From Candidatus Krumholzibacteriota bacterium (GTDB taxonomy: Bacteria > Krumholzibacteriota > Krumholzibacteriia > JAJRXK01): DNA of 64,000 nucleotides. Shown here piece by piece: positions 1 to 64,000 of this stretch. Position 1 is the first letter of the stretch; every line of letters begins with the position of its first letter. Below the pieces are notes generated by a model that was given only the letters and a program-made list of their open reading frames with translations, was not told the origin of the DNA and did no database searches. Location: contig CAVSGG010000015.1 of NCBI GenBank assembly GCA_963727455.1, forward strand, positions 32,001 to 96,000, written 5' to 3'. Both the position numbers and the translations under genes were made by a program.

Positions 1-619
1 GATAGTCCTTCGAGCCGAAGAAGGAGGATCCCGAAACCAGGATCTCCGCACCGGCCTCGCGGGCCAAGGGGGCCGTTTCCGCATCGATTCCACCGTCGAT
101 CTCCAGTACGCAGTGGTGGCCGTCCGCCTCGCGCCAGGCCCGCAGCTGCTCGAACTTGGACAGGACCGAGGGGTCGAAGGCCTGTCCGGCGAAACCGGGG
201 TGCACCGACATCACCAAAAAGAGGTCGCAGCTGGCGAAGAGGGGCCGGTGCTCCGCCTCGCGCAGCGGGCTCGCGGGGTTCAGGGCCAGACCGGCCCTAC
301 CCCCCTTCTCTTGGATCTGTCGCAGGATTCTGCCGTGATCGAGGTCCAGCTCCAGATGAAAGCTGACGCAGCTCACCCCAGCATCCAAGAAGCGCATGGC
401 ATAGTCCAGGGGGTCCTCGACCATCAGGTGGCAGTCAACGGGAAGCCGGCTCAGCTTGCAGATGGCTCGCGCGAAATGGGGGCCATAGCTGAGGTTGTCC
501 ACGAAGTGGCCGTCCATGATGTCCAGATGGAAGAGGTCGGCGCCCGCCTCTTGCGCCGCCTCCATTTCCGCGGCAAGATGCAGCAAATCGGCCGAGAGCA
601 ACGACGGCGCCACCGCCAC
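1..619 (-). CDS. rpe: ribulose-phosphate 3-epimerase (3' end runs off the window)
   Basis: Absent from the ORF track. Manual translation from GTG 619 gives VAVAPSLLSAD..HLDIMDGHFVDNLSYG...ILVSGSSFF, the Rpe motifs. Confidence 0.93.
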   Translation of the reverse strand, partial: MAVAPSLLSADLLHLAAEMEAAQEAGADLFHLDIMDGHFVDNLSYGPHFARAICKLSRLPVDCHLMVEDPLDYAMRFLDAGVSCVSFHLELDLDHGRILRQIQEKGGRAGLALNPASPLREAEHRPLFASCDLFLVMSVHPGFAGQAFDPSVLSKFEQLRAWREADGHHCVLEIDGGIDAETAPLAREAGAEILVSGSSFFGSKDY

Positions 620-626
620 CGTTGTC

Positions 627-1352
627 TCAGTCCTGTTTCGAAGCCACCAGCTCAATGCTCCCTCCTCCCACGATGCGCGAACCCGCCAGAGGCCACTGCT
701 TGAGAATCGTGCCGGGAAACGCGCCCGCGTCAGAGGCATAGGTGATGCGGCGCAGCTCGAATCCGGCTGCGCTCAATTCCGCACGTACCTTGACCAAGCT
801 CCGTCCCACGAAGGAGGGCACGCGGTAGTACTGCCTCTCGCGCTCCTCGCGGAGGAGGACGTCTACCACCGTACCACGTGGGACCTGAGCGCCCGGCTGG
901 GGGCGTTGTGCCGCGATGCCGATACGACCCACGGGATCGTACGAGCGAGCCACCCGTCCCACTTTGAGGTTCTCCCGAAGCAGCGAGATCTCGCACTGAC
1001 GCAGACTCATCCCCAGAAGATCGGGGACCCGCGCGTAGGCTTCCCCCTTGCTCAGCACCAGGCGAATCTCCCGGCCTTTTCGCACCGAGCGGAGACCGCG
1101 CGGCGCTTGGTCGAGCACGATGCCCGGCGGGGTCCCGTCCTGGTAGACCTCGTCTCCCACCTCGACCTTGAGGCCAAGCCGCCTGGCCTCCTCCCTCGCC
1201 TGCGCGAGAGGCAGCCCTTGCAGCTCGGGCACCAAAACTGTTTTCTGGCGGTGTACCATCCAGGGCAGGAAGGTCGAGTTCGCCAGCAGGATTCCAACGA
1301 AGATCGCCACGACGATCAAAAGAAGCGTCAGGAAGAAGCGTCCCACCGTCAC
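627..1352 (-). CDS. membrane-anchored PASTA-domain protein (3 PASTA repeats, no kinase domain)
   Basis: N-terminal TM helix, then VPELQG / VPDLLG / VPSFVG repeats with Q-x-P motifs. GTG 1352 overlaps the rsmB stop (GTGA). Confidence 0.85.
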   Translation of the reverse strand: MTVGRFFLTLLLIVVAIFVGILLANSTFLPWMVHRQKTVLVPELQGLPLAQAREEARRLGLKVEVGDEVYQDGTPPGIVLDQAPRGLRSVRKGREIRLVLSKGEAYARVPDLLGMSLRQCEISLLRENLKVGRVARSYDPVGRIGIAAQRPQPGAQVPRGTVVDVLLREERERQYYRVPSFVGRSLVKVRAELSAAGFELRRITYASDAGAFPGTILKQWPLAGSRIVGGGSIELVASKQD

Positions 1353-2731
1353 GACCGTCTCTCCTTGCGCGTGAGAACCGCAGCGAACGCGCCATCGCAA
1401 TCGTGCAGATGCGGCCAGACGCGAAGGCGTCCGTTCTGCACGAGCTCTTTGGGAACGCGAGCCGGGATTCCGAGTTCCACCAGGTCCTCGCGCTCTTCGA
1501 GAAGCGCGTCGACCACCGCCTCGTTCTCTTCGCGCTCGAGTGAGCAGGTAGCGTACACGATGATGCCGCCGAACGCACAGAGTTCCACGGCGGAAGCGAG
1601 TAACTCACGTTGTAAGCGCGGTAACTTGATGAGATCGCTCGGCTTTCTGCGCCAGCGGGCCTCGTGCCGCCGCGCCAACACTCCGGTGCCACTGCAAGGC
1701 GCGTCCACCAGGATGGCGTCGAAGCTGGCCGGCCGCAGGGGCGGACGCGTTCCGTCCGCTACGAGGGCTCTGAGCTGCGAAAGACCCAAGCGCCGCCGCA
1801 TCTCACAGAGTCGCCGCATTCTGCCTAGCTGCGCATCGAGCGCCACCACCTCTGCCGAGGACCCGAAGCGTTCGGCTAACTGTGCGGCTTTCCCGCCGGG
1901 GGCCGCACAAAGGTCCAGGATCAATCGGGCCGAGTCCTGCGAAAAGAGCGTGGGCACCAGTTGCGCCGCCTCGTCCTGGATCGTCACCATAGCTCCGAGC
2001 TCGGCCAGCACGCGCGGGGCAGGCACTCTGGTGTGCAGAACCAGGGCGTCGTTTGCCCATCGTCCGGGTTGAAGCTCCCACCCGAGCTCTCGCGCCGCGC
2101 GGAGGAGCTCCTCTCGATCTCGCCCGCAGCTCCTCAGGACCAAGGGAGGCCGCCGGTTGTCGGCCTCGCACAGAGCGAGGACCTGATCGAGGGGAAGAAC
2201 CTCGGCCCACCGCTCCACCAGCCAACGCGGATGACTGAGCCAGTTCACGGCATACTCGAGGGGATTCTCCTGCGCGGAGGGGAAATGCCTGTGAGGGCCC
2301 TCTCGCGCCACACGCCGCAGAATGCCGTTCACGAACCCCGCAGCGTGAGCGCAGCGAAGGGCGCGTGCCAGCTCGACGCACTGGGACACCACGGCGTGGG
2401 GTGGGCTGCGCAGCTCGCAGAGTTCGTGCAGTCCCAGCCAAAGCGCGACGCGGACGGGGGCCTGTGGAGCTTGTTTGGCCAGACGACGCACGAGAAAGTC
2501 GTAGCGACCGTGCAGACGGACACAACCATAAACCAGTTCGCGGACACGGCGGCGTTCGGCCGAGCGGATACGCGTTGAGGGTTGCGAGGGTTCTTCCTCT
2601 TCGAACTCGCTCAGGATTTCGCGTACGTAGCCCTTCCGGGTGAGCCATTGCAAGAGCACGCGAGCCGCGCGCAGACGAACCGGGTCGAGAGAAGCGGAGT
2701 GGTGAGGCGAGGATCCCTGGCGCGCCCCCAT
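1349..2731 (-). CDS. rsmB: 16S rRNA m5C967 methyltransferase RsmB/Sun
   Basis: NusB-like N-terminus (GFVNGILR); DLCAAPGGK, DAPCSGTG and YATCS motifs; ATG 2731 directly after fmt. Confidence 0.92.
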   Translation of the reverse strand: MGARQGSSPHHSASLDPVRLRAARVLLQWLTRKGYVREILSEFEEEEPSQPSTRIRSAERRRVRELVYGCVRLHGRYDFLVRRLAKQAPQAPVRVALWLGLHELCELRSPPHAVVSQCVELARALRCAHAAGFVNGILRRVAREGPHRHFPSAQENPLEYAVNWLSHPRWLVERWAEVLPLDQVLALCEADNRRPPLVLRSCGRDREELLRAARELGWELQPGRWANDALVLHTRVPAPRVLAELGAMVTIQDEAAQLVPTLFSQDSARLILDLCAAPGGKAAQLAERFGSSAEVVALDAQLGRMRRLCEMRRRLGLSQLRALVADGTRPPLRPASFDAILVDAPCSGTGVLARRHEARWRRKPSDLIKLPRLQRELLASAVELCAFGGIIVYATCSLEREENEAVVDALLEEREDLVELGIPARVPKELVQNGRLRVWPHLHDCDGAFAAVLTRKERRS

Positions 2732-2732
2732 C

Positions 2733-3692
2733 TCAGACAGGCACGCGCGCGGGCACGTCCGCCAGAGGCAGGAGTCTGTCTCCCACCTGCAGAGGAAAAC
2801 CGCGCGCAAATTGAAGAGGACTGAGAAATCGGCCGCCCGCCCGTTGAACGGAATGAATTTGGACCGCTCCAGCCGCGCATCCGACGCACATTCCCGCTTC
2901 GTCGATCGCCAGGATCTCCCCGGCCGCGCCACGAAGCTCAGTCAGCAAACGACTCCCCTTGAGTTTCAGAGCCTGCCCGTCCTTGAGGACCGCCACCCCC
3001 GGCCAGGGACTGAGTCCGCGGATGCGGTCGTGGACTTCCTCGGCGCTTCGCGCGAAATCCACCGTACCCTCTTCCTTGCGGAGCATCGGCGCAAGAGTCA
3101 CTCCCTCGCTCGCTTGGGGCAGGGGACTTAGCCCCCGCGACTGAATCTCGTCGAGCGTATGCACCAGAAGTTGCGCGCCCATTTCGGCCAAACGGTCGTG
3201 AAGCTCGCCCGCCGTCTCCTGTGGACCAATCGGCGTCTCCACCCGCTCGTATACGGGGCCGGTGTCCATTCCCTTCTCCAAACGCATGGTGCAGACTCCG
3301 GTCTTTTCGTCACCCGCGATGATGGCGCGATGAATGGGGGCCGCACCGCGCCAACGCGGGAGAAGTGAGGCGTGAAGGTTGAGACAACCCAGAGAGGGAC
3401 CGTGCAAAAGAGGTTCACGGATGAGATGGCCGAATGCGACCACTACCGCGAGTTCGGGTGAGAACGAGAGAATGTGACGGTAGGCCTCCTCGCGGGCCCT
3501 CGGTCGCAGGCAGGCGTCCGCGAGCCCCAGTTCCCTCGCACGCTGTCGAACCGGGGTGGGAACGAGCGCGCGCCCGCGTCCTTTTGCCTTGTCCGGTTGT
3601 GTCACCACCAGCGCGAGTTCGTGCCCGGCGTGGACAAGAGCCTCGAGAGAGGGAATTGCGAACTCGGGAGAACCGAGGAAAACGAGACGCAC
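2733..3692 (-). CDS. fmt: methionyl-tRNA formyltransferase
   Basis: FLGSPEFA, VVTQPD, NLHASLLPRWRGAAP; adjacent to def. Confidence 0.97.
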   Translation of the reverse strand: MRLVFLGSPEFAIPSLEALVHAGHELALVVTQPDKAKGRGRALVPTPVRQRARELGLADACLRPRAREEAYRHILSFSPELAVVVAFGHLIREPLLHGPSLGCLNLHASLLPRWRGAAPIHRAIIAGDEKTGVCTMRLEKGMDTGPVYERVETPIGPQETAGELHDRLAEMGAQLLVHTLDEIQSRGLSPLPQASEGVTLAPMLRKEEGTVDFARSAEEVHDRIRGLSPWPGVAVLKDGQALKLKGSRLLTELRGAAGEILAIDEAGMCVGCAAGAVQIHSVQRAGGRFLSPLQFARGFPLQVGDRLLPLADVPARVPV

Positions 3693-3694
3693 GA

Positions 3695-4213
3695 TCAGCC
3701 GGCTTTCGACTTGCGCGCGAGGGATTTGAGTTTCTTGGCCAAGAGCTTTCGTTTGAGCAGGGGCAGATGATCCACGAAGAGGATCCCCTCGAGATGATCG
3801 AACTCATGCTGGATGATGCGCGCGAGCAAGCCATCGTCATCGAGTTCGCAACTTTTTCCGTCCAGATCTTGATACACCGCGGTGATCCGGACCGGACGCT
3901 CCACGTCGGCCGTGATTCCTGGAAGCGAAAGGCAACCCTCGCTGAAAGAAGCGCGTTCGGAACTGAGGAAGGTCAATTCGGGATTCACCAGGGGCAAGAT
4001 GCGCGGCCAGCCGTCGCGTTCGTCACGGGCAATGAGCATGCGAAGATCCCGACCCACTTGGGGTGCGGCAAGACCGATCCCATCCTCGTGCGTCATGGCC
4101 TGGATCATTCCATCGCAGAGCTCACGCAGCTCGTCGTCGAAACGCTCCACCGGCCGACAAATGGAACGCAGAATCTCGCTCCCGTAGAGATAGATCTCAA
4201 GTTCGTCGCTCAT
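3695..4213 (-). CDS. def: peptide deformylase
   Basis: GIGLAAPQVG, EGCLS, QHEFDHLEG. Confidence 0.97.
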   Translation of the reverse strand: MSDELEIYLYGSEILRSICRPVERFDDELRELCDGMIQAMTHEDGIGLAAPQVGRDLRMLIARDERDGWPRILPLVNPELTFLSSERASFSEGCLSLPGITADVERPVRITAVYQDLDGKSCELDDDGLLARIIQHEFDHLEGILFVDHLPLLKRKLLAKKLKSLARKSKAG

Positions 4214-4232
4214 TGTCCCTCTCTGGGAATGC

Positions 4233-4580
4233 TCACTTCTTCTCGGTCACTACCCCCGCCACCGAACCGCGGGCGATCTCCACTTTCACACCCTCGCCGA
4301 TTGTGGCCACGATGATCCCACGATCCTCTTTGACGTTGAGAACGGTCGCGTGAAGCCCGCCGTTGGTGATGATGCGATCGCCCTTCTTCAAAGAGGCGAG
4401 CATTGCCTTGTGTTCCTTTTGACGCTTGGCCTGAGGCCGCCACATGAGAAAATAGAAAATCAGCAGGAACGCGAGAAAGAGCGGCATCATCGACCAGGGT
4501 GATGCCGACTGTCCTCCCTGGGCAGGCGCCGAAAACGCGGGAACCAGGACGGCGAGGGACGCAGTGTGAATAGGGCTCAA
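4233..4580 (-). CDS. yajC: preprotein translocase subunit YajC
   Basis: YFLMWRPQ..LKKGDRIITNGG; GGAGG RBS before TTG; downstream of tgt. Confidence 0.93.
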   Translation of the reverse strand: MSPIHTASLAVLVPAFSAPAQGGQSASPWSMMPLFLAFLLIFYFLMWRPQAKRQKEHKAMLASLKKGDRIITNGGLHATVLNVKEDRGIIVATIGEGVKVEIARGSVAGVVTEKK

Positions 4581-4692
4581 GAGCCACCTCCAGAACAGGG
4601 TTTGCGCTCAGTCTAGGTGTGCGTGGATTTTCAGGCAAGCTCACAGCGGACTTCGACGCCGTGGCGCGATAGGGCCCGACTCCCTCCCGCCA

Positions 4693-5838
4693 TCAAGGTA
4701 CACGGCCGTTCTCCGCCTGATAGCGCGCCAGAAAGCTCGCCTGATATTCCTCGAACGCACGGTTCTGAATGGCCTGTCGAATCTCGGCCATGAGAGTCTG
4801 GTAGAAGCTGAGATTGTGCAGGGTGCAGAGCACCGGTCCGAGAATCTCTCCCGCGATGATGAGGTGCCGAAGGTACGCGCGCGTGTGCTTCGTGCAGGCC
4901 AGGCACGAGCAGCTCTCCTCGACCGGCCGCTCATCGGAGGCGAATCTCGCGTTGCGAAGCGCCAACCTTCCCTCGTGCGTCATGAGTGTTCCGTTACGCG
5001 CTATTCGGGTGGGCAACACGCAGTCGAACATGTCCACACCACCTTCGACTGCGGCCAGAATGTCCTCGGGGAATCCGACTCCCATGAGATAACGCGGCTT
5101 TTCTTGCGGAAGCAGCGCCGCGCTGAAGGCGCTCATCCGGTGCAGATCCTCCTTGCTCTCGCCCACTGAGAGTCCGCCGATCGCATACCCAGCCAAGTCC
5201 AGCGGCGTCAGTTCGCGAGCGCTACGCTCGCGTTGCGATCTCAGCACCCCACCCTGCATGATCCCGAAGAGCACTTGCTCGTGTCCCGCTTCGTGTCTTC
5301 GGCGCGGCCCGAAAGCCCCCACACAGCGTTTCGCCCAGCGGGTAGTCCGGCTCACGGCCTCCTCCACCATCTTCTCCTCGGCGGGAAGCGCCACGCAGTG
5401 GTCGAAAGCCATCACCACGTCGGCGCCCAGTGCGGCCTGAATCTCCATGCTGGATTCGGGACTGAGGAAATGCTCGGAACCATCCAGATGGGAACGGAAG
5501 CGCACGCCTTCCTCGCTCAGACGATTCAAATCCGAAAGAGAGAAGACCTGAAACCCGCCGCTGTCGGTGAGCATGGAACCGTCGTAGGCCATGAAGCGAT
5601 GCAAGCCGCCCAGACTCTGGATACGCTGGTGGGTTGGCCGAAGATATAGGTGATAGGTGTTCGCGAGGATCATCCGTGCGCCCGTACTGGCCAGCTGATC
5701 TACCGTCAGACCCTTCACCGTGGCTTGTGTTCCCACCGGCATGAAGACCGGGGTCTCTACCGAGCCGTGGTCGGTGCGCAAGCGTCCGCGGCGCGCCGCG
5801 CCGTCCTTGGCGAAAACTTCGAAGGAGAATCCACTCAT
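4693..5838 (-). CDS. tgt: tRNA-guanine transglycosylase
   Basis: TPVFMPVGT, TDSGGFQVFSL, DMFDCV, C-x-C-xx-C zinc site. Confidence 0.97.
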   Translation of the reverse strand: MSGFSFEVFAKDGAARRGRLRTDHGSVETPVFMPVGTQATVKGLTVDQLASTGARMILANTYHLYLRPTHQRIQSLGGLHRFMAYDGSMLTDSGGFQVFSLSDLNRLSEEGVRFRSHLDGSEHFLSPESSMEIQAALGADVVMAFDHCVALPAEEKMVEEAVSRTTRWAKRCVGAFGPRRRHEAGHEQVLFGIMQGGVLRSQRERSARELTPLDLAGYAIGGLSVGESKEDLHRMSAFSAALLPQEKPRYLMGVGFPEDILAAVEGGVDMFDCVLPTRIARNGTLMTHEGRLALRNARFASDERPVEESCSCLACTKHTRAYLRHLIIAGEILGPVLCTLHNLSFYQTLMAEIRQAIQNRAFEEYQASFLARYQAENGRVP

Positions 5839-6878
5839 GGCGCGCTCGACCTCTCTATCCAGTTGGCATCTCCGTAGGAGTAGAAACGATAGTCCTGGCG
5901 CAGGGCATGAGCGTAGGCCTCACGCCAGCGTTCGCCGGCAAAGGCCGCGACCAAGATCAGGAGACTGCTCCTGGGCAGATGAAAGTTGGTCAAGAGCACG
6001 TCCACCCAATTGAAGCTGTGACCCGGGCGGAGGAAGAGGGAGGTCGCCCCGGAGATTTCAGCCTCCAAGTTCGCGGGCAGACTCTCGAGGCTGCGGCAGG
6101 CCGTGGTTCCTACTGCGACCACACGCCCGCCACGAGCGCGGCAGCTTTTCAGTGCCTCTATCGTTTCCCGTGGTACCAGAAATCTCTCGGCGTGGAGGGA
6201 GCCGCGGCGAAGTTCGTCTTCACTCAGGGGAAGAAAGGTGCCCGGGCCTACGTGAAGGGTCACGAACGCGCGCCGTACTCCCTTGCGGTCCAAGGCGGCG
6301 AGAAGCTCTGCGTCGAAGTGCAGGCCGGCGGTAGGGGCTGCCACTGATCCCGTCTTCTGCGCGAAAACCGTCTGATAGCGCTCGGTATCCTCTTCATCAT
6401 CCGCGCGATGGATGTAGGGCGGGAGCGGAACGTGTCCGTAGCGCTGCGCATAGTCGAGCGGGGAGCGGCCGTCCTCGAGCCATACGCGCCGCATGCCACG
6501 CTCGAGAAACTCCCCCACCACCATTTCTGCACCACCCTCCAGCACGACTCTGGCATCGGGAGCGAGACGACGCCCCGGCCGGACTAGAGCGGACCAGCTC
6601 CCGTCGGGCAGGGGATCGGTCAAGAGGATCTCGGCCCTCGCGGAACCGCTCTTCTTGTTCCCATACAATCGGGCGGGAAAGACCCTGGTGTCGTTCAGCA
6701 CCAAAAGGTCGGAAGCTTCGAGCAAATGCCTCAGATCCTGGATCGTGCCATCCCTAAGTCCCCCCGCGCCTTCCCAGATGAGGAGCTTTGCATCGCCGCG
6801 CTGCGCCGGTGGACGTTGCGCGATCTTCTCTTGCGGAAGAACAAAGTCGTAGGCAGCGAGTTCGTCAGCAGGTGGCAT
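5835..6878 (-). CDS. queA: S-adenosylmethionine:tRNA ribosyltransferase-isomerase
   Basis: PLPPYI, AAPTAGLHF, TNFHLP, RFYSYGDA. Confidence 0.97.
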   Translation of the reverse strand: MPPADELAAYDFVLPQEKIAQRPPAQRGDAKLLIWEGAGGLRDGTIQDLRHLLEASDLLVLNDTRVFPARLYGNKKSGSARAEILLTDPLPDGSWSALVRPGRRLAPDARVVLEGGAEMVVGEFLERGMRRVWLEDGRSPLDYAQRYGHVPLPPYIHRADDEEDTERYQTVFAQKTGSVAAPTAGLHFDAELLAALDRKGVRRAFVTLHVGPGTFLPLSEDELRRGSLHAERFLVPRETIEALKSCRARGGRVVAVGTTACRSLESLPANLEAEISGATSLFLRPGHSFNWVDVLLTNFHLPRSSLLILVAAFAGERWREAYAHALRQDYRFYSYGDANWIERSSAP

Positions 6879-7909
6879 CAGAAGAGATCGGGCTCTTTCT
6901 GCTGCGCCGGCACGGGGAGCCCCAGGTGTTGAAAGGCCTTGGGCGTGGCCATGCGGCCGCGAGGAGTCCGGTGCACGAGTCCCTCTTGAATGAGGAAGGG
7001 TTCCACCACGTCCTCCAAGGTGTCGGTCTCCTCGCCCAGGCTCACGGCAAGGGTCGACAGGCCCACCGGACCTCCGTGGAAATCGCTGGTGATCACCCTC
7101 AAGTACGAGCGGTCCAGGTTCTCCAGCCCCAAATGGTCTACCTCGAGTAGATCGAGCGCGCGCTGCACGATGCCACGATCCACGGAGCGATGCCCTTCGA
7201 CCTGCGCAACGTCCCGCACGCGTCGCAAAATACGGTTCGCCACCCGGGGAGTTCCGCGGCTACGACGCGCGATCTCGATGGTGCCGTCCTCGCTCAGTTC
7301 CATCTCGAGCAGCTTGGCGCTGCGCGCCACGATTCGCGCGAGCTCCGCCGGCGGATAGAACTCGAGATGCAACACGATCCCAAAACGCGAGCGCAGGGCC
7401 GGGGTCAGCAATCCGGCACGCGTCGTTGCGCCCACCAGAGTGAAGGGTTCCAGCTCCAGCTGGTAGTGGCGCGCAGCGGGTCCCTTGTCGATGACCAGTT
7501 CGACGCGAAAATCCTCCATCGCCGGATAGAGATGTTCCTCCACTACGCGGTTCAGCCGATGGATCTCGTCCACGAAAACACACTGCCTGCCTTCGTCGCG
7601 AGTCAGGATCGAGAGAAGCTCCGCTCCGTTGCTGAAGGCGGGACCGCTCGTGACGCGCAGCTGCGCGCCCAATTCCCTGGCCACGATCCCAGCCAGGGTG
7701 GTCTTGCCCAGACCTGGCGGGCCGTGCAGGAGCAGATGGTCCAGAGCCTCCCCCCGCTCCTTGGCCGCCCTGATGAATAGGCCGAGTTGCACTTTCAGAC
7801 GCTCTTGACCGATGAACTCCGCCAGACTCCGTGGCCTGAGTGCCCGGTCCGTTTCGGCTTCACCACCGGGTTGCGGACGTGGGTCGGTGAGTCTTTCCTT
7901 CGGATCCAT
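6878..7909 (-). CDS. ruvB: Holliday junction branch-migration helicase RuvB
   Basis: LRP..FIGQ, GPPGLGKTT, DEIHRL, GATTRAG, RGTPR. Confidence 0.98.
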   Translation of the reverse strand: MDPKERLTDPRPQPGGEAETDRALRPRSLAEFIGQERLKVQLGLFIRAAKERGEALDHLLLHGPPGLGKTTLAGIVARELGAQLRVTSGPAFSNGAELLSILTRDEGRQCVFVDEIHRLNRVVEEHLYPAMEDFRVELVIDKGPAARHYQLELEPFTLVGATTRAGLLTPALRSRFGIVLHLEFYPPAELARIVARSAKLLEMELSEDGTIEIARRSRGTPRVANRILRRVRDVAQVEGHRSVDRGIVQRALDLLEVDHLGLENLDRSYLRVITSDFHGGPVGLSTLAVSLGEETDTLEDVVEPFLIQEGLVHRTPRGRMATPKAFQHLGLPVPAQQKEPDLF

Positions 7910-7931
7910 CACAGCTTCCTCGGCTGACTTT

Positions 7932-8525
7932 CTAGATGGCTACCGCGCGTAGGGCACGTCGTACGATTTCTTCCACCGGCGCATTCTCCCGCTCCTGCAC
8001 GCTCAAGCTGCCGACCGCTCGCCGCGCCGCCTCGAGGCTCAGCCCCATGCCCAGCAAGGCAAGGGTCGCTTCCTCGTCCGAACTTCCCGCACTCTGGGAC
8101 GATCCCGGGTAGTTGGCGATCGGGGAGATCTCGCGATCGCGCAACTCCACCACGAGACGCTCCGCCGTCTTCTTGCCCACTCCCTTGATGCGGGTCAAGG
8201 GCGCCGCGTCGCCCCGGCGAGCTCCATCCAGAATGAGCTCGAAATCCTCATCGCCCAAGATGGCCAGAGCGAGCTTGGGGCCGACCCCGCTGATCCCCAA
8301 AAGCGCTTTGAAGATTTCCCGCTCGGAGGGACTGAAGAAGCCATAGAGCGTCAGAGCGTCCTCACGGACGTGGAGATGAGTGTAGAGCTTGATCTCGTGG
8401 CCCAAGGGGGGCAGTCGTCGACGTAGGCGCTCGGGAACCAAGATCCCGTAACCCACTCCGCCGTCGGACACGATGACGGTCTCACTGGAGGCATCCTCCA
8501 GGCGCCCCGCGATGAATGCGTACAT
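7932..8525 (-). CDS. ruvA: Holliday junction DNA-binding protein RuvA
   Basis: MYAFIAG start, VREDALTLYGF, HhH motifs GVGPKLA and GVGKKTAER. Confidence 0.95.
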   Translation of the reverse strand: MYAFIAGRLEDASSETVIVSDGGVGYGILVPERLRRRLPPLGHEIKLYTHLHVREDALTLYGFFSPSEREIFKALLGISGVGPKLALAILGDEDFELILDGARRGDAAPLTRIKGVGKKTAERLVVELRDREISPIANYPGSSQSAGSSDEEATLALLGMGLSLEAARRAVGSLSVQERENAPVEEIVRRALRAVAI

Positions 8526-8542
8526 TGGACCTCCAGAGGAAT

Positions 8543-9067
8543 TCAAGCTCCGAGCCGGCCCGCCAAACTCCGCTGCGTCTGCAAATTGGCCGCGTGGCAG
8601 ATGGCCATGGCGAGCGCGTCCGTGCTGTCTGGGTCGTGCTCGTCCACTTCGACGCCCAAGAGACGTGAGACCATGCTCGCAACCTGCGCCTTGCTCGCTC
8701 TGCCGTTCCCCGTAACGGCCTTTTTGATCTCGGACGGAGCGTACTCGGCGAGAGCGAAACCGCGCTGCCCTACCACCAGCAGGATGATCCCTCGCGCCTG
8801 CCCCAGGGTCAACGCCGAGGCTTGATTCTTCGCCACGAAAACTCTCTCGATGGCGACTTCGACCGCTGCCGTGGCTTCCGATCGGCAGGCTTCCTCCAGG
8901 ACTTCGCACAAACGGGTGTGCAGGAAGGCGAGTCGTTCGTGCAGTGGCTTTCCAGTTGGGGCTTTCAGGGTGCCGTGAGTCAGGTGCTTCAATCTGCCGC
9001 CGTCCGCTTCGATCACGGCGTAGCCCATCCGCTGGCTTCCCGGATCGAGGCCGACGATCAAGCTCAT
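8543..9067 (-). CDS. ruvC: crossover junction endodeoxyribonuclease RuvC
   Basis: GLDPG, AIERVF, LGQARG, DALAMA. Confidence 0.96.
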   Translation of the reverse strand: MSLIVGLDPGSQRMGYAVIEADGGRLKHLTHGTLKAPTGKPLHERLAFLHTRLCEVLEEACRSEATAAVEVAIERVFVAKNQASALTLGQARGIILLVVGQRGFALAEYAPSEIKKAVTGNGRASKAQVASMVSRLLGVEVDEHDPDSTDALAMAICHAANLQTQRSLAGRLGA

Positions 9068-9822
9068 GCCAGTTCTTCCTGCAGCGCGGCCATCTCTTCC
9101 TCGGGAATGTCCAGATTTGCACTGACCTGCTGCGTGTCATCCAGGTCGTCCAGGGCGTTGATCAGCTTCAGCAATCGCAGCGCATCCTCTCCACTCACGG
9201 TAATCGTGGTGGAAGGAACCGGCGTGAGCTCGGCGGAGAGGGTCACCAGACCCGCCGCGGCCAGGGCCGAGCCCACCGCGTGAAATGCCTCGCGAGGACA
9301 GGTGACCTCCACCGTCCCCCCTTCTTCCTGCACGTCTTCCGCGCCCGCATCGATCACGACTTCCATCACCCGCTCTTCGTCGGCCACCGATGCATCCAGG
9401 CTGAAGATGCCCTTCGTTTCGAAGAGATACGCCACGCTTCCGGGGTCGGCCATCTTGCCTCCGTACTTGCTGAACGCGTGCCGCACGTCGGCGGCAGTAC
9501 GATTGGTGTTGTCCGTCACCGTCGACACGAGGATCGCCACCCCGCCGTGTCCGTAGCCCTCGTAGGTGATTTCCTCGTAGCGCGCGCCCTCGACCTCTCC
9601 CGTGCCTCTCTTGATGGCGCGTTCGATGTTGTCCTTGGGCATATTCTGCCCGCGCGCGGTTTCGATGGCAGTGCGGAGTCTCGGATTGGTCTCGAGGTCG
9701 CCGCCGCCATCACGCGCTGCGATCGTGATTTCCTTGCCCAGACGCGTGAAGAGCTTGCCCCGTTTGGCGTCGGCCGCACCTTTCTTGCGCTTGATGGTGG
9801 CCCACTTGGAATGTCCTGACAC
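9064..9822 (-). CDS. yebC: YebC/PmpR family protein
   Basis: MSGHSKWATIKRKK, YEGYG, TDNTNRT; next to ruvC. Confidence 0.95.
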   Translation of the reverse strand: MSGHSKWATIKRKKGAADAKRGKLFTRLGKEITIAARDGGGDLETNPRLRTAIETARGQNMPKDNIERAIKRGTGEVEGARYEEITYEGYGHGGVAILVSTVTDNTNRTAADVRHAFSKYGGKMADPGSVAYLFETKGIFSLDASVADEERVMEVVIDAGAEDVQEEGGTVEVTCPREAFHAVGSALAAAGLVTLSAELTPVPSTTITVSGEDALRLLKLINALDDLDDTQQVSANLDIPEEEMAALQEELA

Positions 9823-9841
9823 CGTGTCCTCCTGCTTCGCT

Positions 9842-11920
9842 CTAGGCCTCTTCGTGTTCCTTCTTGGCGGACTCGACGATCTTGTTCATCAGCTCGCCCG
9901 GCACTTCCTCGTAACCCTGGAACTTGCGGGTGTGGGTGCCACGGCCCTGGGTCATGCTCCTCAAACTGGTGCTGTAGCGGTAGAGTTCGGCCAAGGGCAC
10001 GTGCGCCTTGACCACGGCGAAATGCCCCTGGGCCTCAGTCCCCATGATCCGTCCCCGCCGCGAGCTCAGATCTCCCATGACGTCACCCATGACCTCATCC
10101 GGACACTTCACTTCGATTTCGTAGATGGGCTCCAGCAGGACCGCCTGCGTTTTGGCGAAGCACTCGCGGAGAGCGGTCGAAGCGGCGGTCTTGAACGCGG
10201 CCTCGCTGGAGTCCACCGCATGGAAGCCACCATCGTACAGCGTGGCCTTCAGATCCACGACCTGACATTTGGCCAAGGGTCCCCTCTGCATGGATTCCTT
10301 GAGCCCCTTCTCCACCGCCGGGATGAACTTTCCCGGGATCGCGCCGCCCACGATTGCGTTCACGAATTCGAATCCCTGACCGCGGGGAAGCGACTCGAAG
10401 CGGAGGCTCACGTCCGCGAACTGGCCGCGTCCGCCCGTTTGCTTCTTGTGACGGGCCTGCACCTCGATCTTGCCCTTGATGGTCTCCAGGTAGGGAATCT
10501 TCGGTTCACGACGTTCCACCTCGACCCCGGTGGATTCCTTGAGATTCTGCAGGATGATGTCGAAGTGCAGCTCTCCCTGTCCCTGCATGACCATCTCGTG
10601 GGTCTGCGGGTCCATCTCGAGCGAGAAGGTTGGATCCTCCTCACGGATCTTGTGCAGACCATTGACCATCTTGTCGTCGTCGCCCGCCCCTAAAGGACGG
10701 ATCGCCATCCGACTGTTCGTCTCCGGGTAAGGAATGGGCTTGAAGAGGGCCGTGCCGCTCTTCTCGCCCAGGGTGTCGCCGGCATGCGTATTCTTGAGTT
10801 TGACCGCGGCGCCAAAATCTCCGCAGCCGATAACCTCGATCTTCTCCCTGTTCTTTCCCTCGAGCTGGAAGAGCTGCGTCAGCCGCTCGCTGTGGCCGTG
10901 GCTCTTGTTGAGCACCTCGTCCCCCGAGGAGAGCTTCGAGCCGTAGACCCGCAGCAGGGCGAACTCTCCCGCCTCCTTCTCCAGGGAGATCTTGAACACG
11001 CGCGCAGCCAGAGGGGCATCGGGTCCGACCTCGATCTTGGTCGCCTCCCCCTTCTGATCGACCGCATCGATTTCGCTGAAGGCGTTCGCGGCGGGCAGGT
11101 ACTCCTTCACGTAGTGCAGCATCTGCTTCATCCCACGCAGAGAGTGCGCACTCACCGCGCACACTGGGAGGAACGAACGGTCTCTGACACCAATACGGAT
11201 GCCCTTCACGATTTCCTCGTAGCTGAGCGTGCCCTCCTCGAGGAATTTCTCCACCAGGCCGTCGTCGTGTTCCGCCGCGGCATTGAGGAGCTCCTCACGG
11301 GTCGTCTCGTAGACATCTTTCATTTCCGCCGGAATCTCCGCTTCCTTCGATTCGCCTTTGTCGTCGTAGAGGTAGGCCTTGCCCAGGGCCACATCGATCA
11401 CGCCCTTGAAATTCTCGCCATCGCCGATGGGAAGCTGAATCGGGATCGCCTTCGAGCTGAGCTGCTTGTGAATTTGCTCCAGAGCTGAGGCGAAATCGGC
11501 GTGTTCCTTGTCCATTTTGGACACCACGATCATAGTGGGGAGCTTGAGCTCGTCGAGCTTCTCCCAGAGGCTCTCGGTTCCCACCTCGACCCCACCATCG
11601 GCACGCACGAGCACGATGGCGCTCTCCACCACCGACAGGGCTGCCATCACGTCGCCGCGGAAATCCTCGAAACCGGGAGTGTCGAGGATGTTGAACTTGG
11701 TGCCTTCGTATTCGCAGGCTCCCAATGCCAGATAAATGCTGGTCTTGCGGTCGATTTCGTTGGGGTGGTAGTCCAGATTACTGCTTCCCTCGTCCACGCT
11801 GCCCATCCGTCCGATGGCCTTCGTCTTGTAGAGAATAGCTTCTGCCAAAGTGGTCTTCCCGGCCGCCTGATGGGAAAGGAGGGCCAGATTGCGAATATTC
11901 GAGGGCTCATAGGTCTTCAA
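9842..11920 (-). CDS. fusA2: elongation factor G paralogue (EF-G2 type)
   Basis: Full EF-G architecture (KKQTGGRGQF, HAVDSSE, LRSMTQGRG), divergent G motifs, outside the str operon. Confidence 0.88.
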   Translation of the reverse strand: MKTYEPSNIRNLALLSHQAAGKTTLAEAILYKTKAIGRMGSVDEGSSNLDYHPNEIDRKTSIYLALGACEYEGTKFNILDTPGFEDFRGDVMAALSVVESAIVLVRADGGVEVGTESLWEKLDELKLPTMIVVSKMDKEHADFASALEQIHKQLSSKAIPIQLPIGDGENFKGVIDVALGKAYLYDDKGESKEAEIPAEMKDVYETTREELLNAAAEHDDGLVEKFLEEGTLSYEEIVKGIRIGVRDRSFLPVCAVSAHSLRGMKQMLHYVKEYLPAANAFSEIDAVDQKGEATKIEVGPDAPLAARVFKISLEKEAGEFALLRVYGSKLSSGDEVLNKSHGHSERLTQLFQLEGKNREKIEVIGCGDFGAAVKLKNTHAGDTLGEKSGTALFKPIPYPETNSRMAIRPLGAGDDDKMVNGLHKIREEDPTFSLEMDPQTHEMVMQGQGELHFDIILQNLKESTGVEVERREPKIPYLETIKGKIEVQARHKKQTGGRGQFADVSLRFESLPRGQGFEFVNAIVGGAIPGKFIPAVEKGLKESMQRGPLAKCQVVDLKATLYDGGFHAVDSSEAAFKTAASTALRECFAKTQAVLLEPIYEIEVKCPDEVMGDVMGDLSSRRGRIMGTEAQGHFAVVKAHVPLAELYRYSTSLRSMTQGRGTHTRKFQGYEEVPGELMNKIVESAKKEHEEA

Positions 11921-12035
11921 GGCCGATGCCTCCCGACTCTTGGTCGTGGGAAAGGAAGCGTCCCCGCCGCTTCATTCAGCGCCAAACACCGCCAAAGCGC
12001 GGGGATCGGTGCGGGGTCGAGCGTTAGAACACGCT

Positions 12036-12065
12036 AATCTAGCGCGTTTGGCAAAAGAGTGTCAA
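12036..12065 (-). promoter_or_regulatory. sigma70-type promoter for the fusA2 operon
   Basis: TTGACA-N18-TAGATT. Confidence 0.6.
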
Positions 12066-12182
12066 CGTGGCGCCTTCGCGCAAGGTACAGTTTTGGTTGG
12101 GCTTTCCCTCGCGAATTCGCCACCGTATATTGGACCTGCCGCGGGCAAGGGCGATCTCTGCGCCTGGGGCCTAGGTCTTTTC

Positions 12183-12212
12183 TTTACAGTCCGCTAGTCG
12201 AGAGGATAGATT
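12183..12212 (+). promoter_or_regulatory. possible sigma70-type promoter for the beta-barrel gene
   Basis: TTTACA-N18-TAGATT. Confidence 0.4.
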
Positions 12213-12301
12213 CTTCCGGCTGTTAGCTCTGCGGGTGATGATCCGGTTTGCTTCCCCTCGCGCGCCGCGGGTTGGGAGGAGATAGCTCCCGCTCGTAGCT
12301 T

Positions 12302-13270
12302 ATGCGACGTTTATTCACCCTATCCCGCCCCGCGGCTGGGCTCTTCAGGTCTATGTCTCAGTTCACGCATTCGAATCGCCTTCCCTCGCGTACGCCAGCT
12401 CGCTCGATTCCCATGGTTGCGGTACTCTTGGCGCTCCTCGCTCTGCTGCTCTCGACCAGCGCGTCGGCTCAACCCAAGAAAAAGGACGAAAACGAGCACA
12501 AATTGGGGCAGATCCGCCGGATCGAGCTCTCCTTCTTCGGGGGCTGGTTCGGGGGAGTGACCTATCTGAGTCTGCCTCCCATCGCACCGCAGACCACCGA
12601 TCTCGGTGCCGCACAGATCCTGGACTTCAGTGACGACCTCCTGGCCCAGCCCAAGTACCCGGGGCAGATCGATGCGACCGAGAAGAGCGTCGACAGCGGC
12701 TACTTCGGGGGGCTCAGCGCCACTTTCTTCCTGACCGATGCCTTTGGTCTGGAACTCATCGGTGCCTACGGTCAGTCGCAGGCCAAGATCACGGGCGAAT
12801 ATCAGGATCCCAACGGCGTCGACATGCAGAATCCCTTCTACGACCCCTCCCAGGCCAACGGACGCTTCCAATGGGACCGCTCGGACATGACCTGGGTGCA
12901 GGGCGGCGCGAACATGGTGTTCATTTTCGGAAAGCGCACCCTACGACCCTATCTGCTCATTGGTCTGGGAGGAGTGCTCAACAGCTTTCCCAACGCCAAC
13001 AGCGTGGGCGCGCTCTACTTTCAATACGGTGGCGGCTTTCGCTATGAGCTGAGCGACCGACTGGCGCTGAAGATGGGAATCTCCACCGCCCTCTTCAGCT
13101 GGAGCCAGGATGAAATCGATCTGAACCGAGCCGTTCAGTACCCGATGGCCAGCATCGGCATCATCTGGAAGCACGAGGTCCCGCCAGAGGCCTACCAGGA
13201 CGACACTTCCAAGGAGAAGCCGGAAAATCCAGAGGGGACGAAGCCGCAGGATGCGCAGGGCAAGGGATAG
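12302..13270 (+). CDS. outer-membrane beta-barrel protein (OmpA/OmpW-like)
   Basis: Signal peptide ending ASA-Q; amphipathic strands (RPYLLIGLG, YGGGFRY). The start may be 12353 or 12413. Confidence 0.7.
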   Translation: MRRLFTLSRPAAGLFRSMSQFTHSNRLPSRTPARSIPMVAVLLALLALLLSTSASAQPKKKDENEHKLGQIRRIELSFFGGWFGGVTYLSLPPIAPQTTDLGAAQILDFSDDLLAQPKYPGQIDATEKSVDSGYFGGLSATFFLTDAFGLELIGAYGQSQAKITGEYQDPNGVDMQNPFYDPSQANGRFQWDRSDMTWVQGGANMVFIFGKRTLRPYLLIGLGGVLNSFPNANSVGALYFQYGGGFRYELSDRLALKMGISTALFSWSQDEIDLNRAVQYPMASIGIIWKHEVPPEAYQDDTSKEKPENPEGTKPQDAQGKG

Positions 13271-13335
13271 AGGGTCCTCGCCGCGCGGCCTTACGCGCTC
13301 GAACGCGTCTCGGCCCGAGATTCCACTTTCGTGAC

Positions 13336-13372
13336 AAAAGAGAAGAGGCGCCCTCGAGCGGGCGCCTCTTCT
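13336..13372 (-). terminator. intrinsic terminator between convergent genes, possibly bidirectional
   Basis: 13-bp perfect stem AGAAGAGGCGCCC/GGGCGCCTCTTCT with a 6-nt loop, then CTTTT on the minus strand. Confidence 0.8.
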
Positions 13373-13394
13373 GCACTCAGACGAAAAACCGCGG

Positions 13395-13793
13395 CTACTT
13401 CTTCTTGCGCACCGTGGTCTTCTTCTTACGACGGGTTGTCTTCTTCTTGCGGCCCGTGGTCTTCTTCTTGCGGGCCGTCGTCTTCTTCTTGCGACCCGTG
13501 GTCTTCTTCTTGCGACGGGTCGTCTTCTTCTTGCGGGCCGTCGTCTTCTTCTTGCGGCCCGTGGTCTTCTTCTTGCGACGGGTCGTCTTCTTCTTGCGGC
13601 CCGTGGTCTTCTTCTTGCGACGGGTCGTCTTCTTCTTGCGGCCCGTGGTCTTCTTCTTGCGGGCCGTCGTCTTCTTCTTGCGACGGGTCGTCTTCTTCTT
13701 GCGGGCCGTCGTCTTCTTCTTGCGACCCGTGGTCTTCTTCTTACGAGCGGTGCGCTTCTTCGCCGCCGCCTCCATAATGATTCCGTCTTCCAT
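13395..13793 (-). CDS. Lys/Arg-rich histone H1/protamine-like repeat protein
   Basis: ATG 13793 with GAGG RBS (alternative ATG 13775); 16 x RKKKTT[G/A/R/V]; own promoter and terminator. Confidence 0.8.
   Translation of the reverse strand: MEDGIIMEAAAKKRTARKKKTTGRKKKTTARKKKTTRRKKKTTARKKKTTGRKKKTTRRKKKTTGRKKKTTRRKKKTTGRKKKTTARKKKTTRRKKKTTGRKKKTTARKKKTTGRKKKTTRRKKKTTVRKKK
13398..13745. repeat. 21-bp coding tandem repeat, about 16.5 copies
   Basis: Units such as CTTCTTCTTGCGGCCCGTGGT / ..GCGGGCCGTCGT / ..GCGACGGGTCGT, head to tail with no spacers. Confidence 0.97.
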
Positions 13794-13899
13794 TCTTTTG
13801 CCTCGCTTTTGTGTGCAGCCTTGAGGGGCGACGCCCCTCGGAACGGTTCCCGAATTGGAAATCATGAGCAACTCACGTTCCAGATCGGAAATCATCCGG

Positions 13900-13928
13900 A
13901 TTATTCGGATCACGGTTTTTCGTGTCAA
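13900..13928 (-). promoter_or_regulatory. sigma70-type promoter for the basic repeat protein
   Basis: TTGACA-N17-AATAAT. Confidence 0.6.
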
Positions 13929-13930
13929 AC

Positions 13931-13963
13931 AAAAAAATAGAGGTCTCGATGTGTTCGAGACCT
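13931..13963 (-). terminator. intrinsic terminator after secG-tRNA-Leu
   Basis: AGGTCTCGA/TCGAGACCT stem followed by CTATTTTTTT on the minus strand. Confidence 0.75.
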
Positions 13964-13972
13964 CATGAGACG

Positions 13973-14057
13973 TGGTGCCCGGGGCGGGATTCGAACCCGC
14001 ACGGCTCTCGCCACTACCCCCTCAAGATAGCGTGTCTACCAATTCCACCACCCGGGC
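13973..14057 (-). tRNA. tRNA-Leu(GAG)
   Basis: GCCCGGGTGGTGGAATTGGTAGAC...CTATCTT-GAG-GGGGTAG, long variable arm, GGTTCGAATCC, encoded CCA; classic position after secG. Confidence 0.97.
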
Positions 14058-14073
14058 GCACGAGCAACATCTC

Positions 14074-14547
14074 CTACTGTCCGCCACCACTGGATTGCTT
14101 CTTCTCTTTGGAAGAAGAGGCTTTTGCCGCGTTCTCATTGGAAGAACTGGGCGCGGTGGATTGGGAATTCTCCACTCCCTTGGGTGATTGTTCGGCGGTC
14201 GGAATATCCGAGGGTGTGACAGGGACAGCCTCGTTTTGAGGCAGCGGTGCACTCTCTACGGGAACCCTCTCCGCCGCCTGACGAGTCAGTCGGCTATGTG
14301 TGGTGGGAGCACCTTCATTCATCGTCAAAAAGACTAAAATCACACTGCTGATCATGAAGGCCGCGCCCAAGTAGATCGTTGCTTTGTGCAAGATCGTCGT
14401 CACGCCGCGTGCGCCAAATACGGCTTGTCCCGCACCACCACCGCCGAAAGCGCCCGCCAAGCCGTCGCCTTTGGAAGACTGCAGAAGAACGACCACGCAG
14501 AGCACGATGGAAATGAGCAGGTGAACGATGATTGCGAGTCCGTACAT
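14074..14547 (-). CDS. secG: preprotein translocase subunit SecG
   Basis: VLLQSSKGDGLAGAFGGG between two TM helices; downstream of tpiA; low-complexity C-terminal tail. Confidence 0.93.
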   Translation of the reverse strand: MYGLAIIVHLLISIVLCVVVLLQSSKGDGLAGAFGGGGAGQAVFGARGVTTILHKATIYLGAAFMISSVILVFLTMNEGAPTTHSRLTRQAAERVPVESAPLPQNEAVPVTPSDIPTAEQSPKGVENSQSTAPSSSNENAAKASSSKEKKQSSGGGQ

Positions 14548-14617
14548 GGGATTGACCTTGAATCGGGATAGGTCGAGGATCGGGCGCCACCAGCGCCGTC
14601 TCCGCCAAGAGCAGGGT

Positions 14618-14646
14618 AAATTAGCATCTCGCCCTGCCCCTGTCAA
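14618..14646 (-). promoter_or_regulatory. promoter for secG/tRNA-Leu
   Basis: TTGACA-N17-TAATTT with an extended -10 TG. Confidence 0.6.
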
Positions 14647-14692
14647 ATCAGCCCTACGCGGGGTTTGACCGCGAATTCGGCCCTTCAGGGCC

Positions 14693-15448
14693 TCATTGGT
14701 ATTCGATGATCCGCCGGAAGGACTCGGCCTTCAGGCTCGCTCCCCCCACCAGCGCCCCGTCGATGTTCTCGCGCTGCATGTACTCCGCGATGTTGTCGGG
14801 GGTGACGCTGCCCCCGTAGAGAATGCGTACGCTCTTGGAAACCTCGTCACCGAAGCGCTCCTTGAGAATCCCTCGTACCAGCCGGTGGACCGCCTCCGCG
14901 TCCTCGGGCTGCGCGCTGTTGCCGGTCCCGATGGCCCAAATTGGCTCGTAGGCGAGCACGACGGCTGCGGCCTGGGGCGCGTGCAGACCCTCCAGCACCG
15001 CGTGAATTTGCCCGCTGACGAAGGACTCGGTGCGCCCCTGCAAGCGGATTTCCTCGCTCTCGCCGAAGCACACCACCGGCTGCAGTCCCACGCGGAAGGT
15101 CGCACGCAGCTTCGCCGCCACCAGTTCATCCGTCTCGTGGAAGAACTCTCTGCGCTCGCTGTGGCCGAGGATGCAGCAGCGGACCTGTAGCTCCTTTAAC
15201 TGTTCGGCGCTCACTCCCCCCGTGAATGCCCCGGGCTCTTGGAAGCTGAGGTCCTGGCATCCCACTCCCACCACGCTTCCCTGCAACACTTCCATCACCT
15301 GGGACACGAAGGGCATCGAAGGGCACACCATCACCTCGGGTCCCGCGTAGACCCCGGCGAGTTGCCGTTTGAGTTCGCGGGCCAGACTCAGACTCTCGGC
15401 TCGCCCGAGTTTCATTTTCCAATTGCCGATGATCAGTGGCCGTCTCAT
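14693..15448 (-). CDS. tpiA: triosephosphate isomerase
   Basis: GNWKM, GHSERR, AYEPIWAIGTG, YGGSV, LVGGASL. Confidence 0.97.
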   Translation of the reverse strand: MRRPLIIGNWKMKLGRAESLSLARELKRQLAGVYAGPEVMVCPSMPFVSQVMEVLQGSVVGVGCQDLSFQEPGAFTGGVSAEQLKELQVRCCILGHSERREFFHETDELVAAKLRATFRVGLQPVVCFGESEEIRLQGRTESFVSGQIHAVLEGLHAPQAAAVVLAYEPIWAIGTGNSAQPEDAEAVHRLVRGILKERFGDEVSKSVRILYGGSVTPDNIAEYMQRENIDGALVGGASLKAESFRRIIEYQ

Positions 15449-15479
15449 GGCCGACTCCCTTCGCAGATTTGCAGCGAGC

Positions 15480-16691
15480 TCACACGGGAGAGGAACTGAC
15501 GTCCGAGAGTACCTCGACCCCCGGGAGAGTCTTCCCCGCCAGAAGTTCCAGGGACGCCCCGCCGCCGGTCGAGAGGTGCGAGATCGAGTCGGCAAGATCG
15601 AGCTGATTGACCGCCGCGACGGAGTCGCCTCCTCCCACCACGGTGCGCGCCCCCTGCTCGGTGGCACGAGCGATCGCGCGGGCGATGGCGCGGGTTCCGC
15701 GGGCGAATCGCGGCATTTCGAAGACCCCCATGGGACCGTTCCAGAACACGGTGCGCGCGCGGGCAATCTCTTCGGCGAAAAACTTCGTAGTTCGAGGACC
15801 GATGTCCAGGCCCTGCCAGTTTTCGGGGATGTCGGTGACGAGCACTTCCTTGAGCGCCCCCTTCTCGGAGAACTCGTTGCTCACAACGACGTCCTGAGGC
15901 AGAAGAATCCTGGTGCGCGAGTTCTTGGCCCGTTCCAGAATGCCCCGCACGGTATCCTGCAGTCCATCTTCCACCAGACTGGCGCCCACTTCCAAGCCGT
16001 GCACCTTGAAGAAGGTGAAGGCCATGCCGCCGCCGATCAGGATCGAATCGACTCGGTCCAGGAGGTTCTCGATGACCTCGATCTTGCCACTCACTTTGGC
16101 GCCGCCCAGGACCGCAACGAATGGTTGCGCGGGCCGCTCGAGCAGGCCCTGCAGGTTGTCCAGCTCCTTGGCCATGAGCAGTCCCGATACTCGCAATTCG
16201 AAATGCTGCGCGACTCCTACCGTACTCGCGTGCGCCCGGTGCGCGGTTCCGAAGGCATCGTTGACGTAGACCTCTCCCCAGCGGGCCAGAGCAGCGGCAA
16301 ACTGCGGATCGTTTGCGGTCTCCTCGGAATGGAATCGGAGATTCTCCAAGAGGACGATCTCACCTTCCTTGAGAGTGGAGAGCGCGGCCTCCGCTTCCTC
16401 TCCCACGCAATCGGGAACGAAACGCACTGGGGCCCCACACAACTCCGCGAGACGATCCGCGACCGGCTGCAAACTCATCGATTCCACGCGTTCCCCCTTG
16501 GGCCGACCAAGGTGGCTCATGAGAATGATCTGCCCGCCGCGAGCTCTGATCAACTCGATGGTCGAGAGCGATGCCCGAATGCGCGTGTCGTCGGTGATCT
16601 CCCGCGCCTCGTTCATCGGCACGTTGAAATCAACGCGAGTGAGCACGCGAACTCCCTTGAGATCGATGTCTTGGACTGAGAGCTTCTTCAT
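15480..16691 (-). CDS. pgk: phosphoglycerate kinase
   Basis: RVDFNVP, SHLGRP, NDAFGTAHR, STGGGASLE. Confidence 0.98.
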   Translation of the reverse strand: MKKLSVQDIDLKGVRVLTRVDFNVPMNEAREITDDTRIRASLSTIELIRARGGQIILMSHLGRPKGERVESMSLQPVADRLAELCGAPVRFVPDCVGEEAEAALSTLKEGEIVLLENLRFHSEETANDPQFAAALARWGEVYVNDAFGTAHRAHASTVGVAQHFELRVSGLLMAKELDNLQGLLERPAQPFVAVLGGAKVSGKIEVIENLLDRVDSILIGGGMAFTFFKVHGLEVGASLVEDGLQDTVRGILERAKNSRTRILLPQDVVVSNEFSEKGALKEVLVTDIPENWQGLDIGPRTTKFFAEEIARARTVFWNGPMGVFEMPRFARGTRAIARAIARATEQGARTVVGGGDSVAAVNQLDLADSISHLSTGGGASLELLAGKTLPGVEVLSDVSSSPV

Positions 16692-16807
16692 GATTCCCCG
16701 ATTCTTCCGGCGCCCTCTCCCTCGGGCTGGCCTTCCTCACCCTGACCGGAGCTGATGCGGTATCTTGTTGTTTTACAAAAACTTATACTCTCGCTTCCCC
16801 ACGGATC

Positions 16808-16837
16808 ATAGTAGAGACACAAGTCCCGAAGTGTCAA
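16808..16837 (-). promoter_or_regulatory. promoter for pgk-tpiA
   Basis: TTGACA-N18-TACTAT. Confidence 0.6.
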
Positions 16838-16839
16838 GT

Positions 16840-17577
16840 TCACACTCGCTGAGGAGCCGCAGCGGCTCCCGCGAGCGCGAGCGCCAAAAGTGGGTGATCC
16901 CGGGAGCGCAAGAGCGGGACGCAGGCGCGCAGGGTCGCTCCTGTCGTCACCTGGTCGTCCACCAGAATCAGAGGCACTCCTTCGGGAAGTTCCGCCAGAC
17001 GGCTCACTTGGAAGACTGAGCGCAGCGCGGCCGCGCGATCTTCCTCGAGGGGCAGAGTCGCGAGACTCCTCGTCGCTTTTCTTCTAGTTAGTATCCCCCG
17101 GGCCAGAGGCAAGTTCCCGTTTGCGGAGAGCCGGATCGCCAGAACCTCAGGAAGGCTGTATCCTCGTTGGGCCCGCCGCACTGGATCGTCGGGCAAAGGC
17201 ACGATACGGGCACTCCCGATCCTCGCGAGCACAGGAGCGGCCCATTGCGCGAAGGACTCGCTCAGTGCCTCCATCAGAGGATACTGGCCCCCGTATTTCA
17301 CTGCGTGCAGCAGCCGGAAGAAACGCGCATCGTCTTGGAAGTGCCAGGAGATGGGGCAGCCCTCGGCTCTCGTACCGGGCAAGGGCGGATCACCGCCGCG
17401 ACGGGGCAAACTCTCCATGCAAGAACGGTGCACCAAGCCCAAATTGGGGCCGCCTCCAGGACCCGCACAGTCGGCGGGCGCGGGTGGAAGCCAGCCTTCA
17501 CAGATGGGACATTGCGCGGGCCACACCAAGTCCAACAGGGCCCGCCGCCAACGAAGGTTGCGCGCATACAATTCCAT
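16840..17577 (-). CDS. comF: ComF family phosphoribosyltransferase-like protein
   Basis: N-terminal PxxCPIC, KY, RGY, VDDQVTTGAT. Confidence 0.8.
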   Translation of the reverse strand: MELYARNLRWRRALLDLVWPAQCPICEGWLPPAPADCAGPGGGPNLGLVHRSCMESLPRRGGDPPLPGTRAEGCPISWHFQDDARFFRLLHAVKYGGQYPLMEALSESFAQWAAPVLARIGSARIVPLPDDPVRRAQRGYSLPEVLAIRLSANGNLPLARGILTRRKATRSLATLPLEEDRAAALRSVFQVSRLAELPEGVPLILVDDQVTTGATLRACVPLLRSRDHPLLALALAGAAAAPQRV

Positions 17578-17601
17578 CCAAGGAAATCTCCGCAGGAAAG
17601 C

Positions 17602-18495
17602 TCAGTGGGAGGCTGGAGGAAGCGCGCTCTGCATGAAGGCTTCGGGCTGCGAGTCGGGAAACCACAGACGGAAGGCCCTCTGCGCCTGCGCACGGAGCAT
17701 GCTCCGGCCGTCGGCGACGGGACCCTTCGACTGGTGCGCCCGCAGCAGACGGGAAGGGACGGGCCCGTAGCACAAGTCCATCAGCGCACAACCAGCGGAC
17801 AGAGCTCGTGGGTCGATCGGACTGGGGTCCTCCGGGTGGAGTCCCAGCGGCGTGGCCTGAATGAGAAGGGAGATCGAGCTGAGAGATGCCGTCGCGAGTT
17901 CCTCCACGGATGCCCCGAGAGACTCCGCCCAAGTTGCCCGCGCGAGGGAACGTGCGAGAACCCGTACCCGCGCCGCTTTGAGTTCCTGCAGGGCAACCAC
18001 GGCGGCCCGGGCCGCGCCACCAGCTCCGACGATCGCGCACTCCCGCAGCCAGTCCCGCCCCGGGAAATGCTGCGCCAGGGCGTCTTGCAGCCCGCCTACA
18101 TCGGTATTGTGCGCCTCCCATCCCTCAGCGAGAGGTACGAGGGTGTTGGCAGCGCCAACACGAGCGGCCATGGCGGAATGCCGCAGACTCATCCTCAGCG
18201 CGAGCTGCTTGTGAGGAAGCGTCACGTTCAATCCCGCGACCCTTGCTACTTCGGCCGCGCGCAAGCAACTCGCGAACTCCGCCGACGATACGCGCACACA
18301 GCGATAGTTCCCCGCGATCTTCGCGCCCTTGAGGGCGGCCTGGTGAAGCACGGGGCTGAGGCTGTGCGCGATCGGCTCTCCGAGCAACGCCAGCAGAGGC
18401 CAGCTTCGTTCTCTCCCGTCCGGACCCTTGAGAACCCCGTTCCCGAAGTTCAGAGGCTCAGGCCCCGCGCTGCGATCCTCTGAGGCAGCGTCCAA
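17602..18495 (-). CDS. aroE: shikimate dehydrogenase
   Basis: HSLSP, NVTLPHK, NTD, GAGGAARA. Confidence 0.92.
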   Translation of the reverse strand: MDAASEDRSAGPEPLNFGNGVLKGPDGRERSWPLLALLGEPIAHSLSPVLHQAALKGAKIAGNYRCVRVSSAEFASCLRAAEVARVAGLNVTLPHKQLALRMSLRHSAMAARVGAANTLVPLAEGWEAHNTDVGGLQDALAQHFPGRDWLRECAIVGAGGAARAAVVALQELKAARVRVLARSLARATWAESLGASVEELATASLSSISLLIQATPLGLHPEDPSPIDPRALSAGCALMDLCYGPVPSRLLRAHQSKGPVADGRSMLRAQAQRAFRLWFPDSQPEAFMQSALPPASH

Positions 18496-18496
18496 C

Positions 18497-19768
18497 TCAG
18501 ACCTCCGACCAGCGAGCCGAAACGCTGAGCAAGAGACCCATCATTAGGCAGGAAGCCAGCATGGAAGATCCCCCGTAGGTGATGAAGGGAAGCGGCAGAC
18601 CTGTGACCGGCAACAGACCCAGGGTAATGGAGATGTTCACGAAGGACTGGAAGAAGAAATAGCTGCCCACGCCGACCGCAAGCAAGCTCGCGAAGGGCCG
18701 CTTCGCCTTGACCGCGATCCGCATCGCGCGAATGAAGATGATCAGGAACAGGCCGATGACCAGCAGCGCTCCCACGAGTCCAAGTTCTTCTCCCAGTACG
18801 CTAAAGATGAAATCGGTGTGGCGCTCCGGCAAAAAGGCCAGACCCTTTTGCGTTCCGTGAAGGTAACCTTTCCCCAAGATACCGCCGGATCCGATCGCCA
18901 CCTTACTCTGGTAGACCTGATAGCCGACCCCGAGATGGTCCGTTTCTCCCGGCCTGAAGAAGGTGAGTATTCGCTGTTGCTGGTAGCTCTGCAACTTGTC
19001 CCAGATGAGGGGAATTCCCAGACCCGTCGTTAGATTCGCCACCACCAAGAGGACGCTGTGCAACATGTAGAGGCGCGAGTAAAAGAGCGCGAAGAGCAGT
19101 ACGACCACGTAGATGGCCCACGGCCAGTCCGTGTGGAGCACCTGCTGCCCGTAGAACATGGCGAGCCCGCTCAAGAGCGGGGAGAACAGCGCGAGTAGAA
19201 AGGACGCGCGTACTCCCGACCAGAACATCATGGGAACGCCGAGAATGAGAAATACGAGCGCGGTTCCCAGGTCGGGTTCCTTGAGCACGAGCAGGAAGGG
19301 GGGCAGCGAGAGCAAGAAAACGCCCACCACCGTGAAGAAGGGGCCCTTTCCTTCCCGCACCGCGAGAAAACGCGCCAGGGTAAAGAGGAATGCCACCTTC
19401 GCCAACTCCGAGGGCTGCAGGGAAAACGGCCCCAAGCTCAACCAACGATGCGTCCCGGCTCGCTCGGGGCTGACGAAGAAGACCGCCAGCAGCGCGAGGA
19501 TGGATGCGCCGTAGAACACGAAAGCGAAGGTTTCGAAGAAGCGAAGCGGTACCAACAGACAGAGCAGGGCCGCGGCAACTCCCAGCACTAGCCATATCAT
19601 TTGATTGTAGACGATCGTGACGCCGATCAGTCGGTGTACCCCTTCAGAGCCTCCCGGCAGCGGCTGGGTGCAGGAATAGACAGTAGCCAGGCCGATCAAC
19701 ATCAGCGCGAACCACGCACTGAGGGCGGCGGTATCCATGCGCGGGACGAGTTGGAATCCCCGTCTCAT
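18497..19768 (-). CDS. rodA: rod shape-determining protein RodA (SEDS)
   Basis: QPSELAK, PDLGT, PERHTDFIF, PFITYGGSS. Confidence 0.95.
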   Translation of the reverse strand: MRRGFQLVPRMDTAALSAWFALMLIGLATVYSCTQPLPGGSEGVHRLIGVTIVYNQMIWLVLGVAAALLCLLVPLRFFETFAFVFYGASILALLAVFFVSPERAGTHRWLSLGPFSLQPSELAKVAFLFTLARFLAVREGKGPFFTVVGVFLLSLPPFLLVLKEPDLGTALVFLILGVPMMFWSGVRASFLLALFSPLLSGLAMFYGQQVLHTDWPWAIYVVVLLFALFYSRLYMLHSVLLVVANLTTGLGIPLIWDKLQSYQQQRILTFFRPGETDHLGVGYQVYQSKVAIGSGGILGKGYLHGTQKGLAFLPERHTDFIFSVLGEELGLVGALLVIGLFLIIFIRAMRIAVKAKRPFASLLAVGVGSYFFFQSFVNISITLGLLPVTGLPLPFITYGGSSMLASCLMMGLLLSVSARWSEV

Positions 19769-21567
19769 GGTTGGACCTTCTCCGTGGGATCGGACGGCGT
19801 CTCTTGATCCTGCCAGTTGAAGTAGGTATCGAGAAGCTCGCCCACGATCGGAGCCGCCACCGAGCCTCCATGGCCGGCATTCTCGATAATGACCGCGACC
19901 GCAATCTCGGGGTCCTCTGCCGGCGCGTAGGCGATGAACCAGGCGTGATCTTCTCCGGAGGCATTCTCGGCCGTACCAGTCTTTCCCGCCACGTCAACCC
20001 CCTTGATGCGGGCCAAGCCGCCCGTTCCCTCCTCGGTGGCAACCACGTCGACCAGGGCACTCTGCAGGAAATGCCGGGTCTTGTCCGAGCAGATCTTCTC
20101 GTTCTCTCTTCGGACCAGTCTCTTGTCGATGACGCCATACGCGTTCTCGCGGGCCAAGATCAAGTGGGGACGGTACAGATAGCCGTCACCACCGATGGCT
20201 GCGTAGGTGCGCGCCATCTGTAGAGGCGTGACGAGCAACTCTCCCTGTCCGATACCGTTGTTCAGGAGCACCGCCCGCGTCCAGTGATGGGCCCCGAATC
20301 GCTTGTCATAGTACTTCTTGTCGGGTACGAGTCCCGCCGCCTCGCCTTTCAATTCGATCCCGGTTGGCCGACCCAATCCGAAGCGGCGCGCCGTCTCGTC
20401 CAGCTCCTCCAGAGTCAGCTTCTCCGCCAATTGATAGAAATACACGTCGCAGCTCTGCGCGATCGCCTCTTTCAGGTTCAGGCTGCCGTGCCCTCCGGGC
20501 TTCCAGCAGCGAAACACGCGGTTCCCCAGTCGGTATCCTCCCGTGCAGGGTTCGAAGCGAGTGGTTGGGGTGACCTTCCCGTACTTGAGCCCCGCGGCCG
20601 CGGTAATCAGCTTGTAGGGACTGCCCGGCGGATAGGTCCCCTGTAGAGCGCGATTGAACAGCGGCTTGCCCGGGTCGTCGCGCAGCTCGCCGTAGCGTTC
20701 CTTGCTGATCCCTCCGGTGAACTCGTTGGGATCGAAGCTGGGTGACGACGCCATCGCCAGGATGTCGCCGGTGGCCACCTCGATCACCACCCCGGCTCCT
20801 CGTTTTCCTTCGAGCAGCTCCTCGAGCCTCGCCTGGAGAGGCTGGCTCAGGGTGAGGTAGAGCTTCACTCCCGGTATGGCCTGTGAGAAACCTTCTGGCA
20901 CCTCACCCACCAAATGACCGGCGACATTCACTTCGACGACCCGACGCCCATGGACTCCGCGCAACTGCTCCTCCGCCAAGCTCTCCACTCCACTACGCCC
21001 GATGATGTCCCCTGGCTCATAGAATCCTCGGTGGTCGCGTTTCATGTCGGCACCGTTCACTTCGCCGACGTAACCCAAAAGATGGGCGGCTAGCGAACCA
21101 AAATGGTAGCGGCGGCGGGGCTCCACCTTGAGTTGAACATCGGGGAGAATCGCGCGATGCTCCTCCACCACTGCGATCTGTTTGGGATCGGCGTGACGCA
21201 GAATGGTAACCCGGCTGGACTCGCCGGAGTCTTCCACCCGAGACAGAATGAAGTCGCGGTCCAGGCCAAGGAGGCGGATCAAGGCCTCGAGGGACTTGTC
21301 TCCCTCGTGCGCGCGGCCTCGCGAGATGGTCAACCGTGCCTGGTGGACGTTGTCCGCCAGCGCGATTCCGTTGCGGTCCGCGATGATTCCGCGAGGGGCA
21401 TCGATCCGCATCGTAGTCTGGCGATTCTCGCGGGCCAATCCCACGTAGTATTCGTTGCGAACGACTTGAGTGGCGATCAGAGACAGAACGACGATTCCGT
21501 AGGCCAAAAGGACCCCGCGAACGAGAGCATGGGCTCGCGATTCACGCGCACTGAGTTCAATGGCCAC
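19765..21567 (-). CDS. mrdA: penicillin-binding protein 2
   Basis: RGIIADRNG, SPYK (SxxK), SCD, KTGTA. Confidence 0.95.
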   Translation of the reverse strand: MAIELSARESRAHALVRGVLLAYGIVVLSLIATQVVRNEYYVGLARENRQTTMRIDAPRGIIADRNGIALADNVHQARLTISRGRAHEGDKSLEALIRLLGLDRDFILSRVEDSGESSRVTILRHADPKQIAVVEEHRAILPDVQLKVEPRRRYHFGSLAAHLLGYVGEVNGADMKRDHRGFYEPGDIIGRSGVESLAEEQLRGVHGRRVVEVNVAGHLVGEVPEGFSQAIPGVKLYLTLSQPLQARLEELLEGKRGAGVVIEVATGDILAMASSPSFDPNEFTGGISKERYGELRDDPGKPLFNRALQGTYPPGSPYKLITAAAGLKYGKVTPTTRFEPCTGGYRLGNRVFRCWKPGGHGSLNLKEAIAQSCDVYFYQLAEKLTLEELDETARRFGLGRPTGIELKGEAAGLVPDKKYYDKRFGAHHWTRAVLLNNGIGQGELLVTPLQMARTYAAIGGDGYLYRPHLILARENAYGVIDKRLVRRENEKICSDKTRHFLQSALVDVVATEEGTGGLARIKGVDVAGKTGTAENASGEDHAWFIAYAPAEDPEIAVAVIIENAGHGGSVAAPIVGELLDTYFNWQDQETPSDPTEKVQP

Positions 21568-22066
21568 CTCCCGCCTCCCTTCTTTGGCCGAATGCGCTGC
21601 CCCCCAACAGCGTGCTCAGAAAGAGAAGGAGGACGCCCACGACCGCGGTGTAAAGGGCGGTGGGCAGGGACTGTGTGAGGAAGATCCGCAAGAAGCGGCC
21701 CGGCTCGAGCCGAGTGTAGGCCAAGAGATAGATGAAGTCGTGAGTGAGCACCGCAACGGCGAAGAGCGGGGCGTAGAGGGGCAGGGCGGGCAACACCAGG
21801 CTAGAACTCAGTCGACCGGAGATGTGCCCGACGATGGTCTTCGCCAACATGCTCATGCCCAGGGTAGCGGGGGTCAGAAGATCCTGGACCAGTCCCAGGA
21901 AGAAACCCACCAGGGTGCCGGTCAAGGGTCCCCCGCGCAATCCCAGCATCACGACGATGAGCACGGTGAGATCCGGTCGTACTCCAAAGAGCGCCATCCG
22001 GTCGATGACGGTGAGCTGGAGAACCAGCGCGAGCATTGCGGTGAGTGTGAGTCGCAGAGAACTCAA
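21557..22066 (-). CDS. mreD: rod shape-determining protein MreD
   Basis: Hydrophobic; PDL and GLVQD motifs; operon position. Confidence 0.88.
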   Translation of the reverse strand: MSSLRLTLTAMLALVLQLTVIDRMALFGVRPDLTVLIVVMLGLRGGPLTGTLVGFFLGLVQDLLTPATLGMSMLAKTIVGHISGRLSSSLVLPALPLYAPLFAVAVLTHDFIYLLAYTRLEPGRFLRIFLTQSLPTALYTAVVGVLLLFLSTLLGGSAFGQRREAGGGH

Positions 22067-22920
22067 TGCCTCGCTCCCCGGCTCGCGTCGATCTCTGGTG
22101 GCAGCACACTATCGTCGTGCCGCGAGTACCAGGGACCGGGTCGAGTGATCACATAGACTTGAGAGAGGGCACTGAAGTGGACCGCCGCCTCGATCTCCAC
22201 GTGCTGGAAGAGTTCGACTTTGGAAAGCTCCACCTGCGAGACGCGCCCCACCGGAATTCCGCGCGGCACCGTCCCCCCCAAACCGCTCGTGACGATCTCA
22301 TCGCCCACCGCTATGGGATCCCCCTGAGGTACGTGATCCATGAGGAAGATGCGACCGTTGTAACGCAAAAGGCCGGTCACTCCACTGGATACCGACTCGA
22401 CGCTGATTCTGGCGTCGGCTTCGGTCAATAGCTCCACCAGGGCGGTCTTCGCGTCGAGGAGTTCCCGAACTCTTCCCACGAGTCCGCTCTCGGTGACGAC
22501 CGGCTGCCAGATGCGCAGACTGTCCTCGTTCTGAATCCGAATTTTGGCCTGGACCGGAATGCGGTTCACCGTCAGTTCCAGCACGAGAGCGGGGGCCAAC
22601 TTGCCGCGGTTATGTTCGAAGAATCCGGCTCTACGTTCGAGTTCCTCGAAGCGGCGCCGCTGCAGCCCAATCTGTACCGCATCCAACTCCATCGCCGCAA
22701 TCTTCCCGCGCAGCTCCTCGTTTTCCTTGCGTAAGGTGCCGAGGTCGTCGACGACGCGAGCAATCCACTCCACTGGCGTAAACACGCGGTGAGCTAAGCG
22801 GGTGCCCACGTCCAGACGGGTGGGGTTGTCCAGGGAAATTGCCCATAGCGAAAGCGCCACGCAGATGACCAGCACGATCTGATCGCGAAAGCGCGAGAGG
22901 CCCTCGGGGAGTCTGGCCAT
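22063..22920 (-). CDS. mreC: rod shape-determining protein MreC
   Basis: TM helix, coiled coil (ENEELR), GLVGRV, VTSGLGG..P.GIPVG. Confidence 0.92.
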   Translation of the reverse strand: MARLPEGLSRFRDQIVLVICVALSLWAISLDNPTRLDVGTRLAHRVFTPVEWIARVVDDLGTLRKENEELRGKIAAMELDAVQIGLQRRRFEELERRAGFFEHNRGKLAPALVLELTVNRIPVQAKIRIQNEDSLRIWQPVVTESGLVGRVRELLDAKTALVELLTEADARISVESVSSGVTGLLRYNGRIFLMDHVPQGDPIAVGDEIVTSGLGGTVPRGIPVGRVSQVELSKVELFQHVEIEAAVHFSALSQVYVITRPGPWYSRHDDSVLPPEIDASRGARH

Positions 22921-22921
22921 C

Positions 22922-23992
22922 TCAATCCTTGGCGGAGTGAATGATCACGTCCTCATAAGAACTCACGTTGTCGAGGATCTTTCCCGTACCCAGGACGACA
23001 CAATAGAGAGGATCATCCACCATGTTGAGAGGAAGGTTCGTGGCTTCCTTGAGAAGCATATCGAGACCTTTGAGTAGACTTCCTCCGCCAGTCATAACGA
23101 TACCGCGGTCCACGATATCCGCCGCCAGTTCGGGGGGAGTGTGTTCGAGCGCCTCCTTCACCGCTTCCACGATTTGGTCGATCGGTTCCTGCAGCGCCTG
23201 TCGGATCTCGTCGCTCGAAATCCTCAGAGTCTTGGGGATGCCCGCCACCAGATCGCGCCCTTTCACTTCCCACTCGATCTCCTCGTCGAATTTATACGCG
23301 CTGCCAATCTCCTTCTTGATGGCCTCCGCAGTGGGAAGTCCGATGAGGAGATTGTAGTTCTTCTTCACGTAGCCCACGATCGCCTCGTCCAGTTCGTCTC
23401 CACCGACGCGAATGGACTTATCGCACACGATACCGTTGAGGGCGATCACCGCGATTTCCGTAGTACCCCCTCCGATGTCGATGATCATGTTGCCGCTGGG
23501 CTGATCGACCGGCAGACCCACTCCAATCGCGGCAGCGATGGGTTCGGCCACCAAGAAGACTTCCCGCGCACCGGCGTGTTTGGCCGAGTCCCGTACCGCG
23601 CGCTTCTCGACCTCGGTGATGCCGCTGGGAACGCAGATGATGATTCGGGGCGCAATGAAGTGGCGCTTGTTCTGCGCCATGTTGATGAACTCGCGCAGCA
23701 TGTATTCCGTGACTTCGAAGTCGGCGATCACGCCATCCTTGAGGGGGCGAATGGCCTCGATCTTGTCAGGGGTCTTTCCCAACATGGCCTTGGCCTGCGA
23801 ACCGACGGCCAGAACTTTGCGGCTCGACTTGTCCACGGTGACCACGCTGGGTTCGTTGAGCACGATACCCTTACCCTTGATGTAGACCAGGGTATTTGCC
23901 GTTCCGAGATCGATCGCGATATCGTTAGTGAAGAGATTGTTGAAGCGATTCCAGAGACTCAATTTACGCATACCCGTGCTCGTGCTCGTCAT
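22922..23992 (-). CDS. mreB: rod shape-determining protein MreB
   Basis: [26 protein letters not shown]. The start may be 23971. Confidence 0.98.
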
Positions 23993-24011
23993 CGTTCCTC
24001 CGGCGCCCGCG

Positions 24012-24686
24012 TCAGAGCGCTCCTCGCTCTCGCAGGCTAACGTAGCTTCCCTCGCCCAGGACCAGGTGGTCCAAGAGAGTCACCCCCAGAGTCTCGCCGC
24101 AGCCGGCGATGCGGCGCGTGAGACGCAAATCGTCTTGGCTCGGCTCGGGCGAACCCGAGGGATGATTGTGCCCGAGCACGATCGCCGCCGAGGCCACCGC
24201 GATGGCTCCTCGGAATATTTCCCGCGCTTCTACGTTCGCGGAGTTCAGAGTACCCAGAGCAACCAACTGCACGCGCAGGACTTGATGCCGGGCTCCCAAA
24301 TGAAGTACCGCGACTCCCTCCTGCTCGAGTCCTCCCAGAACCGTGCGTAGAAGCCGCGCCGCGCTCTCGGGTCCCTCGATCAGCTCCAGAGATTCCGCCT
24401 CTCCCTGCTCCGCGCGACGTCCCAGTTCGAACGCTGCGCTCAGAGTCGTGCTACGAGCGAGTCCGACCCCCTCCAGCCGGCTGAGCTCAGAGGCCTCGGC
24501 ACGGGAAAGATGCCGCAGGTCGCCGAATCGAGCCAGCACTGATCGCGCCAGCTCGAGAGCCTGGCACGAAGAGCCTCCTCTGGCCAGGACGAGGGCCAGA
24601 AGTTCCACAGCTGAGAGAGCGGAGGGGCCCCATCGCCGACAGCGCTCTCTCGCATCTACCACCTCATCGATGGAACTCGATCTCAC
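24012..24686 (-). CDS. radC: RadC/JAB domain protein
   Basis: ELLALVL, HhH, HNHPSG..PS..D, LLDHLV. Confidence 0.92.
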
Positions 24687-24783
24687 TGCAAAATGGGGGG
24701 GCGTCCACCAGTGGGGGCTTCGCGACGGCGCTCAGGCTCGTAAGTCGTTGCATGAAAACACTCTAACCGCCAACTGCGAATGC

Positions 24784-24813
24784 AAGATAGCAGAGCTTCG
24801 CCGGCGGGGGCAA
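24784..24813 (-). promoter_or_regulatory. promoter for the radC-mre operon
   Basis: TTGCCC-N18-TATCTT with an extended -10 TG. Confidence 0.45.
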
Positions 24814-24940
24814 CACTTATTTGGACAAGAGCGGTAGCTGGGGTAAGTTCTCCGCAGCCGAGGATGAAGCCTCCCCAAAGACGGCGTGATCCTTGCGATT
24901 CCCTGCCGAGGCGCAATCGAAATCTTTCCTGAAGGTGCAC

Positions 24941-26140
24941 GTGATCACTCGAATTTTGAAATTTGGTGGCTCATCTCTTGCCGGTGTTGAACTCATTGCT
25001 GCCGCCGCCGAGCGCGTCCACCGCCTACTGGAGGGAGGGCTGCGGCCGGTCGTGGTGGTCTCCGCCGTGTCCGACACCACCAATCGTCTCCTCTCCACCG
25101 CGCGCAGTATTCACCCTGAGGCACCCGGGAGCGAACTGGATCGCCTTTTGGCCACCGGTGAGATGCAGTCCGCTGCCTTCCTCGCCATCGCCTTGGCCAA
25201 GCGGGGACTCCCCTCGCGCTCCTTCACCGGGCCGGAGGCGGGTGTCATCACCGACGACGATTTTGGTCGCGCGCGCGTTCTGCGCGTGGACGCGGCGGCG
25301 GTCACTGCATCGCTCGAAGCCGGCGAGATTCCAGTAGTCGCCGGCTTCCAGGGAAAGACCGAGGACGGACGCATTACCACCTTGGGGCGCGGCGGCACTG
25401 ACATCACGGCCGCGGTCCTCGGAGTACATTTCAAGGCCGATCGGATCGTCTACTATCGAGACGCGGACGGAATCTACGGCGTCGATCCCAAGATGCTGCC
25501 GGTGCGCGGCCGCAGAATCGACCGCTTGGACTACGAGCACATGATCGACCTGGCCGAGGCAGGTGTTCCGATACTCCATCCCCAGGCCCTGGAGATCGCT
25601 AAGGCACACGGGCTCGAACTCGAACTCCGCAGCTTCCGGGAAGGTGGCGGATGCACTCTGGTCACCGAGGGGCCCATTCCCTCGCCGCATCCGGTGTGGA
25701 GCCTCTGCCTCTCCCCTCCCATTTGTCTGCTCACCCTGGAAGGACTCCCCCAAGATACCGGGACACTTTCGCGACTCACCGCGCTCTTGGACCGTACTGA
25801 TCTGCCTCTGGATGCGGCGCTCTACCGGGGGCCCGATGAGTTGTGCATGAGCATTCAGGTTCCCGAGATGGACGGTGAGACCTTGTCGGCCCAGTTAGGC
25901 GACTTCTTACGCGAGGAGAGTTCGGTCACCATCGGTCTCGAGCGCGACCGACGTCGCGTGACGATGGTGGGACAGGGAGTCTCGTCGAGAAAGGCCACGA
26001 CTGCGGTCGAACAGACCGGGGCACAGTTGGGGCCGCCTCTCTTTACCTTCCACGGGCCGCACCATCGAGCTTTCGTGGTGCCCGAGGCGGAAGGTTCGGC
26101 CTGGCTCGCGAGTCTTCACCAACTGCTCTTGAAGCACTGA
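24941..26140 (+). CDS. lysC: aspartate kinase (divergent)
   Basis: KFGGSS, VVSA, GEMQSA, VAGFQG, TTLGRGGTD, ILHP. Confidence 0.8.
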   Translation: MITRILKFGGSSLAGVELIAAAAERVHRLLEGGLRPVVVVSAVSDTTNRLLSTARSIHPEAPGSELDRLLATGEMQSAAFLAIALAKRGLPSRSFTGPEAGVITDDDFGRARVLRVDAAAVTASLEAGEIPVVAGFQGKTEDGRITTLGRGGTDITAAVLGVHFKADRIVYYRDADGIYGVDPKMLPVRGRRIDRLDYEHMIDLAEAGVPILHPQALEIAKAHGLELELRSFREGGGCTLVTEGPIPSPHPVWSLCLSPPICLLTLEGLPQDTGTLSRLTALLDRTDLPLDAALYRGPDELCMSIQVPEMDGETLSAQLGDFLREESSVTIGLERDRRRVTMVGQGVSSRKATTAVEQTGAQLGPPLFTFHGPHHRAFVVPEAEGSAWLASLHQLLLKH

Positions 26141-26150
26141 GGAACCGCCC

Positions 26151-27125
26151 TCAGGCGATCCATGACCACAAGCTCTCGCGGGAGAGGCGGTCCGCGACAT
26201 CCACGCGTCGCACCGCCACGATGGATTGCATGAGCTCCTCAACCAGCCCGAACTCTTGCTCCTGGACTCTACCCCGCGCGTGCAGGATGGCGCCCTCGCC
26301 GGCATAGAACGCGACATGGTCTACCGGCTCGTGAAAGAAAATGAGATCTCCCGGCTCCCACGAATCCTGTCGCACCGAGACGGGCTTGCCACAGCGCGAC
26401 TGCTGCACCGCATCACGAGGCAGGTAGTATCCGCAGGAGTGCGCGACGAGCTGGAGATAACCACTGCAGTCCACGCCCAGTGCGCTTCGTCCCCCCCAGC
26501 GATAGGGCGCTCCTAAGTACCGGCGCGCCTCGGGCACCAGGCGCGATCTCTCGGGGCTAAGCGGTACTCTGCGAACCAGCTCGCGCGCGAGTGTCCCGCG
26601 GGTGCCGTCGGGCAGTTCCGCGGAGAACTCGGAGGAATCGGAGACGTGCTCCTCCACACGAAGCAGCGGGGTACCGCCGATGAGGGCGAGAGGATGTCCC
26701 TGCTCCGTTTTGAGCGTCGCGAATGGAGTTTCGATCAGTCCCGTTCGTTGCGACAGCAGTTCGTCCTTCTCTCCGGGAGCCAGGGTGCGGCAGGACCAGG
26801 ATCGAAGCCAGCTGACGTAGCCGTCCTCCGAAGCCACCAGGAGCCAGTCGCCGTGCGTCAGGATGTGTTGGAGAATTTCTCCCATCCGCACTTCGCTCAA
26901 GAGCTGTGCGTGGTGCGAAGGGGCCTCCCGCAGGGCTTCGAGCGGCGTTTGTACGAGGAATTCGTCCCCAGCAACGATGGCTGAGACCCCGGCCAACTCG
27001 GCTGCGGATTCGGGCCAAGCGCAGGGCTTGCCCCGCGCGTCGAATCCGAGGTAGGCATTGCGCCAATCGACTGCGAGGGCGGCCATTTTTTCGCGGAGCG
27101 AGTGAGCAAGTCTGGGATCGATCAC
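26151..27125 (-). CDS. SH3 + NlpC/P60 peptidase (YkfC-like)
   Basis: PYRWGG..GVDCSG, LPRDA.QQ, GDLIFF, DHV, ILHA; SH3b-like segment (GEILQ..W..V..DGYVSW). Confidence 0.85.
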   Translation of the reverse strand: MIDPRLAHSLREKMAALAVDWRNAYLGFDARGKPCAWPESAAELAGVSAIVAGDEFLVQTPLEALREAPSHHAQLLSEVRMGEILQHILTHGDWLLVASEDGYVSWLRSWSCRTLAPGEKDELLSQRTGLIETPFATLKTEQGHPLALIGGTPLLRVEEHVSDSSEFSAELPDGTRGTLARELVRRVPLSPERSRLVPEARRYLGAPYRWGGRSALGVDCSGYLQLVAHSCGYYLPRDAVQQSRCGKPVSVRQDSWEPGDLIFFHEPVDHVAFYAGEGAILHARGRVQEQEFGLVEELMQSIVAVRRVDVADRLSRESLWSWIA

Positions 27126-27138
27126 CGCTTTTGCCCCT

Positions 27139-28467
27139 TCAATCCTGTTCCCGCCAGACCAATGTCCAGTGACCCAATCCATCGTCGTCACGGAAGTAGT
27201 AGGTCTCGCCCCGATCGAGGTAGTGCCACAGTTCATATTCCGCGCTGCTGCTCTGCAACATCGTCTGGCTCTCGATGCTATCCGGAGGTCCCAATCTCAC
27301 GTAGACGCGCCCCCGATCGCTGGTGGCACCATCGGAACTTCCATCGCGGAAATTCTCCCGGGCGTGGCTGACGCGCTCGTAATGTTCCTTCAGGCGGGGA
27401 TTTCCTGGAGATTCTGGATCCGGATCGCGGCGCTGCCAAAACGCCTTCCAGGCCTCGCGCCGCTTTGGTGCGGGCGTTTGACGCAGGCTCTCCAGTTCCT
27501 CGTCGCTCGCGATTCCCTCGATGACGCGAAGGTTGGATTCCCACTGTTTGTCCGAACTCGTGTCCAGACCGTAGTTTTGGAATTCGAGCTTCCTCTCGTC
27601 CCCTCCGACCAGGAGCACTTTGAGCTGATTCTCTCCCTCGGCGCAGGCTCGCGGAGGGAGCCGCAGCAGAACCGAACGCTCCTTCACCTGGCTTGCGAAA
27701 CGGACCCTCCGCGACCAGCGGATTCTGCCGTTCCCGCGGTCTCCCCTGATCTGAAACCCGAGGCTCAAGGAATCCCGTTCGCTTGCGGGCCGGAAATCGT
27801 AGATTTGCACCAGCACATAGGGATCTCCCGAGGAGAGATCGAAGAGGGGGTAGTTAGAACGGGTGAAGGTCTTGGCAAGCTGACCCGACTGCAGAGGGAT
27901 CAAATTCGTATCGATGGCCGCTACGCTCGCGGGATCGCGAGGATGGTAGAGGGCGACATCTCCCAGGGCGATCCCCCCCGGCGGAACGTGGGGGCGGCCG
28001 AGGGTGAATTCCCGCTTCCCCCAGCGACGCGATCCCTCCAGGTCCATCCGCACGTTCACCAGGACTGTCTTGGCTGGAGTGGGCGCCAGAGGAAATTCCA
28101 ATTCTCGTTTGAGAACCGTCGAGGCCCGCGTCTGATCGTAGTCCTCTACGAAGACCTCCCCATCCCACTCCTGGGAACGCAGGGCCTTCTTCTCCTCATC
28201 GCGCTGCACCACTCTCAGGTGATACCCCGCGCGAAACCTCCCGTCGTCCTGTTTCAGGAAGATGAGGTTGCGGTAAGGTACCGAGATCGTCACCACTGCT
28301 TCAGGACGTCCGGTATCATCGAAGCCGGCCTTGACCTCGCTGTCATACCAACCGTGCGGTCCACCACCCCAATCGCCATCCTCGAATTTGCGTTGAGCAT
28401 GGGCAGAAGGAGAGCCCAGCAAGAGGATGGTCATCAGCGCCAAGAGAGCTGAGGAAGTGCGTCGCAC
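27139..28467 (-). CDS. exported GWxTD-domain protein
   Basis: Signal peptide ending AHA-Q; FWQRRDPDP..N..YERV..A..F..GATSDRGRVYVRLGPPD..YELWHY. Start approximate. Confidence 0.8.
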   Translation of the reverse strand: MRRTSSALLALMTILLLGSPSAHAQRKFEDGDWGGGPHGWYDSEVKAGFDDTGRPEAVVTISVPYRNLIFLKQDDGRFRAGYHLRVVQRDEEKKALRSQEWDGEVFVEDYDQTRASTVLKRELEFPLAPTPAKTVLVNVRMDLEGSRRWGKREFTLGRPHVPPGGIALGDVALYHPRDPASVAAIDTNLIPLQSGQLAKTFTRSNYPLFDLSSGDPYVLVQIYDFRPASERDSLSLGFQIRGDRGNGRIRWSRRVRFASQVKERSVLLRLPPRACAEGENQLKVLLVGGDERKLEFQNYGLDTSSDKQWESNLRVIEGIASDEELESLRQTPAPKRREAWKAFWQRRDPDPESPGNPRLKEHYERVSHARENFRDGSSDGATSDRGRVYVRLGPPDSIESQTMLQSSSAEYELWHYLDRGETYYFRDDDGLGHWTLVWREQD

Positions 28468-28471
28468 GAAT

Positions 28472-29164
28472 TCAGGGGGTATCCACGGCAAGATCTGATT
28501 CGATCGCTCCATCACGCAGACGAACGATACGTCTGGCGTGCGCAGCGATCTCCTCCTCGTGCGTGACGATGATGATGGTATGTCCCCGCGCGTGTAGGGC
28601 ATCCAAGATCTCCATGATCTCATCACTGGTTCTGGAGTCCAGGTTGCCAGTGGGTTCGTCGGCCAAGAGAATGGAAGGTTTGTTGACGAGAGCTCGAGCG
28701 ATGGCCACTCGTTGATTCTGTCCTCCCGACAATTCGTTGGGGCGATGATGAATTCGTTCCTGAAGACCCACTGCCTGGAGGGCTTCTCGCGCCCGACTCT
28801 CCCGCTCGGCTGCGCTGCGACCGGCATAGATCAACGGAAGCTCGACATTCTGCACCGCGGTCGATCTCGGAAGCAGATTGAAGGTCTGGAATACGAAACC
28901 GATCTCCCGGTTTCGAATGGCCGCCAATTCATCGTCATCCAGCCGATCGACCTGCGACCCTTTGAGACGGTACGATCCGCTGGTAGGGGTGTCAAGACAG
29001 CCCAGAATGTTCATGAGAGTCGATTTCCCCGAGCCGGACGCCCCCATGATCGCGAGATACTCGCCCTCCTGGATAAAGAGCGTAACTCCCCTCAGCGCGT
29101 GAACCCGGTGGACGCCGAGCTGGTAGATCTTGTGCACGTCCTCGACCTGAATCAGCAAATCCAC
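28472..29164 (-). CDS. ABC transporter ATP-binding protein, MacB/LolD family
   Basis: [38 protein letters not shown]. Confidence 0.95.
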
Positions 29165-29175
29165 GCTCCTGCCGC

Positions 29176-30672
29176 TCAGCGGCCGGTGGCTCGATCAATC
29201 TTCGCGCGCGCGATGTAGAAGTCGGCGACCGCATTCACCGCGTCCCCGCGTGCCTGGGCCAGGCTCTGCTGAGCATTGATCACATCCAGGCTGGTACCCG
29301 CTCCCACTTTGAAGCGCTCCGATGCAAGCCTGAGATCCTCTTCGGCCTGGTCGATCGTCTCGCTGGCCACCTGAAAACTTTCCTTGGCTTCGATGAGGTT
29401 GTTCAAGAACCCGCTCAACTCGCTCTCCATGGTCAATTCGGACTGGCGAAGATTGTATTCGGCGCGGCGCTTCGCGGCCAAAGCCTGACGAGAACGGTTC
29501 CTCGTCTGGAAACGATCGAAGAGATTCCAACTCAGGCGCGCACCCCAGCTATACTGCCGGTTCTTCTGCGCCCCGAAGCGATAGGGCGTCTCACTCTGGC
29601 TCAGGGATGCCTGGCCGAAAACGGCGAGCTGCGGAAAGTAACCCGAGTGCGCCTGGGTGATGGCGTACCCACTTGCCTGAAGATTCTCCTGAGCAGATTT
29701 CAGATCGAGCCGATCCTGACGCGCCTCCTGGAGCAGATCCGAGAACTTGGGCAGTTCGATCGAGGAGATTTCGGCGGGCAGATCATCGGCCAGCTCGAAG
29801 CGCTCTGCACCGGGAATGTTCATGAAATGTGTCAGGAGCACGAAGGATTGCCGCTCCGAGTTGCGCGCCCGGACCACATCGAGCTGAGTCTGCTTGTAGC
29901 GGACTTGCGCCTGCAGTACGTCGCTCTTGGTGGCGATGCCCACGTCGAAATAGGTCTTGCTGCGATCCAGCTCCTGCTTGGCCACGTCCTGCGTCTCTTT
30001 GGCAACCTCGACCTGCTTCTGCGCGCGAAGAACGTTGTAGAACGCCTCACTCACGTCCTGCACGAGAACCTTCTCCTGGTAGCCCAAGTCGGCTTCAGCA
30101 GCCCGCACCGTTGCTTTGCTTTCCTTGATCCTGGAGATCCGGCCAAAGCCATCGAAGACGGTCCAGTTGGTGCTGAGACTGGCCGACTTGAAAGTCTGCA
30201 GGATGGTCTGGTTGCTCGTCCCCGAAGCAGCCAGAGTGGGTTCGTAGGCCTGTGTTCCATTGATGTCCAGCGGCAGTAGGTTCCCGTTCTGATCCACGTA
30301 GACAATCGGTTGACCGGGGATGACGGTCGAATTGGTGTAGTCGGCCACATCGAAGTCCGTGCGCTCGGAGCGATTCCAGCTGGCGGAAGCGGAGAGATCC
30401 GGCAACCACTGGGCCTTGGCGGCGGTCCGATCGCTTTTCGCCGCGGCCAGATTCTCCTCGTACACTCCCAGTGCGGTGGATCCGACCTTGGCCACCTTCA
30501 GACACTCGTCGAGTGTGACCGGGCTTCCGTCGTAGAGCCCCTTGATGGATTCCTGCAGCTGCTGGAGCTTGACTTCGAGCTGGGCATGGCAAGGACTGGA
30601 AGCCGCCGCGAGGAAAAGCAAGCACAGCGGCACTGCGAAGGATACGGTCCGGGCAAAGGACAATCTCTTCAT
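29176..30672 (-). CDS. TolC family outer-membrane channel
   Basis: Signal peptide; two OEP repeats (WLPDL / YFPQL, YFDVG.ATKSDV / RFKVG.GTSLDV). Confidence 0.92.
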
Positions 30673-30872
30673 GAAACGACACTCCTTAGGGAGACACAGT
30701 GGAGATACTACCACCAGGATGAAGACTGGCCATCATGAAGTCCACTAGCAAGCCCTCGGTGAGGGGGCGAGCGGGAAACGGTTGCCGTGGATCTGAGGAC
30801 ATACGAATCGGCACCCCCCCAATCATACGGAAGAGTGCCGAGCAGGTTGCAGTCAAGATCTCGCGTCGACTA

Positions 30873-31544
30873 CTAATAGAGCTTGAATCGGTACGGGAGA
30901 GTCACCCACACTTCCACCGCGAAGTCTCTCTGCTTTCCCGGTTTGAAAATGCAGCGGAGAGCCGCCTTGAGGGCCTCGGCATCCAGAATCGGATGGACGC
31001 TCTTGACCACCTCGGCCTGCTTGGCCCGCCCGTCCGTGCCCACCAGCACGTTGACCATGACGGTCCCCTGCAACTCCATGTCGCGAGCCGTCTCGGGGTA
31101 CTTGGGCGGAACCCACTTCACAATCTCGGGCTTGGTATCGAAGGCCACGAAGGTGTTCCCGGTGCTGGCCGAACCCCCACCCGTCGGGAGCGCCGCCGTA
31201 TCCCAGTTGTCCGGCAGGGTCTCCGCCAAATCGACATCTTCGTTCACTTCCGCGTCCGGCGCAGCCTCGATGGGCACCTGCGGGCGGGGAATTTCCTTCG
31301 GGGGGGGCGGGATGTCGATGGCGTCGGGAATGTCGAGGATCTCGATCTTGTCTTCACGGAGATGATACGGAGTCGGTTTGTATACCGGTGAGAAGAGGAA
31401 GATCAGAAGCCAGATCAGAAGCGAGGCATAGGTGGAGCGGCGCAGATAAACGCCGTAACGCGACTTGAAGCGTTGGTTTTCGTTGAGAAATACCGCTTCA
31501 CCGAACTCGATGTGTGCGTGGTCTCTTACGTGTGCGTGCGCCAT
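30873..31544 (-). CDS. tonB: energy transducer TonB
   Basis: TM helix, Pro-rich linker, PKYPETA..QGTV.V..LV..G C-terminal domain. Confidence 0.9.
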   Translation of the reverse strand: MAHAHVRDHAHIEFGEAVFLNENQRFKSRYGVYLRRSTYASLLIWLLIFLFSPVYKPTPYHLREDKIEILDIPDAIDIPPPPKEIPRPQVPIEAAPDAEVNEDVDLAETLPDNWDTAALPTGGGSASTGNTFVAFDTKPEIVKWVPPKYPETARDMELQGTVMVNVLVGTDGRAKQAEVVKSVHPILDAEALKAALRCIFKPGKQRDFAVEVWVTLPYRFKLY

Positions 31545-31552
31545 GGCTGCCT

Positions 31553-31975
31553 CTAATACTTCGGACCGGGCCTGGATTCGAACTTGTCGTTGAAACTCAC
31601 GCGAACCGCATTGGCTTCTTTGAGCTTCTCCATCACATCATCCATGACCTTGTACTTGGCACGGGTGTCGGTCTGGAAGGCCACGATCATGAGCGGGTTC
31701 TCTTTGTATTTCTGCAGCATGATCGGATACACAGAATCGAGATTCACGATCTTGTCATCGATCGAGATCCTGCCCTTGCGATCGATCCAGATGTGGCTCA
31801 CCAGCTCTCGCTTTGGTTCCACTCCTGACTCGGCTCGCGGCAAATCGACCGGCAAACCGTCCTCGGTCTTGAAGACCGTGGTCACCATGAAAAAGAGTAG
31901 CAGCATGAACACGATGTCGCCCATCGAGGCGGTCGGGATGCTCGTGCTGGACTTGATGTTCTTTTCGAACTTCAC
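31553..31975 (-). CDS. exbD: ExbD/TolR family protein
   Basis: ASMGDIVFMLLLFFMV with the conserved Asp. Confidence 0.92.
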   Translation of the reverse strand: MKFEKNIKSSTSIPTASMGDIVFMLLLFFMVTTVFKTEDGLPVDLPRAESGVEPKRELVSHIWIDRKGRISIDDKIVNLDSVYPIMLQKYKENPLMIVAFQTDTRAKYKVMDDVMEKLKEANAVRVSFNDKFESRPGPKY

Positions 31976-31986
31976 GTCGGATTCCT

Positions 31987-32403
31987 CTAGGTCTTCAACA
32001 TCTTGATCGCCATGCGCCGAGCCTTGGCCAGACGGATTTCGTCCAGAACTGACACCATTGCGCCATAATCGGCGTCGGGGTGGGTGCTCAGAATGACGAC
32101 CAGCTTGCTATTGGCCTTGAGCCTGCGAATCAGCTCGTTCTTGATCTGGTTGACCCGGATCGGCACGCCATCGAGAGTGACCTGATTGAACGCATCGATC
32201 TTCAGATCCGCGACGTTCGACTGCTTGACCTTGACCTCTTCCGTCGAATCCGTCTTGGCCGGAAGAATGAGCGGAAGCCCGAGCTCCTGATTGAAGATCG
32301 TTGCGACCATGAAGAAGATGAGCAACAAGAAGACGATATCCGAGATCGACGCCATGTTGATCTCGGCGACACCCTGCTTCCTGCGCTTCAAGTTCACAGC
32401 CAT
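31987..32403 (-). CDS. exbD: ExbD/TolR family protein
   Basis: ASISDIVFLLLIFFMV with the conserved Asp. Confidence 0.92.
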   Translation of the reverse strand: MAVNLKRRKQGVAEINMASISDIVFLLLIFFMVATIFNQELGLPLILPAKTDSTEEVKVKQSNVADLKIDAFNQVTLDGVPIRVNQIKNELIRRLKANSKLVVILSTHPDADYGAMVSVLDEIRLAKARRMAIKMLKT

Positions 32404-32454
32404 GATCTACTACTCCGCTTCAACTCTCGTCGCTGACTCCGAGTTCCCCGGGTC

Positions 32455-33321
32455 TCAAGCCGGCGGGCCGATTTGCGTCAGCTCTTCCACTAGCTCGGCC
32501 GAGGTCTCCTCCATTTCAATGATAAAGCGATCGATCACTGAGAGAAAGAAGCTGTAGCCAATACTGGCCGGAATGGCGATTACAAGCCCAGCTGCGGTGG
32601 TGATGAGGGCCTCGGAGATACCGCTCGCCACCAGTTTCGCGTTCACCTGATCGGCGTTGGCGATGGCCTCGAAGGCGTTGATCATACCGGATACGGTCCC
32701 GAGGAAGCCCAGCAGAGGCGCGACGTTCGCCACCGTGGAAAGAGCCACGAGCCCGCGCTCCAGGAAGGACATCTCGATGGTACCCGAAGTTTCGATGGCC
32801 TTCTCCACGGCCTCGGGTCCGCGATCCGCGCGCAATAATCCACTGTGGAGAATCGCCGCGATCGGTCCTCGTGTCCGCTCACAAACCTGCGCCGCTTCGG
32901 TCACGCCGTCGCTGCGCAGAGTGGTAATTACGGTTCCGATGAGCCGTCGGGTGTTGGTTCGTGCGCGCGCCAAGGTGACGAAACGCTCGATCAATACCGC
33001 GATCATGACGACTGCGCAGAGGAAGAGAGGCAGCATGAAATTGCCACCCTTGATGAACAGCTGGCCGGCGCCGCTGCGGGCGAGCCAGGGCATGTCCCGC
33101 TCGAACCACCCCATGAAGCCGCCCACGGGAGCTTCGACGACCACGACTTCGTCACTGGAGTCCGAGAGCGACCACGCCAGCGAGTCCGCCGTGTTCATGA
33201 CTCCCTCGAAGTTGAGGGAATCGGGAGGGGTGGCATCCTGAGCCACGGCCGGATGCGCGAATGCCAGGGTCAGAGCCGCGACAAACAGGAGGGCGCATGT
33301 GAACAGACCATTGCGAGCCAT
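32455..33321 (-). CDS. exbB: MotA/TolQ/ExbB proton channel protein with an N-terminal exported extension
   Basis: APLLGFLGTVSGMI, GISEALITTAAGL; signal-like N-terminus ending AVA-Q. Confidence 0.92.
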   Translation of the reverse strand: MARNGLFTCALLFVAALTLAFAHPAVAQDATPPDSLNFEGVMNTADSLAWSLSDSSDEVVVVEAPVGGFMGWFERDMPWLARSGAGQLFIKGGNFMLPLFLCAVVMIAVLIERFVTLARARTNTRRLIGTVITTLRSDGVTEAAQVCERTRGPIAAILHSGLLRADRGPEAVEKAIETSGTIEMSFLERGLVALSTVANVAPLLGFLGTVSGMINAFEAIANADQVNAKLVASGISEALITTAAGLVIAIPASIGYSFFLSVIDRFIIEMEETSAELVEELTQIGPPA

Positions 33322-33429
33322 TGGCTGCCTTGTCCTTTCCTCGGGTGAAGAATTGCGCGGGTTATTTGGAGCCGCAGATGACGAAAAGAGCGTCGACCCC
33401 GACCCGGAAATATCCGAAAAACAGGCAGT

Positions 33430-33459
33430 AGTATAAGGAGCGCGTTTTCGCACTGTCAA
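33430..33459 (-). promoter_or_regulatory. internal promoter for exbB-exbD-exbD-tonB
   Basis: TTGACA-N18-TATACT. Confidence 0.65.
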
Positions 33460-33486
33460 GACCTGCTTCCGCATCAAAACAACCCC

Positions 33487-34992
33487 TTAGTCCTTGCGAA
33501 ATGGAGAATTGGAGGTTTCTAGGTGATAGACCCCCGTGCCGAGTTGGTCCACGAACAGGAACCTCAGATCCGTCCCCTCTGACCACTCTGGAGCCTCGCT
33601 CTCGAGGAGGGGATCGCCAACCTGGTTGTAGATCCACAGCTCGAACGCGGCGAGAGAATTCAATGATCCGGGAGTCAATCTAGATAGGTCCTGCTGGGTT
33701 TCAAAGCGCGTTCGGTCCAGAGGTACCACGGACTTGATCGTCCTTCCCTGACGATCGACTTGCGTGGGATCGTGCACCTTCGCCACCGCCTCCTGAACCT
33801 CTTCGGTATCGTTGGGCACGACGTCAAATTGCTTCTGGGCCGGAGGACCGTAGTGAATGTATACGCGCCCGCGGGCGGTCAGCGGCCCCGGCGTTCCCTG
33901 TTCCCCGAAGAAGCGTCTCGCGTAATCCACTCGTCTTTTGAAGCGGTCGTAGGTTTCGTTGGCCTTGGTCCCGGGCGTGGGATCGTGTGCCGCCCAGAAC
34001 TTGTCGAGCGCCGCCGCCCTTGCCGTGGGGGGCAAGCTCTTCACACGTTCCCTCTGCTCTCCGCGGAGCAGAAGCTCGATCTCCAGATCCACCAGGTGCG
34101 AATCTCCCAGTAGATGGTTCATGTTCCACGCCACCACGAACTCACCTTGGCGCGTCTCAGCTCCCGGCTCCATCGGAACGATGGTCAGGCGATAGCTTCC
34201 CTCGAGAAAGGTCGCCAGCGGAGCGGAATAGGTCGCGGCGCGTCGCTCTCCTTCGCCCACCACCTGGATGGTATCCCCCTGGCTGAAACCGCTCAGCGGA
34301 TCCTCGATCCGCACCGACAGGGGAACCGCTTCTTTGAGAGCGCGGTTGAGCTCGAAGTAGACCAGAAGCGTGTCCTGGTTGATCCCGTAGAGACGCCCTG
34401 GGTTGGGCAGCTGCGGTCCCTGAACGGTATTCCAGCGGAACTCGAGGTCACTCAGGAAACAACCGCCTGCTTGCGGCGACGGAACGACCAGGATCCCCGT
34501 GGCCCTGCCCTCCCTGTCCGTGAGCCCTTGACCACTCTGCAGATTGTCCAGCTCGAGAGTCACCGCCCATGGGCCGGCCCCGACGTGGCGGCTGAGCTCG
34601 AAGAGAGCAAAACGCTGAGGATCTTGTGTCTGCTGGAGATCCTCGGCGTCGACCACGAACATCTGCTCCGTATCGACCGAGACCTCCCCTTTCCGAGCCA
34701 ACTTGAGGTGGAGTTTGGCCTTGGCTTCATAGCCGCCACTGGGCTGCTCTTGGAATTGCAGCTGCGAGTGGTAAACGACGACTGCTAGATCCAGGCGCGC
34801 GCCTTCGGCATCGAAGAACACTGGCAAGTCCGCGCTGAAGCTCAAATCCCCGTCGGAGTGCAGAGACAAGGGAACCCCGGCGCTCGCGAGCGAGCTGAGC
34901 CCGAGGAGAAGGAGAACTGCGGAGAAGACCGCGAGAAGAAGATCTTGGCCCGGAATCAACCGAAGCGCCTCGCGTGTCCCTTTTCTTGCCAT
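33487..34992 (-). CDS. exported GWxTD-domain protein
   Basis: Signal peptide ending ASA-G; beta-rich N-terminal part; FWAAHDPTP..NE..RRVDYA..F..GPLTARGRVYIHYGPP..FELWIY..FLFVD. Confidence 0.8.
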   Translation of the reverse strand: MARKGTREALRLIPGQDLLLAVFSAVLLLLGLSSLASAGVPLSLHSDGDLSFSADLPVFFDAEGARLDLAVVVYHSQLQFQEQPSGGYEAKAKLHLKLARKGEVSVDTEQMFVVDAEDLQQTQDPQRFALFELSRHVGAGPWAVTLELDNLQSGQGLTDREGRATGILVVPSPQAGGCFLSDLEFRWNTVQGPQLPNPGRLYGINQDTLLVYFELNRALKEAVPLSVRIEDPLSGFSQGDTIQVVGEGERRAATYSAPLATFLEGSYRLTIVPMEPGAETRQGEFVVAWNMNHLLGDSHLVDLEIELLLRGEQRERVKSLPPTARAAALDKFWAAHDPTPGTKANETYDRFKRRVDYARRFFGEQGTPGPLTARGRVYIHYGPPAQKQFDVVPNDTEEVQEAVAKVHDPTQVDRQGRTIKSVVPLDRTRFETQQDLSRLTPGSLNSLAAFELWIYNQVGDPLLESEAPEWSEGTDLRFLFVDQLGTGVYHLETSNSPFRKD

Positions 34993-35034
34993 TGGTTCAC
35001 GGCCCCGTGGGAGTCTCGCCCGGCCCAGAACCTC

Positions 35035-35988
35035 CTAGTACCGGAAAGAGACCGTGACACGATGGACACCGCCCAAACTCGACATGTCCACATAGGAGTA
35101 ATCCAGGGCGGCAGCGCTGCGCTCTCCGGTGTGAATTCGAAATCCAGCGCCGGCGGAGAAAGTCTCTGCGTCGTAGTTCAGATTGTAGCCGCCGCGCAAA
35201 AAGAAAGTCTCGTCCATGCCATATTCCAGACCGAAATTGGCGCGTTCCGCGTTGTCCGCTGGATGTTGGAACTCGCCCGAGACAAGCACGCTCTGGCGCT
35301 TGGTTCGAATGGGCACGAAGCTGGCGCCCACCTTGAAGGTGGTCGGCATCCGGGCGGGACGATCGTCATAGTTCACCTCGCCGCCCAAACTCTGAATGAT
35401 CATCCCGATCTTCATGCCGCGAATCCCTACCCGGTAGAGGATCCCCACGTCCAGAAGGAAGGAGTTCACCGAAGTCTCCGCCAAACCGCTGTGCATGTAG
35501 TACCCGGTGAATCCGGCCGAGAACTTGTCGGTGAAGTAACGGCTGTAGGTGAGTCCCAAGGTGCTCATTCCATTGTCGAAGGTACGTCCAGTCCCCTCCG
35601 GCTTGAATGCGGTTCTCTCGGGCTCAGGGTCCATCCAGAGCGCCCGCGCACTGATGGCGAAAGTGCCTGGGATACTCCGGGGATTGAAGACGTATGCCGC
35701 ATAGCTGAGCTTGATGTCCGCCGGCCACATCGTCTGATTCAGAGTCAGCTCACTGCCCCGGATGGACACGATCCCCGCGGGGTTCCAGTAGACCGCGGTG
35801 GCATCATCGGCAATTGCGGTGAAGGCCGAACCGAGTGCGGTCGCCCGCGCGCTCACGCCGATCTTCAAGAACTGGGCCCCGAAGGTACCTACCTTCTCGA
35901 ACACCTCGGCCGCGCTGGCCACAGTGGGAATCGTGGCCATGAGGCTGAGTCCCAGGGCAGATAGAACGAGGACTTTCCGCAGCTTCAT
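35035..35988 (-). CDS. PorV/PorQ-like (FadL-fold) outer-membrane barrel
   Basis: FLKIGVSARATALGSAFTAIADDATAVYWNPAG signature; C-terminal beta-signal VSFRY. Confidence 0.85.
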   Translation of the reverse strand: MKLRKVLVLSALGLSLMATIPTVASAAEVFEKVGTFGAQFLKIGVSARATALGSAFTAIADDATAVYWNPAGIVSIRGSELTLNQTMWPADIKLSYAAYVFNPRSIPGTFAISARALWMDPEPERTAFKPEGTGRTFDNGMSTLGLTYSRYFTDKFSAGFTGYYMHSGLAETSVNSFLLDVGILYRVGIRGMKIGMIIQSLGGEVNYDDRPARMPTTFKVGASFVPIRTKRQSVLVSGEFQHPADNAERANFGLEYGMDETFFLRGGYNLNYDAETFSAGAGFRIHTGERSAAALDYSYVDMSSLGGVHRVTVSFRY

Positions 35989-36055
35989 CGATCAACCTCC
36001 GCTCCGAAAGAGCAGGTCAGGGACCTGAAAAACCCAGGCCCCCCGTTTTGAGCTT

Positions 36056-38839
36056 CTAGCGAATGACGGTGAACTTGCCCACCACCCGATTGAACTTGTT
36101 GTCATCGGATTCCACCGAGAATAGGTAGATTCCGCTCACGATTTCTTGACCGTTTCGCGATACCAGGTTCCAGGACACCGAACCATCGCCATCTCGACCA
36201 TCGTGCGGGATTTCCGCCACGAGATCACCCGACAGGGTGAAGATCTTCACCGTGTTCTTCGATCTCGGCAAATTGCGGAATTCTACGCGGACTCCGGTTG
36301 GGTCGTCGGAGTTGGGATAGAGTTGACTGAACTCCGAAAGCGATTGTCGCGTCGCCGGGTTCGGCACCACGTAGATGTTGGCTCCGTTCGCCTTGCGATC
36401 TTCCGGAGTCTGCGCCACCGACTTTGGAGACGCGAAGGCGAAGTTGCTCTGGGGATCTCCCACCAGGCCGGGACCAGTCGGTGTCAGCTCGGTTTTGGAC
36501 TGATCCACCGTGAAGTCCGAGGCGGTGACGGCATAAAAGTAGTAGATCCCGTTGTGCACGTCCGTATCGACGTATTCGTAGAACTGCACCTGCGGATCGA
36601 GCTTGGACCAGTAGAGAGTGTCGACCTGATCGTAGCAGCACTCCCAGTTCCCGAGCTGGGGATAGGCCATCCCGATATCGGTAATGGTGCCGTCGGCCTT
36701 CCGATACCGGAGCAAGGTGCTCGGATTCAGCTTTTGCCTGTTCTCGTTCAGGATCTGATCAATCAGCGCCGCGAGATCCTTGTACTTCGCCGCTTCGTAC
36801 GAGCCTGGCCGGTTGACCAGGGGAGTATAGCGGATGGGATCCAATCCGGTATTGGGGCCCAGAGGGAGTCTCTCCGTCACCTCGTCGAGGCCGCCGCTGA
36901 TCGAGCGGACAGTGGTGAAACTATCGACGAGATCGTATTCGGCAATGAGTCGCCAGAGCTTGGATTCCGGTCCGTTGTTCACCGAGGAGCCGTAGGGCCG
37001 GTCCCAGTTGTCCGCGCGCCAGATCCGGTAGGATTCGAAGTCCTTCTTCTGCAGGCGAACGTCGTTTTCCAACTCGCTCTTGTTATTGAAGAACACGTGT
37101 ACGCGATTGTTAGTCTGCCAAAGCCGCATCGTGGGGGCCGAGGGCGCGAGTCCCACGAGCCACGGGACCTTGTATTCCTTCCCCAGGACCCCGGTACAGC
37201 CGGCGAGGTAAGAGTTGTCGACGCCCTCCCCGTCCTGCAAGCAGGGGCTCTCACTGAGACCCCGGATATCTTGCCCCGTACGCGCGCGTTCGAAGTCACA
37301 GTCGGCGTCGATGTAGATACAGCCGTCATCGTCCAAGTCCTTGGGCTCGATGAAGACAGCCCTTCCTTGGGCGATGGCCAAACTGTCGGTACAGTCGACG
37401 AAGAGGCTGAAGATTGGATTCGACGCGCCGCGAGGACCGAAGTCGTCGATACAGATCTTCGATTCCCGTCCCTTGATTCCCGTATCGGGATTAGCATCGC
37501 GATCGAAATCGGCCCCATAGTAGGTCAGAGCGGCTTGGATTGCATTACGACGCATTCCCTCGAAACCCTCGCCCATCACGAAGGCAGCCTGGAACTCGAG
37601 ACTTTGGGTCGGCTCGAGGCCCGCAAACGGTCCGGTCGCTATGAGGATACGGTAGTCGTTGCCTCGACCCTGTCCCGGCTGAGGAAAACTGTCATATGCA
37701 TGCCGCGACATGAGCTCATAGCGTTCGGAGTCGTTCGTTGGGTCTCCGCCGCGATCGAAGGTCGCGCTTCCGCTGAAATTCTGGAACGAAGTGATTCCGA
37801 CGGCCTTCGGCGCAGTTTCACCGGTGGGATCGGTGTCGTGATTGAGCATGAACATGCCGAAGTAGCCCGTCGTGACTCCTGCATCACCATCTGCGTCGTA
37901 ACAATAGGCGATGGAGAGAGGGACATACGACCCGTCCTGGGCGCGAACCGTACCCGACCAATAGCCGGGCAAGTCGTCGTTGGCGATTTGCACGCCGCCG
38001 CGAGGGCCGCAGTCGGGATCGGCGAAGAAGCCCAGGTAGATGTCATCCAGAGGCGCGACACCCGTATTGGTGATGGTAAATTGGAAGCCGATGAAGTCGT
38101 CGACCGCCTCGTCCTCCCACTGGAAGGTCTCTTGCACTACGTCGATGTGCAGAGGCTCGTGATCAGGATAGGCCTCGATTGCCTGTGGCGAATAGTCGGT
38201 GTAAAGACAGCGGAAATCCTGATTTCCGATGGCCGCGTAATCCTCGTCGATCTTCCCGTCACCGTCGTCGTCTTTCCCGTTCTTGGGATCTTCGTTGACC
38301 AGACCATCCTTGTCGTCATCGAAATTGGGGTCGGGATAACGTGCGCCTCCAGGCTCTCCCTGCCGCGAGGTGTAAATCGTCGCCAGTGGATCCTGCGCAT
38401 CGGGGCGAAACTCGAGTTCGTACTGCCCGGTAGACACGGCGGGCACGCCGTTCTTGATGGCGCCGAACCACAGACCGGCTGACCAGAGATAGTCCACACC
38501 ACTACCCGCGGGCCACATCATCGACGGAGCGTCCGAGTAGCTCTGGCGCGTGCCCGGTTGTGAGCCTATGAGTCCGAAGTTTGTGATGTTGAGCTGGGCC
38601 TGTCCCACGTTCATCACGAAGTTCCCCAGGATCGTATAGCTTCCTTGGGCATCCTTCCCGAGAGTTGTGATCGCGGGTCCATCGTACCTGGCCACCGCCA
38701 CCTTGGCGCTGACCAGACCACTAGCAAACACCAGGAGACAGACAAACAGACGCCACCAGTCGAACTTTTCACGAGTGGCAAGGAACCACATGCCCACAAG
38801 CCTCCTTCGGCGACCCTCTCGTCGAGTTAGAATTGCCAT
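36056..38839 (-). CDS. large secreted protein with a T9SS type A-like C-terminal domain
   Basis: Signal peptide; C-terminus IYVVPNP..FRNLP..VKIFTLSGDLV..WNL..NGQEIVSGIYLF..GKFTVIR; DxDxDG motifs. Start uncertain. Confidence 0.75.
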   Translation of the reverse strand: MAILTRREGRRRRLVGMWFLATREKFDWWRLFVCLLVFASGLVSAKVAVARYDGPAITTLGKDAQGSYTILGNFVMNVGQAQLNITNFGLIGSQPGTRQSYSDAPSMMWPAGSGVDYLWSAGLWFGAIKNGVPAVSTGQYELEFRPDAQDPLATIYTSRQGEPGGARYPDPNFDDDKDGLVNEDPKNGKDDDGDGKIDEDYAAIGNQDFRCLYTDYSPQAIEAYPDHEPLHIDVVQETFQWEDEAVDDFIGFQFTITNTGVAPLDDIYLGFFADPDCGPRGGVQIANDDLPGYWSGTVRAQDGSYVPLSIAYCYDADGDAGVTTGYFGMFMLNHDTDPTGETAPKAVGITSFQNFSGSATFDRGGDPTNDSERYELMSRHAYDSFPQPGQGRGNDYRILIATGPFAGLEPTQSLEFQAAFVMGEGFEGMRRNAIQAALTYYGADFDRDANPDTGIKGRESKICIDDFGPRGASNPIFSLFVDCTDSLAIAQGRAVFIEPKDLDDDGCIYIDADCDFERARTGQDIRGLSESPCLQDGEGVDNSYLAGCTGVLGKEYKVPWLVGLAPSAPTMRLWQTNNRVHVFFNNKSELENDVRLQKKDFESYRIWRADNWDRPYGSSVNNGPESKLWRLIAEYDLVDSFTTVRSISGGLDEVTERLPLGPNTGLDPIRYTPLVNRPGSYEAAKYKDLAALIDQILNENRQKLNPSTLLRYRKADGTITDIGMAYPQLGNWECCYDQVDTLYWSKLDPQVQFYEYVDTDVHNGIYYFYAVTASDFTVDQSKTELTPTGPGLVGDPQSNFAFASPKSVAQTPEDRKANGANIYVVPNPATRQSLSEFSQLYPNSDDPTGVRVEFRNLPRSKNTVKIFTLSGDLVAEIPHDGRDGDGSVSWNLVSRNGQEIVSGIYLFSVESDDNKFNRVVGKFTVIR

Positions 38840-41829
38840 CCGATACCCACGCGGAAAAGACGGTGTTGCTGGAACACGCGCGGGTCGTTCACCGGGACGT
38901 AGTCGTTCCGGCCGCTGCCGTCCACGTCGTAGAGGAGCGCCCCGCCGTACTTGCCGGTATCGGTCAGATACTGCGTATACGCAACCTGTGCGTTCGGGGC
39001 GACTGGTGCGACAAACGGCGCCTCCGTCGTCACGACGTCCTGATTGATTAGATTGAGGCCCTGCAGAAAGAGCGTCACTTTTTGGCCATACATGTTCACG
39101 TGTCGCTCGGCCTGCAGACTCAAGTCATACTCGTCCGGATGGCGACGGCTGTTTTCCAGCAGCGGATCAACCTTCTTCTCGAAGCGGAAGATGGGGGTCC
39201 AGGGGAAACCCGTTCCGTAGTCGAAAGTCATGCTGGCGGCCCAGACGTCCGGCTCCTGAACGCGCAGACCCAAGTGCAGACTGTGTCGCCGGTCCCAATC
39301 GAGCGGCAGCTCCTGGTTCGGAATGAACTGCAGGCCCTCGGGATTCGAACCGAAGGTCTGATCGCTAGCAACCCCGTCCGCAAAGGCAAAGGTATAGGCC
39401 AGTTTCATGCTCCAGCGGTTGCTATAGCGTTTATCCAGAGTGAACTCGACGCCGCGCGCGTTTGCGAAGGCTTTGTTCACGAATCGGCGCAGGGTGTTGC
39501 CGGTGGTCTCGTCGGTATATGTAGTGGTGGCGACGAGGCCGTAGATGTCCTTCCAGTACACCACCATCTGGCCAGCCAGGTAGTCGTTGAATTGACGCCG
39601 GATTCCCGCCTGGTAGGCGATGGTCAGCATGGACTGGAGGTTGGGATTCCCCAGCGAGCCCTGGTTCCCAATGGGATCCTGGCTGGCGAAAAGCACGTCG
39701 CGCTCGGGAAACTGGATGAAGCGCCCATAGTGGAAGTGGAAGGCGTCGCGGTCGGTGATGGGAAACGCGAAGCCGATACGTGGGCTGAACGCGGTCTTGT
39801 ATTTCAAAACGTTGCGATCCACGCCTTCATTACTCAGCAGGATGTTCGCGGCGGAGCCCGGAGAGAACATGTCCCAGCGGAAACCGCCATTGACCACCAT
39901 GCCCTCGTGCTCCCAGCGGTCCTGCAGATAGTAGGACGCCTCGGGGTTGAAGCTGTGGAGAACATTCCTGTTGCTACCCTGCGAATACTCCCCGGTGAGT
40001 CGGTCCAGGCGCTCGATCGCCGGTCTAGTCAGACTCTTGTCCCTTAAATCGTTGTAGAGAATTTTGAACCCGCTCTTGATCTTGTGACCCTTGTAGCGAG
40101 TGCTCGTGATGTCGAACTTCGAGGTGTACTGGACCGTCTTCTGGTCACGGAACACGTAGTAGTCGCCCGAGGTCACCAGGAAGGGATTGTCCTGATCGGT
40201 GGCGAAATCGGCGTTGAGCGGATACGAGGGTTGGGTGTCGAAGAAGGTCCCGGGCGCGTCGATTCCTCCGTGATTGAACTCGTACGGCAAGAGATCTCCG
40301 GCCACGGAATTGAAGCGATTGAACTCCAGGCGCGCCAGACGGAGAGTGTAGAAATCGGTGTCGTTGAGTGCGTGCCGCCACACGATCTTCGCCTGCGTAC
40401 TCCAGCGCTTGGACTCCGGCCCGCGATTCGCCGAATTGAAGTCCACGTAGGAGGAGTCCTCCTGCACGGAGGAGAATCGGGACACGGGGTACTGGAAGCC
40501 TTCGAATTGCGGCTGCGCCGCCGCGAGGAAGGTGCTCCCCCTCGTGTCGCGCAGCTGCAGGACCGGCATGGGCTCGTAGAATGTGCCCTCACCACGATCG
40601 ACCGCCACTCGCACCGTGTGCGCCAGACGCTGCATGTTCTGCACCCACGGCCCGTAGTAGACTCGGCGGGTGCGGCCAGTGAAACGGTAGCTCCCGGAAA
40701 CCGATTCGATCTCGGGCATGGTGAGGATCTTCTGGGCGTAACCCTGCACGTCCCAGTTGGGTAGATAGGGATCGCTGCGGGTGAAGTTGGTCGTGATCTC
40801 GGCCGTGACCTTCCGGGCCCCCGCATCGTCGAACTTGTAGGCCAGCTTGAGCGAGCCACGTCCCTGGTTGGTCTGCCGGCGACGCCACTTCCAGAGAGTC
40901 ACCCCGAGCAACTTGACCTCGCTTTCCGGCCGATAGGCGCGGTTGTAGTTCTCGTTGTCCGAGAACGAAAGGTCGCCGTTGACGAAGTAGGTCAGGCGCG
41001 GAATGCCGGTGGGACCGCCGAAGGCAAATTCGAAACGGTCGAAATTGGTATAAGTGCGATCCTGGCGACCAAAATCGTCGGTCAGGTAGCGAAAGCGCGC
41101 CTCGAACTTATCTCCGCCCTCACGCGTGGTGACGTTCACCACTCCGGAGAGCGCATTTCCGTACTCGGGATCCTGTCCGCCGGTAACGGTCTCGACGTTG
41201 GCGACACCGAGGCTGCCCACTCCCATCGACCCTCCGCCAAGGGGGTCATCCACCGCCACGCCGTCGATCCGGAAGGAGAGCTCGCCGGAACGGCCGCCAC
41301 GCACGTAGAGCTCGCCGCCGCGGGCCACGATTCCCGCCTGCTGTGCCACCGCTTCCTCGACCGAGTCCACGGCGTAGTCGGTGAGATCCTCACTGTGTAC
41401 GGTCTGGGTGAACTCGGTCTCCTTCACCTCGACCATGACCGCCTGCCCCTCGACGACGAATTCGTCGAAGGTCTTCACCACGGTAACTTCCAACTTGAAA
41501 TCCAGATTCGTGGACTTGCCGGGCGAAACGGTCACCGGCTGGGTCACCTTCTTGTAGCCGAGGTAGAGAATGCTGATGGTGTAGTTTCCGGCTGGGAGAT
41601 CGCGCAAAAAGAAGCGCCCGCCTCCCAAGGACATGGTTCCCCACTGCGACTTGTCGCTGTCCCGCGTCACCACCACGTTGGCATAGTCCAGAAGTTCTCC
41701 GGTTTTTCCATTGCGAATGGTCCCCGAAATACCCCCCGTCTGCTGTTGTGCGAAAGCGGGAACGGCGCATACCAAGAGTACGAGTGCAAGGACGAGTGAC
41801 GACCCGCGACCGAGAGACCGATGTAACAT
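38827..41829 (-). CDS. TonB-dependent receptor with N-terminal carboxypeptidase-regulatory-like domain
   Basis: AAGGAG RBS, signal peptide ending AFA-Q, TonB-box-like EFVVEG, plug motifs VRGGR and EYGNALSGVVN, SPRIG, GNPNL, C-terminal WQF. Confidence 0.92.
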   Translation of the reverse strand: MLHRSLGRGSSLVLALVLLVCAVPAFAQQQTGGISGTIRNGKTGELLDYANVVVTRDSDKSQWGTMSLGGGRFFLRDLPAGNYTISILYLGYKKVTQPVTVSPGKSTNLDFKLEVTVVKTFDEFVVEGQAVMVEVKETEFTQTVHSEDLTDYAVDSVEEAVAQQAGIVARGGELYVRGGRSGELSFRIDGVAVDDPLGGGSMGVGSLGVANVETVTGGQDPEYGNALSGVVNVTTREGGDKFEARFRYLTDDFGRQDRTYTNFDRFEFAFGGPTGIPRLTYFVNGDLSFSDNENYNRAYRPESEVKLLGVTLWKWRRRQTNQGRGSLKLAYKFDDAGARKVTAEITTNFTRSDPYLPNWDVQGYAQKILTMPEIESVSGSYRFTGRTRRVYYGPWVQNMQRLAHTVRVAVDRGEGTFYEPMPVLQLRDTRGSTFLAAAQPQFEGFQYPVSRFSSVQEDSSYVDFNSANRGPESKRWSTQAKIVWRHALNDTDFYTLRLARLEFNRFNSVAGDLLPYEFNHGGIDAPGTFFDTQPSYPLNADFATDQDNPFLVTSGDYYVFRDQKTVQYTSKFDITSTRYKGHKIKSGFKILYNDLRDKSLTRPAIERLDRLTGEYSQGSNRNVLHSFNPEASYYLQDRWEHEGMVVNGGFRWDMFSPGSAANILLSNEGVDRNVLKYKTAFSPRIGFAFPITDRDAFHFHYGRFIQFPERDVLFASQDPIGNQGSLGNPNLQSMLTIAYQAGIRRQFNDYLAGQMVVYWKDIYGLVATTTYTDETTGNTLRRFVNKAFANARGVEFTLDKRYSNRWSMKLAYTFAFADGVASDQTFGSNPEGLQFIPNQELPLDWDRRHSLHLGLRVQEPDVWAASMTFDYGTGFPWTPIFRFEKKVDPLLENSRRHPDEYDLSLQAERHVNMYGQKVTLFLQGLNLINQDVVTTEAPFVAPVAPNAQVAYTQYLTDTGKYGGALLYDVDGSGRNDYVPVNDPRVFQQHRLFRVGIGWQF

Positions 41830-42148
41830 GACGGTACTCCTTGCTGTTCTCTCGCGAGAGAACAACTCCACAGTCCAGCGTGGGGATGCGCCACACACCC
41901 CAGCACACGACCCATTCAACTCAATAGCGCGTCGCGCGGACGCGCTGACACCCGGGCCGGTGCGGGTGCGAAACACATAGAGCGGGGTTGAACTTGACGA
42001 CACCCCTGATCCGCGACTCCACCTGAAGGATCCGGCTGAGTGGAGCTTCCACCCGTGAATCCCAAGCACGAGCCGGGCACGAAAGGCCCGGCAGGTCCAG
42101 GGGATCAGGAAAAGCCGCGACATCAGGCACCTCTGATGTGACGTGCGA

Positions 42149-42177
42149 AATATACGGGGCGGGTTGAATCGAGTCAA
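42149..42177 (-). promoter_or_regulatory. promoter of the TonB-dependent receptor operon, overlapped by an inverted repeat
   Basis: TTGACT-N17-TATATT; GGGTTGA-N6-TCAACCC at 42161-42180. Confidence 0.65.
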
Positions 42178-42213
42178 CCCCGCGGATGGCGAGCTAAGCT
42201 CTTACAGGACACT

Positions 42214-43224
42214 CTATTGGGAGACTGATGAGGAGGGTGGGGAGTCATAGATCCAACAGGCGACGCGGTGAGACCCTCCATGTGAGGACAGTTCGGGCCG
42301 CAAACGCGCGCATTCGCTCCGGAACTCCGGGCAACGCGGATGAAACGGACACCCGCCGGGACGCTCGCGGACTCCCGGCGCATCCCCCTCGACCGGCGGC
42401 GTCTTTGCGGCCGGACTGCGCTCCAGCCGGGGCGCCGCTGCCAAGAGGGCACGGGTATAGGGGTGCTGCGGCGCGCGGAGCACCTCCTCGGTCCTTCCCT
42501 CCTCGACGATACGGCCCGCGTACATCACGGCCACGCGATGGCTCATGTGTTGCACCACCGACAGGTCGTGTGCGATGAAGAGGTAGCCCAAGGTCCTCTC
42601 CTCCTGCAGCTCCTGAAGCAAATTCAGAATCTGGGCCTGCACGCTCAGATCCAGCGCGGATACCGGCTCGTCGGCAATAACCAGCTCGGGGTTCAAAATG
42701 AGCGCGCGCGCGATCCCCACGCGCTGCCTCTGCCCTCCGCTGAATTCGTGGGGATAGCGCCGCGCATGCTCCGCGGCGAGCCCCACTCTCTGAAGCATCG
42801 ACGCCACCCTCTCCTGCCGCTCACCGGACTCACCCATACCGTGCACGAGGAGCGCCTCGTCGAGCGTCTGACCCACCGTGAGACGCGGATTCAGGCTGCC
42901 GTAGGGATCTTGAAAGACGATCTGCATGTGACGGCGGAAGCGCCGCAACTCACGCCCCGAAAGCGCCCGCACGTCGACCCCGTTGACCTCGATTCTACCG
43001 GCGGTGGCATCGATGAGGCGCAGAATGCAGCGCGCCGTCGTGCTCTTGCCGCAACCCGACTCTCCCACCAGTCCCAGAGTCTCCCCCGCCCTCAAGCTCA
43101 AGTCGATTCCCTCGACCGCGCGCAGTGGCTGGCGCTTCTTGGAGAACAGCGCCCGTCGCGGCTCGAAGTGCTTCGTGAGACCCTTCACCTCGAGCAAGCT
43201 GGCCTTCTCAGCTGGCCTGTGCAT
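42214..43224 (-). CDS. oppF: oligopeptide ABC transporter ATPase
   Basis: [39 protein letters not shown]. Confidence 0.92.
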   Translation of the reverse strand: MHRPAEKASLLEVKGLTKHFEPRRALFSKKRQPLRAVEGIDLSLRAGETLGLVGESGCGKSTTARCILRLIDATAGRIEVNGVDVRALSGRELRRFRRHMQIVFQDPYGSLNPRLTVGQTLDEALLVHGMGESGERQERVASMLQRVGLAAEHARRYPHEFSGGQRQRVGIARALILNPELVIADEPVSALDLSVQAQILNLLQELQEERTLGYLFIAHDLSVVQHMSHRVAVMYAGRIVEEGRTEEVLRAPQHPYTRALLAAAPRLERSPAAKTPPVEGDAPGVRERPGGCPFHPRCPEFRSECARLRPELSSHGGSHRVACWIYDSPPSSSVSQ

Positions 43225-44218
43225 CCGGCCACCTCCCCTCTTGCAGAACCCGCGCGGACTCGAAGCAGGCGGCCTCATGCCCCTCGGCCACCGAGCTCAT
43301 CGGAGGGGATTCGCTGCGGCAACGATCCCGGGCGAAGGGACAGCGCGGGGCGAATCGGCATCCACGCGCTCGCTCCCGTGGATCGGGGACACTCCCGCCG
43401 ATCACGCGCAAACGGCCCGAGGGCAGAGCCGATTCGGGGCGGCAGGCCAGCAGTCCGAGAGTATAGGGATGGGCCGGGCGCGCGAAGATCCGCGCCGCCG
43501 GCCCCACTTCCGCCAGGCGTCCGGCATACATGACCGCCACTTCGTGCGCGCTCTCGGCCAGGACCGCCAAATCGTGGGTGATGTGGAGCAGGCTCATGCC
43601 CAGCTCCGACTGGAGGGATGCCAGAAGCTGCAGGATTTGCTGCTGGATCGTGAGATCGAGCGCGGTGGTCGGCTCGTCGGCGATGAGAAGACGTGGCCGG
43701 CAGGCGATGGCCATGGCGATCATCACGCGCTGCCGCATTCCCCCCGAAAGTTGATGGGGATAGTCGTCTACCCTGCTCGCCGCGTCGGGGATTCCCACCG
43801 CATGGAAGAGCTCGATCGCGCGGCTGCGCGCCGCCTTGCGCGAGAGTCCCTCGTGGAGACGGAGCACTTCGGCCACCTGCTCGCCGCAGGGGTAAACCGG
43901 GTTGAGACTCGTCATGGGCTCCTGGAAGACCATGCCGATTTGCTTGCCCCGAACTTGGCGCAGCTGCGCATCGTTCAGCTGTAGGAGGTCTCTCCCGGCA
44001 AAGAGCACTCTTCCCCGCAGGATTCTTCCCTGGGGCGCGGGCAAGAGGCGCAGAATCGACAGAGCCAGAGCGCTCTTGCCGCAACCCGATTCTCCGACCA
44101 GACCTAGAGTGTTTCCTGCACGCACGCGCAGACTCACGCCATCCACCGCCATCGCCGGCCCATCCTCGCCGAGATAAGCGGTCTGCAGGTCTTGCACTTC
44201 CAGTAGTGTCTCGTTCAT
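43208..44218 (-). CDS. oppD: oligopeptide ABC transporter ATPase
   Basis: [30 protein letters not shown]. Confidence 0.92.
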
Positions 44219-45246
44219 GGCCTCGAACTCGTTTTCACGATCAGGCGGGGATCGTTGAGATCGCGCAGGCCGTCACCCAAGAGGTTGAATCCGATGACGG
44301 TCGCGGTGATGGCAAGACCAGGAAAGGTCGAGATCCACCAGGCCGTCAAGAGGGTATCGCGGCCCTGGCCGATCAGTTGCCCCCAGCTCACGGCGGGCGG
44401 CTGAACCCCGAGCCCCAAGAAGCTCAGGAAACTCTCGGCCAGAATGGCGTTCCCCACCCGCAGGGTGGCCGCGACGATGACCGGCGCCATGGCCGCCGGT
44501 AGCACGTGCCTAAGAAGCAGGCGCGGACGGGGAATTCCCAGGGCGCTTCCCGCCTCGACGAAGTCCATCCCCTTCACCTGCAACACTCCGCCGCGGACCA
44601 CCCGCGCCACCCCCATCCAGCCAGTGGTGCCCAAAACCAGGACCACCAGCCAGCTCGAGGGAGAGAACACTGCCATCAGGGCGAGGATGAGAAAGAGCCG
44701 CGGGAAGGCGAGCATGAAATCGGTGAATCGCATGAGTACGCTGTCGACCACTCCTCCCAGGAAGCCGGCCGCCGCGCCCACCAAGAGTCCGATCAGAACC
44801 GAAGTCAGCACGCTCGCAACCCCGATGAAGAGCGAAATGCGCGCGCCGAAGACCACCCGGCTGAAGAGGTCCCGACCCAAGAGATCGGTACCCATCAGAT
44901 GCCGCGCCGAGGGTGGCAAAAAGCGGGAGATGACCGGCGTTCCCAGCGCGGTGGGATCGTAGGGGGCGAGCAGAGGAGCCAGGAGTGCGATCAACAGCAG
45001 GAGTGCGATGAGGAGAAGGCCCATGCGAGCGGAGGAGTCTGCCCAGGCTTTGGCCCAAAAGCCGCGTGGGTCGGGCCCGGGAGCGAAGAGCACGATCAGA
45101 GCCAAGAGCAGAGAACACCAGGAGGCGATCGCACCGTCGGCGCCCCTCCCGCTACCAGTCAACCAGCCGTAAGCCATCTGCCCCTTGAGCAGAAGCGGAA
45201 GAAAGATGAGGAACGAAGGCACGATTCTGCGCGCGGCACTTTCCAT
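44215..45246 (-). CDS. oppC: oligopeptide ABC transporter permease
   Basis: GTDLLGRD, ESFLSFLGLG..P..SWG, GDGLRD..DPR. Confidence 0.92.
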   Translation of the reverse strand: MESAARRIVPSFLIFLPLLLKGQMAYGWLTGSGRGADGAIASWCSLLLALIVLFAPGPDPRGFWAKAWADSSARMGLLLIALLLLIALLAPLLAPYDPTALGTPVISRFLPPSARHLMGTDLLGRDLFSRVVFGARISLFIGVASVLTSVLIGLLVGAAAGFLGGVVDSVLMRFTDFMLAFPRLFLILALMAVFSPSSWLVVLVLGTTGWMGVARVVRGGVLQVKGMDFVEAGSALGIPRPRLLLRHVLPAAMAPVIVAATLRVGNAILAESFLSFLGLGVQPPAVSWGQLIGQGRDTLLTAWWISTFPGLAITATVIGFNLLGDGLRDLNDPRLIVKTSSRP

Positions 45247-45247
45247 C

Positions 45248-46213
45248 TCAACCCAACCTGATGCGCGGATCGATGAGTCCGTAAGCGATGTCCGCCAGGA
45301 GATTCCCCACGATGACCATGCTCCCCGAGAGCAGAGTCGTGGCCAAAATCACGGGGTAGTCGCGTCCGAGCAGGGCCTGTACCGCGACTTGACCCATGCC
45401 CGGCCACGAGAAGATGACTTCCACCACGACCGCACCGCTGAGGAGGAAGGGCAGACTCAGGCCTAGAAGGGTGATGAGAGGGATTGCGGCGTTCCGCAGG
45501 GCGTGTTTCATGAGAACCGCGCGCTCACTCAGACCCTTCGCGCGGGCGGTTCGAATGTAGTCTTGCGAGAGGATCTCGAGCATCGAGGAGCGCATATAGC
45601 GCGCGAGTCCGGCCGCCCCGGAAAGACCCAGCACCGCGGCCGGAAGCAGCAGATGCCGGCAGGAGGAGAGCAGCCAGGGCCAGAGCCCCAGCTCGCTCAA
45701 GGTGCCCGCGGCCATTCCCCCCGAGGGCAGCCAGTGGAGCCTCCACACGAAGACCAGCTGCAGCATCAACCCCAGCCAGAAAGAGGGCAGGCTGTAGACG
45801 AGCAGACTGAGAAGGGTCGCTCCTCGCTCACTCGCGCTACCCCGGCGCGCCGCGGACCACACTCCGAGCGTGGTTCCGGCCAAGAGCCACAAAAGGAACG
45901 ACACCACGCTCAGACGGAGAGTGTTGGGGACGGCTTCGGCGATGATTTTTGCCACGGGCCGCTTTTGACGCAGGCTGATCCCGAGGTCCCCGTGAACGAG
46001 TCCCGACAGCCAGGACAGGTACTGCATGGTCACGGGCTCGTCCAGGCCGTAGCGCGTTCTGATCGCTTGCACGTCCTCGGGACGGAAGGAGGGGTCGACG
46101 AGTGCATCGATGGGATCGCCGGGCGCCACCTGCAAGAGCACGAAGGTGAGCGTGACCACACCCCAGAGAAGGAGAATGGAGCCGGTGAGACGCCGTAGGA
46201 CGAATGCTGCCAT
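45248..46213 (-). CDS. oppB: oligopeptide ABC transporter permease
   Basis: PGDP, GDLG.S, YIRTARAKG, RDYP, IDPRI. Confidence 0.92.
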   Translation of the reverse strand: MAAFVLRRLTGSILLLWGVVTLTFVLLQVAPGDPIDALVDPSFRPEDVQAIRTRYGLDEPVTMQYLSWLSGLVHGDLGISLRQKRPVAKIIAEAVPNTLRLSVVSFLLWLLAGTTLGVWSAARRGSASERGATLLSLLVYSLPSFWLGLMLQLVFVWRLHWLPSGGMAAGTLSELGLWPWLLSSCRHLLLPAAVLGLSGAAGLARYMRSSMLEILSQDYIRTARAKGLSERAVLMKHALRNAAIPLITLLGLSLPFLLSGAVVVEVIFSWPGMGQVAVQALLGRDYPVILATTLLSGSMVIVGNLLADIAYGLIDPRIRLG

Positions 46214-46270
46214 GAACATGCCGCAGGGTTGGTGTGCAAGTTTCAAAGTGCAAGCAGTGCGGGCGGACGG

Positions 46271-47065
46271 TCAAGGGAGAATGCTCTCGGAGTTGCCAGC
46301 GGCCCTCGAGCTTGCGGCATGCCGCAGCACGGCTTCCGGATAGGCATCCAGCACCCTCAGCTCGAGCTTCGTCCTCTCCAGCAGCGCCTCTGCGAAGCGG
46401 AACGCGAAGCGCTCGAGAGTCAGGTCCCCGTGACCGAGTTCCTGCAGATTCGTGGTGCGACTCCGCAGACTCTCTTTGCGAGCGGCGCGCTCACTCTCCT
46501 CTCCTGTTCCCATGAAGTCGACGATGGAAAGGTGCTGCGGACCGGTCAAAAGAGAGCCATGCTGCAGGAAAGCGCGTCGAGTCTGCCGAAAGGCGCTGCC
46601 CACCAGCTTGCGGCCTCCGACCGAGATCTCGTGTCCTCGGAGCGAGGCGAAGCAGAGGAAATTCTCGGGGCCGCTCTCCCCGAGTTGGCGCGCGGGGATC
46701 TTCAGCCGGTTCAAAGTCTCCACCAGCACCGAGGCCAAGGAGGCATAGACTTCGCGGAAATTACCGCCGAATCCGGCCAGGCCCAGAGGTCCTGCAACGG
46801 CATAGGTGAACTCACTCCAGTGTAGAACCGCGCCTCCTCCGCTGGGACGTCGCACGAGATCGATCCCGGCCGAGCGCAGGCGTCGGATATCGAGCTCCGC
46901 ATCGGATTGATGGTAGCCCAAAGAGAGCGCGGGAGGATTCCAGCGGTAGACGCGCAGCGTGGGAGACTGCAAATCCCCGTTCTGATAGCTTTTCAAGAGC
47001 GCGCGATCGAGAGCCATGTTGCGCTCGCCGGACAGGACTCCATCGCAGCGCAGGAGAAGCTCCAT
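46271..47065 (-). CDS. lipoate-protein ligase / octanoyltransferase family protein
   Basis: NMALD, LSLGYHQ, RRPSGGGAVLH, KLVGSA, QHGS; follows the gcv genes. Confidence 0.88.
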   Translation of the reverse strand: MELLLRCDGVLSGERNMALDRALLKSYQNGDLQSPTLRVYRWNPPALSLGYHQSDAELDIRRLRSAGIDLVRRPSGGGAVLHWSEFTYAVAGPLGLAGFGGNFREVYASLASVLVETLNRLKIPARQLGESGPENFLCFASLRGHEISVGGRKLVGSAFRQTRRAFLQHGSLLTGPQHLSIVDFMGTGEESERAARKESLRSRTTNLQELGHGDLTLERFAFRFAEALLERTKLELRVLDAYPEAVLRHAASSRAAGNSESILP

Positions 47066-47067
47066 GC

Positions 47068-48528
47068 TCAATCGCAGCTTCCGCCCCAGCACACCTGGGG
47101 AACGCGGTTGGCCCTGGTCTCGTCGAGCCGGCGCACCGGCGTGGATACCGGCGCATCGCGAAGAAGCTGCGGATTCTCGCGCGCCTCTTCCAGGATGGAC
47201 AGCAGGGCCGCAGCGAACGCATCCATCGTATCTTTGGTCTCGGTCTCCGTCGGCTCGATCATGAGAGCTTCCTCGACGACGAGAGGGAAGTAGATCGTGG
47301 GTGAGTGATAGCCGTAATCCAGGAGTCGCTTGGCGAGATCCAGAGTGTGCAACCCCGAGGACTTCAAGCCACGGCCACTTGCGACAAACTCGTGAAGCGT
47401 TCCCTCCGGGTAGTCGATGGGAAGCGCATCTGCAAGAAGGGCCTTCAGGTAGTTCGCGTTCAACACCGCCATCTCACTGGCCCGCTTCAGCCCGTTTCCG
47501 CCGTTGCGCAGGATGTACGCGAGCGCGCGGACCATCACTAGGAAATTGCCATAGCTGCCATGGATGCGCTGGTGAACACCGCCGTCTTGCGGGGCGAGTT
47601 GCCAAACGAATCCCTGGGGCCCACGCAGAGCGCGCGGATAGGGCAAGAAGGGTTCGAGTTCTTCCACCACGCACAGCGGGCCGCAGCCCGGCCCACCGCC
47701 ACCGTGTGGGGTGCTGAAGGTCTTGTGGAGATTCAGGTGCACCATGTCGAAGCCCATGTCCCCCGGGCGCGACTGGCCCATGATGGCATTCATGTTGGCG
47801 CCATCCATGTACATCAGTCCGCCGGCCTCATGCACCAACTCGGAGATTTCATCGATCCGCGGCTCGAAGAGACCGAGCGTGTTCGGGTTGGTAATCATCA
47901 GCGCCGCAAGATCGTCGCCCAGCTTCTCCTTTAGTTTCTCGATCCGCAACTTCCCGTTGGCTTCCGTGCTCACGGACTCCACAGTGAAGCCGACGAGAGT
48001 GGCGCTGGCTGGATTGGTTCCGTGCGCGGAATCGGGAATGAGAACCCTTCTACGATCCTTCTGCCCGCGCGCGAGATGGCACTGGCGCGTGACCATCATT
48101 CCCAACAACTCTCCGTGCGCGCCAGCCGCCGGCTGGAGGCTCACTTCGTCCATTCCCGTGATCTCGGCCAGAACCTCCTTCAGACGTACCATCACTTCCA
48201 GCGCGCCCTGAACCTGCTGCGGATCCTGATGGGGATGGATCTTCGCGAATCCCGGCATCTGTGCGATCTGTTCGTTCACCTTCGGGTTGTACTTCATCGT
48301 GCACGAGCCGAGCGGATAGAGATCGCGGTCGATGTGGTGGTTCTTCACCGAGAGATTCGTGTAGTGTCGCACCACTTCACTCTCGGACAATTGGGGTAGA
48401 TCCAGCACATCTTGTCGGGACAGATCTTCGGGCAAGGGGGCGGCAGGCACATCCAGTTCCGGAGCTTTGTAACTCACCCTTCCTTGCCGCGAGCGCTCGA
48501 AAACCGTGAGAACTTCTTGCTGTTTCAT
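47068..48528 (-). CDS. gcvPB: glycine dehydrogenase subunit 2
   Basis: PLGSCTMKYNP, SAHGTNPAS, NLHKTFSTPHGGGGPG. Confidence 0.97.
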   Translation of the reverse strand: MKQQEVLTVFERSRQGRVSYKAPELDVPAAPLPEDLSRQDVLDLPQLSESEVVRHYTNLSVKNHHIDRDLYPLGSCTMKYNPKVNEQIAQMPGFAKIHPHQDPQQVQGALEVMVRLKEVLAEITGMDEVSLQPAAGAHGELLGMMVTRQCHLARGQKDRRRVLIPDSAHGTNPASATLVGFTVESVSTEANGKLRIEKLKEKLGDDLAALMITNPNTLGLFEPRIDEISELVHEAGGLMYMDGANMNAIMGQSRPGDMGFDMVHLNLHKTFSTPHGGGGPGCGPLCVVEELEPFLPYPRALRGPQGFVWQLAPQDGGVHQRIHGSYGNFLVMVRALAYILRNGGNGLKRASEMAVLNANYLKALLADALPIDYPEGTLHEFVASGRGLKSSGLHTLDLAKRLLDYGYHSPTIYFPLVVEEALMIEPTETETKDTMDAFAAALLSILEEARENPQLLRDAPVSTPVRRLDETRANRVPQVCWGGSCD

Positions 48529-49907
48529 CACGATCCCCTCACGGTAGTTGCGCTGGACCCGCTGACAATTCCTTGGGCCAGCTCGAGATAGCTGTCCATT
48601 TCCTTCCGGGTCCGCAATTCCGTCACCGCGACGAGAAGATCGCGTTCGTCGGCTCCTTCACTCAAGTCCCCCAGAGCGATTCCTGCCAGTAGGTTCTCGG
48701 CCGCGCAGGACTTCAAGAATTCACGAGCGGGGATGGGTGTCCTCAGTACGAACTCGTGGAAGAACGGCCCGTCGAAGGGAAGTTGCATGCCCTGGATGCG
48801 GCTGAGGCCCGCTGCCAGGTAATGCGCTTTCGCATGGCACGCCCGCGCCACAGCGATCATGCCTTGCTTACCCAAGGTCGACATGTAGATGGTCGCCATG
48901 GTGGCGGCCAGACCCTGATTGGTGCAGATGTTCGAAGTGGCCTTTTCGCGGCGAATATGCTGCTCTCTCGTCTGTAGAGTCAGAACGAACCCTCGCTTGC
49001 CGTCCCTGTCCACCGTCTCCCCCACGATGCGCCCCGGCATCCGCCGTTTGAGTTCGTCGCGCGCCGCAATGAAACCGAAGGCCGGACCACCGAAGCTCAT
49101 GGGCAAGCCCAGGGGTTGACCCTCCCCCACCGCCACGGACGCCCCGTAGGATCCCGGCGAATCCAAGAGGGGCAAAGTGGTGGGATTCACCGCTGCGATC
49201 AACAGTGCGCCGCTGGCATCGATCTTTGCTCCCACTGCGCGCGCGTCCTCCAAAATTCCCAGACCGTTGGGCTGAACCAGAACCACGCAGGCGGTGTCCT
49301 CGTCCAACTTCGCGTCGAGATCCGCAAGATCCAGGCGCCCATCCTGCGAACGTGCGATGTCGACCAGTTCCAGCTCGCGTGCCTGCAGATAGGTGGTGAG
49401 GACCCGGCGCCATCCGGATCCCAGAGTCTGGGGAACCAGCACCTTCTTGCCTCTCGTCTGGTTCACTGCGAGGAGCACGGCCTCTACTAGTGCGGTGGCG
49501 CCGTCGTAGAGACTGGCATTGCTGACGTCCAATCCGGTGAGTCGGCAGATGTAGCTCTGGAATTCATAGATTACCTGGAGGGTTCCCTGGGAAACTTCCG
49601 CTTGATACGGCGTGTAGGCGGTGGCGAATTCACTGCGGAGGGCCAAATAGGGAACGATGGCGGGGATGTCGTGGTCGTAGCACCCCCCGCCGGCGAAACA
49701 CACGAGGTCCTCCGAGCTCCGGTTGGCGCGTCCCATGCGGGCAAACTCACGACGGAGCGCCGCCTCACTGATACCGTCAGGAAGATCCAATCCGGACTTC
49801 AGCCGCAGAGCCTCGGGGATGCTCGAAAAAAGGCTCTCGACGGAAGGGCGTCCGATCTTCTGCAGCATCGCATTCACTTCGTGCTCTGTGTGTGGCGCGT
49901 AGGCCAT
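48528..49907 (-). CDS. gcvPA: glycine dehydrogenase subunit 1
   Basis: TAYTPYQAEVSQG, REQHIRREKATSNICTNQ. Confidence 0.97.
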   Translation of the reverse strand: MAYAPHTEHEVNAMLQKIGRPSVESLFSSIPEALRLKSGLDLPDGISEAALRREFARMGRANRSSEDLVCFAGGGCYDHDIPAIVPYLALRSEFATAYTPYQAEVSQGTLQVIYEFQSYICRLTGLDVSNASLYDGATALVEAVLLAVNQTRGKKVLVPQTLGSGWRRVLTTYLQARELELVDIARSQDGRLDLADLDAKLDEDTACVVLVQPNGLGILEDARAVGAKIDASGALLIAAVNPTTLPLLDSPGSYGASVAVGEGQPLGLPMSFGGPAFGFIAARDELKRRMPGRIVGETVDRDGKRGFVLTLQTREQHIRREKATSNICTNQGLAATMATIYMSTLGKQGMIAVARACHAKAHYLAAGLSRIQGMQLPFDGPFFHEFVLRTPIPAREFLKSCAAENLLAGIALGDLSEGADERDLLVAVTELRTRKEMDSYLELAQGIVSGSSATTVRGS

Positions 49908-49911
49908 ACTG

Positions 49912-50289
49912 TCATTCCTCTCCGATTTCGGAGGCGTATTCTTCCGCGCTCAACAACTCGGCACCCTCGAGGTTCTCCACTTGAAGACGCACCATCCAAC
50001 CGTCGCCGAAGGGATCTTCATTCACCAACTCCGGGTTGTCTTCGAGCTTTACGTTGACGTCGACCACGACGCCACTCACTGGAGAGTAAAGATCCTCCAC
50101 TGCTTTCACTGTCTCGATGCTGCCCAGAGATTCACCCGCCTTGATCGAGGTGCCGGTGCCGGGAAGCTCGATGTACACGATGTCTCCCAGTTCTGAGGCG
50201 GCAAAATCGGTAACGCCGATGACTCCCTGATCCCCCTCCATGCGGAGCCACTCGTGTTCCTTTGTGTACTGGATGTCCGTGGGTCTCAT
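49912..50289 (-). CDS. gcvH: glycine cleavage system H protein
   Basis: YTKEHEW, lipoyl-Lys in ETVKA, VNEDPFGDGW. Confidence 0.97.
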   Translation of the reverse strand: MRPTDIQYTKEHEWLRMEGDQGVIGVTDFAASELGDIVYIELPGTGTSIKAGESLGSIETVKAVEDLYSPVSGVVVDVNVKLEDNPELVNEDPFGDGWMVRLQVENLEGAELLSAEEYASEIGEE

Positions 50290-50335
50290 TCGCAACTCCT
50301 TGATCCGAGTCCTGTCGCTTCCAATCGTCGGGCAC

Positions 50336-51448
50336 TCAATCCTTCACGTGCAGCGGTACGAAGGGAATTTCCACCCTTGCAAGCGGATGCCGCTTGTTAC
50401 GGATTTCGACTTCGAGTTCGCCCTGAAGGGCCTCAACTTCCAAGCGGGCGAGCGCGATTCCGCACTCAAGAGTCGGGGAAAAACTACCACTGGTGACCTG
50501 CCCCACCTCTTTGCCAGCGGCAAAGATCGGCGCACCTTGTCTGGCGATCGCTTTTCCCTGCACTTTGAAGCCGGCAATGCAGCTGCCCACTCCCTTTTCC
50601 TTCTGCGTGACGAAGACCTTCTTGCCGGGAAATTCTATCGGGGACTTCAAGCGAACCACCCAGCCGATGTTCGATTCATAGGGCGAGTGATCCTCGTCGA
50701 GTTCGTGACCGTAAAGGGAATAGCAGGCTTCCAGACGTAGGGTATCGCGCGCACCCAGTCCCACGGGTCCCACCGAGAGCTCTTCTCCCGCCTGCAGGAG
50801 CTCCTCCCAGAAGGACACAGCCAGCTTCGAGGGCAAGTAGAGTTCATAGCCCTTCTCCCCGGTGTAACCGGTGCGCGAGAGGATGCACTCCTGGCCTGCG
50901 ATCGCGGGCTGCAATGTATGGTAGTACTCTAGGCTGCGCAGCTCCTCTTGGAAGGTGGCCGTGCGGGACCAGCGCGAAAGAAGCTCGAGGCTCGAAGGCC
51001 CTTGAATGGCGATGAGAGCGGTGGCATCGCTTTCATCCACGAATTCGACGGCGGAGGGGAGGCGGTCCTTTAACCAGGCGGCGACCTTGTCCCGGTTGGC
51101 GGCGTTGGCCACCACGAGGAAGTGATCCTCGGCGAGACAGTAGACCAAAAGATCGTCCAACACGCCACCGTCCTCGCGGCACAGCGCAGTGTAAAGAACC
51201 CGCCCGGGCTCGAGACGATCGAGGTTGTTGGTGATCAGCGAATCCAGACTCGAGCGTGAAGCTTCCCCGTGCAGGTGAAATTCCGCCATGTGGCTGATGT
51301 CGAACAGCCCCACCTGAGCGCGCACGCGGCGATGCTCCGCCAGCACGCCTTCATACTGCACCGGCATCAAGTAGCCGGCGAAATCCACCATGCGTGCGCC
51401 GTGCTGCTCGTGCCAAGAGCTCAGTGGGGTGCGACGTGGCTCACTCAT
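50336..51448 (-). CDS. gcvT: glycine cleavage system aminomethyltransferase
   Basis: LFDISHM, RTGYTGEKGYE, GLGARDTLRLEA. Confidence 0.96.
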   Translation of the reverse strand: MSEPRRTPLSSWHEQHGARMVDFAGYLMPVQYEGVLAEHRRVRAQVGLFDISHMAEFHLHGEASRSSLDSLITNNLDRLEPGRVLYTALCREDGGVLDDLLVYCLAEDHFLVVANAANRDKVAAWLKDRLPSAVEFVDESDATALIAIQGPSSLELLSRWSRTATFQEELRSLEYYHTLQPAIAGQECILSRTGYTGEKGYELYLPSKLAVSFWEELLQAGEELSVGPVGLGARDTLRLEACYSLYGHELDEDHSPYESNIGWVVRLKSPIEFPGKKVFVTQKEKGVGSCIAGFKVQGKAIARQGAPIFAAGKEVGQVTSGSFSPTLECGIALARLEVEALQGELEVEIRNKRHPLARVEIPFVPLHVKD

Positions 51449-51508
51449 TCTTCGTTCCCTCTCGCAGGTTCTCGCCGTGGCTTTCTCATCCACGGTTTCA
51501 AGCTGAGC

Positions 51509-54322
51509 TCAAGCCGCGTTCAGCTGCCGCCTCAGCATGTGTCCGGTGTGCGAATCCTCGCACTTCATCACCGTGTCCAGATTTCCCTCCACCACGATGG
51601 CCCCTCCCTGCTGACCGCCCTCGGGTCCAAGATCCACGATCCAGTCGGCAGCCAGAATCACCTCCGGATGATGCTCGATCACCAATACCGTGTTGCCCTT
51701 GTCGACCAATTTCGCGAGAACGGCCAGGAGCATTTCCACGTCTTGGAAATGTAGTCCGGTCGTGGGTTCGTCCAAGAGGTACAGAGTGCGCCCTGTGGAG
51801 GGCCGGCTGAGCTCTTTTGCCAGCTTCAGCCGTTGAGCCTCTCCGCCGCTGAGGGTGTCTGCCGCCTGGCCCAATCGAAGGTATCCCAGCCCGACCTCCT
51901 GCAGAGTTCCCAGAATGCGCCTCATCGAGGGAACCGGGTCCAAGAGCCCCGTCGCCTCCTCGATAGTCATCTGCAGATAATCCGCAATCGAGCGACCCTT
52001 GTAGCTCACCTCGAGGGTCTGTCGATTGAAGCGGCGGCCTCCGCAGACGTCACAGACTACCCGCACCTGGGGCAGAAAATCCATAGTCAGTGTGCGCACC
52101 CCGGCCCCGTCACAGGCCTCGCAACGTCCGCCCTTGGTGTTGAAGGAGAAGCGGCCTTGATCGAAGCCACGAGCTTTGGCCGCGGGCGTCTGCGCCAGGA
52201 TCTTCCTCAGATAGGTGTAAAGACCGGTGAAGGTGGCGGGAGTGCTCCGGGGAGAGCGTCCAATCGGCTGTTGATCGATGAGGATGACCTTGTCCAGGGC
52301 TTCGCTTCCCTCGATGCCGTCATGTTCTCCGGGTTTGGCCAGCGCCCCGTGAAGTTCCTTGGCCAGCGCGCGATACAGGATCTCGTGCACCAGAGTGCTC
52401 TTGCCGCTGCCGGAAACTCCGGTGACTGCGATGAACTTGCCCAGAGGTAGGCTCAGATCGAAGCTGCGCAAGTTTCTGGCACGCGCTCCGCGAATCAAAA
52501 GCGCGCTCTGGGAATCGGAGGCGGGGCGCTTGCGGGGAATCGTGAGCGGCCGCGCCAACCATCGGCCAGTCGGAGAATCATCGCAGCGCGCAATTTCCCG
52601 CGGCGTACCCTCCGCGACCACCTCGCCTCCGTGATCGCCCGCTCCCGGCCCTAGATCCACCACGTGGTTCGCCGCTTCAATGATGTCTCGATCGTGCTCG
52701 ACCACCACGAGGCTGTTTCCTCGATCCACCAGACGTCGCAGGAGTTCGATGAGCCGCGCGTTGTCGCGCGCGTGTAATCCCACGCTGGGTTCATCCAGAA
52801 CATAGAGCACGCCGGTGAGCCTTCCTCCCACCTGGGTCGCCAGCCGCACGCGCTGTCCCTCGCCACCGCTGAGTGAACTCGTGGGACGACTCAGGCTCAA
52901 GTAACCCAAACCGGCCTGCACCAGAAATCCCAGCCGTGATGCGATCTCCTTCTTCAACGGCTCTCCGATCAGGGCTTCCGTTCCAGAGAAATGCCACTCC
53001 TCCAATTCCGAGAGCAAGTCGACGAGGGGCAGCTCGGAAAGGGTGCCCAGATCACGACCGAAGAGCTCCACGCTGAGCGCTTCGGGTCTCAAGCGCGTCC
53101 CGTGGCATTCGGGACACTGCCTCTCTTCCATGAATTCCTCGCACCACCTTCTTATCCTCTGACTCTTGGTCTCCTGGGCGCGGCGCGTCAGCATCGGCAC
53201 CAGCCCTTCGAACTCCGCCAGAAAGCGCTCGTGGCCGGAAATTCCCTCGCGCAGAAATTCGAACTCCTTGCCCATCGTCCCAAAGAGCAGTGCCCGTCTC
53301 AGCCGTTCGCACATTTCGGCCAGGGGAGCTTCTTCATCGAAGCCGAGTCGCCGCACCAGGTAGTCGACTTGCTCGTGGATGAAGCTCTGGTTCTTGCCCC
53401 GAAGAGGAGCCAGCCCGCCATCGCGCAGGCTCAACGAGGGATCGGGAATGAGCAGGTTCTCGGCGATACTGCGCGTGGACCCCAAGCCCCGGCAACTCCG
53501 GCACGCTCCGGCCGGAGAATTGAAGGAGAAGAGCCTGGGCTCAAGGATCGCGAAGCCGGTTCCGCACTGGGGACAGGCGAGCCGATCGCTGTACACCTTC
53601 TCCTTGCCGCGGGAGAGTGGAGAGATGATGAGGCTGCCCTTCCCTTCGGCGAGCGCCCGTTCCACGCTGCTGGTCAGGCGTTGCTGGGATCCGCTACCCG
53701 CCTTCAGTCGATCCACCACGAGGTCGACATCGTGGCGCGCGCCCTTCTTCAGCCCTTCCACCTCGTCGAGCGCGAGGACCTCCCCATCGACGCGAATCCT
53801 GGCGTAGCCCTTCTTGCGCAGGGCGGCCAAGAGAGCGCGCTGTTCGCCTCGTCTGCCTCTGAGTACCGGGGCAAGGACGAGGTAAGCCGTCCCCTCCGGG
53901 AGATGCAGCAGTTCCTTCAGAATGAGCGAGGGATGTCCGGCCGCGACCTTGGTCTTGCACTTGGGGCAGTGGGGCTCGCCCAGCCGGGCGTAGAGCAGAC
54001 GCAAGAAAGGAATGGTCTCGGTAATGGTTCCGACGGTCGAGCGCGGATTGCGTCCGAGACCCCGCTGTTGAATCGCCAGGGAAGGACTCAGTCCCTCCAC
54101 CCGATCCACATCCGGCTTGGGAACTTGCTCCAGAAAATGGCGCGCGTATGCGGAGAGGGATTCGAGGTACCTGCGCTGTCCTTCCGCATACAGCGTATCG
54201 AACGCGAGACTGCTTTTCCCCGAACCGCTGGGCCCGGTTATGACGACGAGTTCGTTCCGGGGAAGCCGGACCTCGATGTTCTTGAGGTTGTGCTCTCGAA
54301 CGCCCTTCAGGTGAATGGCCAT
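51509..54322 (-). CDS. uvrA: excinuclease ABC subunit A
   Basis: [16 protein letters not shown], two ABC domains, zinc fingers. Confidence 0.97.
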
Positions 54323-54326
54323 GTGC

Positions 54327-57300
54327 TCAAGAGCCACTGCTCTTTGCCTCTTTCTGCAAGGCATCGAGACGACGCACCGCCTCGGCCCCCCATTGGCTGT
54401 TGGCGCCGTGCTGTTTGATCACTTTCTCGTAGAGCCGCTTGGCCGCGTCCAATTCGCTCATTTTTTGATAGACCTCGGCTGCCTTGAGCTGCGCCGTCAC
54501 CGGGAGTTGCCCGCTCTTGGGATAGAGGTAGGGGATCTTGAGATAGGCTGCCGCCGCTTCTTCAAAACGCCGCAACTTCTCCAGAGAATCGGCGATCCAG
54601 AATTGACCGTAGGCCTGATCCTCATCGTTCAATAGAGGCATGACTCGTTGGTAAGCGGCGATGCTCAACTCGTAGCGCCCCGCTTCATGGTAGCAGTAGG
54701 CGATGTCGCTCAGGATCTGTTCGGCGTCCGGCAAATCGGCCTCTTGCTCCAAAAGCGAATGGTAGACCTCCAGCGCTTTGTCGTAGCGCTCGAGCCTACG
54801 CCAGCTCATCGCCAAGCCCTTCATTGCCTTCACCCGGAGAGAGTGATGCGGGTATTCGTCGACGAGTTGCTGATAGGCCTTGCGTGCTGCCTCGTCGTCA
54901 CCATTCCTGGCTGCGAGATTTGCGACCTTGAAGAGGGCCTGCGCGGACCATTCGCTGTGCGATCCCGTGGCAGCGGCGCTCTTGAACGCCGTACTCGCGT
55001 CCTCGAAGCGTTGCGCCTTCAGCATGTACATTCCCTCGCCATATTTCGCGCGCGCCAGCAGCTCCTTCGTCACGGGTTCTTTCTCCACCATTTCATACAG
55101 CCCCAGAGCGACCTCCGCCTTGCCCGCTTCCAGCTCGGCGTCAGCCAGATCGAGGCGTGCTTGCGGCACCAGGAACCCTGCCTCCGGATAGCCCTCGCTG
55201 AGTTTTTTCAACTCCTCTGCGGCAGCTTTGAGCTTTGCCGCCTGGGCGAGAGCTCGGATCCTGAGAGCGAGAGTCCGTGCGGTGGCGGGGTCCTCCTGGA
55301 AGCGATCCAGCCAGCGCAGCGCCGCTTCCGGCCGTCCCCTCTCGAGCTGAAGTTCGGCCAGGCGGCGAAAGACGTCCTCCTTCTGGGCAAGTTGCGGATC
55401 CAGCTCACTCAAGCGAGTGAGAGCATCGGTCGCGAGGCTGTCATGACCCGCACTGCTCTCCATCTGGGAGATCTTCAGCAAACTGCGTCCGGCGTATCGG
55501 CTGTTCGATTCCTGCGAAGCGAGCGCTTGAAACCGCCGCCGAGCATCCTCGACCCTGCCCCTGCGCATCTGAGCTGTCGCCAGGCGATAGTTGGCGTCGT
55601 CGGTGTAGACACCATTTTCGTAGCGCCGGAGGAGGGTGCGATAGATAGTGGCTGCGGCGTCAGGGTCCCCCCCGTACAGTGCCATGTCACCGGCAAGGAG
55701 CAACGAGCGCTGTCCCAGCTGACTCGAAGGGAATGTTCGGGCGTAGGTTTCGTAGAGAGTTTTCGCGGCTGCGAAATGCTGTTGCGCGCGTTGGATCTCC
55801 GCCATCAAGTAGCGCGACGCCACCGCCAGGTTCCCCGCGTCCTGAGCGTCCATGATTCGTCTCAACTCGGCCGCGGCGAGATCGTCCTTTTGCTGTTGAT
55901 GATAGAGCCACGCCAGGGCGTATTGCAGGGTCCGCTCCCTCATCGGTGAGGGCTTCCCTGCCAGCCCTTCCTTCAGCCAGACGATGCGTTGGGAGTCCGA
56001 AAGGTCCGTGGAGAGCTCGGCAGCGCGCCACAAGAGCCAGGCTCTCGACTCGCCTTCGGATGTGTTCTTCAAAGAAACGCGCATCTCGGCACCGAGCGCG
56101 GTCCAGGCGGATTGGCTGAGATCGAGCCCTTCCTGCGCGCCGTAGCCACCCAAGAGAGGCGTTTGCTCCGCATCGAAGAGCGGCGGCGCGGCAGGCTGAG
56201 CCCTCTGGGAAAGTGCCAGCTTCAGCAGGGCCGTTTGGGCCGCGCTCTTGGTGGCCCCCGGCGGCGCGAGCTGGACGGCGCGCGCATAGGCCTTGCGTGC
56301 CGCGCTCCATTGCTCTTTCCAGGACGAATCCGTTGCGGAGTCGAGCCTGGCCTCGAGCGCGAGTTGCTGGCGGCTTCTGCCCAACTCGAGAGAGGCTCGG
56401 GCGACACTGAGCGAGTCTGACGCTTCCGCACTCAGGTCCTCGAACACTTTCGCTGCGGCCGCGGCATCGCCGGCGAGGTCCCGCAGCACCGTTCCCACTT
56501 TCATGCGGCGGACGGTTTCATTTTCGTCGGGAGCGAGTGCAAGCTGGCTCAAGCGACGCACCGCCTCCTCAGGCTCCTTCTGCACGCGGCGCGCGGCGAG
56601 CTCGAGTTCGAGACGCAAGCCCGCCGCCTGCTCACTCGTGGGGTACTGACGGATGACGCTTTCGGCCACCTGCTTGGCCTCATCCTCTTGTCCCGCCGCC
56701 CGCAACTCATGCACACAGAGCAGGAGATACTGGGCCCGCATCTCACTTTCGGGTGCGGATGCCGCAGCCTCCCGGTAGAGGTCCGCTGCCAGGGCATGGC
56801 GCGCCAGTGGGCCAGCAGTGATCTGGGCCGCCTTGGACCAGGCCAACGCGCCCAGGGAATCGCTGGGAGCCGCGCTGGCTGCTTTTTGCCAGAGCACACG
56901 CGCCAGTTCGTGGCCCTTCTGATCTACTTGCCTGGAGGATTCTACCAGAGTGGCCAAGCTCGAGAGTGCGCTGTAGGCCACGGTGGAATCCGGACTCGAG
57001 GCGAGCGAGAGCAGCTCATCTTTGGCCCCCTCCTTGTTCTGCTTGGCGTCGGCGCGTGCCAAGAGCAATCGCGCGCGCGGGCTCCCCGGGGCGTCCGGGT
57101 ACTTTTCCAGGTAGGCGTTCGCGGCGTCTCTTGCCGAGTCGTAGTTGTCTGCCCTCAGTTCGCACTCACCTAGCCCCAGCAGCGCGCGCTGGATCTGCTC
57201 GGGCGTTCCGCCGCGCTCGGCCACCTCGCGATAGCGCTTCGCTGCTTGCTTCCACGACTGGGCCGCCTCATCCAGGATGGCCAGTCCCAAATTGGCGCGC

Positions 57301-58130
57301 GCATGCAGATAGGGGTCCGAGTACTTCTGAATGACCAATTGGTAGTGTTCCCGCGCGGCCTTGGGCGCCTCGCGCGCGCGAAGCAACTCCGCGGAACGAA
57401 GGAGGCCGAAGGCCCCCACGACCTCACCGGGATAGCTGGAATGGACGGCGTCGAAGTGCGCGATCGCCAAACTGTCCTCTCCCGCTTTCTGCGCTAGCAC
57501 CCCCAGATCGAAGCGCGCTCGAGCCGCCAGAGGAGGGGCGGCGCGGCCTCCCACCAAGGCACGGAGCAGACCCTCGGCCTGCCCGCTTTGACCCTGCGCC
57601 ATCACGGATTCCGCCAGACCCAAGCGCGCGGCATCGGCCTGATCGCTCGCGGGAAAGGAGCTGAGCAAACTGCGATACACTTCGGCCGCCTCTTGATCGC
57701 GGTGGCCTTCCGCCAACAGCGCTCCCTTTTCCAAAAGCGCTTTGGGAGCCTCAGGGGAGGAAGGAAAGTGCTGAAGGAGCTGATCGTAGGCCTTCAGGGC
57801 CCCGACCGGCTGACTCAAGTGGCGGTAGATACCCGCCGCCTGCAGCAGGGCGGACGCGGCCCGGGAATCCTCGGGATAGTTCTTCGCGAACTCGAGTAGC
57901 TGGCGCGCGGCGACGTCTTCCATGCCGTCGTCGCGTAACTTCTTTACAAACTGCCAATCGCGATCGGCGTTCAGGTTTGTGGGACCGCCACTCTGGGATT
58001 GGCTCGCAAGATCGGCGGCGGGCGCACCGTTCTGAGCCGGAACTTGCGCAACCGCAGCAGGGGCGGAAAGAAACAGCAGCAATAAGCCACTGACCAGACC
58101 GGTTGCTCTGATGGACAGGGTCGAAGACAT
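54327..58130 (-). CDS. large exported tetratricopeptide-repeat protein (BamD/CpoB-like repeats)
   Basis: Signal peptide ending AVA-Q; many A...Y..L...YP.S helical repeats; GGAGG RBS. Confidence 0.8.
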   Translation of the reverse strand: MSSTLSIRATGLVSGLLLLFLSAPAAVAQVPAQNGAPAADLASQSQSGGPTNLNADRDWQFVKKLRDDGMEDVAARQLLEFAKNYPEDSRAASALLQAAGIYRHLSQPVGALKAYDQLLQHFPSSPEAPKALLEKGALLAEGHRDQEAAEVYRSLLSSFPASDQADAARLGLAESVMAQGQSGQAEGLLRALVGGRAAPPLAARARFDLGVLAQKAGEDSLAIAHFDAVHSSYPGEVVGAFGLLRSAELLRAREAPKAAREHYQLVIQKYSDPYLHARANLGLAILDEAAQSWKQAAKRYREVAERGGTPEQIQRALLGLGECELRADNYDSARDAANAYLEKYPDAPGSPRARLLLARADAKQNKEGAKDELLSLASSPDSTVAYSALSSLATLVESSRQVDQKGHELARVLWQKAASAAPSDSLGALAWSKAAQITAGPLARHALAADLYREAAASAPESEMRAQYLLLCVHELRAAGQEDEAKQVAESVIRQYPTSEQAAGLRLELELAARRVQKEPEEAVRRLSQLALAPDENETVRRMKVGTVLRDLAGDAAAAAKVFEDLSAEASDSLSVARASLELGRSRQQLALEARLDSATDSSWKEQWSAARKAYARAVQLAPPGATKSAAQTALLKLALSQRAQPAAPPLFDAEQTPLLGGYGAQEGLDLSQSAWTALGAEMRVSLKNTSEGESRAWLLWRAAELSTDLSDSQRIVWLKEGLAGKPSPMRERTLQYALAWLYHQQQKDDLAAAELRRIMDAQDAGNLAVASRYLMAEIQRAQQHFAAAKTLYETYARTFPSSQLGQRSLLLAGDMALYGGDPDAAATIYRTLLRRYENGVYTDDANYRLATAQMRRGRVEDARRRFQALASQESNSRYAGRSLLKISQMESSAGHDSLATDALTRLSELDPQLAQKEDVFRRLAELQLERGRPEAALRWLDRFQEDPATARTLALRIRALAQAAKLKAAAEELKKLSEGYPEAGFLVPQARLDLADAELEAGKAEVALGLYEMVEKEPVTKELLARAKYGEGMYMLKAQRFEDASTAFKSAAATGSHSEWSAQALFKVANLAARNGDDEAARKAYQQLVDEYPHHSLRVKAMKGLAMSWRRLERYDKALEVYHSLLEQEADLPDAEQILSDIAYCYHEAGRYELSIAAYQRVMPLLNDEDQAYGQFWIADSLEKLRRFEEAAAAYLKIPYLYPKSGQLPVTAQLKAAEVYQKMSELDAAKRLYEKVIKQHGANSQWGAEAVRRLDALQKEAKSSGS

Positions 58131-58150
58131 GAGTCCTCCAGCCAAGCGTC

Positions 58151-59455
58151 TCAGGGAGAGAGTCGATGTATCTGCCGCGGGAAGGGAATGGTCTCCCGCA
58201 AGTGCGGGATGCCCGCGATGTAGGTAACCATGCGTTCCAAACCCAGACCGAATCCACCGTGCGGGAAGCTGCCATAGCGACGCAGATCGAGGTACCACTC
58301 GAACGCGCTCTGCGGAAGGCCATGGGTCTCGATCTGCCGCAATAGGAAGCTCAGATCCGCGCTCCGCTCGCCTCCACCGATGATCTCTCCATAGCCTTCG
58401 GGAGCCAGGAGATCCACCGAGAGAGAAAGACGGGGATCGGCCGGGTCCGGTGCCATGTAGAACGCCTTGATGGCAGCGGGAAACCGATGCACGAAGAAAG
58501 GTCGGTCGTGCTGTTCGGCCAAGTAGGATTCATCGGGTGCTCCGAAGTCTCCTCCCCACTCGAATTCGATTCCACCGGCTTGGAGCATTTTCACTGCGTC
58601 GTCGTAATGGAGCCTGGGAAACGGGGCCCTCACTGCTTCCAGCTTGCTCAGATCACGCTCGAGCACATCCGCCAGCAACTCGCCTTTCTCCTCGAGCACT
58701 CGTTGTACCACGTAGCAGACGAAACGTTCCTCGAGTTCCATCACTTCGTCCAAGTGGGCAAATGCGACCTCGGGTTCGACCATCCAGAATTCCGTCAGGT
58801 GGCGTCGCGTCTTGCTGCGCTCGGCCCGAAAAGTGGGTCCGAAACAATAGGCCTTGCCGAATGCAGCGGCCGCCGCCTCCATGTAAAGCTGTCCGCTCTG
58901 CGTGAGATAGGCCTTGTCACCGAAGTACTCGGTCTCGAAAAGCGTGCTCGTTCCCTCGCACGCGTTGGGCGTGAAGATCGGCGCGTCGACGAGGGTGAAG
59001 CCCTGGCCGTCGAAGAAATCCCGAATCGCGGTGATGACGCTATGACGCACCTTCATGAGCGCGTGCTGTTTCTTGCTGCGTAACCACAGATGTCGATGAT
59101 CCATGAGGAACGAGGTGCCGTGTTCCTTGGGAGTGATCGGGTAGTTCTCACTCTCGCCGATGACTTTCAGCGAACTCAATTGCATCTCGAAGCCGCCGGG
59201 GGCGCGCGGATCGGCAGTGACCTTTCCCTCGATCTCGACCGCCGTCTCCTGACTGAGATTGAGTGCGGTCGCGAAAAGCTCCTCGGGCAAATCTCCCTTA
59301 GCAGCCACCACCTGGAGAAGGCCGGTTCCGTCGCGCAGGACAATGAACACCAGCTTCTTCATCGCTCTCAGGTGGTACACCCAACCCCTCACGAGGGCGG
59401 TTTGGCCCTCGCTCTTGGCGATCTCACTGATCCAACGCTGATCCTGCATCTGCAT
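58151..59455 (-). CDS. asnS: asparagine--tRNA ligase
   Basis: OB fold, [40 protein letters not shown]. Confidence 0.95.
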
Positions 59456-59505
59456 GCCCTCCCCCGGATTTCCCGCCGGCCGGACGCCTCTGCGCGGAAC
59501 GCAGG

Positions 59506-59534
59506 AGTATAGGACCTTGCCCCGACCGCGACAA
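59506..59534 (-). promoter_or_regulatory. promoter for asnS
   Basis: TTGTCG-N17-TATACT. Confidence 0.5.
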
Positions 59535-59718
59535 CCGCCCCTCCTGCCGGCGGCCCTGGCTGCGCGAATTGCGAGCCAGCGGTCCGCTGAGACGGCGGAA
59601 TTGAGCCTCCGGGGCCCGCTGGGCTGCCCTGCGAGACGGCACAATCCTTGCGGAGTAACCGCAAGGTACCCGTGTCAACGAGGATCCCTCGAAAACCACG
59701 CAGCCAAGAGGCGCGCAC

Positions 59719-61641
59719 GTGAATCGATCCCTGGGGAGTTCTGGACGTCTGGGAACGGACCATCGACTGCGAGGGGCGCTCGGCTGTCTCCTCTTGATTC
59801 TGCTGCTCGTAGGTCCTCAGCTTGCGCAAGCGTCGGACAAAAACTCGCCAGTCCAAGCGGATTCGTCCCGAGACGCGCCGGACCAGCCCGACTGGATACC
59901 CATCATTCAGGCCTGGGCTCAAAGACCCATGGAATCGCATCTGCTGCTGCGCGAGGGGGTTCTCGCGCGGGAAGCGGGCAAGAACTCGGTGGCGGAGGAG
60001 AGGCTCGATCGCGCGACTCTGGCCGACGCCAGCAACGCTGCAGCCTGGTTCGCTCTCGCCCGGGTTCACCTGGCAAATTCCAATCCTACCTTCCTCACGG
60101 ACCTCCTCGAAGGAAGCCAGGCCAGTCTGCATAGCTTTCGGCACCAGAGCCGTTTGGCGGCCAATCTACTCTTGAGCGCAGACCTCATTCTGGCGGGCAG
60201 TTTCGCCTGGATCCTTTTCATCCTCCTTCTTCGCTATTTGCCCTTCTTGCACCACCAGATCCGCGGTCTGACCCAGGGTCCGGGCCATCTGGAAGGTAGC
60301 GGACGGTTGCTCTGGATCCCGGCGGTGGCCCCCCTCCTTTTGGGCCTGGGGGTGGTGCCCAGCCTCTGTACTGGATCGCTCATCGTCTGGCTCTACGGGG
60401 GGCGGCGGGCACGCGTTGTGGTTGCCGCGTTGTTGCTCTTCTTCTCGCTTCAGGGATATCTGGGCGGTTTCTCCACTCCGCTGGTGGGCCTGAGAGAGAC
60501 GAGCCGCAGCAGTTTGATCCAGAGAGTGACCCACGAGAGCCCCAGTCCCGCGCTGCAGAGCGAGCTGAACCGCGCGCTTGCGAATCATCCCGAGGACGCC
60601 GATCTGCTCTTCGCACGCGGCCTTTTGTACGCACGGCAGGCACGGTTCGACGAGAGCGCGCGGGATTTCCAGAGCGTCCTCAAATTGCGCCCCAATGATC
60701 CCAAGGCCGTGAACAACCTGGCGAACGACCACTATTTCCGTGGGGACTACGATCGGGCGGTCGCGGGATACCAACACAGTGCCGCGCTGGACTCGTTGCA
60801 GGGCTCGACGCATTACAACCTTGCCCAGGCGTACATCAAGAAGCTCTTCTTCAAGGAGAGCGGAGAACACATGCAGCTGGCTTCTCGAGCGGGTTTCGAG
60901 TTGGGAACCGGAGGAGTACGCCTACCCACCGGTGCAGTGTATTACCAATCGCCCGGCACTTGGGATTCATGGATCATGGCTTGGCACGAAAACAAGGAGC
61001 TGCGGGTGATGGACTTCTTGGCTCCGTGGCGCAAGTGGCTCGGAGTTCCCCCCGATCAAGTTCATCTCTGGTTGAGCGTGACTCTGATGCTCAGCCTGCT
61101 GCTCATGAAGATCTTCCCGCGCGAGAAACTCGTCTACGAATGTGCAAACTGCGGGCGCTTGAGCTGCGCTCGATGCAGCGGCCAACACGAGGGGAACGTG
61201 TTTTGCCCGGCCTGTCTTGGCACTGCCCGCAGGGCCAGGTCCGAAATGGTTCTCAGTACTTTGCTGAGAAATCGTCGCCGGTCGACCGAATTTACTTTCC
61301 GCTCCAGGGTACGCCGACTCAACACCTGGTCCATTGGTGCGGGGGAGCTTTACTCCGGTTTGAGAAAGCGCGGCGTGGTGCTCACCCTTCTGAGCGCCGT
61401 GTGCATCTTTGGCATGTCCTTCCCCTCCGGACTCTTGAACGATCTCTGGCGTCCCGTCGCCGAACTTCCCCTGCTGGCGCTGCCCAGGCTCTTCGGGGTC
61501 GCCGGTCTGTTGCTCCTGTACCTCTATTCCCGCTTCGGCCGCTCGAGCTGGCGCAGCCGGAGCTTCCACCTTCATCCTGCGAGCATGGTGCGACTGGCCG
61601 ATCTCATGGACAGTCGCGGCGAGAAGCAGATGAGAGCCTGA
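59719..61641 (+). CDS. multi-pass membrane TPR protein with a Cys-rich zinc-finger motif
   Basis: Signal peptide, TPRs (AVNNLAN, HYNLAQAY), TM segments, CANC-x4-CARC-x9-CPAC. Confidence 0.75.
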   Translation: MNRSLGSSGRLGTDHRLRGALGCLLLILLLVGPQLAQASDKNSPVQADSSRDAPDQPDWIPIIQAWAQRPMESHLLLREGVLAREAGKNSVAEERLDRATLADASNAAAWFALARVHLANSNPTFLTDLLEGSQASLHSFRHQSRLAANLLLSADLILAGSFAWILFILLLRYLPFLHHQIRGLTQGPGHLEGSGRLLWIPAVAPLLLGLGVVPSLCTGSLIVWLYGGRRARVVVAALLLFFSLQGYLGGFSTPLVGLRETSRSSLIQRVTHESPSPALQSELNRALANHPEDADLLFARGLLYARQARFDESARDFQSVLKLRPNDPKAVNNLANDHYFRGDYDRAVAGYQHSAALDSLQGSTHYNLAQAYIKKLFFKESGEHMQLASRAGFELGTGGVRLPTGAVYYQSPGTWDSWIMAWHENKELRVMDFLAPWRKWLGVPPDQVHLWLSVTLMLSLLLMKIFPREKLVYECANCGRLSCARCSGQHEGNVFCPACLGTARRARSEMVLSTLLRNRRRSTEFTFRSRVRRLNTWSIGAGELYSGLRKRGVVLTLLSAVCIFGMSFPSGLLNDLWRPVAELPLLALPRLFGVAGLLLLYLYSRFGRSSWRSRSFHLHPASMVRLADLMDSRGEKQMRA

Positions 61642-61654
61642 CGAGGTAGGACCG

Positions 61655-62737
61655 ATGGCACTGGAAGGCCGTCTCAACGATTTTACGCTGGAAGAGATTC
61701 TCCAGCTAATCTCGCTTCAACAGAAGACCGGAGTGTTGACTGTCGAAGCCTCCTACCCCATGGTGCTCTATTTCGAGAGCGGGGAGCTCGTCGGCTATCG
61801 GGATCGTCGTGGAGCCGCTCCCGATCCTCTCCAGGCCTATCTAAAGAGCTACGGCTTCTTCACAGCTGAGAACTGGGAGCATCTCAAGTTCATCCAGAGC
61901 AACAGCGACCTCGATTTCACCGAGATTATCATCAACGAAGGTCACATGACCCCGGAGGAATTACTGCGCGTCCAGCACGACGTGGCGCAGGAACACATCT
62001 TCAAGGGCATGCTCCTGCGGGACGGGCGCTATCACTTCCAATCCGGCCGCGAGTTGCTCCACGGGATTCGGGCACGCGTCAGGGTCAAAGTGGAGGGCCT
62101 TCTCATGGAGGCCGCTCGCCGCATCGACGAGATCGCGACTCTCGAAGAGCGCTATTTCGATGCTGAGGTCAGGGTCGAGAGAACTGACAAGAGTGCCGAA
62201 GGTCTGCCCCTCGGACATCGTCCGCTGAACGTGCTACAGATCATCGGCGAGGAAGCTACCGTCGGATTCGTGGAAGCTCGGGCGAAGATCTCTCATTTCG
62301 ACGTGTTGCAAACCCTCGAGATGGTGCGGGACCTGGGACTCATCCGGGTGCTGGACCTCCCCCAGGCCGCAGCGGACGAGGACGAGCCCGTCGTCCCCGA
62401 GGTCTCTGCTCGGAGAACCTCACTTTCCGCGATAGTCCTGGTGCTTCTCGCTCTGGGTGTACTTGCAACGAGCTGGTGGCTCATGCCCATGCGCTCCTAC
62501 GCGGAACGCGAGACTCCTGCCGTGGAGCGAGAGCAGGCCTACAGGAAAGACGAACTGGAGAGCCGCGTTCAGCACGCGCTCGAACTCTATCACGCAGACA
62601 AGTCGGAGTACCCCGCAAGCCTCACCGCACTTCGGAAACCCCTCACTCTCGAGCTGGACTCCGAGGAGCTGGCCCAGTTCCGCTACACGCGCAGCGGAGT
62701 CGATCACTACACGCTGGCTTTCAAAGACCAAAAATAG
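61655..62737 (+). CDS. DUF4388 (PatA-N-like) domain protein with TM helix and pseudopilin-like C-terminus
   Basis: MALEGRLNDFTLEEILQLISLQQKTGVL..LLMEAARRIDE; C-terminal ALELY..YPASL..L. Confidence 0.75.
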   Translation: MALEGRLNDFTLEEILQLISLQQKTGVLTVEASYPMVLYFESGELVGYRDRRGAAPDPLQAYLKSYGFFTAENWEHLKFIQSNSDLDFTEIIINEGHMTPEELLRVQHDVAQEHIFKGMLLRDGRYHFQSGRELLHGIRARVRVKVEGLLMEAARRIDEIATLEERYFDAEVRVERTDKSAEGLPLGHRPLNVLQIIGEEATVGFVEARAKISHFDVLQTLEMVRDLGLIRVLDLPQAAADEDEPVVPEVSARRTSLSAIVLVLLALGVLATSWWLMPMRSYAERETPAVEREQAYRKDELESRVQHALELYHADKSEYPASLTALRKPLTLELDSEELAQFRYTRSGVDHYTLAFKDQK

Positions 62738-63500
62738 CGGAGGCCCGCTTCAGCTTGGAACCGAGGCCAGCGTCGGGCGTCCGACACAGGATGGATTCGA
62801 TGGAATCGCCTCGCCGTAGAGGAATCCGCCGCAACGCGAAGAGAGGATCGACGCCCCTTGCCCCCTTTACCACGCCAAAGGCCAGGGAGAATCCGGCCCG
62901 GCGCGCGAGATCGGCCATGCGCTCGTCCGTCACCGCTTGAGGGTAGCGCAGGGCGACTGCCTCCTCCTGGAGTCTCCGCTCCAGCTCCCTGCGCGAACGA
63001 ATGAGGTCTCCAAATTCGAACTCTGGAGTCACCCTCTGAAGGCCTACCGCCTCGAAGCCCGCGGATTGCACGCGGACGCCCGCGCGCATCGCGCTGCGCA
63101 GCTGCGACCATGTGAGATGCCTGGTCTGTTGACGGAGGGGCCCAAATCCCCGGCTCGTCACCCGTCCCACCGAGGCGATGGGCAAGAACAACACCGAGGG
63201 TATCTTGCGTTCGCTGAGGATGGGGAGTGTCGAATCGAGGAAGTCCATCCCATCGTAATCGAAGCTGAGTAAGAGACCGTCAGGGGCCTCGCTCAGGCCC
63301 TCCGCCGCGGCCCAGAACTCATCCAAATCCAGGAAGCGCCGCCTCGCAGCGAGCAAATCGTCCAGGATCCTCTCCAGCTGAGACGCGGAGATGCAAGAGG
63401 ACGCGAGTCCCGCGTGATCCACGACGCGGGGACAGGCGAGGACTGTGGGTATCTTCGACGGCCTTGGCTCGGCCGCGGGGCGATCCGGATTCGACCTCAT
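62721..63500 (-). CDS. polysaccharide deacetylase (CE4/NodB-like) protein with degenerate active site
   Basis: LLLSFDYDG..TLPIL..IPSVLF..LTWSQL..SRRELE..LRYP..AGF..RIP. Confidence 0.65.
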   Translation of the reverse strand: MRSNPDRPAAEPRPSKIPTVLACPRVVDHAGLASSCISASQLERILDDLLAARRRFLDLDEFWAAAEGLSEAPDGLLLSFDYDGMDFLDSTLPILSERKIPSVLFLPIASVGRVTSRGFGPLRQQTRHLTWSQLRSAMRAGVRVQSAGFEAVGLQRVTPEFEFGDLIRSRRELERRLQEEAVALRYPQAVTDERMADLARRAGFSLAFGVVKGARGVDPLFALRRIPLRRGDSIESILCRTPDAGLGSKLKRASAIFGL

Positions 63501-63739
63501 CTAGGGAGCCTCAATTTCAGCACCGATCAAGAGCCGCTTGTACCCCCCTCCCCTGGCAAACGAGAGGACCGAGCACAGTTCACGAGTGAGCGGTGACTTG
63601 ATACGCCCAGGGCATATCTCGCTTGTATCCTATCACGAATCCCGGTAGCGAGCAAAGGAGACGGTTTGACGCCAGCGGTCCGTATGCTAGGCTGCGAAGA
63701 GGATCTCGGCCGTCCTTCACGCCCCAAGAGGATTCCGCC

Positions 63740-64000
63740 ATGCATGCGCGTCCCTTTACTCCCCTTCCCCTCTCGCCGAGCACCTTCGAACGCCTTCGGG
63801 CCAGGTCCGCCGCCGCCCTGGCCGAAGGAAAGAGAGTCTTCGATCTGAGCCTCAATTGCCCCGCGGGTGCGCTCCCGGAGCACGTGCTGAAAGCCATGCA
63901 GGATTGCTTGGAGCCGCGACCCAGTTCGGCGCAAGCTGTGGCCCGGTCCCGCGGCCTCACGGAGCTCAGGGAAGCAGTTTCCCAGTGGTACGAGCGACGA
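63740..64000 (+). CDS. class I/II PLP-dependent aminotransferase-like protein (partial, runs off the window)
   Basis: Manual translation MHARPFTPLP..GKRVFDLSLNCP..PEHVLKAM..GLTELREAVSQWYERR; AAGAGG RBS. Confidence 0.65.
   Translation, partial: MHARPFTPLPLSPSTFERLRARSAAALAEGKRVFDLSLNCPAGALPEHVLKAMQDCLEPRPSSAQAVARSRGLTELREAVSQWYERR

Follow-up and report, generated by a model that had tools for sequence, protein, structure and literature searches.

We consider it somewhat probable that the envelope genes described here, which lie in a window of 64,000 nucleotides (the whole stretch of DNA analysed) from a Candidatus Krumholzibacteriota genome, form three adjacent envelope units kept side by side in one phylum, the first of them a SusC/SusD-like uptake system with a type IX-exported partner protein held at the surface by a barrel. 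The first-pass annotation of this DNA had instead read the same genes as a single, self-contained and Ton-energised machine. Its gene identities agree with our profile matches for all 12 genes, all of which lie on the minus strand where it had placed them, after the correction of four start codons: those of the TonB-dependent receptor (TBDR; 41829, in a context conserved in 5 genomes), the CTD protein (38791, with AAGGAGG 9 nt upstream), ExbB (33321) and TolC (30672). The features are given below in the order of transcription.

42149..42177, minus strand: promoter-like site TTGACT-17-TATATT (10/12 matches) within the 384 nt between oppF and the TBDR gene, with a leader of ~300 nt behind it
38827..41829, minus strand: Oar/SusC-type TonB-dependent transporter (TBDR), with signal peptide, CarboxypepD_reg N-terminal extension, TonB-box-like FDEFVVEG, plug and barrel
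36056..38791, minus strand: 911-aa exported protein (CTD protein), with beta-supersandwich (~47-546), middle domains and C-terminal beta-sandwich (~836-909)
35035..35988, minus strand: PorV/PorQ-family outer-membrane barrel of 317 aa (NF033709, 184.8 bits vs a cut-off of 90)
33487..34992, minus strand: GWxTD-1, with signal peptide, beta-rich N-terminal part and GWxTD-type C-terminal domain (TIGR04514, 67.8 bits)
33430..33459, minus strand: promoter-like site TTGACA-18-TATACT (11/12 matches) in the 165-nt GWxTD-1/exbB gap
32455..33321, minus strand: ExbB/TolQ-family stator protein (PF01618, 112.9 bits), with signal peptide and periplasmic N-terminal extension
31987..32403, minus strand: ExbD, first copy (PF02472, 84.7 bits)
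31553..31975, minus strand: ExbD, second copy (PF02472, 81.9 bits)
30873..31544, minus strand: TonB (PF03544, 69 bits)
30826..30851, minus strand: conserved non-coding block TGCAAC ... CTTCCGTA, within the 200 nt between tonB and tolC
29176..30672, minus strand: TolC-family outer-membrane channel (PF02321, 220.6 bits, two repeats), its start supported by a ribosome-binding site
28472..29164, minus strand: MacB/LolD/DevA-like ABC ATPase by profile matches, with no permease adjoining
27139..28512, minus strand: GWxTD-2, with signal peptide, two beta-sandwich domains and a C-terminal helical plus four-strand GWxTD domain (TIGR04514, 88.0 bits)
26151..27125, minus strand: NlpC/P60 + SH3 peptidase, its start placed by comparison with an orthologue of 324 aa in L006

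From the TBDR gene to the NlpC/P60 gene the intergenic gaps are 35, 67, 42, 165, 51, 11, 8, 200, 11, -41 (an overlap) and ~13 nt. The common strand of the 12 genes is by itself weak evidence of a system, because the same-strand run extends upstream to ~59.6 kb, through oppBCDF, lplA, gcvP, gcvT, uvrA, a TPR gene and the gene of a class II (D/K/N-type) aminoacyl-tRNA synthetase. Promoter-like sites fall in exactly two of the gaps, before the TBDR gene and before exbB, in a scan that overall was not above chance (6 found vs 3.6 +/- 1.7 expected). Both sites are invariant in 5/5 genomes of the genus, the first of them between variable flanks, and no Rfam family matched the leader that follows it. 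The block in the tonB/tolC gap, with positions likewise invariant in 5/5 genomes of the genus and no sigma-70 match, is a possible regulatory site.

The order TBDR, CTD protein, PorV-like barrel, GWxTD-1, ExbB, ExbD, ExbD, TonB, TolC, ATPase and GWxTD-2 recurs in eight families of the class, within Krumholzibacteriota, so that the cluster is more than a chance assembly; the gene-neighbourhood survey suggested with the first annotation thus found the order conserved in relatives and not lost. From 40 relatives we took the 29 with two GWxTD matches 5-10.5 kb apart on one contig, a selection of which the presence of GWxTD-1 and GWxTD-2 in 29/29 is a consequence. TBDR, PorV-like barrel, ExbB and TolC are encoded in all 29, as are two ExbD proteins (28 by one filter), the CTD protein in 25, TonB in 23, the ATPase in 24, and a pump adaptor with permeases in 9. 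The flanking housekeeping genes are partly syntenic (opp in 15/29, aspartokinase in 8/29).

A second sample of 80 loci was chosen by homology to the PorV-like barrel only, and its denominators are the loci with enough flanking DNA. Krumholzibacteriota-named loci contain the TBDR in 13/13 cases, the CTD protein in 11/13, GWxTD in 14/14 and ExbB in 11/11, and where they reach far enough the three units are never apart. The corresponding counts are 12/12, 12/12, 14/17 and 0/11 (ExbB within 6.5 kb) for Eisenbacteria-named loci; 11/11, 5/11, 0/11 and 0/9 for other named FCB phyla; 6/6, 5/6, 3/4 and 3/4 for miscellaneous named loci; and 21/21, 14/21, 20/23 and 13/17 for loci without a phylum name. 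Only the first four genes are thus kept together in Eisenbacteria, and only TBDR, CTD protein and PorV-like barrel in the more distant FCB phyla.

These data bear directly on the idea of one integrated trans-envelope machine, in which receptor, CTD protein, PorV-like barrel, Ton motor and TolC pump would cooperate, coupled to one another in the periplasm by the GWxTD proteins. The full order in eight families of the class and in 11/11 Krumholzibacteriota-named loci that reach far enough speaks for it, as do the GWxTD gene that closes both unit 1 and unit 3, the 41-nt overlap of the GWxTD-2 and ATPase genes, and a genome in which Ton-type motors are about as many as receptors. However, Eisenbacteria keep the first four genes with no ExbB within 6.5 kb, and the motor found further downstream there is Tol-Pal-like: in one such locus GWxTD-1 is followed by the genes gap, pgk, tpi and secG and then by the Tol-Pal-like set. 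Moreover, the cluster lacks tonB in 5/29 relatives (with one more unclear), the ATPase in 5/29 and the CTD gene in 4/29, GWxTD-2 was not detected after the ATPase in four loci (L046, L049, L050, L052), the pump adaptor and permeases lie on another contig, and conserved promoter-like sites divide the units. We therefore think a single machine unlikely; the earlier view is not supported by a cluster that splits into units outside the phylum and in which each of the three large gaps holds a promoter-like site or block conserved in the genus. That the three units stay together in Krumholzibacteriota could reflect real functional coupling; low rearrangement is also possible, since the opp and aspartokinase flanks are partly syntenic.

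The first unit, comprising TBDR, CTD protein, PorV-like barrel and GWxTD-1, would on our preferred reading be a nutrient-uptake module. The TBDR has the Oar/SusC-type architecture of CarboxypepD_reg extension (PF13620, 63.7 bits), Plug and barrel (PF00593, 54.9 bits), its Plug scoring 23.0 bits vs a cut-off of 23.9 in the window scan and 29.2 bits, above the cut-off, in a second search. No SusC/RagA-specific NCBIfam model matched it at E <= 0.01. Between extension and plug lies FDEFVVEG, represented by a conserved IVVxGE in the alignment of 25 orthologues, which from the pattern of the motif we take to be the TonB box.

Its neighbour, the 911-aa protein, gave a beta-rich AF2 model (pLDDT 77) in which the domain ~47-546 is a galactose-mutarotase-like beta-supersandwich (VIA Z 19.3-17.8, with 237-279 residues aligned and rmsd 3.2-3.9; Foldseek match 2.4e-7). 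The matches at Z 19 are the N-domains of glucoamylase, GH94, GH65 and GH116; the same fold also turned up in non-sugar proteins, such as the periplasmic domain of YidC. This supersandwich is the reason to read unit 1 as a SusC/SusD-like uptake system, with no SusD match in a Pfam search of the protein. A PDB sequence search gave nothing meaningful, and in an Atlas search it falls in families without names from Krumholzibacteriota and Eisenbacteria. Residues 836-909 are predicted in the AF2 model as a beta-sandwich of T9SS-CTD type, although the tail scores below the curated cut-offs (FlgD_ig, 18.5 vs 27 bits; Por_Secre_tail TIGR04183, 19.1 vs 23 bits), and 6/33 orthologues match FlgD_ig at E <= 0.01. 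The last 90 profile positions match the tails of many other proteins, dozens per genome. As for the four of 29 relatives with no CTD gene in the locus, these and a fifth genome of the same families were searched, and a full-length copy outside the locus (882-1001 bits) was found in 5/5.

The third gene encodes a barrel that, from its profile scores, we assign to the PorV family as a paralogue and not a canonical PorV, as it stays under the equivalog cut-offs of the PorV and PorQ models (NF033710, 65.5 vs 250; NF033711, 83 vs 220). In an alignment with 24 class-level relatives its identity is 49-99%. Toluene_X/FadL and UPF0164 also match it weakly, which invites another explanation: the barrel might let a hydrophobic substrate through as a FadL-type channel, or serve the TBDR as a structural partner. 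It would then not tether the CTD protein, and the two would be adjacent only on account of a shared substrate. A pair of TBDR and PorV-like barrel does persist without an adjacent CTD gene, both in the 4/29 relatives and in a paralogue on contig C3 of this genome, and there is a precedent in BamG, a 14-strand FadL-like barrel that binds another barrel, BamA, and holds a surface protein (PMC12578637, in the part of the text available). Against this, PorV/PorQ is by far the best family match at 184.8 bits, the CTD gene is kept in 5/5 genomes searched, and PorV-family genes repeatedly follow CTD-tailed genes in the genome: 4 of its 10 best (on contigs C15, C5, C9 and C7) directly follow a gene with a CTD-type tail. 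We give this channel reading little credence.

The export route suggested by the tail has its components elsewhere in the genome. No SprA, PorK/L/M/N or SusD-family protein was found among the 48 larger ORFs of the window scanned against Pfam, in line with the first-pass annotation, yet contig C8 encodes SprA (555 bits summed) and contig C5 encodes PorU (449 bits vs a cut-off of 420), directly followed by a canonical PorV; SprA occurs in 41/41 genomes of the class. With these and dozens of CTD-tailed proteins encoded outside the window, the locus can hardly be called self-contained, and the CTD protein would most simply use the ordinary type IX translocon. No model match to GldL or GldM was obtained in the genome, which is 89% complete and could hold divergent forms. 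GldM_1st matched 0/41 genomes of the class, while the same model, as a positive control, matched 6/31 genomes of another phylum. A candidate for GldK was set aside, being a CTD-bearing protein with an FGE-sulfatase domain. The genome therefore departs from the textbook type IX apparatus, and a literature search combining Krumholzibacteriota with type IX secretion retrieved nothing.

A secretion system of the Oar type would offer a different route, with the TBDR exporting the 911-aa protein, the adjacent Ton motor powering it, the PorV-like barrel receiving the cargo at the surface, and SprA dispensable. Oar is a TonB-dependent transporter that is needed for PopC secretion in Myxococcus xanthus and uses its own Ton set, according to the accessible portion of PMC6434023. 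The TBDR has the Oar architecture, the cargo gene begins 35 nt after it, and the 0/41 result for GldM, with a model that does detect it in another phylum, would fit such a route. But SprA is present in all 41 genomes of the class examined and PorU in this genome, dozens of proteins with no dedicated receptor end in the same type of tail, and the cargo gene lies far from the TBDR gene in 4/29 relatives (5/5 genomes searched). The paralogous modules, as is typical of uptake loci, contain glycoside-hydrolase and binding-module genes; the one on contig C12 includes genes for a CBM9-like protein and for a Por_Secre_tail-bearing enzyme that resembles glucoamylase. Finally, an Oar/PopC case would have a cargo without any other outer-membrane export signal, whereas the neighbour protein ends in a type IX-style tail. 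Secretion through the receptor seems to us quite improbable.

Under the preferred reading, that of surface capture and uptake, the 911-aa protein would be exported through Sec and would then cross the outer membrane via the ordinary type IX translocon of the genome, by means of its C-terminal beta-sandwich tail. It would be held at the surface by a tail that stays bound to the cognate PorV/PorQ-family barrel encoded next door, as happens with PorU on PorV and PorZ on PorQ; both retain their CTDs there, and cognate PorV-like barrels have been put forward (PMC10202324, in the text available of that paper). Its galactose-mutarotase-like domain may capture a polymer, probably a glycan, and hand it over to the TBDR. 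In keeping with uptake, the barrel gene of distant phyla is followed by CTD-tailed aminopeptidase or nuclease genes.

Energy for this import would come from the second unit, ExbB, ExbD, ExbD and TonB, which would have its own promoter and could transmit proton-motive energy to the TBDR through the TonB box. MotA_ExbB, ExbD and TonB_C proteins are encoded together in the cluster, as in an ExbB-ExbD-TonB motor, and the whole genome has 6 Plug proteins, 6 TonB_C proteins and 5 ExbB-like genes. In this respect the description as Ton-energised is supported, a Ton motor beside a receptor with a TonB box being a reasonable energiser.

By their profiles and neighbours, the TolC and ATPase genes of the third unit are taken as a detached part of a MacAB-TolC-type pump and not as elements of the larger machine in which they had been included. 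The HlyD-type adaptor and two MacB_PCD/FtsX permeases are encoded on another contig (G000:C3:57519-61255), where no MacB/LolD-type ATPase appears among the 15 best matches listed, and all five pump genes are adjacent in 9/29 relatives, with adaptor and permeases in situ. Unit 3, with GWxTD-2, would thus provide the channel and ATPase of an exporter whose adaptor and permeases were moved elsewhere. The NlpC/P60 protein, also counted previously in the machine, shows no signal peptide by eye and is syntenic in only 11/29 relatives, and its gene is probably a neighbour and not part of the system. We also dropped a peptide-uptake route formed by oppBCDF, receptor and NlpC/P60, as the fold of the partner points to sugars and the opp/P60 synteny is partial.

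The two GWxTD proteins of the cluster both exceed the TIGR04514 cut-off of 28 bits, with the literal GWxTD motif replaced by GPLTARG in GWxTD-1 and GATSDRG in GWxTD-2, and no lipobox, second membrane span or CTD was seen in either. For GWxTD-2 (AF2 model, pLDDT 80), a whole-model fold search returned only generic beta-sandwich matches covering residues 51-315, and a PDB sequence search with its profile nothing meaningful. When GWxTD-1 (residues 40-501) was modelled in complex with the N-terminal extension of the TBDR (28-140), the score was 0.00, which counts neither way. In relatives, further paralogues occur after lptFG, beside sprA, and this makes a third recurrent GWxTD neighbourhood in addition to the receptor module and the MacAB-TolC pump. 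Relatives of near length bear no other name than 'GWxTD domain-containing protein', 2/38 of them with an additional PF07495, and a search for long fused forms, itself weak evidence, found none. A literature search under the family name retrieved no study of the family, its matches being clinical case reports by title. GWxTD proteins are Sec-exported and recur beside trans-envelope systems, for which they may serve as accessory or scaffold components.

A bolder hypothesis, which we hold to be very improbable, is that motors of the ExbB-ExbD-TonB type and GWxTD proteins assume periplasmic roles of type IX secretion. It would apply to Krumholzibacteriota and might extend to further FCB phyla with SprA, PorU and PorV but no detectable PorL/PorM. 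In that case the GWxTD proteins would represent a new class of periplasmic adaptors linking inner-membrane engines (Ton, MacB-type and LptFG) to outer-membrane barrels (TBDR, PorV-like, TolC and SprA), and the cluster would jointly energise surface display and uptake.

Should our reading of unit 1 be right, surface capture for TonB-dependent import would have been solved in a new way by several uncultured FCB phyla, with a type IX-exported and barrel-held partner where Bacteroidia use a SusD lipoprotein. This would widen the definition of polysaccharide- or polymer-utilisation loci in metagenomes and assign PorV-family paralogues a function beyond secretion itself. The GWxTD family, too, could be studied in compact form at this locus, which also bears on the energy source of the type IX translocon in a phylum without PorL/PorM matches. 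We found no description of the TBDR/CTD protein/PorV-like gene set in the available text of papers on PorV-like and TonB-dependent proteins, or among the papers listed by wider searches.

Among known systems, the SusC/SusD and RagA/RagB pairs of Bacteroidia share with unit 1 a TonB-dependent barrel with a CarboxypepD_reg extension, directly behind whose gene a large exported partner is encoded, glycan-active enzymes in paralogous loci of the same genome, and the probable logic of surface capture and TonB-powered import. They differ in that the partner here is a beta-supersandwich with a type IX-style tail and not a SusD-like TPR lipoprotein, and in the PorV-like barrel that is always present as a third gene. 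The PorU-PorV and PorZ-PorQ pairs likewise encode a CTD-retaining protein beside a PorV-family barrel thought to hold it at the surface (PMC10202324, same portion of text), whereas the barrel of unit 1 scores below the equivalog cut-offs of both PorV and PorQ, the 911-aa protein resembles neither PorU nor PorZ outside its tail, and the two are linked with a TonB-dependent transporter. Oar of M. xanthus has the same TBDR domain architecture and its own Ton motor close by (PMC6434023, as far as the accessible text goes), but the neighbour protein here ends in a tail of the type IX kind, and both SprA and PorU are encoded in the genome. Lastly, unit 3 resembles MacAB-TolC and DevABC-HgdD-type exporters in its TolC, MacB/LolD/DevA-like ATPase, HlyD-type adaptor and MacB_PCD/FtsX permeases, a set that is complete in 9/29 relatives; unlike in those exporters, the ATPase is separate from two distinct permeases, the adaptor and permeases of this genome lie on another contig, and the GWxTD gene, where present, is always the last of the operon.

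All twelve genes listed by the first-pass annotation were located on the minus strand of the window, between 26151 and 41829, in a genome (G000) of 3.46 Mb, 18 contigs and 89% completeness; the start codons of four of them were re-assigned. The window spans 32001-96000 of contig 15 (C15), and the named relatives closest to G000 are Candidatus Krumholzibacteriota.

38827-41829, minus strand: TonB-dependent transporter (TBDR) of the Oar/SusC type (CarboxypepD_reg extension, FDEFVVEG, plug, barrel)
36056-38791, minus strand: CTD protein, 911 aa, with a weak C-terminal FlgD_ig/Por_Secre_tail match as its only family signal
35035-35988, minus strand: PorV-like barrel, PorV/PorQ family
33487-34992, minus strand: GWxTD-1
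32455-33321, minus strand: ExbB
31987-32403, minus strand: ExbD, one of two
31553-31975, minus strand: ExbD, the other of two
30873-31544, minus strand: TonB
29176-30672, minus strand: TolC
28472-29164, minus strand: ABC ATPase, MacB/LolD-like
27139-28512, minus strand: GWxTD-2
26151-about 27125, minus strand: NlpC/P60+SH3 protein

The cluster is tightly packed save for three gaps, of 384 nt 5′ of the TBDR gene, 165 nt 5′ of exbB and 200 nt 5′ of tolC. Co-directionality alone is little evidence, because the same-strand run continues upstream to about 59.6 kb through oppBCDF, lplA, gcvP, gcvT, uvrA, a TPR gene and a class II (D/K/N-type) aminoacyl-tRNA synthetase gene; elsewhere the window carries housekeeping genes (rsmB, tgt, queA, ruvA, fusA, pgk, rodA, a PBP2-like penicillin-binding protein gene, mreC, mreB and radC). 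The oppB, oppC, oppD and oppF genes (42214-46246), syntenic in 15 of 29 relatives, adjoin the receptor upstream with no oppA-like binding-protein gene beside them, and the lipoate-protein ligase gene comes next. At the opposite end, the NlpC/P60+SH3_16 protein (26151-27236) shows no signal peptide and is similar to murein-peptide peptidases of the cytoplasm. Translation from its first ATG would give a 97-nt overlap with GWxTD-2, and a GTG at 27125 is therefore in better agreement with the orthologue length.

GWxTD matches (TIGR04514) occur in 41/41 searched genomes of the class, across eight families, and many of these genomes have two of them 5-10.5 kb apart on a single contig. Loci were compared in 29 of 40 relatives, picked for showing such a pair; among the eleven left out (G006, G008, G010, G015, G018, G021, G025, G028, G035, G036 and G040), five have a single match, all in family f2. 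The order shared with the window is transporter, CTD protein, PorV-like barrel, GWxTD-1, ExbB, ExbD, ExbD, TonB, TolC, ATPase and GWxTD-2. All 29 relatives have the transporter, the PorV-like barrel, ExbB, two ExbD and TolC; they also have both GWxTD genes, for which they were picked. Of the 29, 25 have the CTD gene, 23 have tonB and 24 have the ATPase. G005, G011, G016, G026 and G031 lack tonB, their clusters leaving no space for it, and G023 is ambiguous. These tonB-less loci (L007, L010, L011, L027 and L028) belong to four genomes of family f3 and to G005, and in them tolC follows exbD after 29-209 nt. Two copies of the CTD-protein gene flank the barrel gene, one on either side, in L022 (G030), L061, L063 and L069. 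The first-pass annotation had proposed a self-contained Ton-energised surface display or uptake complex, and had named loss of gene order in relatives among the findings that would refute it; since the order recurs in the 29 fetched relatives, the proposal is not refuted on this count.

To avoid selecting on GWxTD, 185,579 species genomes were searched with an alignment of the PorV-like barrel, which is much better conserved (49-99% identity among aligned class-level relatives). The best 80 of 568 confirmed relatives were kept, and their neighbourhoods were scored with profiles built from the class.

Table. Neighbours of the PorV-like barrel gene in each group. The four values are, in order, for a TBDR upstream, a CTD gene immediately upstream, GWxTD no more than 4 kb downstream and ExbB no more than 6.5 kb away. 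Loci enter a denominator only where their flanking DNA is sufficient.
Krumholzibacteriota-named: 13/13; 11/13; 14/14; 11/11
Eisenbacteria-named: 12/12; 12/12; 14/17; 0/11
KSB1, Calditrichota, Ignavibacteria, Kryptonia, 'Bacteroidetes': 11/11; 5/11; 0/11; 0/9
Miscellaneous named: 6/6; 5/6; 3/4; 3/4
Unnamed: 21/21; 14/21; 20/23; 13/17

These counts indicate that the cluster is layered. A trio of transporter, CTD protein and PorV-like barrel is common to FCB phyla; a quartet, the trio plus GWxTD-1, is common to two phyla; and motor and pump are joined to the quartet only in Krumholzibacteriota, one other lineage (L104) having both 5 kb away. In the KSB1-to-'Bacteroidetes' group a CTD-gene homologue often lies farther upstream, and in distant phyla NHL-type proteins, or CTD-tailed aminopeptidase and nuclease genes, come after the barrel. 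An Eisenbacteria locus has the genes gap, pgk, tpi and secG after GWxTD-1, and its ExbB-like gene, 7 kb off, belongs to a TolQ-TolR-TolA-like-PD40 set.

The two top-scoring sigma-70-like sites in the region lie in the gaps that precede the transporter (42177-42149) and exbB (33459-33430), in a scan that overall is not above chance (6 sites vs 3.6 +/- 1.7 expected); both are invariant in 5/5 genomes of the genus, amid diverging flanks, and the tonB/tolC gap holds a further block invariant in the five. Between the first site and the receptor start there is a leader of about 300 nt (41830-42148), with a conserved hairpin-like GTTCTC...GAGAAC immediately 5′ of the ribosome-binding site; an Rfam search of it matched no family. 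On balance we lean towards three adjacent envelope units (receptor quartet, Ton motor, and pump with GWxTD-2) rather than one machine. One integrated machine, with which the recurring order would agree and the layered distribution would not, seems unlikely. The genes and order noticed at first were confirmed, and their interpretation is supported in part, though not as a self-contained machine.

In the case of the motor, G000 encodes five ExbB-like genes, six TonB_C proteins and six receptors in total, and dedication of this motor to the adjoining receptor would be plausible. The pump can be followed further. In families f4, f5, f7 and f8, a 4-kb stretch between ATPase and GWxTD-2 encodes an HlyD-type adaptor and two MacB_PCD/FtsX permeases, in situ in 9/29 relatives. 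Their G000 orthologues (322, 424 and 375 bits) lie together on contig 3 (57519-61255, L127). The operon is thus split, and the window TolC and ATPase are the half of a MacAB-TolC-type exporter that has stayed in the cluster. No MacB/LolD-type ATPase on contig 3 was among the 15 best matches listed, and no ATPase adjoins these three genes.

Both GWxTD proteins carry a signal peptide, and no lipobox, CTD or additional membrane span was seen in either. The literal motif is missing from both, which read GPLTARG (GWxTD-1) and GATSDRG (GWxTD-2). The GWxTD-2 model (pLDDT 80) shows a pair of beta-sandwich domains, and its C-terminal domain (residues 315-457) is built of five helices and four strands; fold searches with the model matched only the sandwiches, generically. 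Relatives in the protein collection offered no informative fused domain or name, and the searched literature yielded no paper on the GWxTD domain. In 8/8 fetched loci of families f4, f5, f7 and f8 (L131-L138, from G017, G013, G023, G038, G012, G022, G018 and G037), one to three tandem GWxTD paralogues follow lptF-lptG, divergent from sprA, which is followed by an M28 peptidase gene; G000 has the same M28-sprA/lptF-lptG arrangement (contig 8, 6013-16747) without a GWxTD gene. GWxTD genes therefore accompany three kinds of trans-envelope system in the class (receptor module, pump and lptFG-sprA), and an accessory role would fit this company.

The type IX genes found lie outside the window: SprA on contig 8 (2232-aa open frame) and PorU on contig 5 (449 bits), with the second-best PorV-family gene directly after it. 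The cluster is therefore not self-contained, and its barrel, which reaches the PorV/PorQ subfamily score and misses both equivalog scores, is an extra paralogue. About forty-five further G000 proteins end in a tail matching the C-terminal part of the PorU model. The GldL, GldM and GldK models gave nothing convincing in this 89% complete genome. SprA matched 41/41 genomes of the class against 0/41 for GldM_1st, a model that matches 6/31 genomes of another phylum; the type IX apparatus of the phylum is not of textbook form.

Six Plug-domain proteins are encoded in G000, three of the cluster-receptor type, and each of these three has a PorV-family barrel beside it or at most about 3 kb away. The contig 12 module (130167-140816, L124) has a CBM9-like CTD protein, a 1100-aa unknown protein and a glucoamylase-like enzyme with Por_Secre_tail; that on contig 3 (107275-113901, L125) adds an NHL-repeat protein, as in Ignavibacteria. 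By gene content, this company is as expected for putative polymer-uptake loci. Oar-like secretion, which the Oar/SusC-type receptor could also suggest, is improbable beside such neighbours. A further locus (contig 9, 426130-436439, L129) encodes a Big_1/FlgD_ig-tailed protein of 1109 aa, a weak PorV-like barrel and a TPR protein, after which come ExbB, ExbD and TonB; a PD40 protein is close by, and this is possibly Tol-Pal beside another tail-barrel pair.

The CTD protein matches no Pfam family besides the weak tail (FlgD_ig at E <= 0.01 in 6/33 orthologues), a sequence search gave no solved-structure relative, and the Atlas places it next to unnamed families from Krumholzibacteriota and Eisenbacteria. 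An AlphaFold2 model from 33 orthologues (pLDDT 77, pTM 0.71) predicts a beta-supersandwich at residues 47-546, a beta-sandwich tail at 836-909 and no catalytic barrel. The supersandwich matches N-terminal domains of glucoamylase, glucodextranase, GH94, GH65 and GH116 enzymes (Z 19.3-17.8, 237-279 residues aligned, rmsd 3.2-3.9; Foldseek on the model, 2.4e-7). The four relatives without the gene at the locus, and one more genome from their families, all have a full-length copy elsewhere (5/5, 882-1001 bits), and the last 90 positions of the profile match many other protein tails in these five.

The searched literature, supplements being outside its scope, yielded no description of this gene arrangement. 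The window adds the phylum-wide joining of the quartet to a motor and to a pump that is split, the partner-protein fold, the lptFG-sprA neighbourhood of further GWxTD paralogues, and the presence of SprA in 41/41 genomes versus GldM in 0/41. As for the barrel, four of the ten best PorV-family genes of G000 (contigs 15, 5, 9 and 7) directly follow a tail-ending gene, and a role other than tethering has little probability. In the relevant part of a review, PorU is described as retaining its CTD on PorV, and PorZ on PorQ, and cognate PorV-like barrels protecting the CTD are proposed (PMC10202324). A structural precedent for a barrel holding a surface protein is BamG, reported as a 14-strand FadL-like barrel that binds BamA and holds such a protein (PMC12578637).
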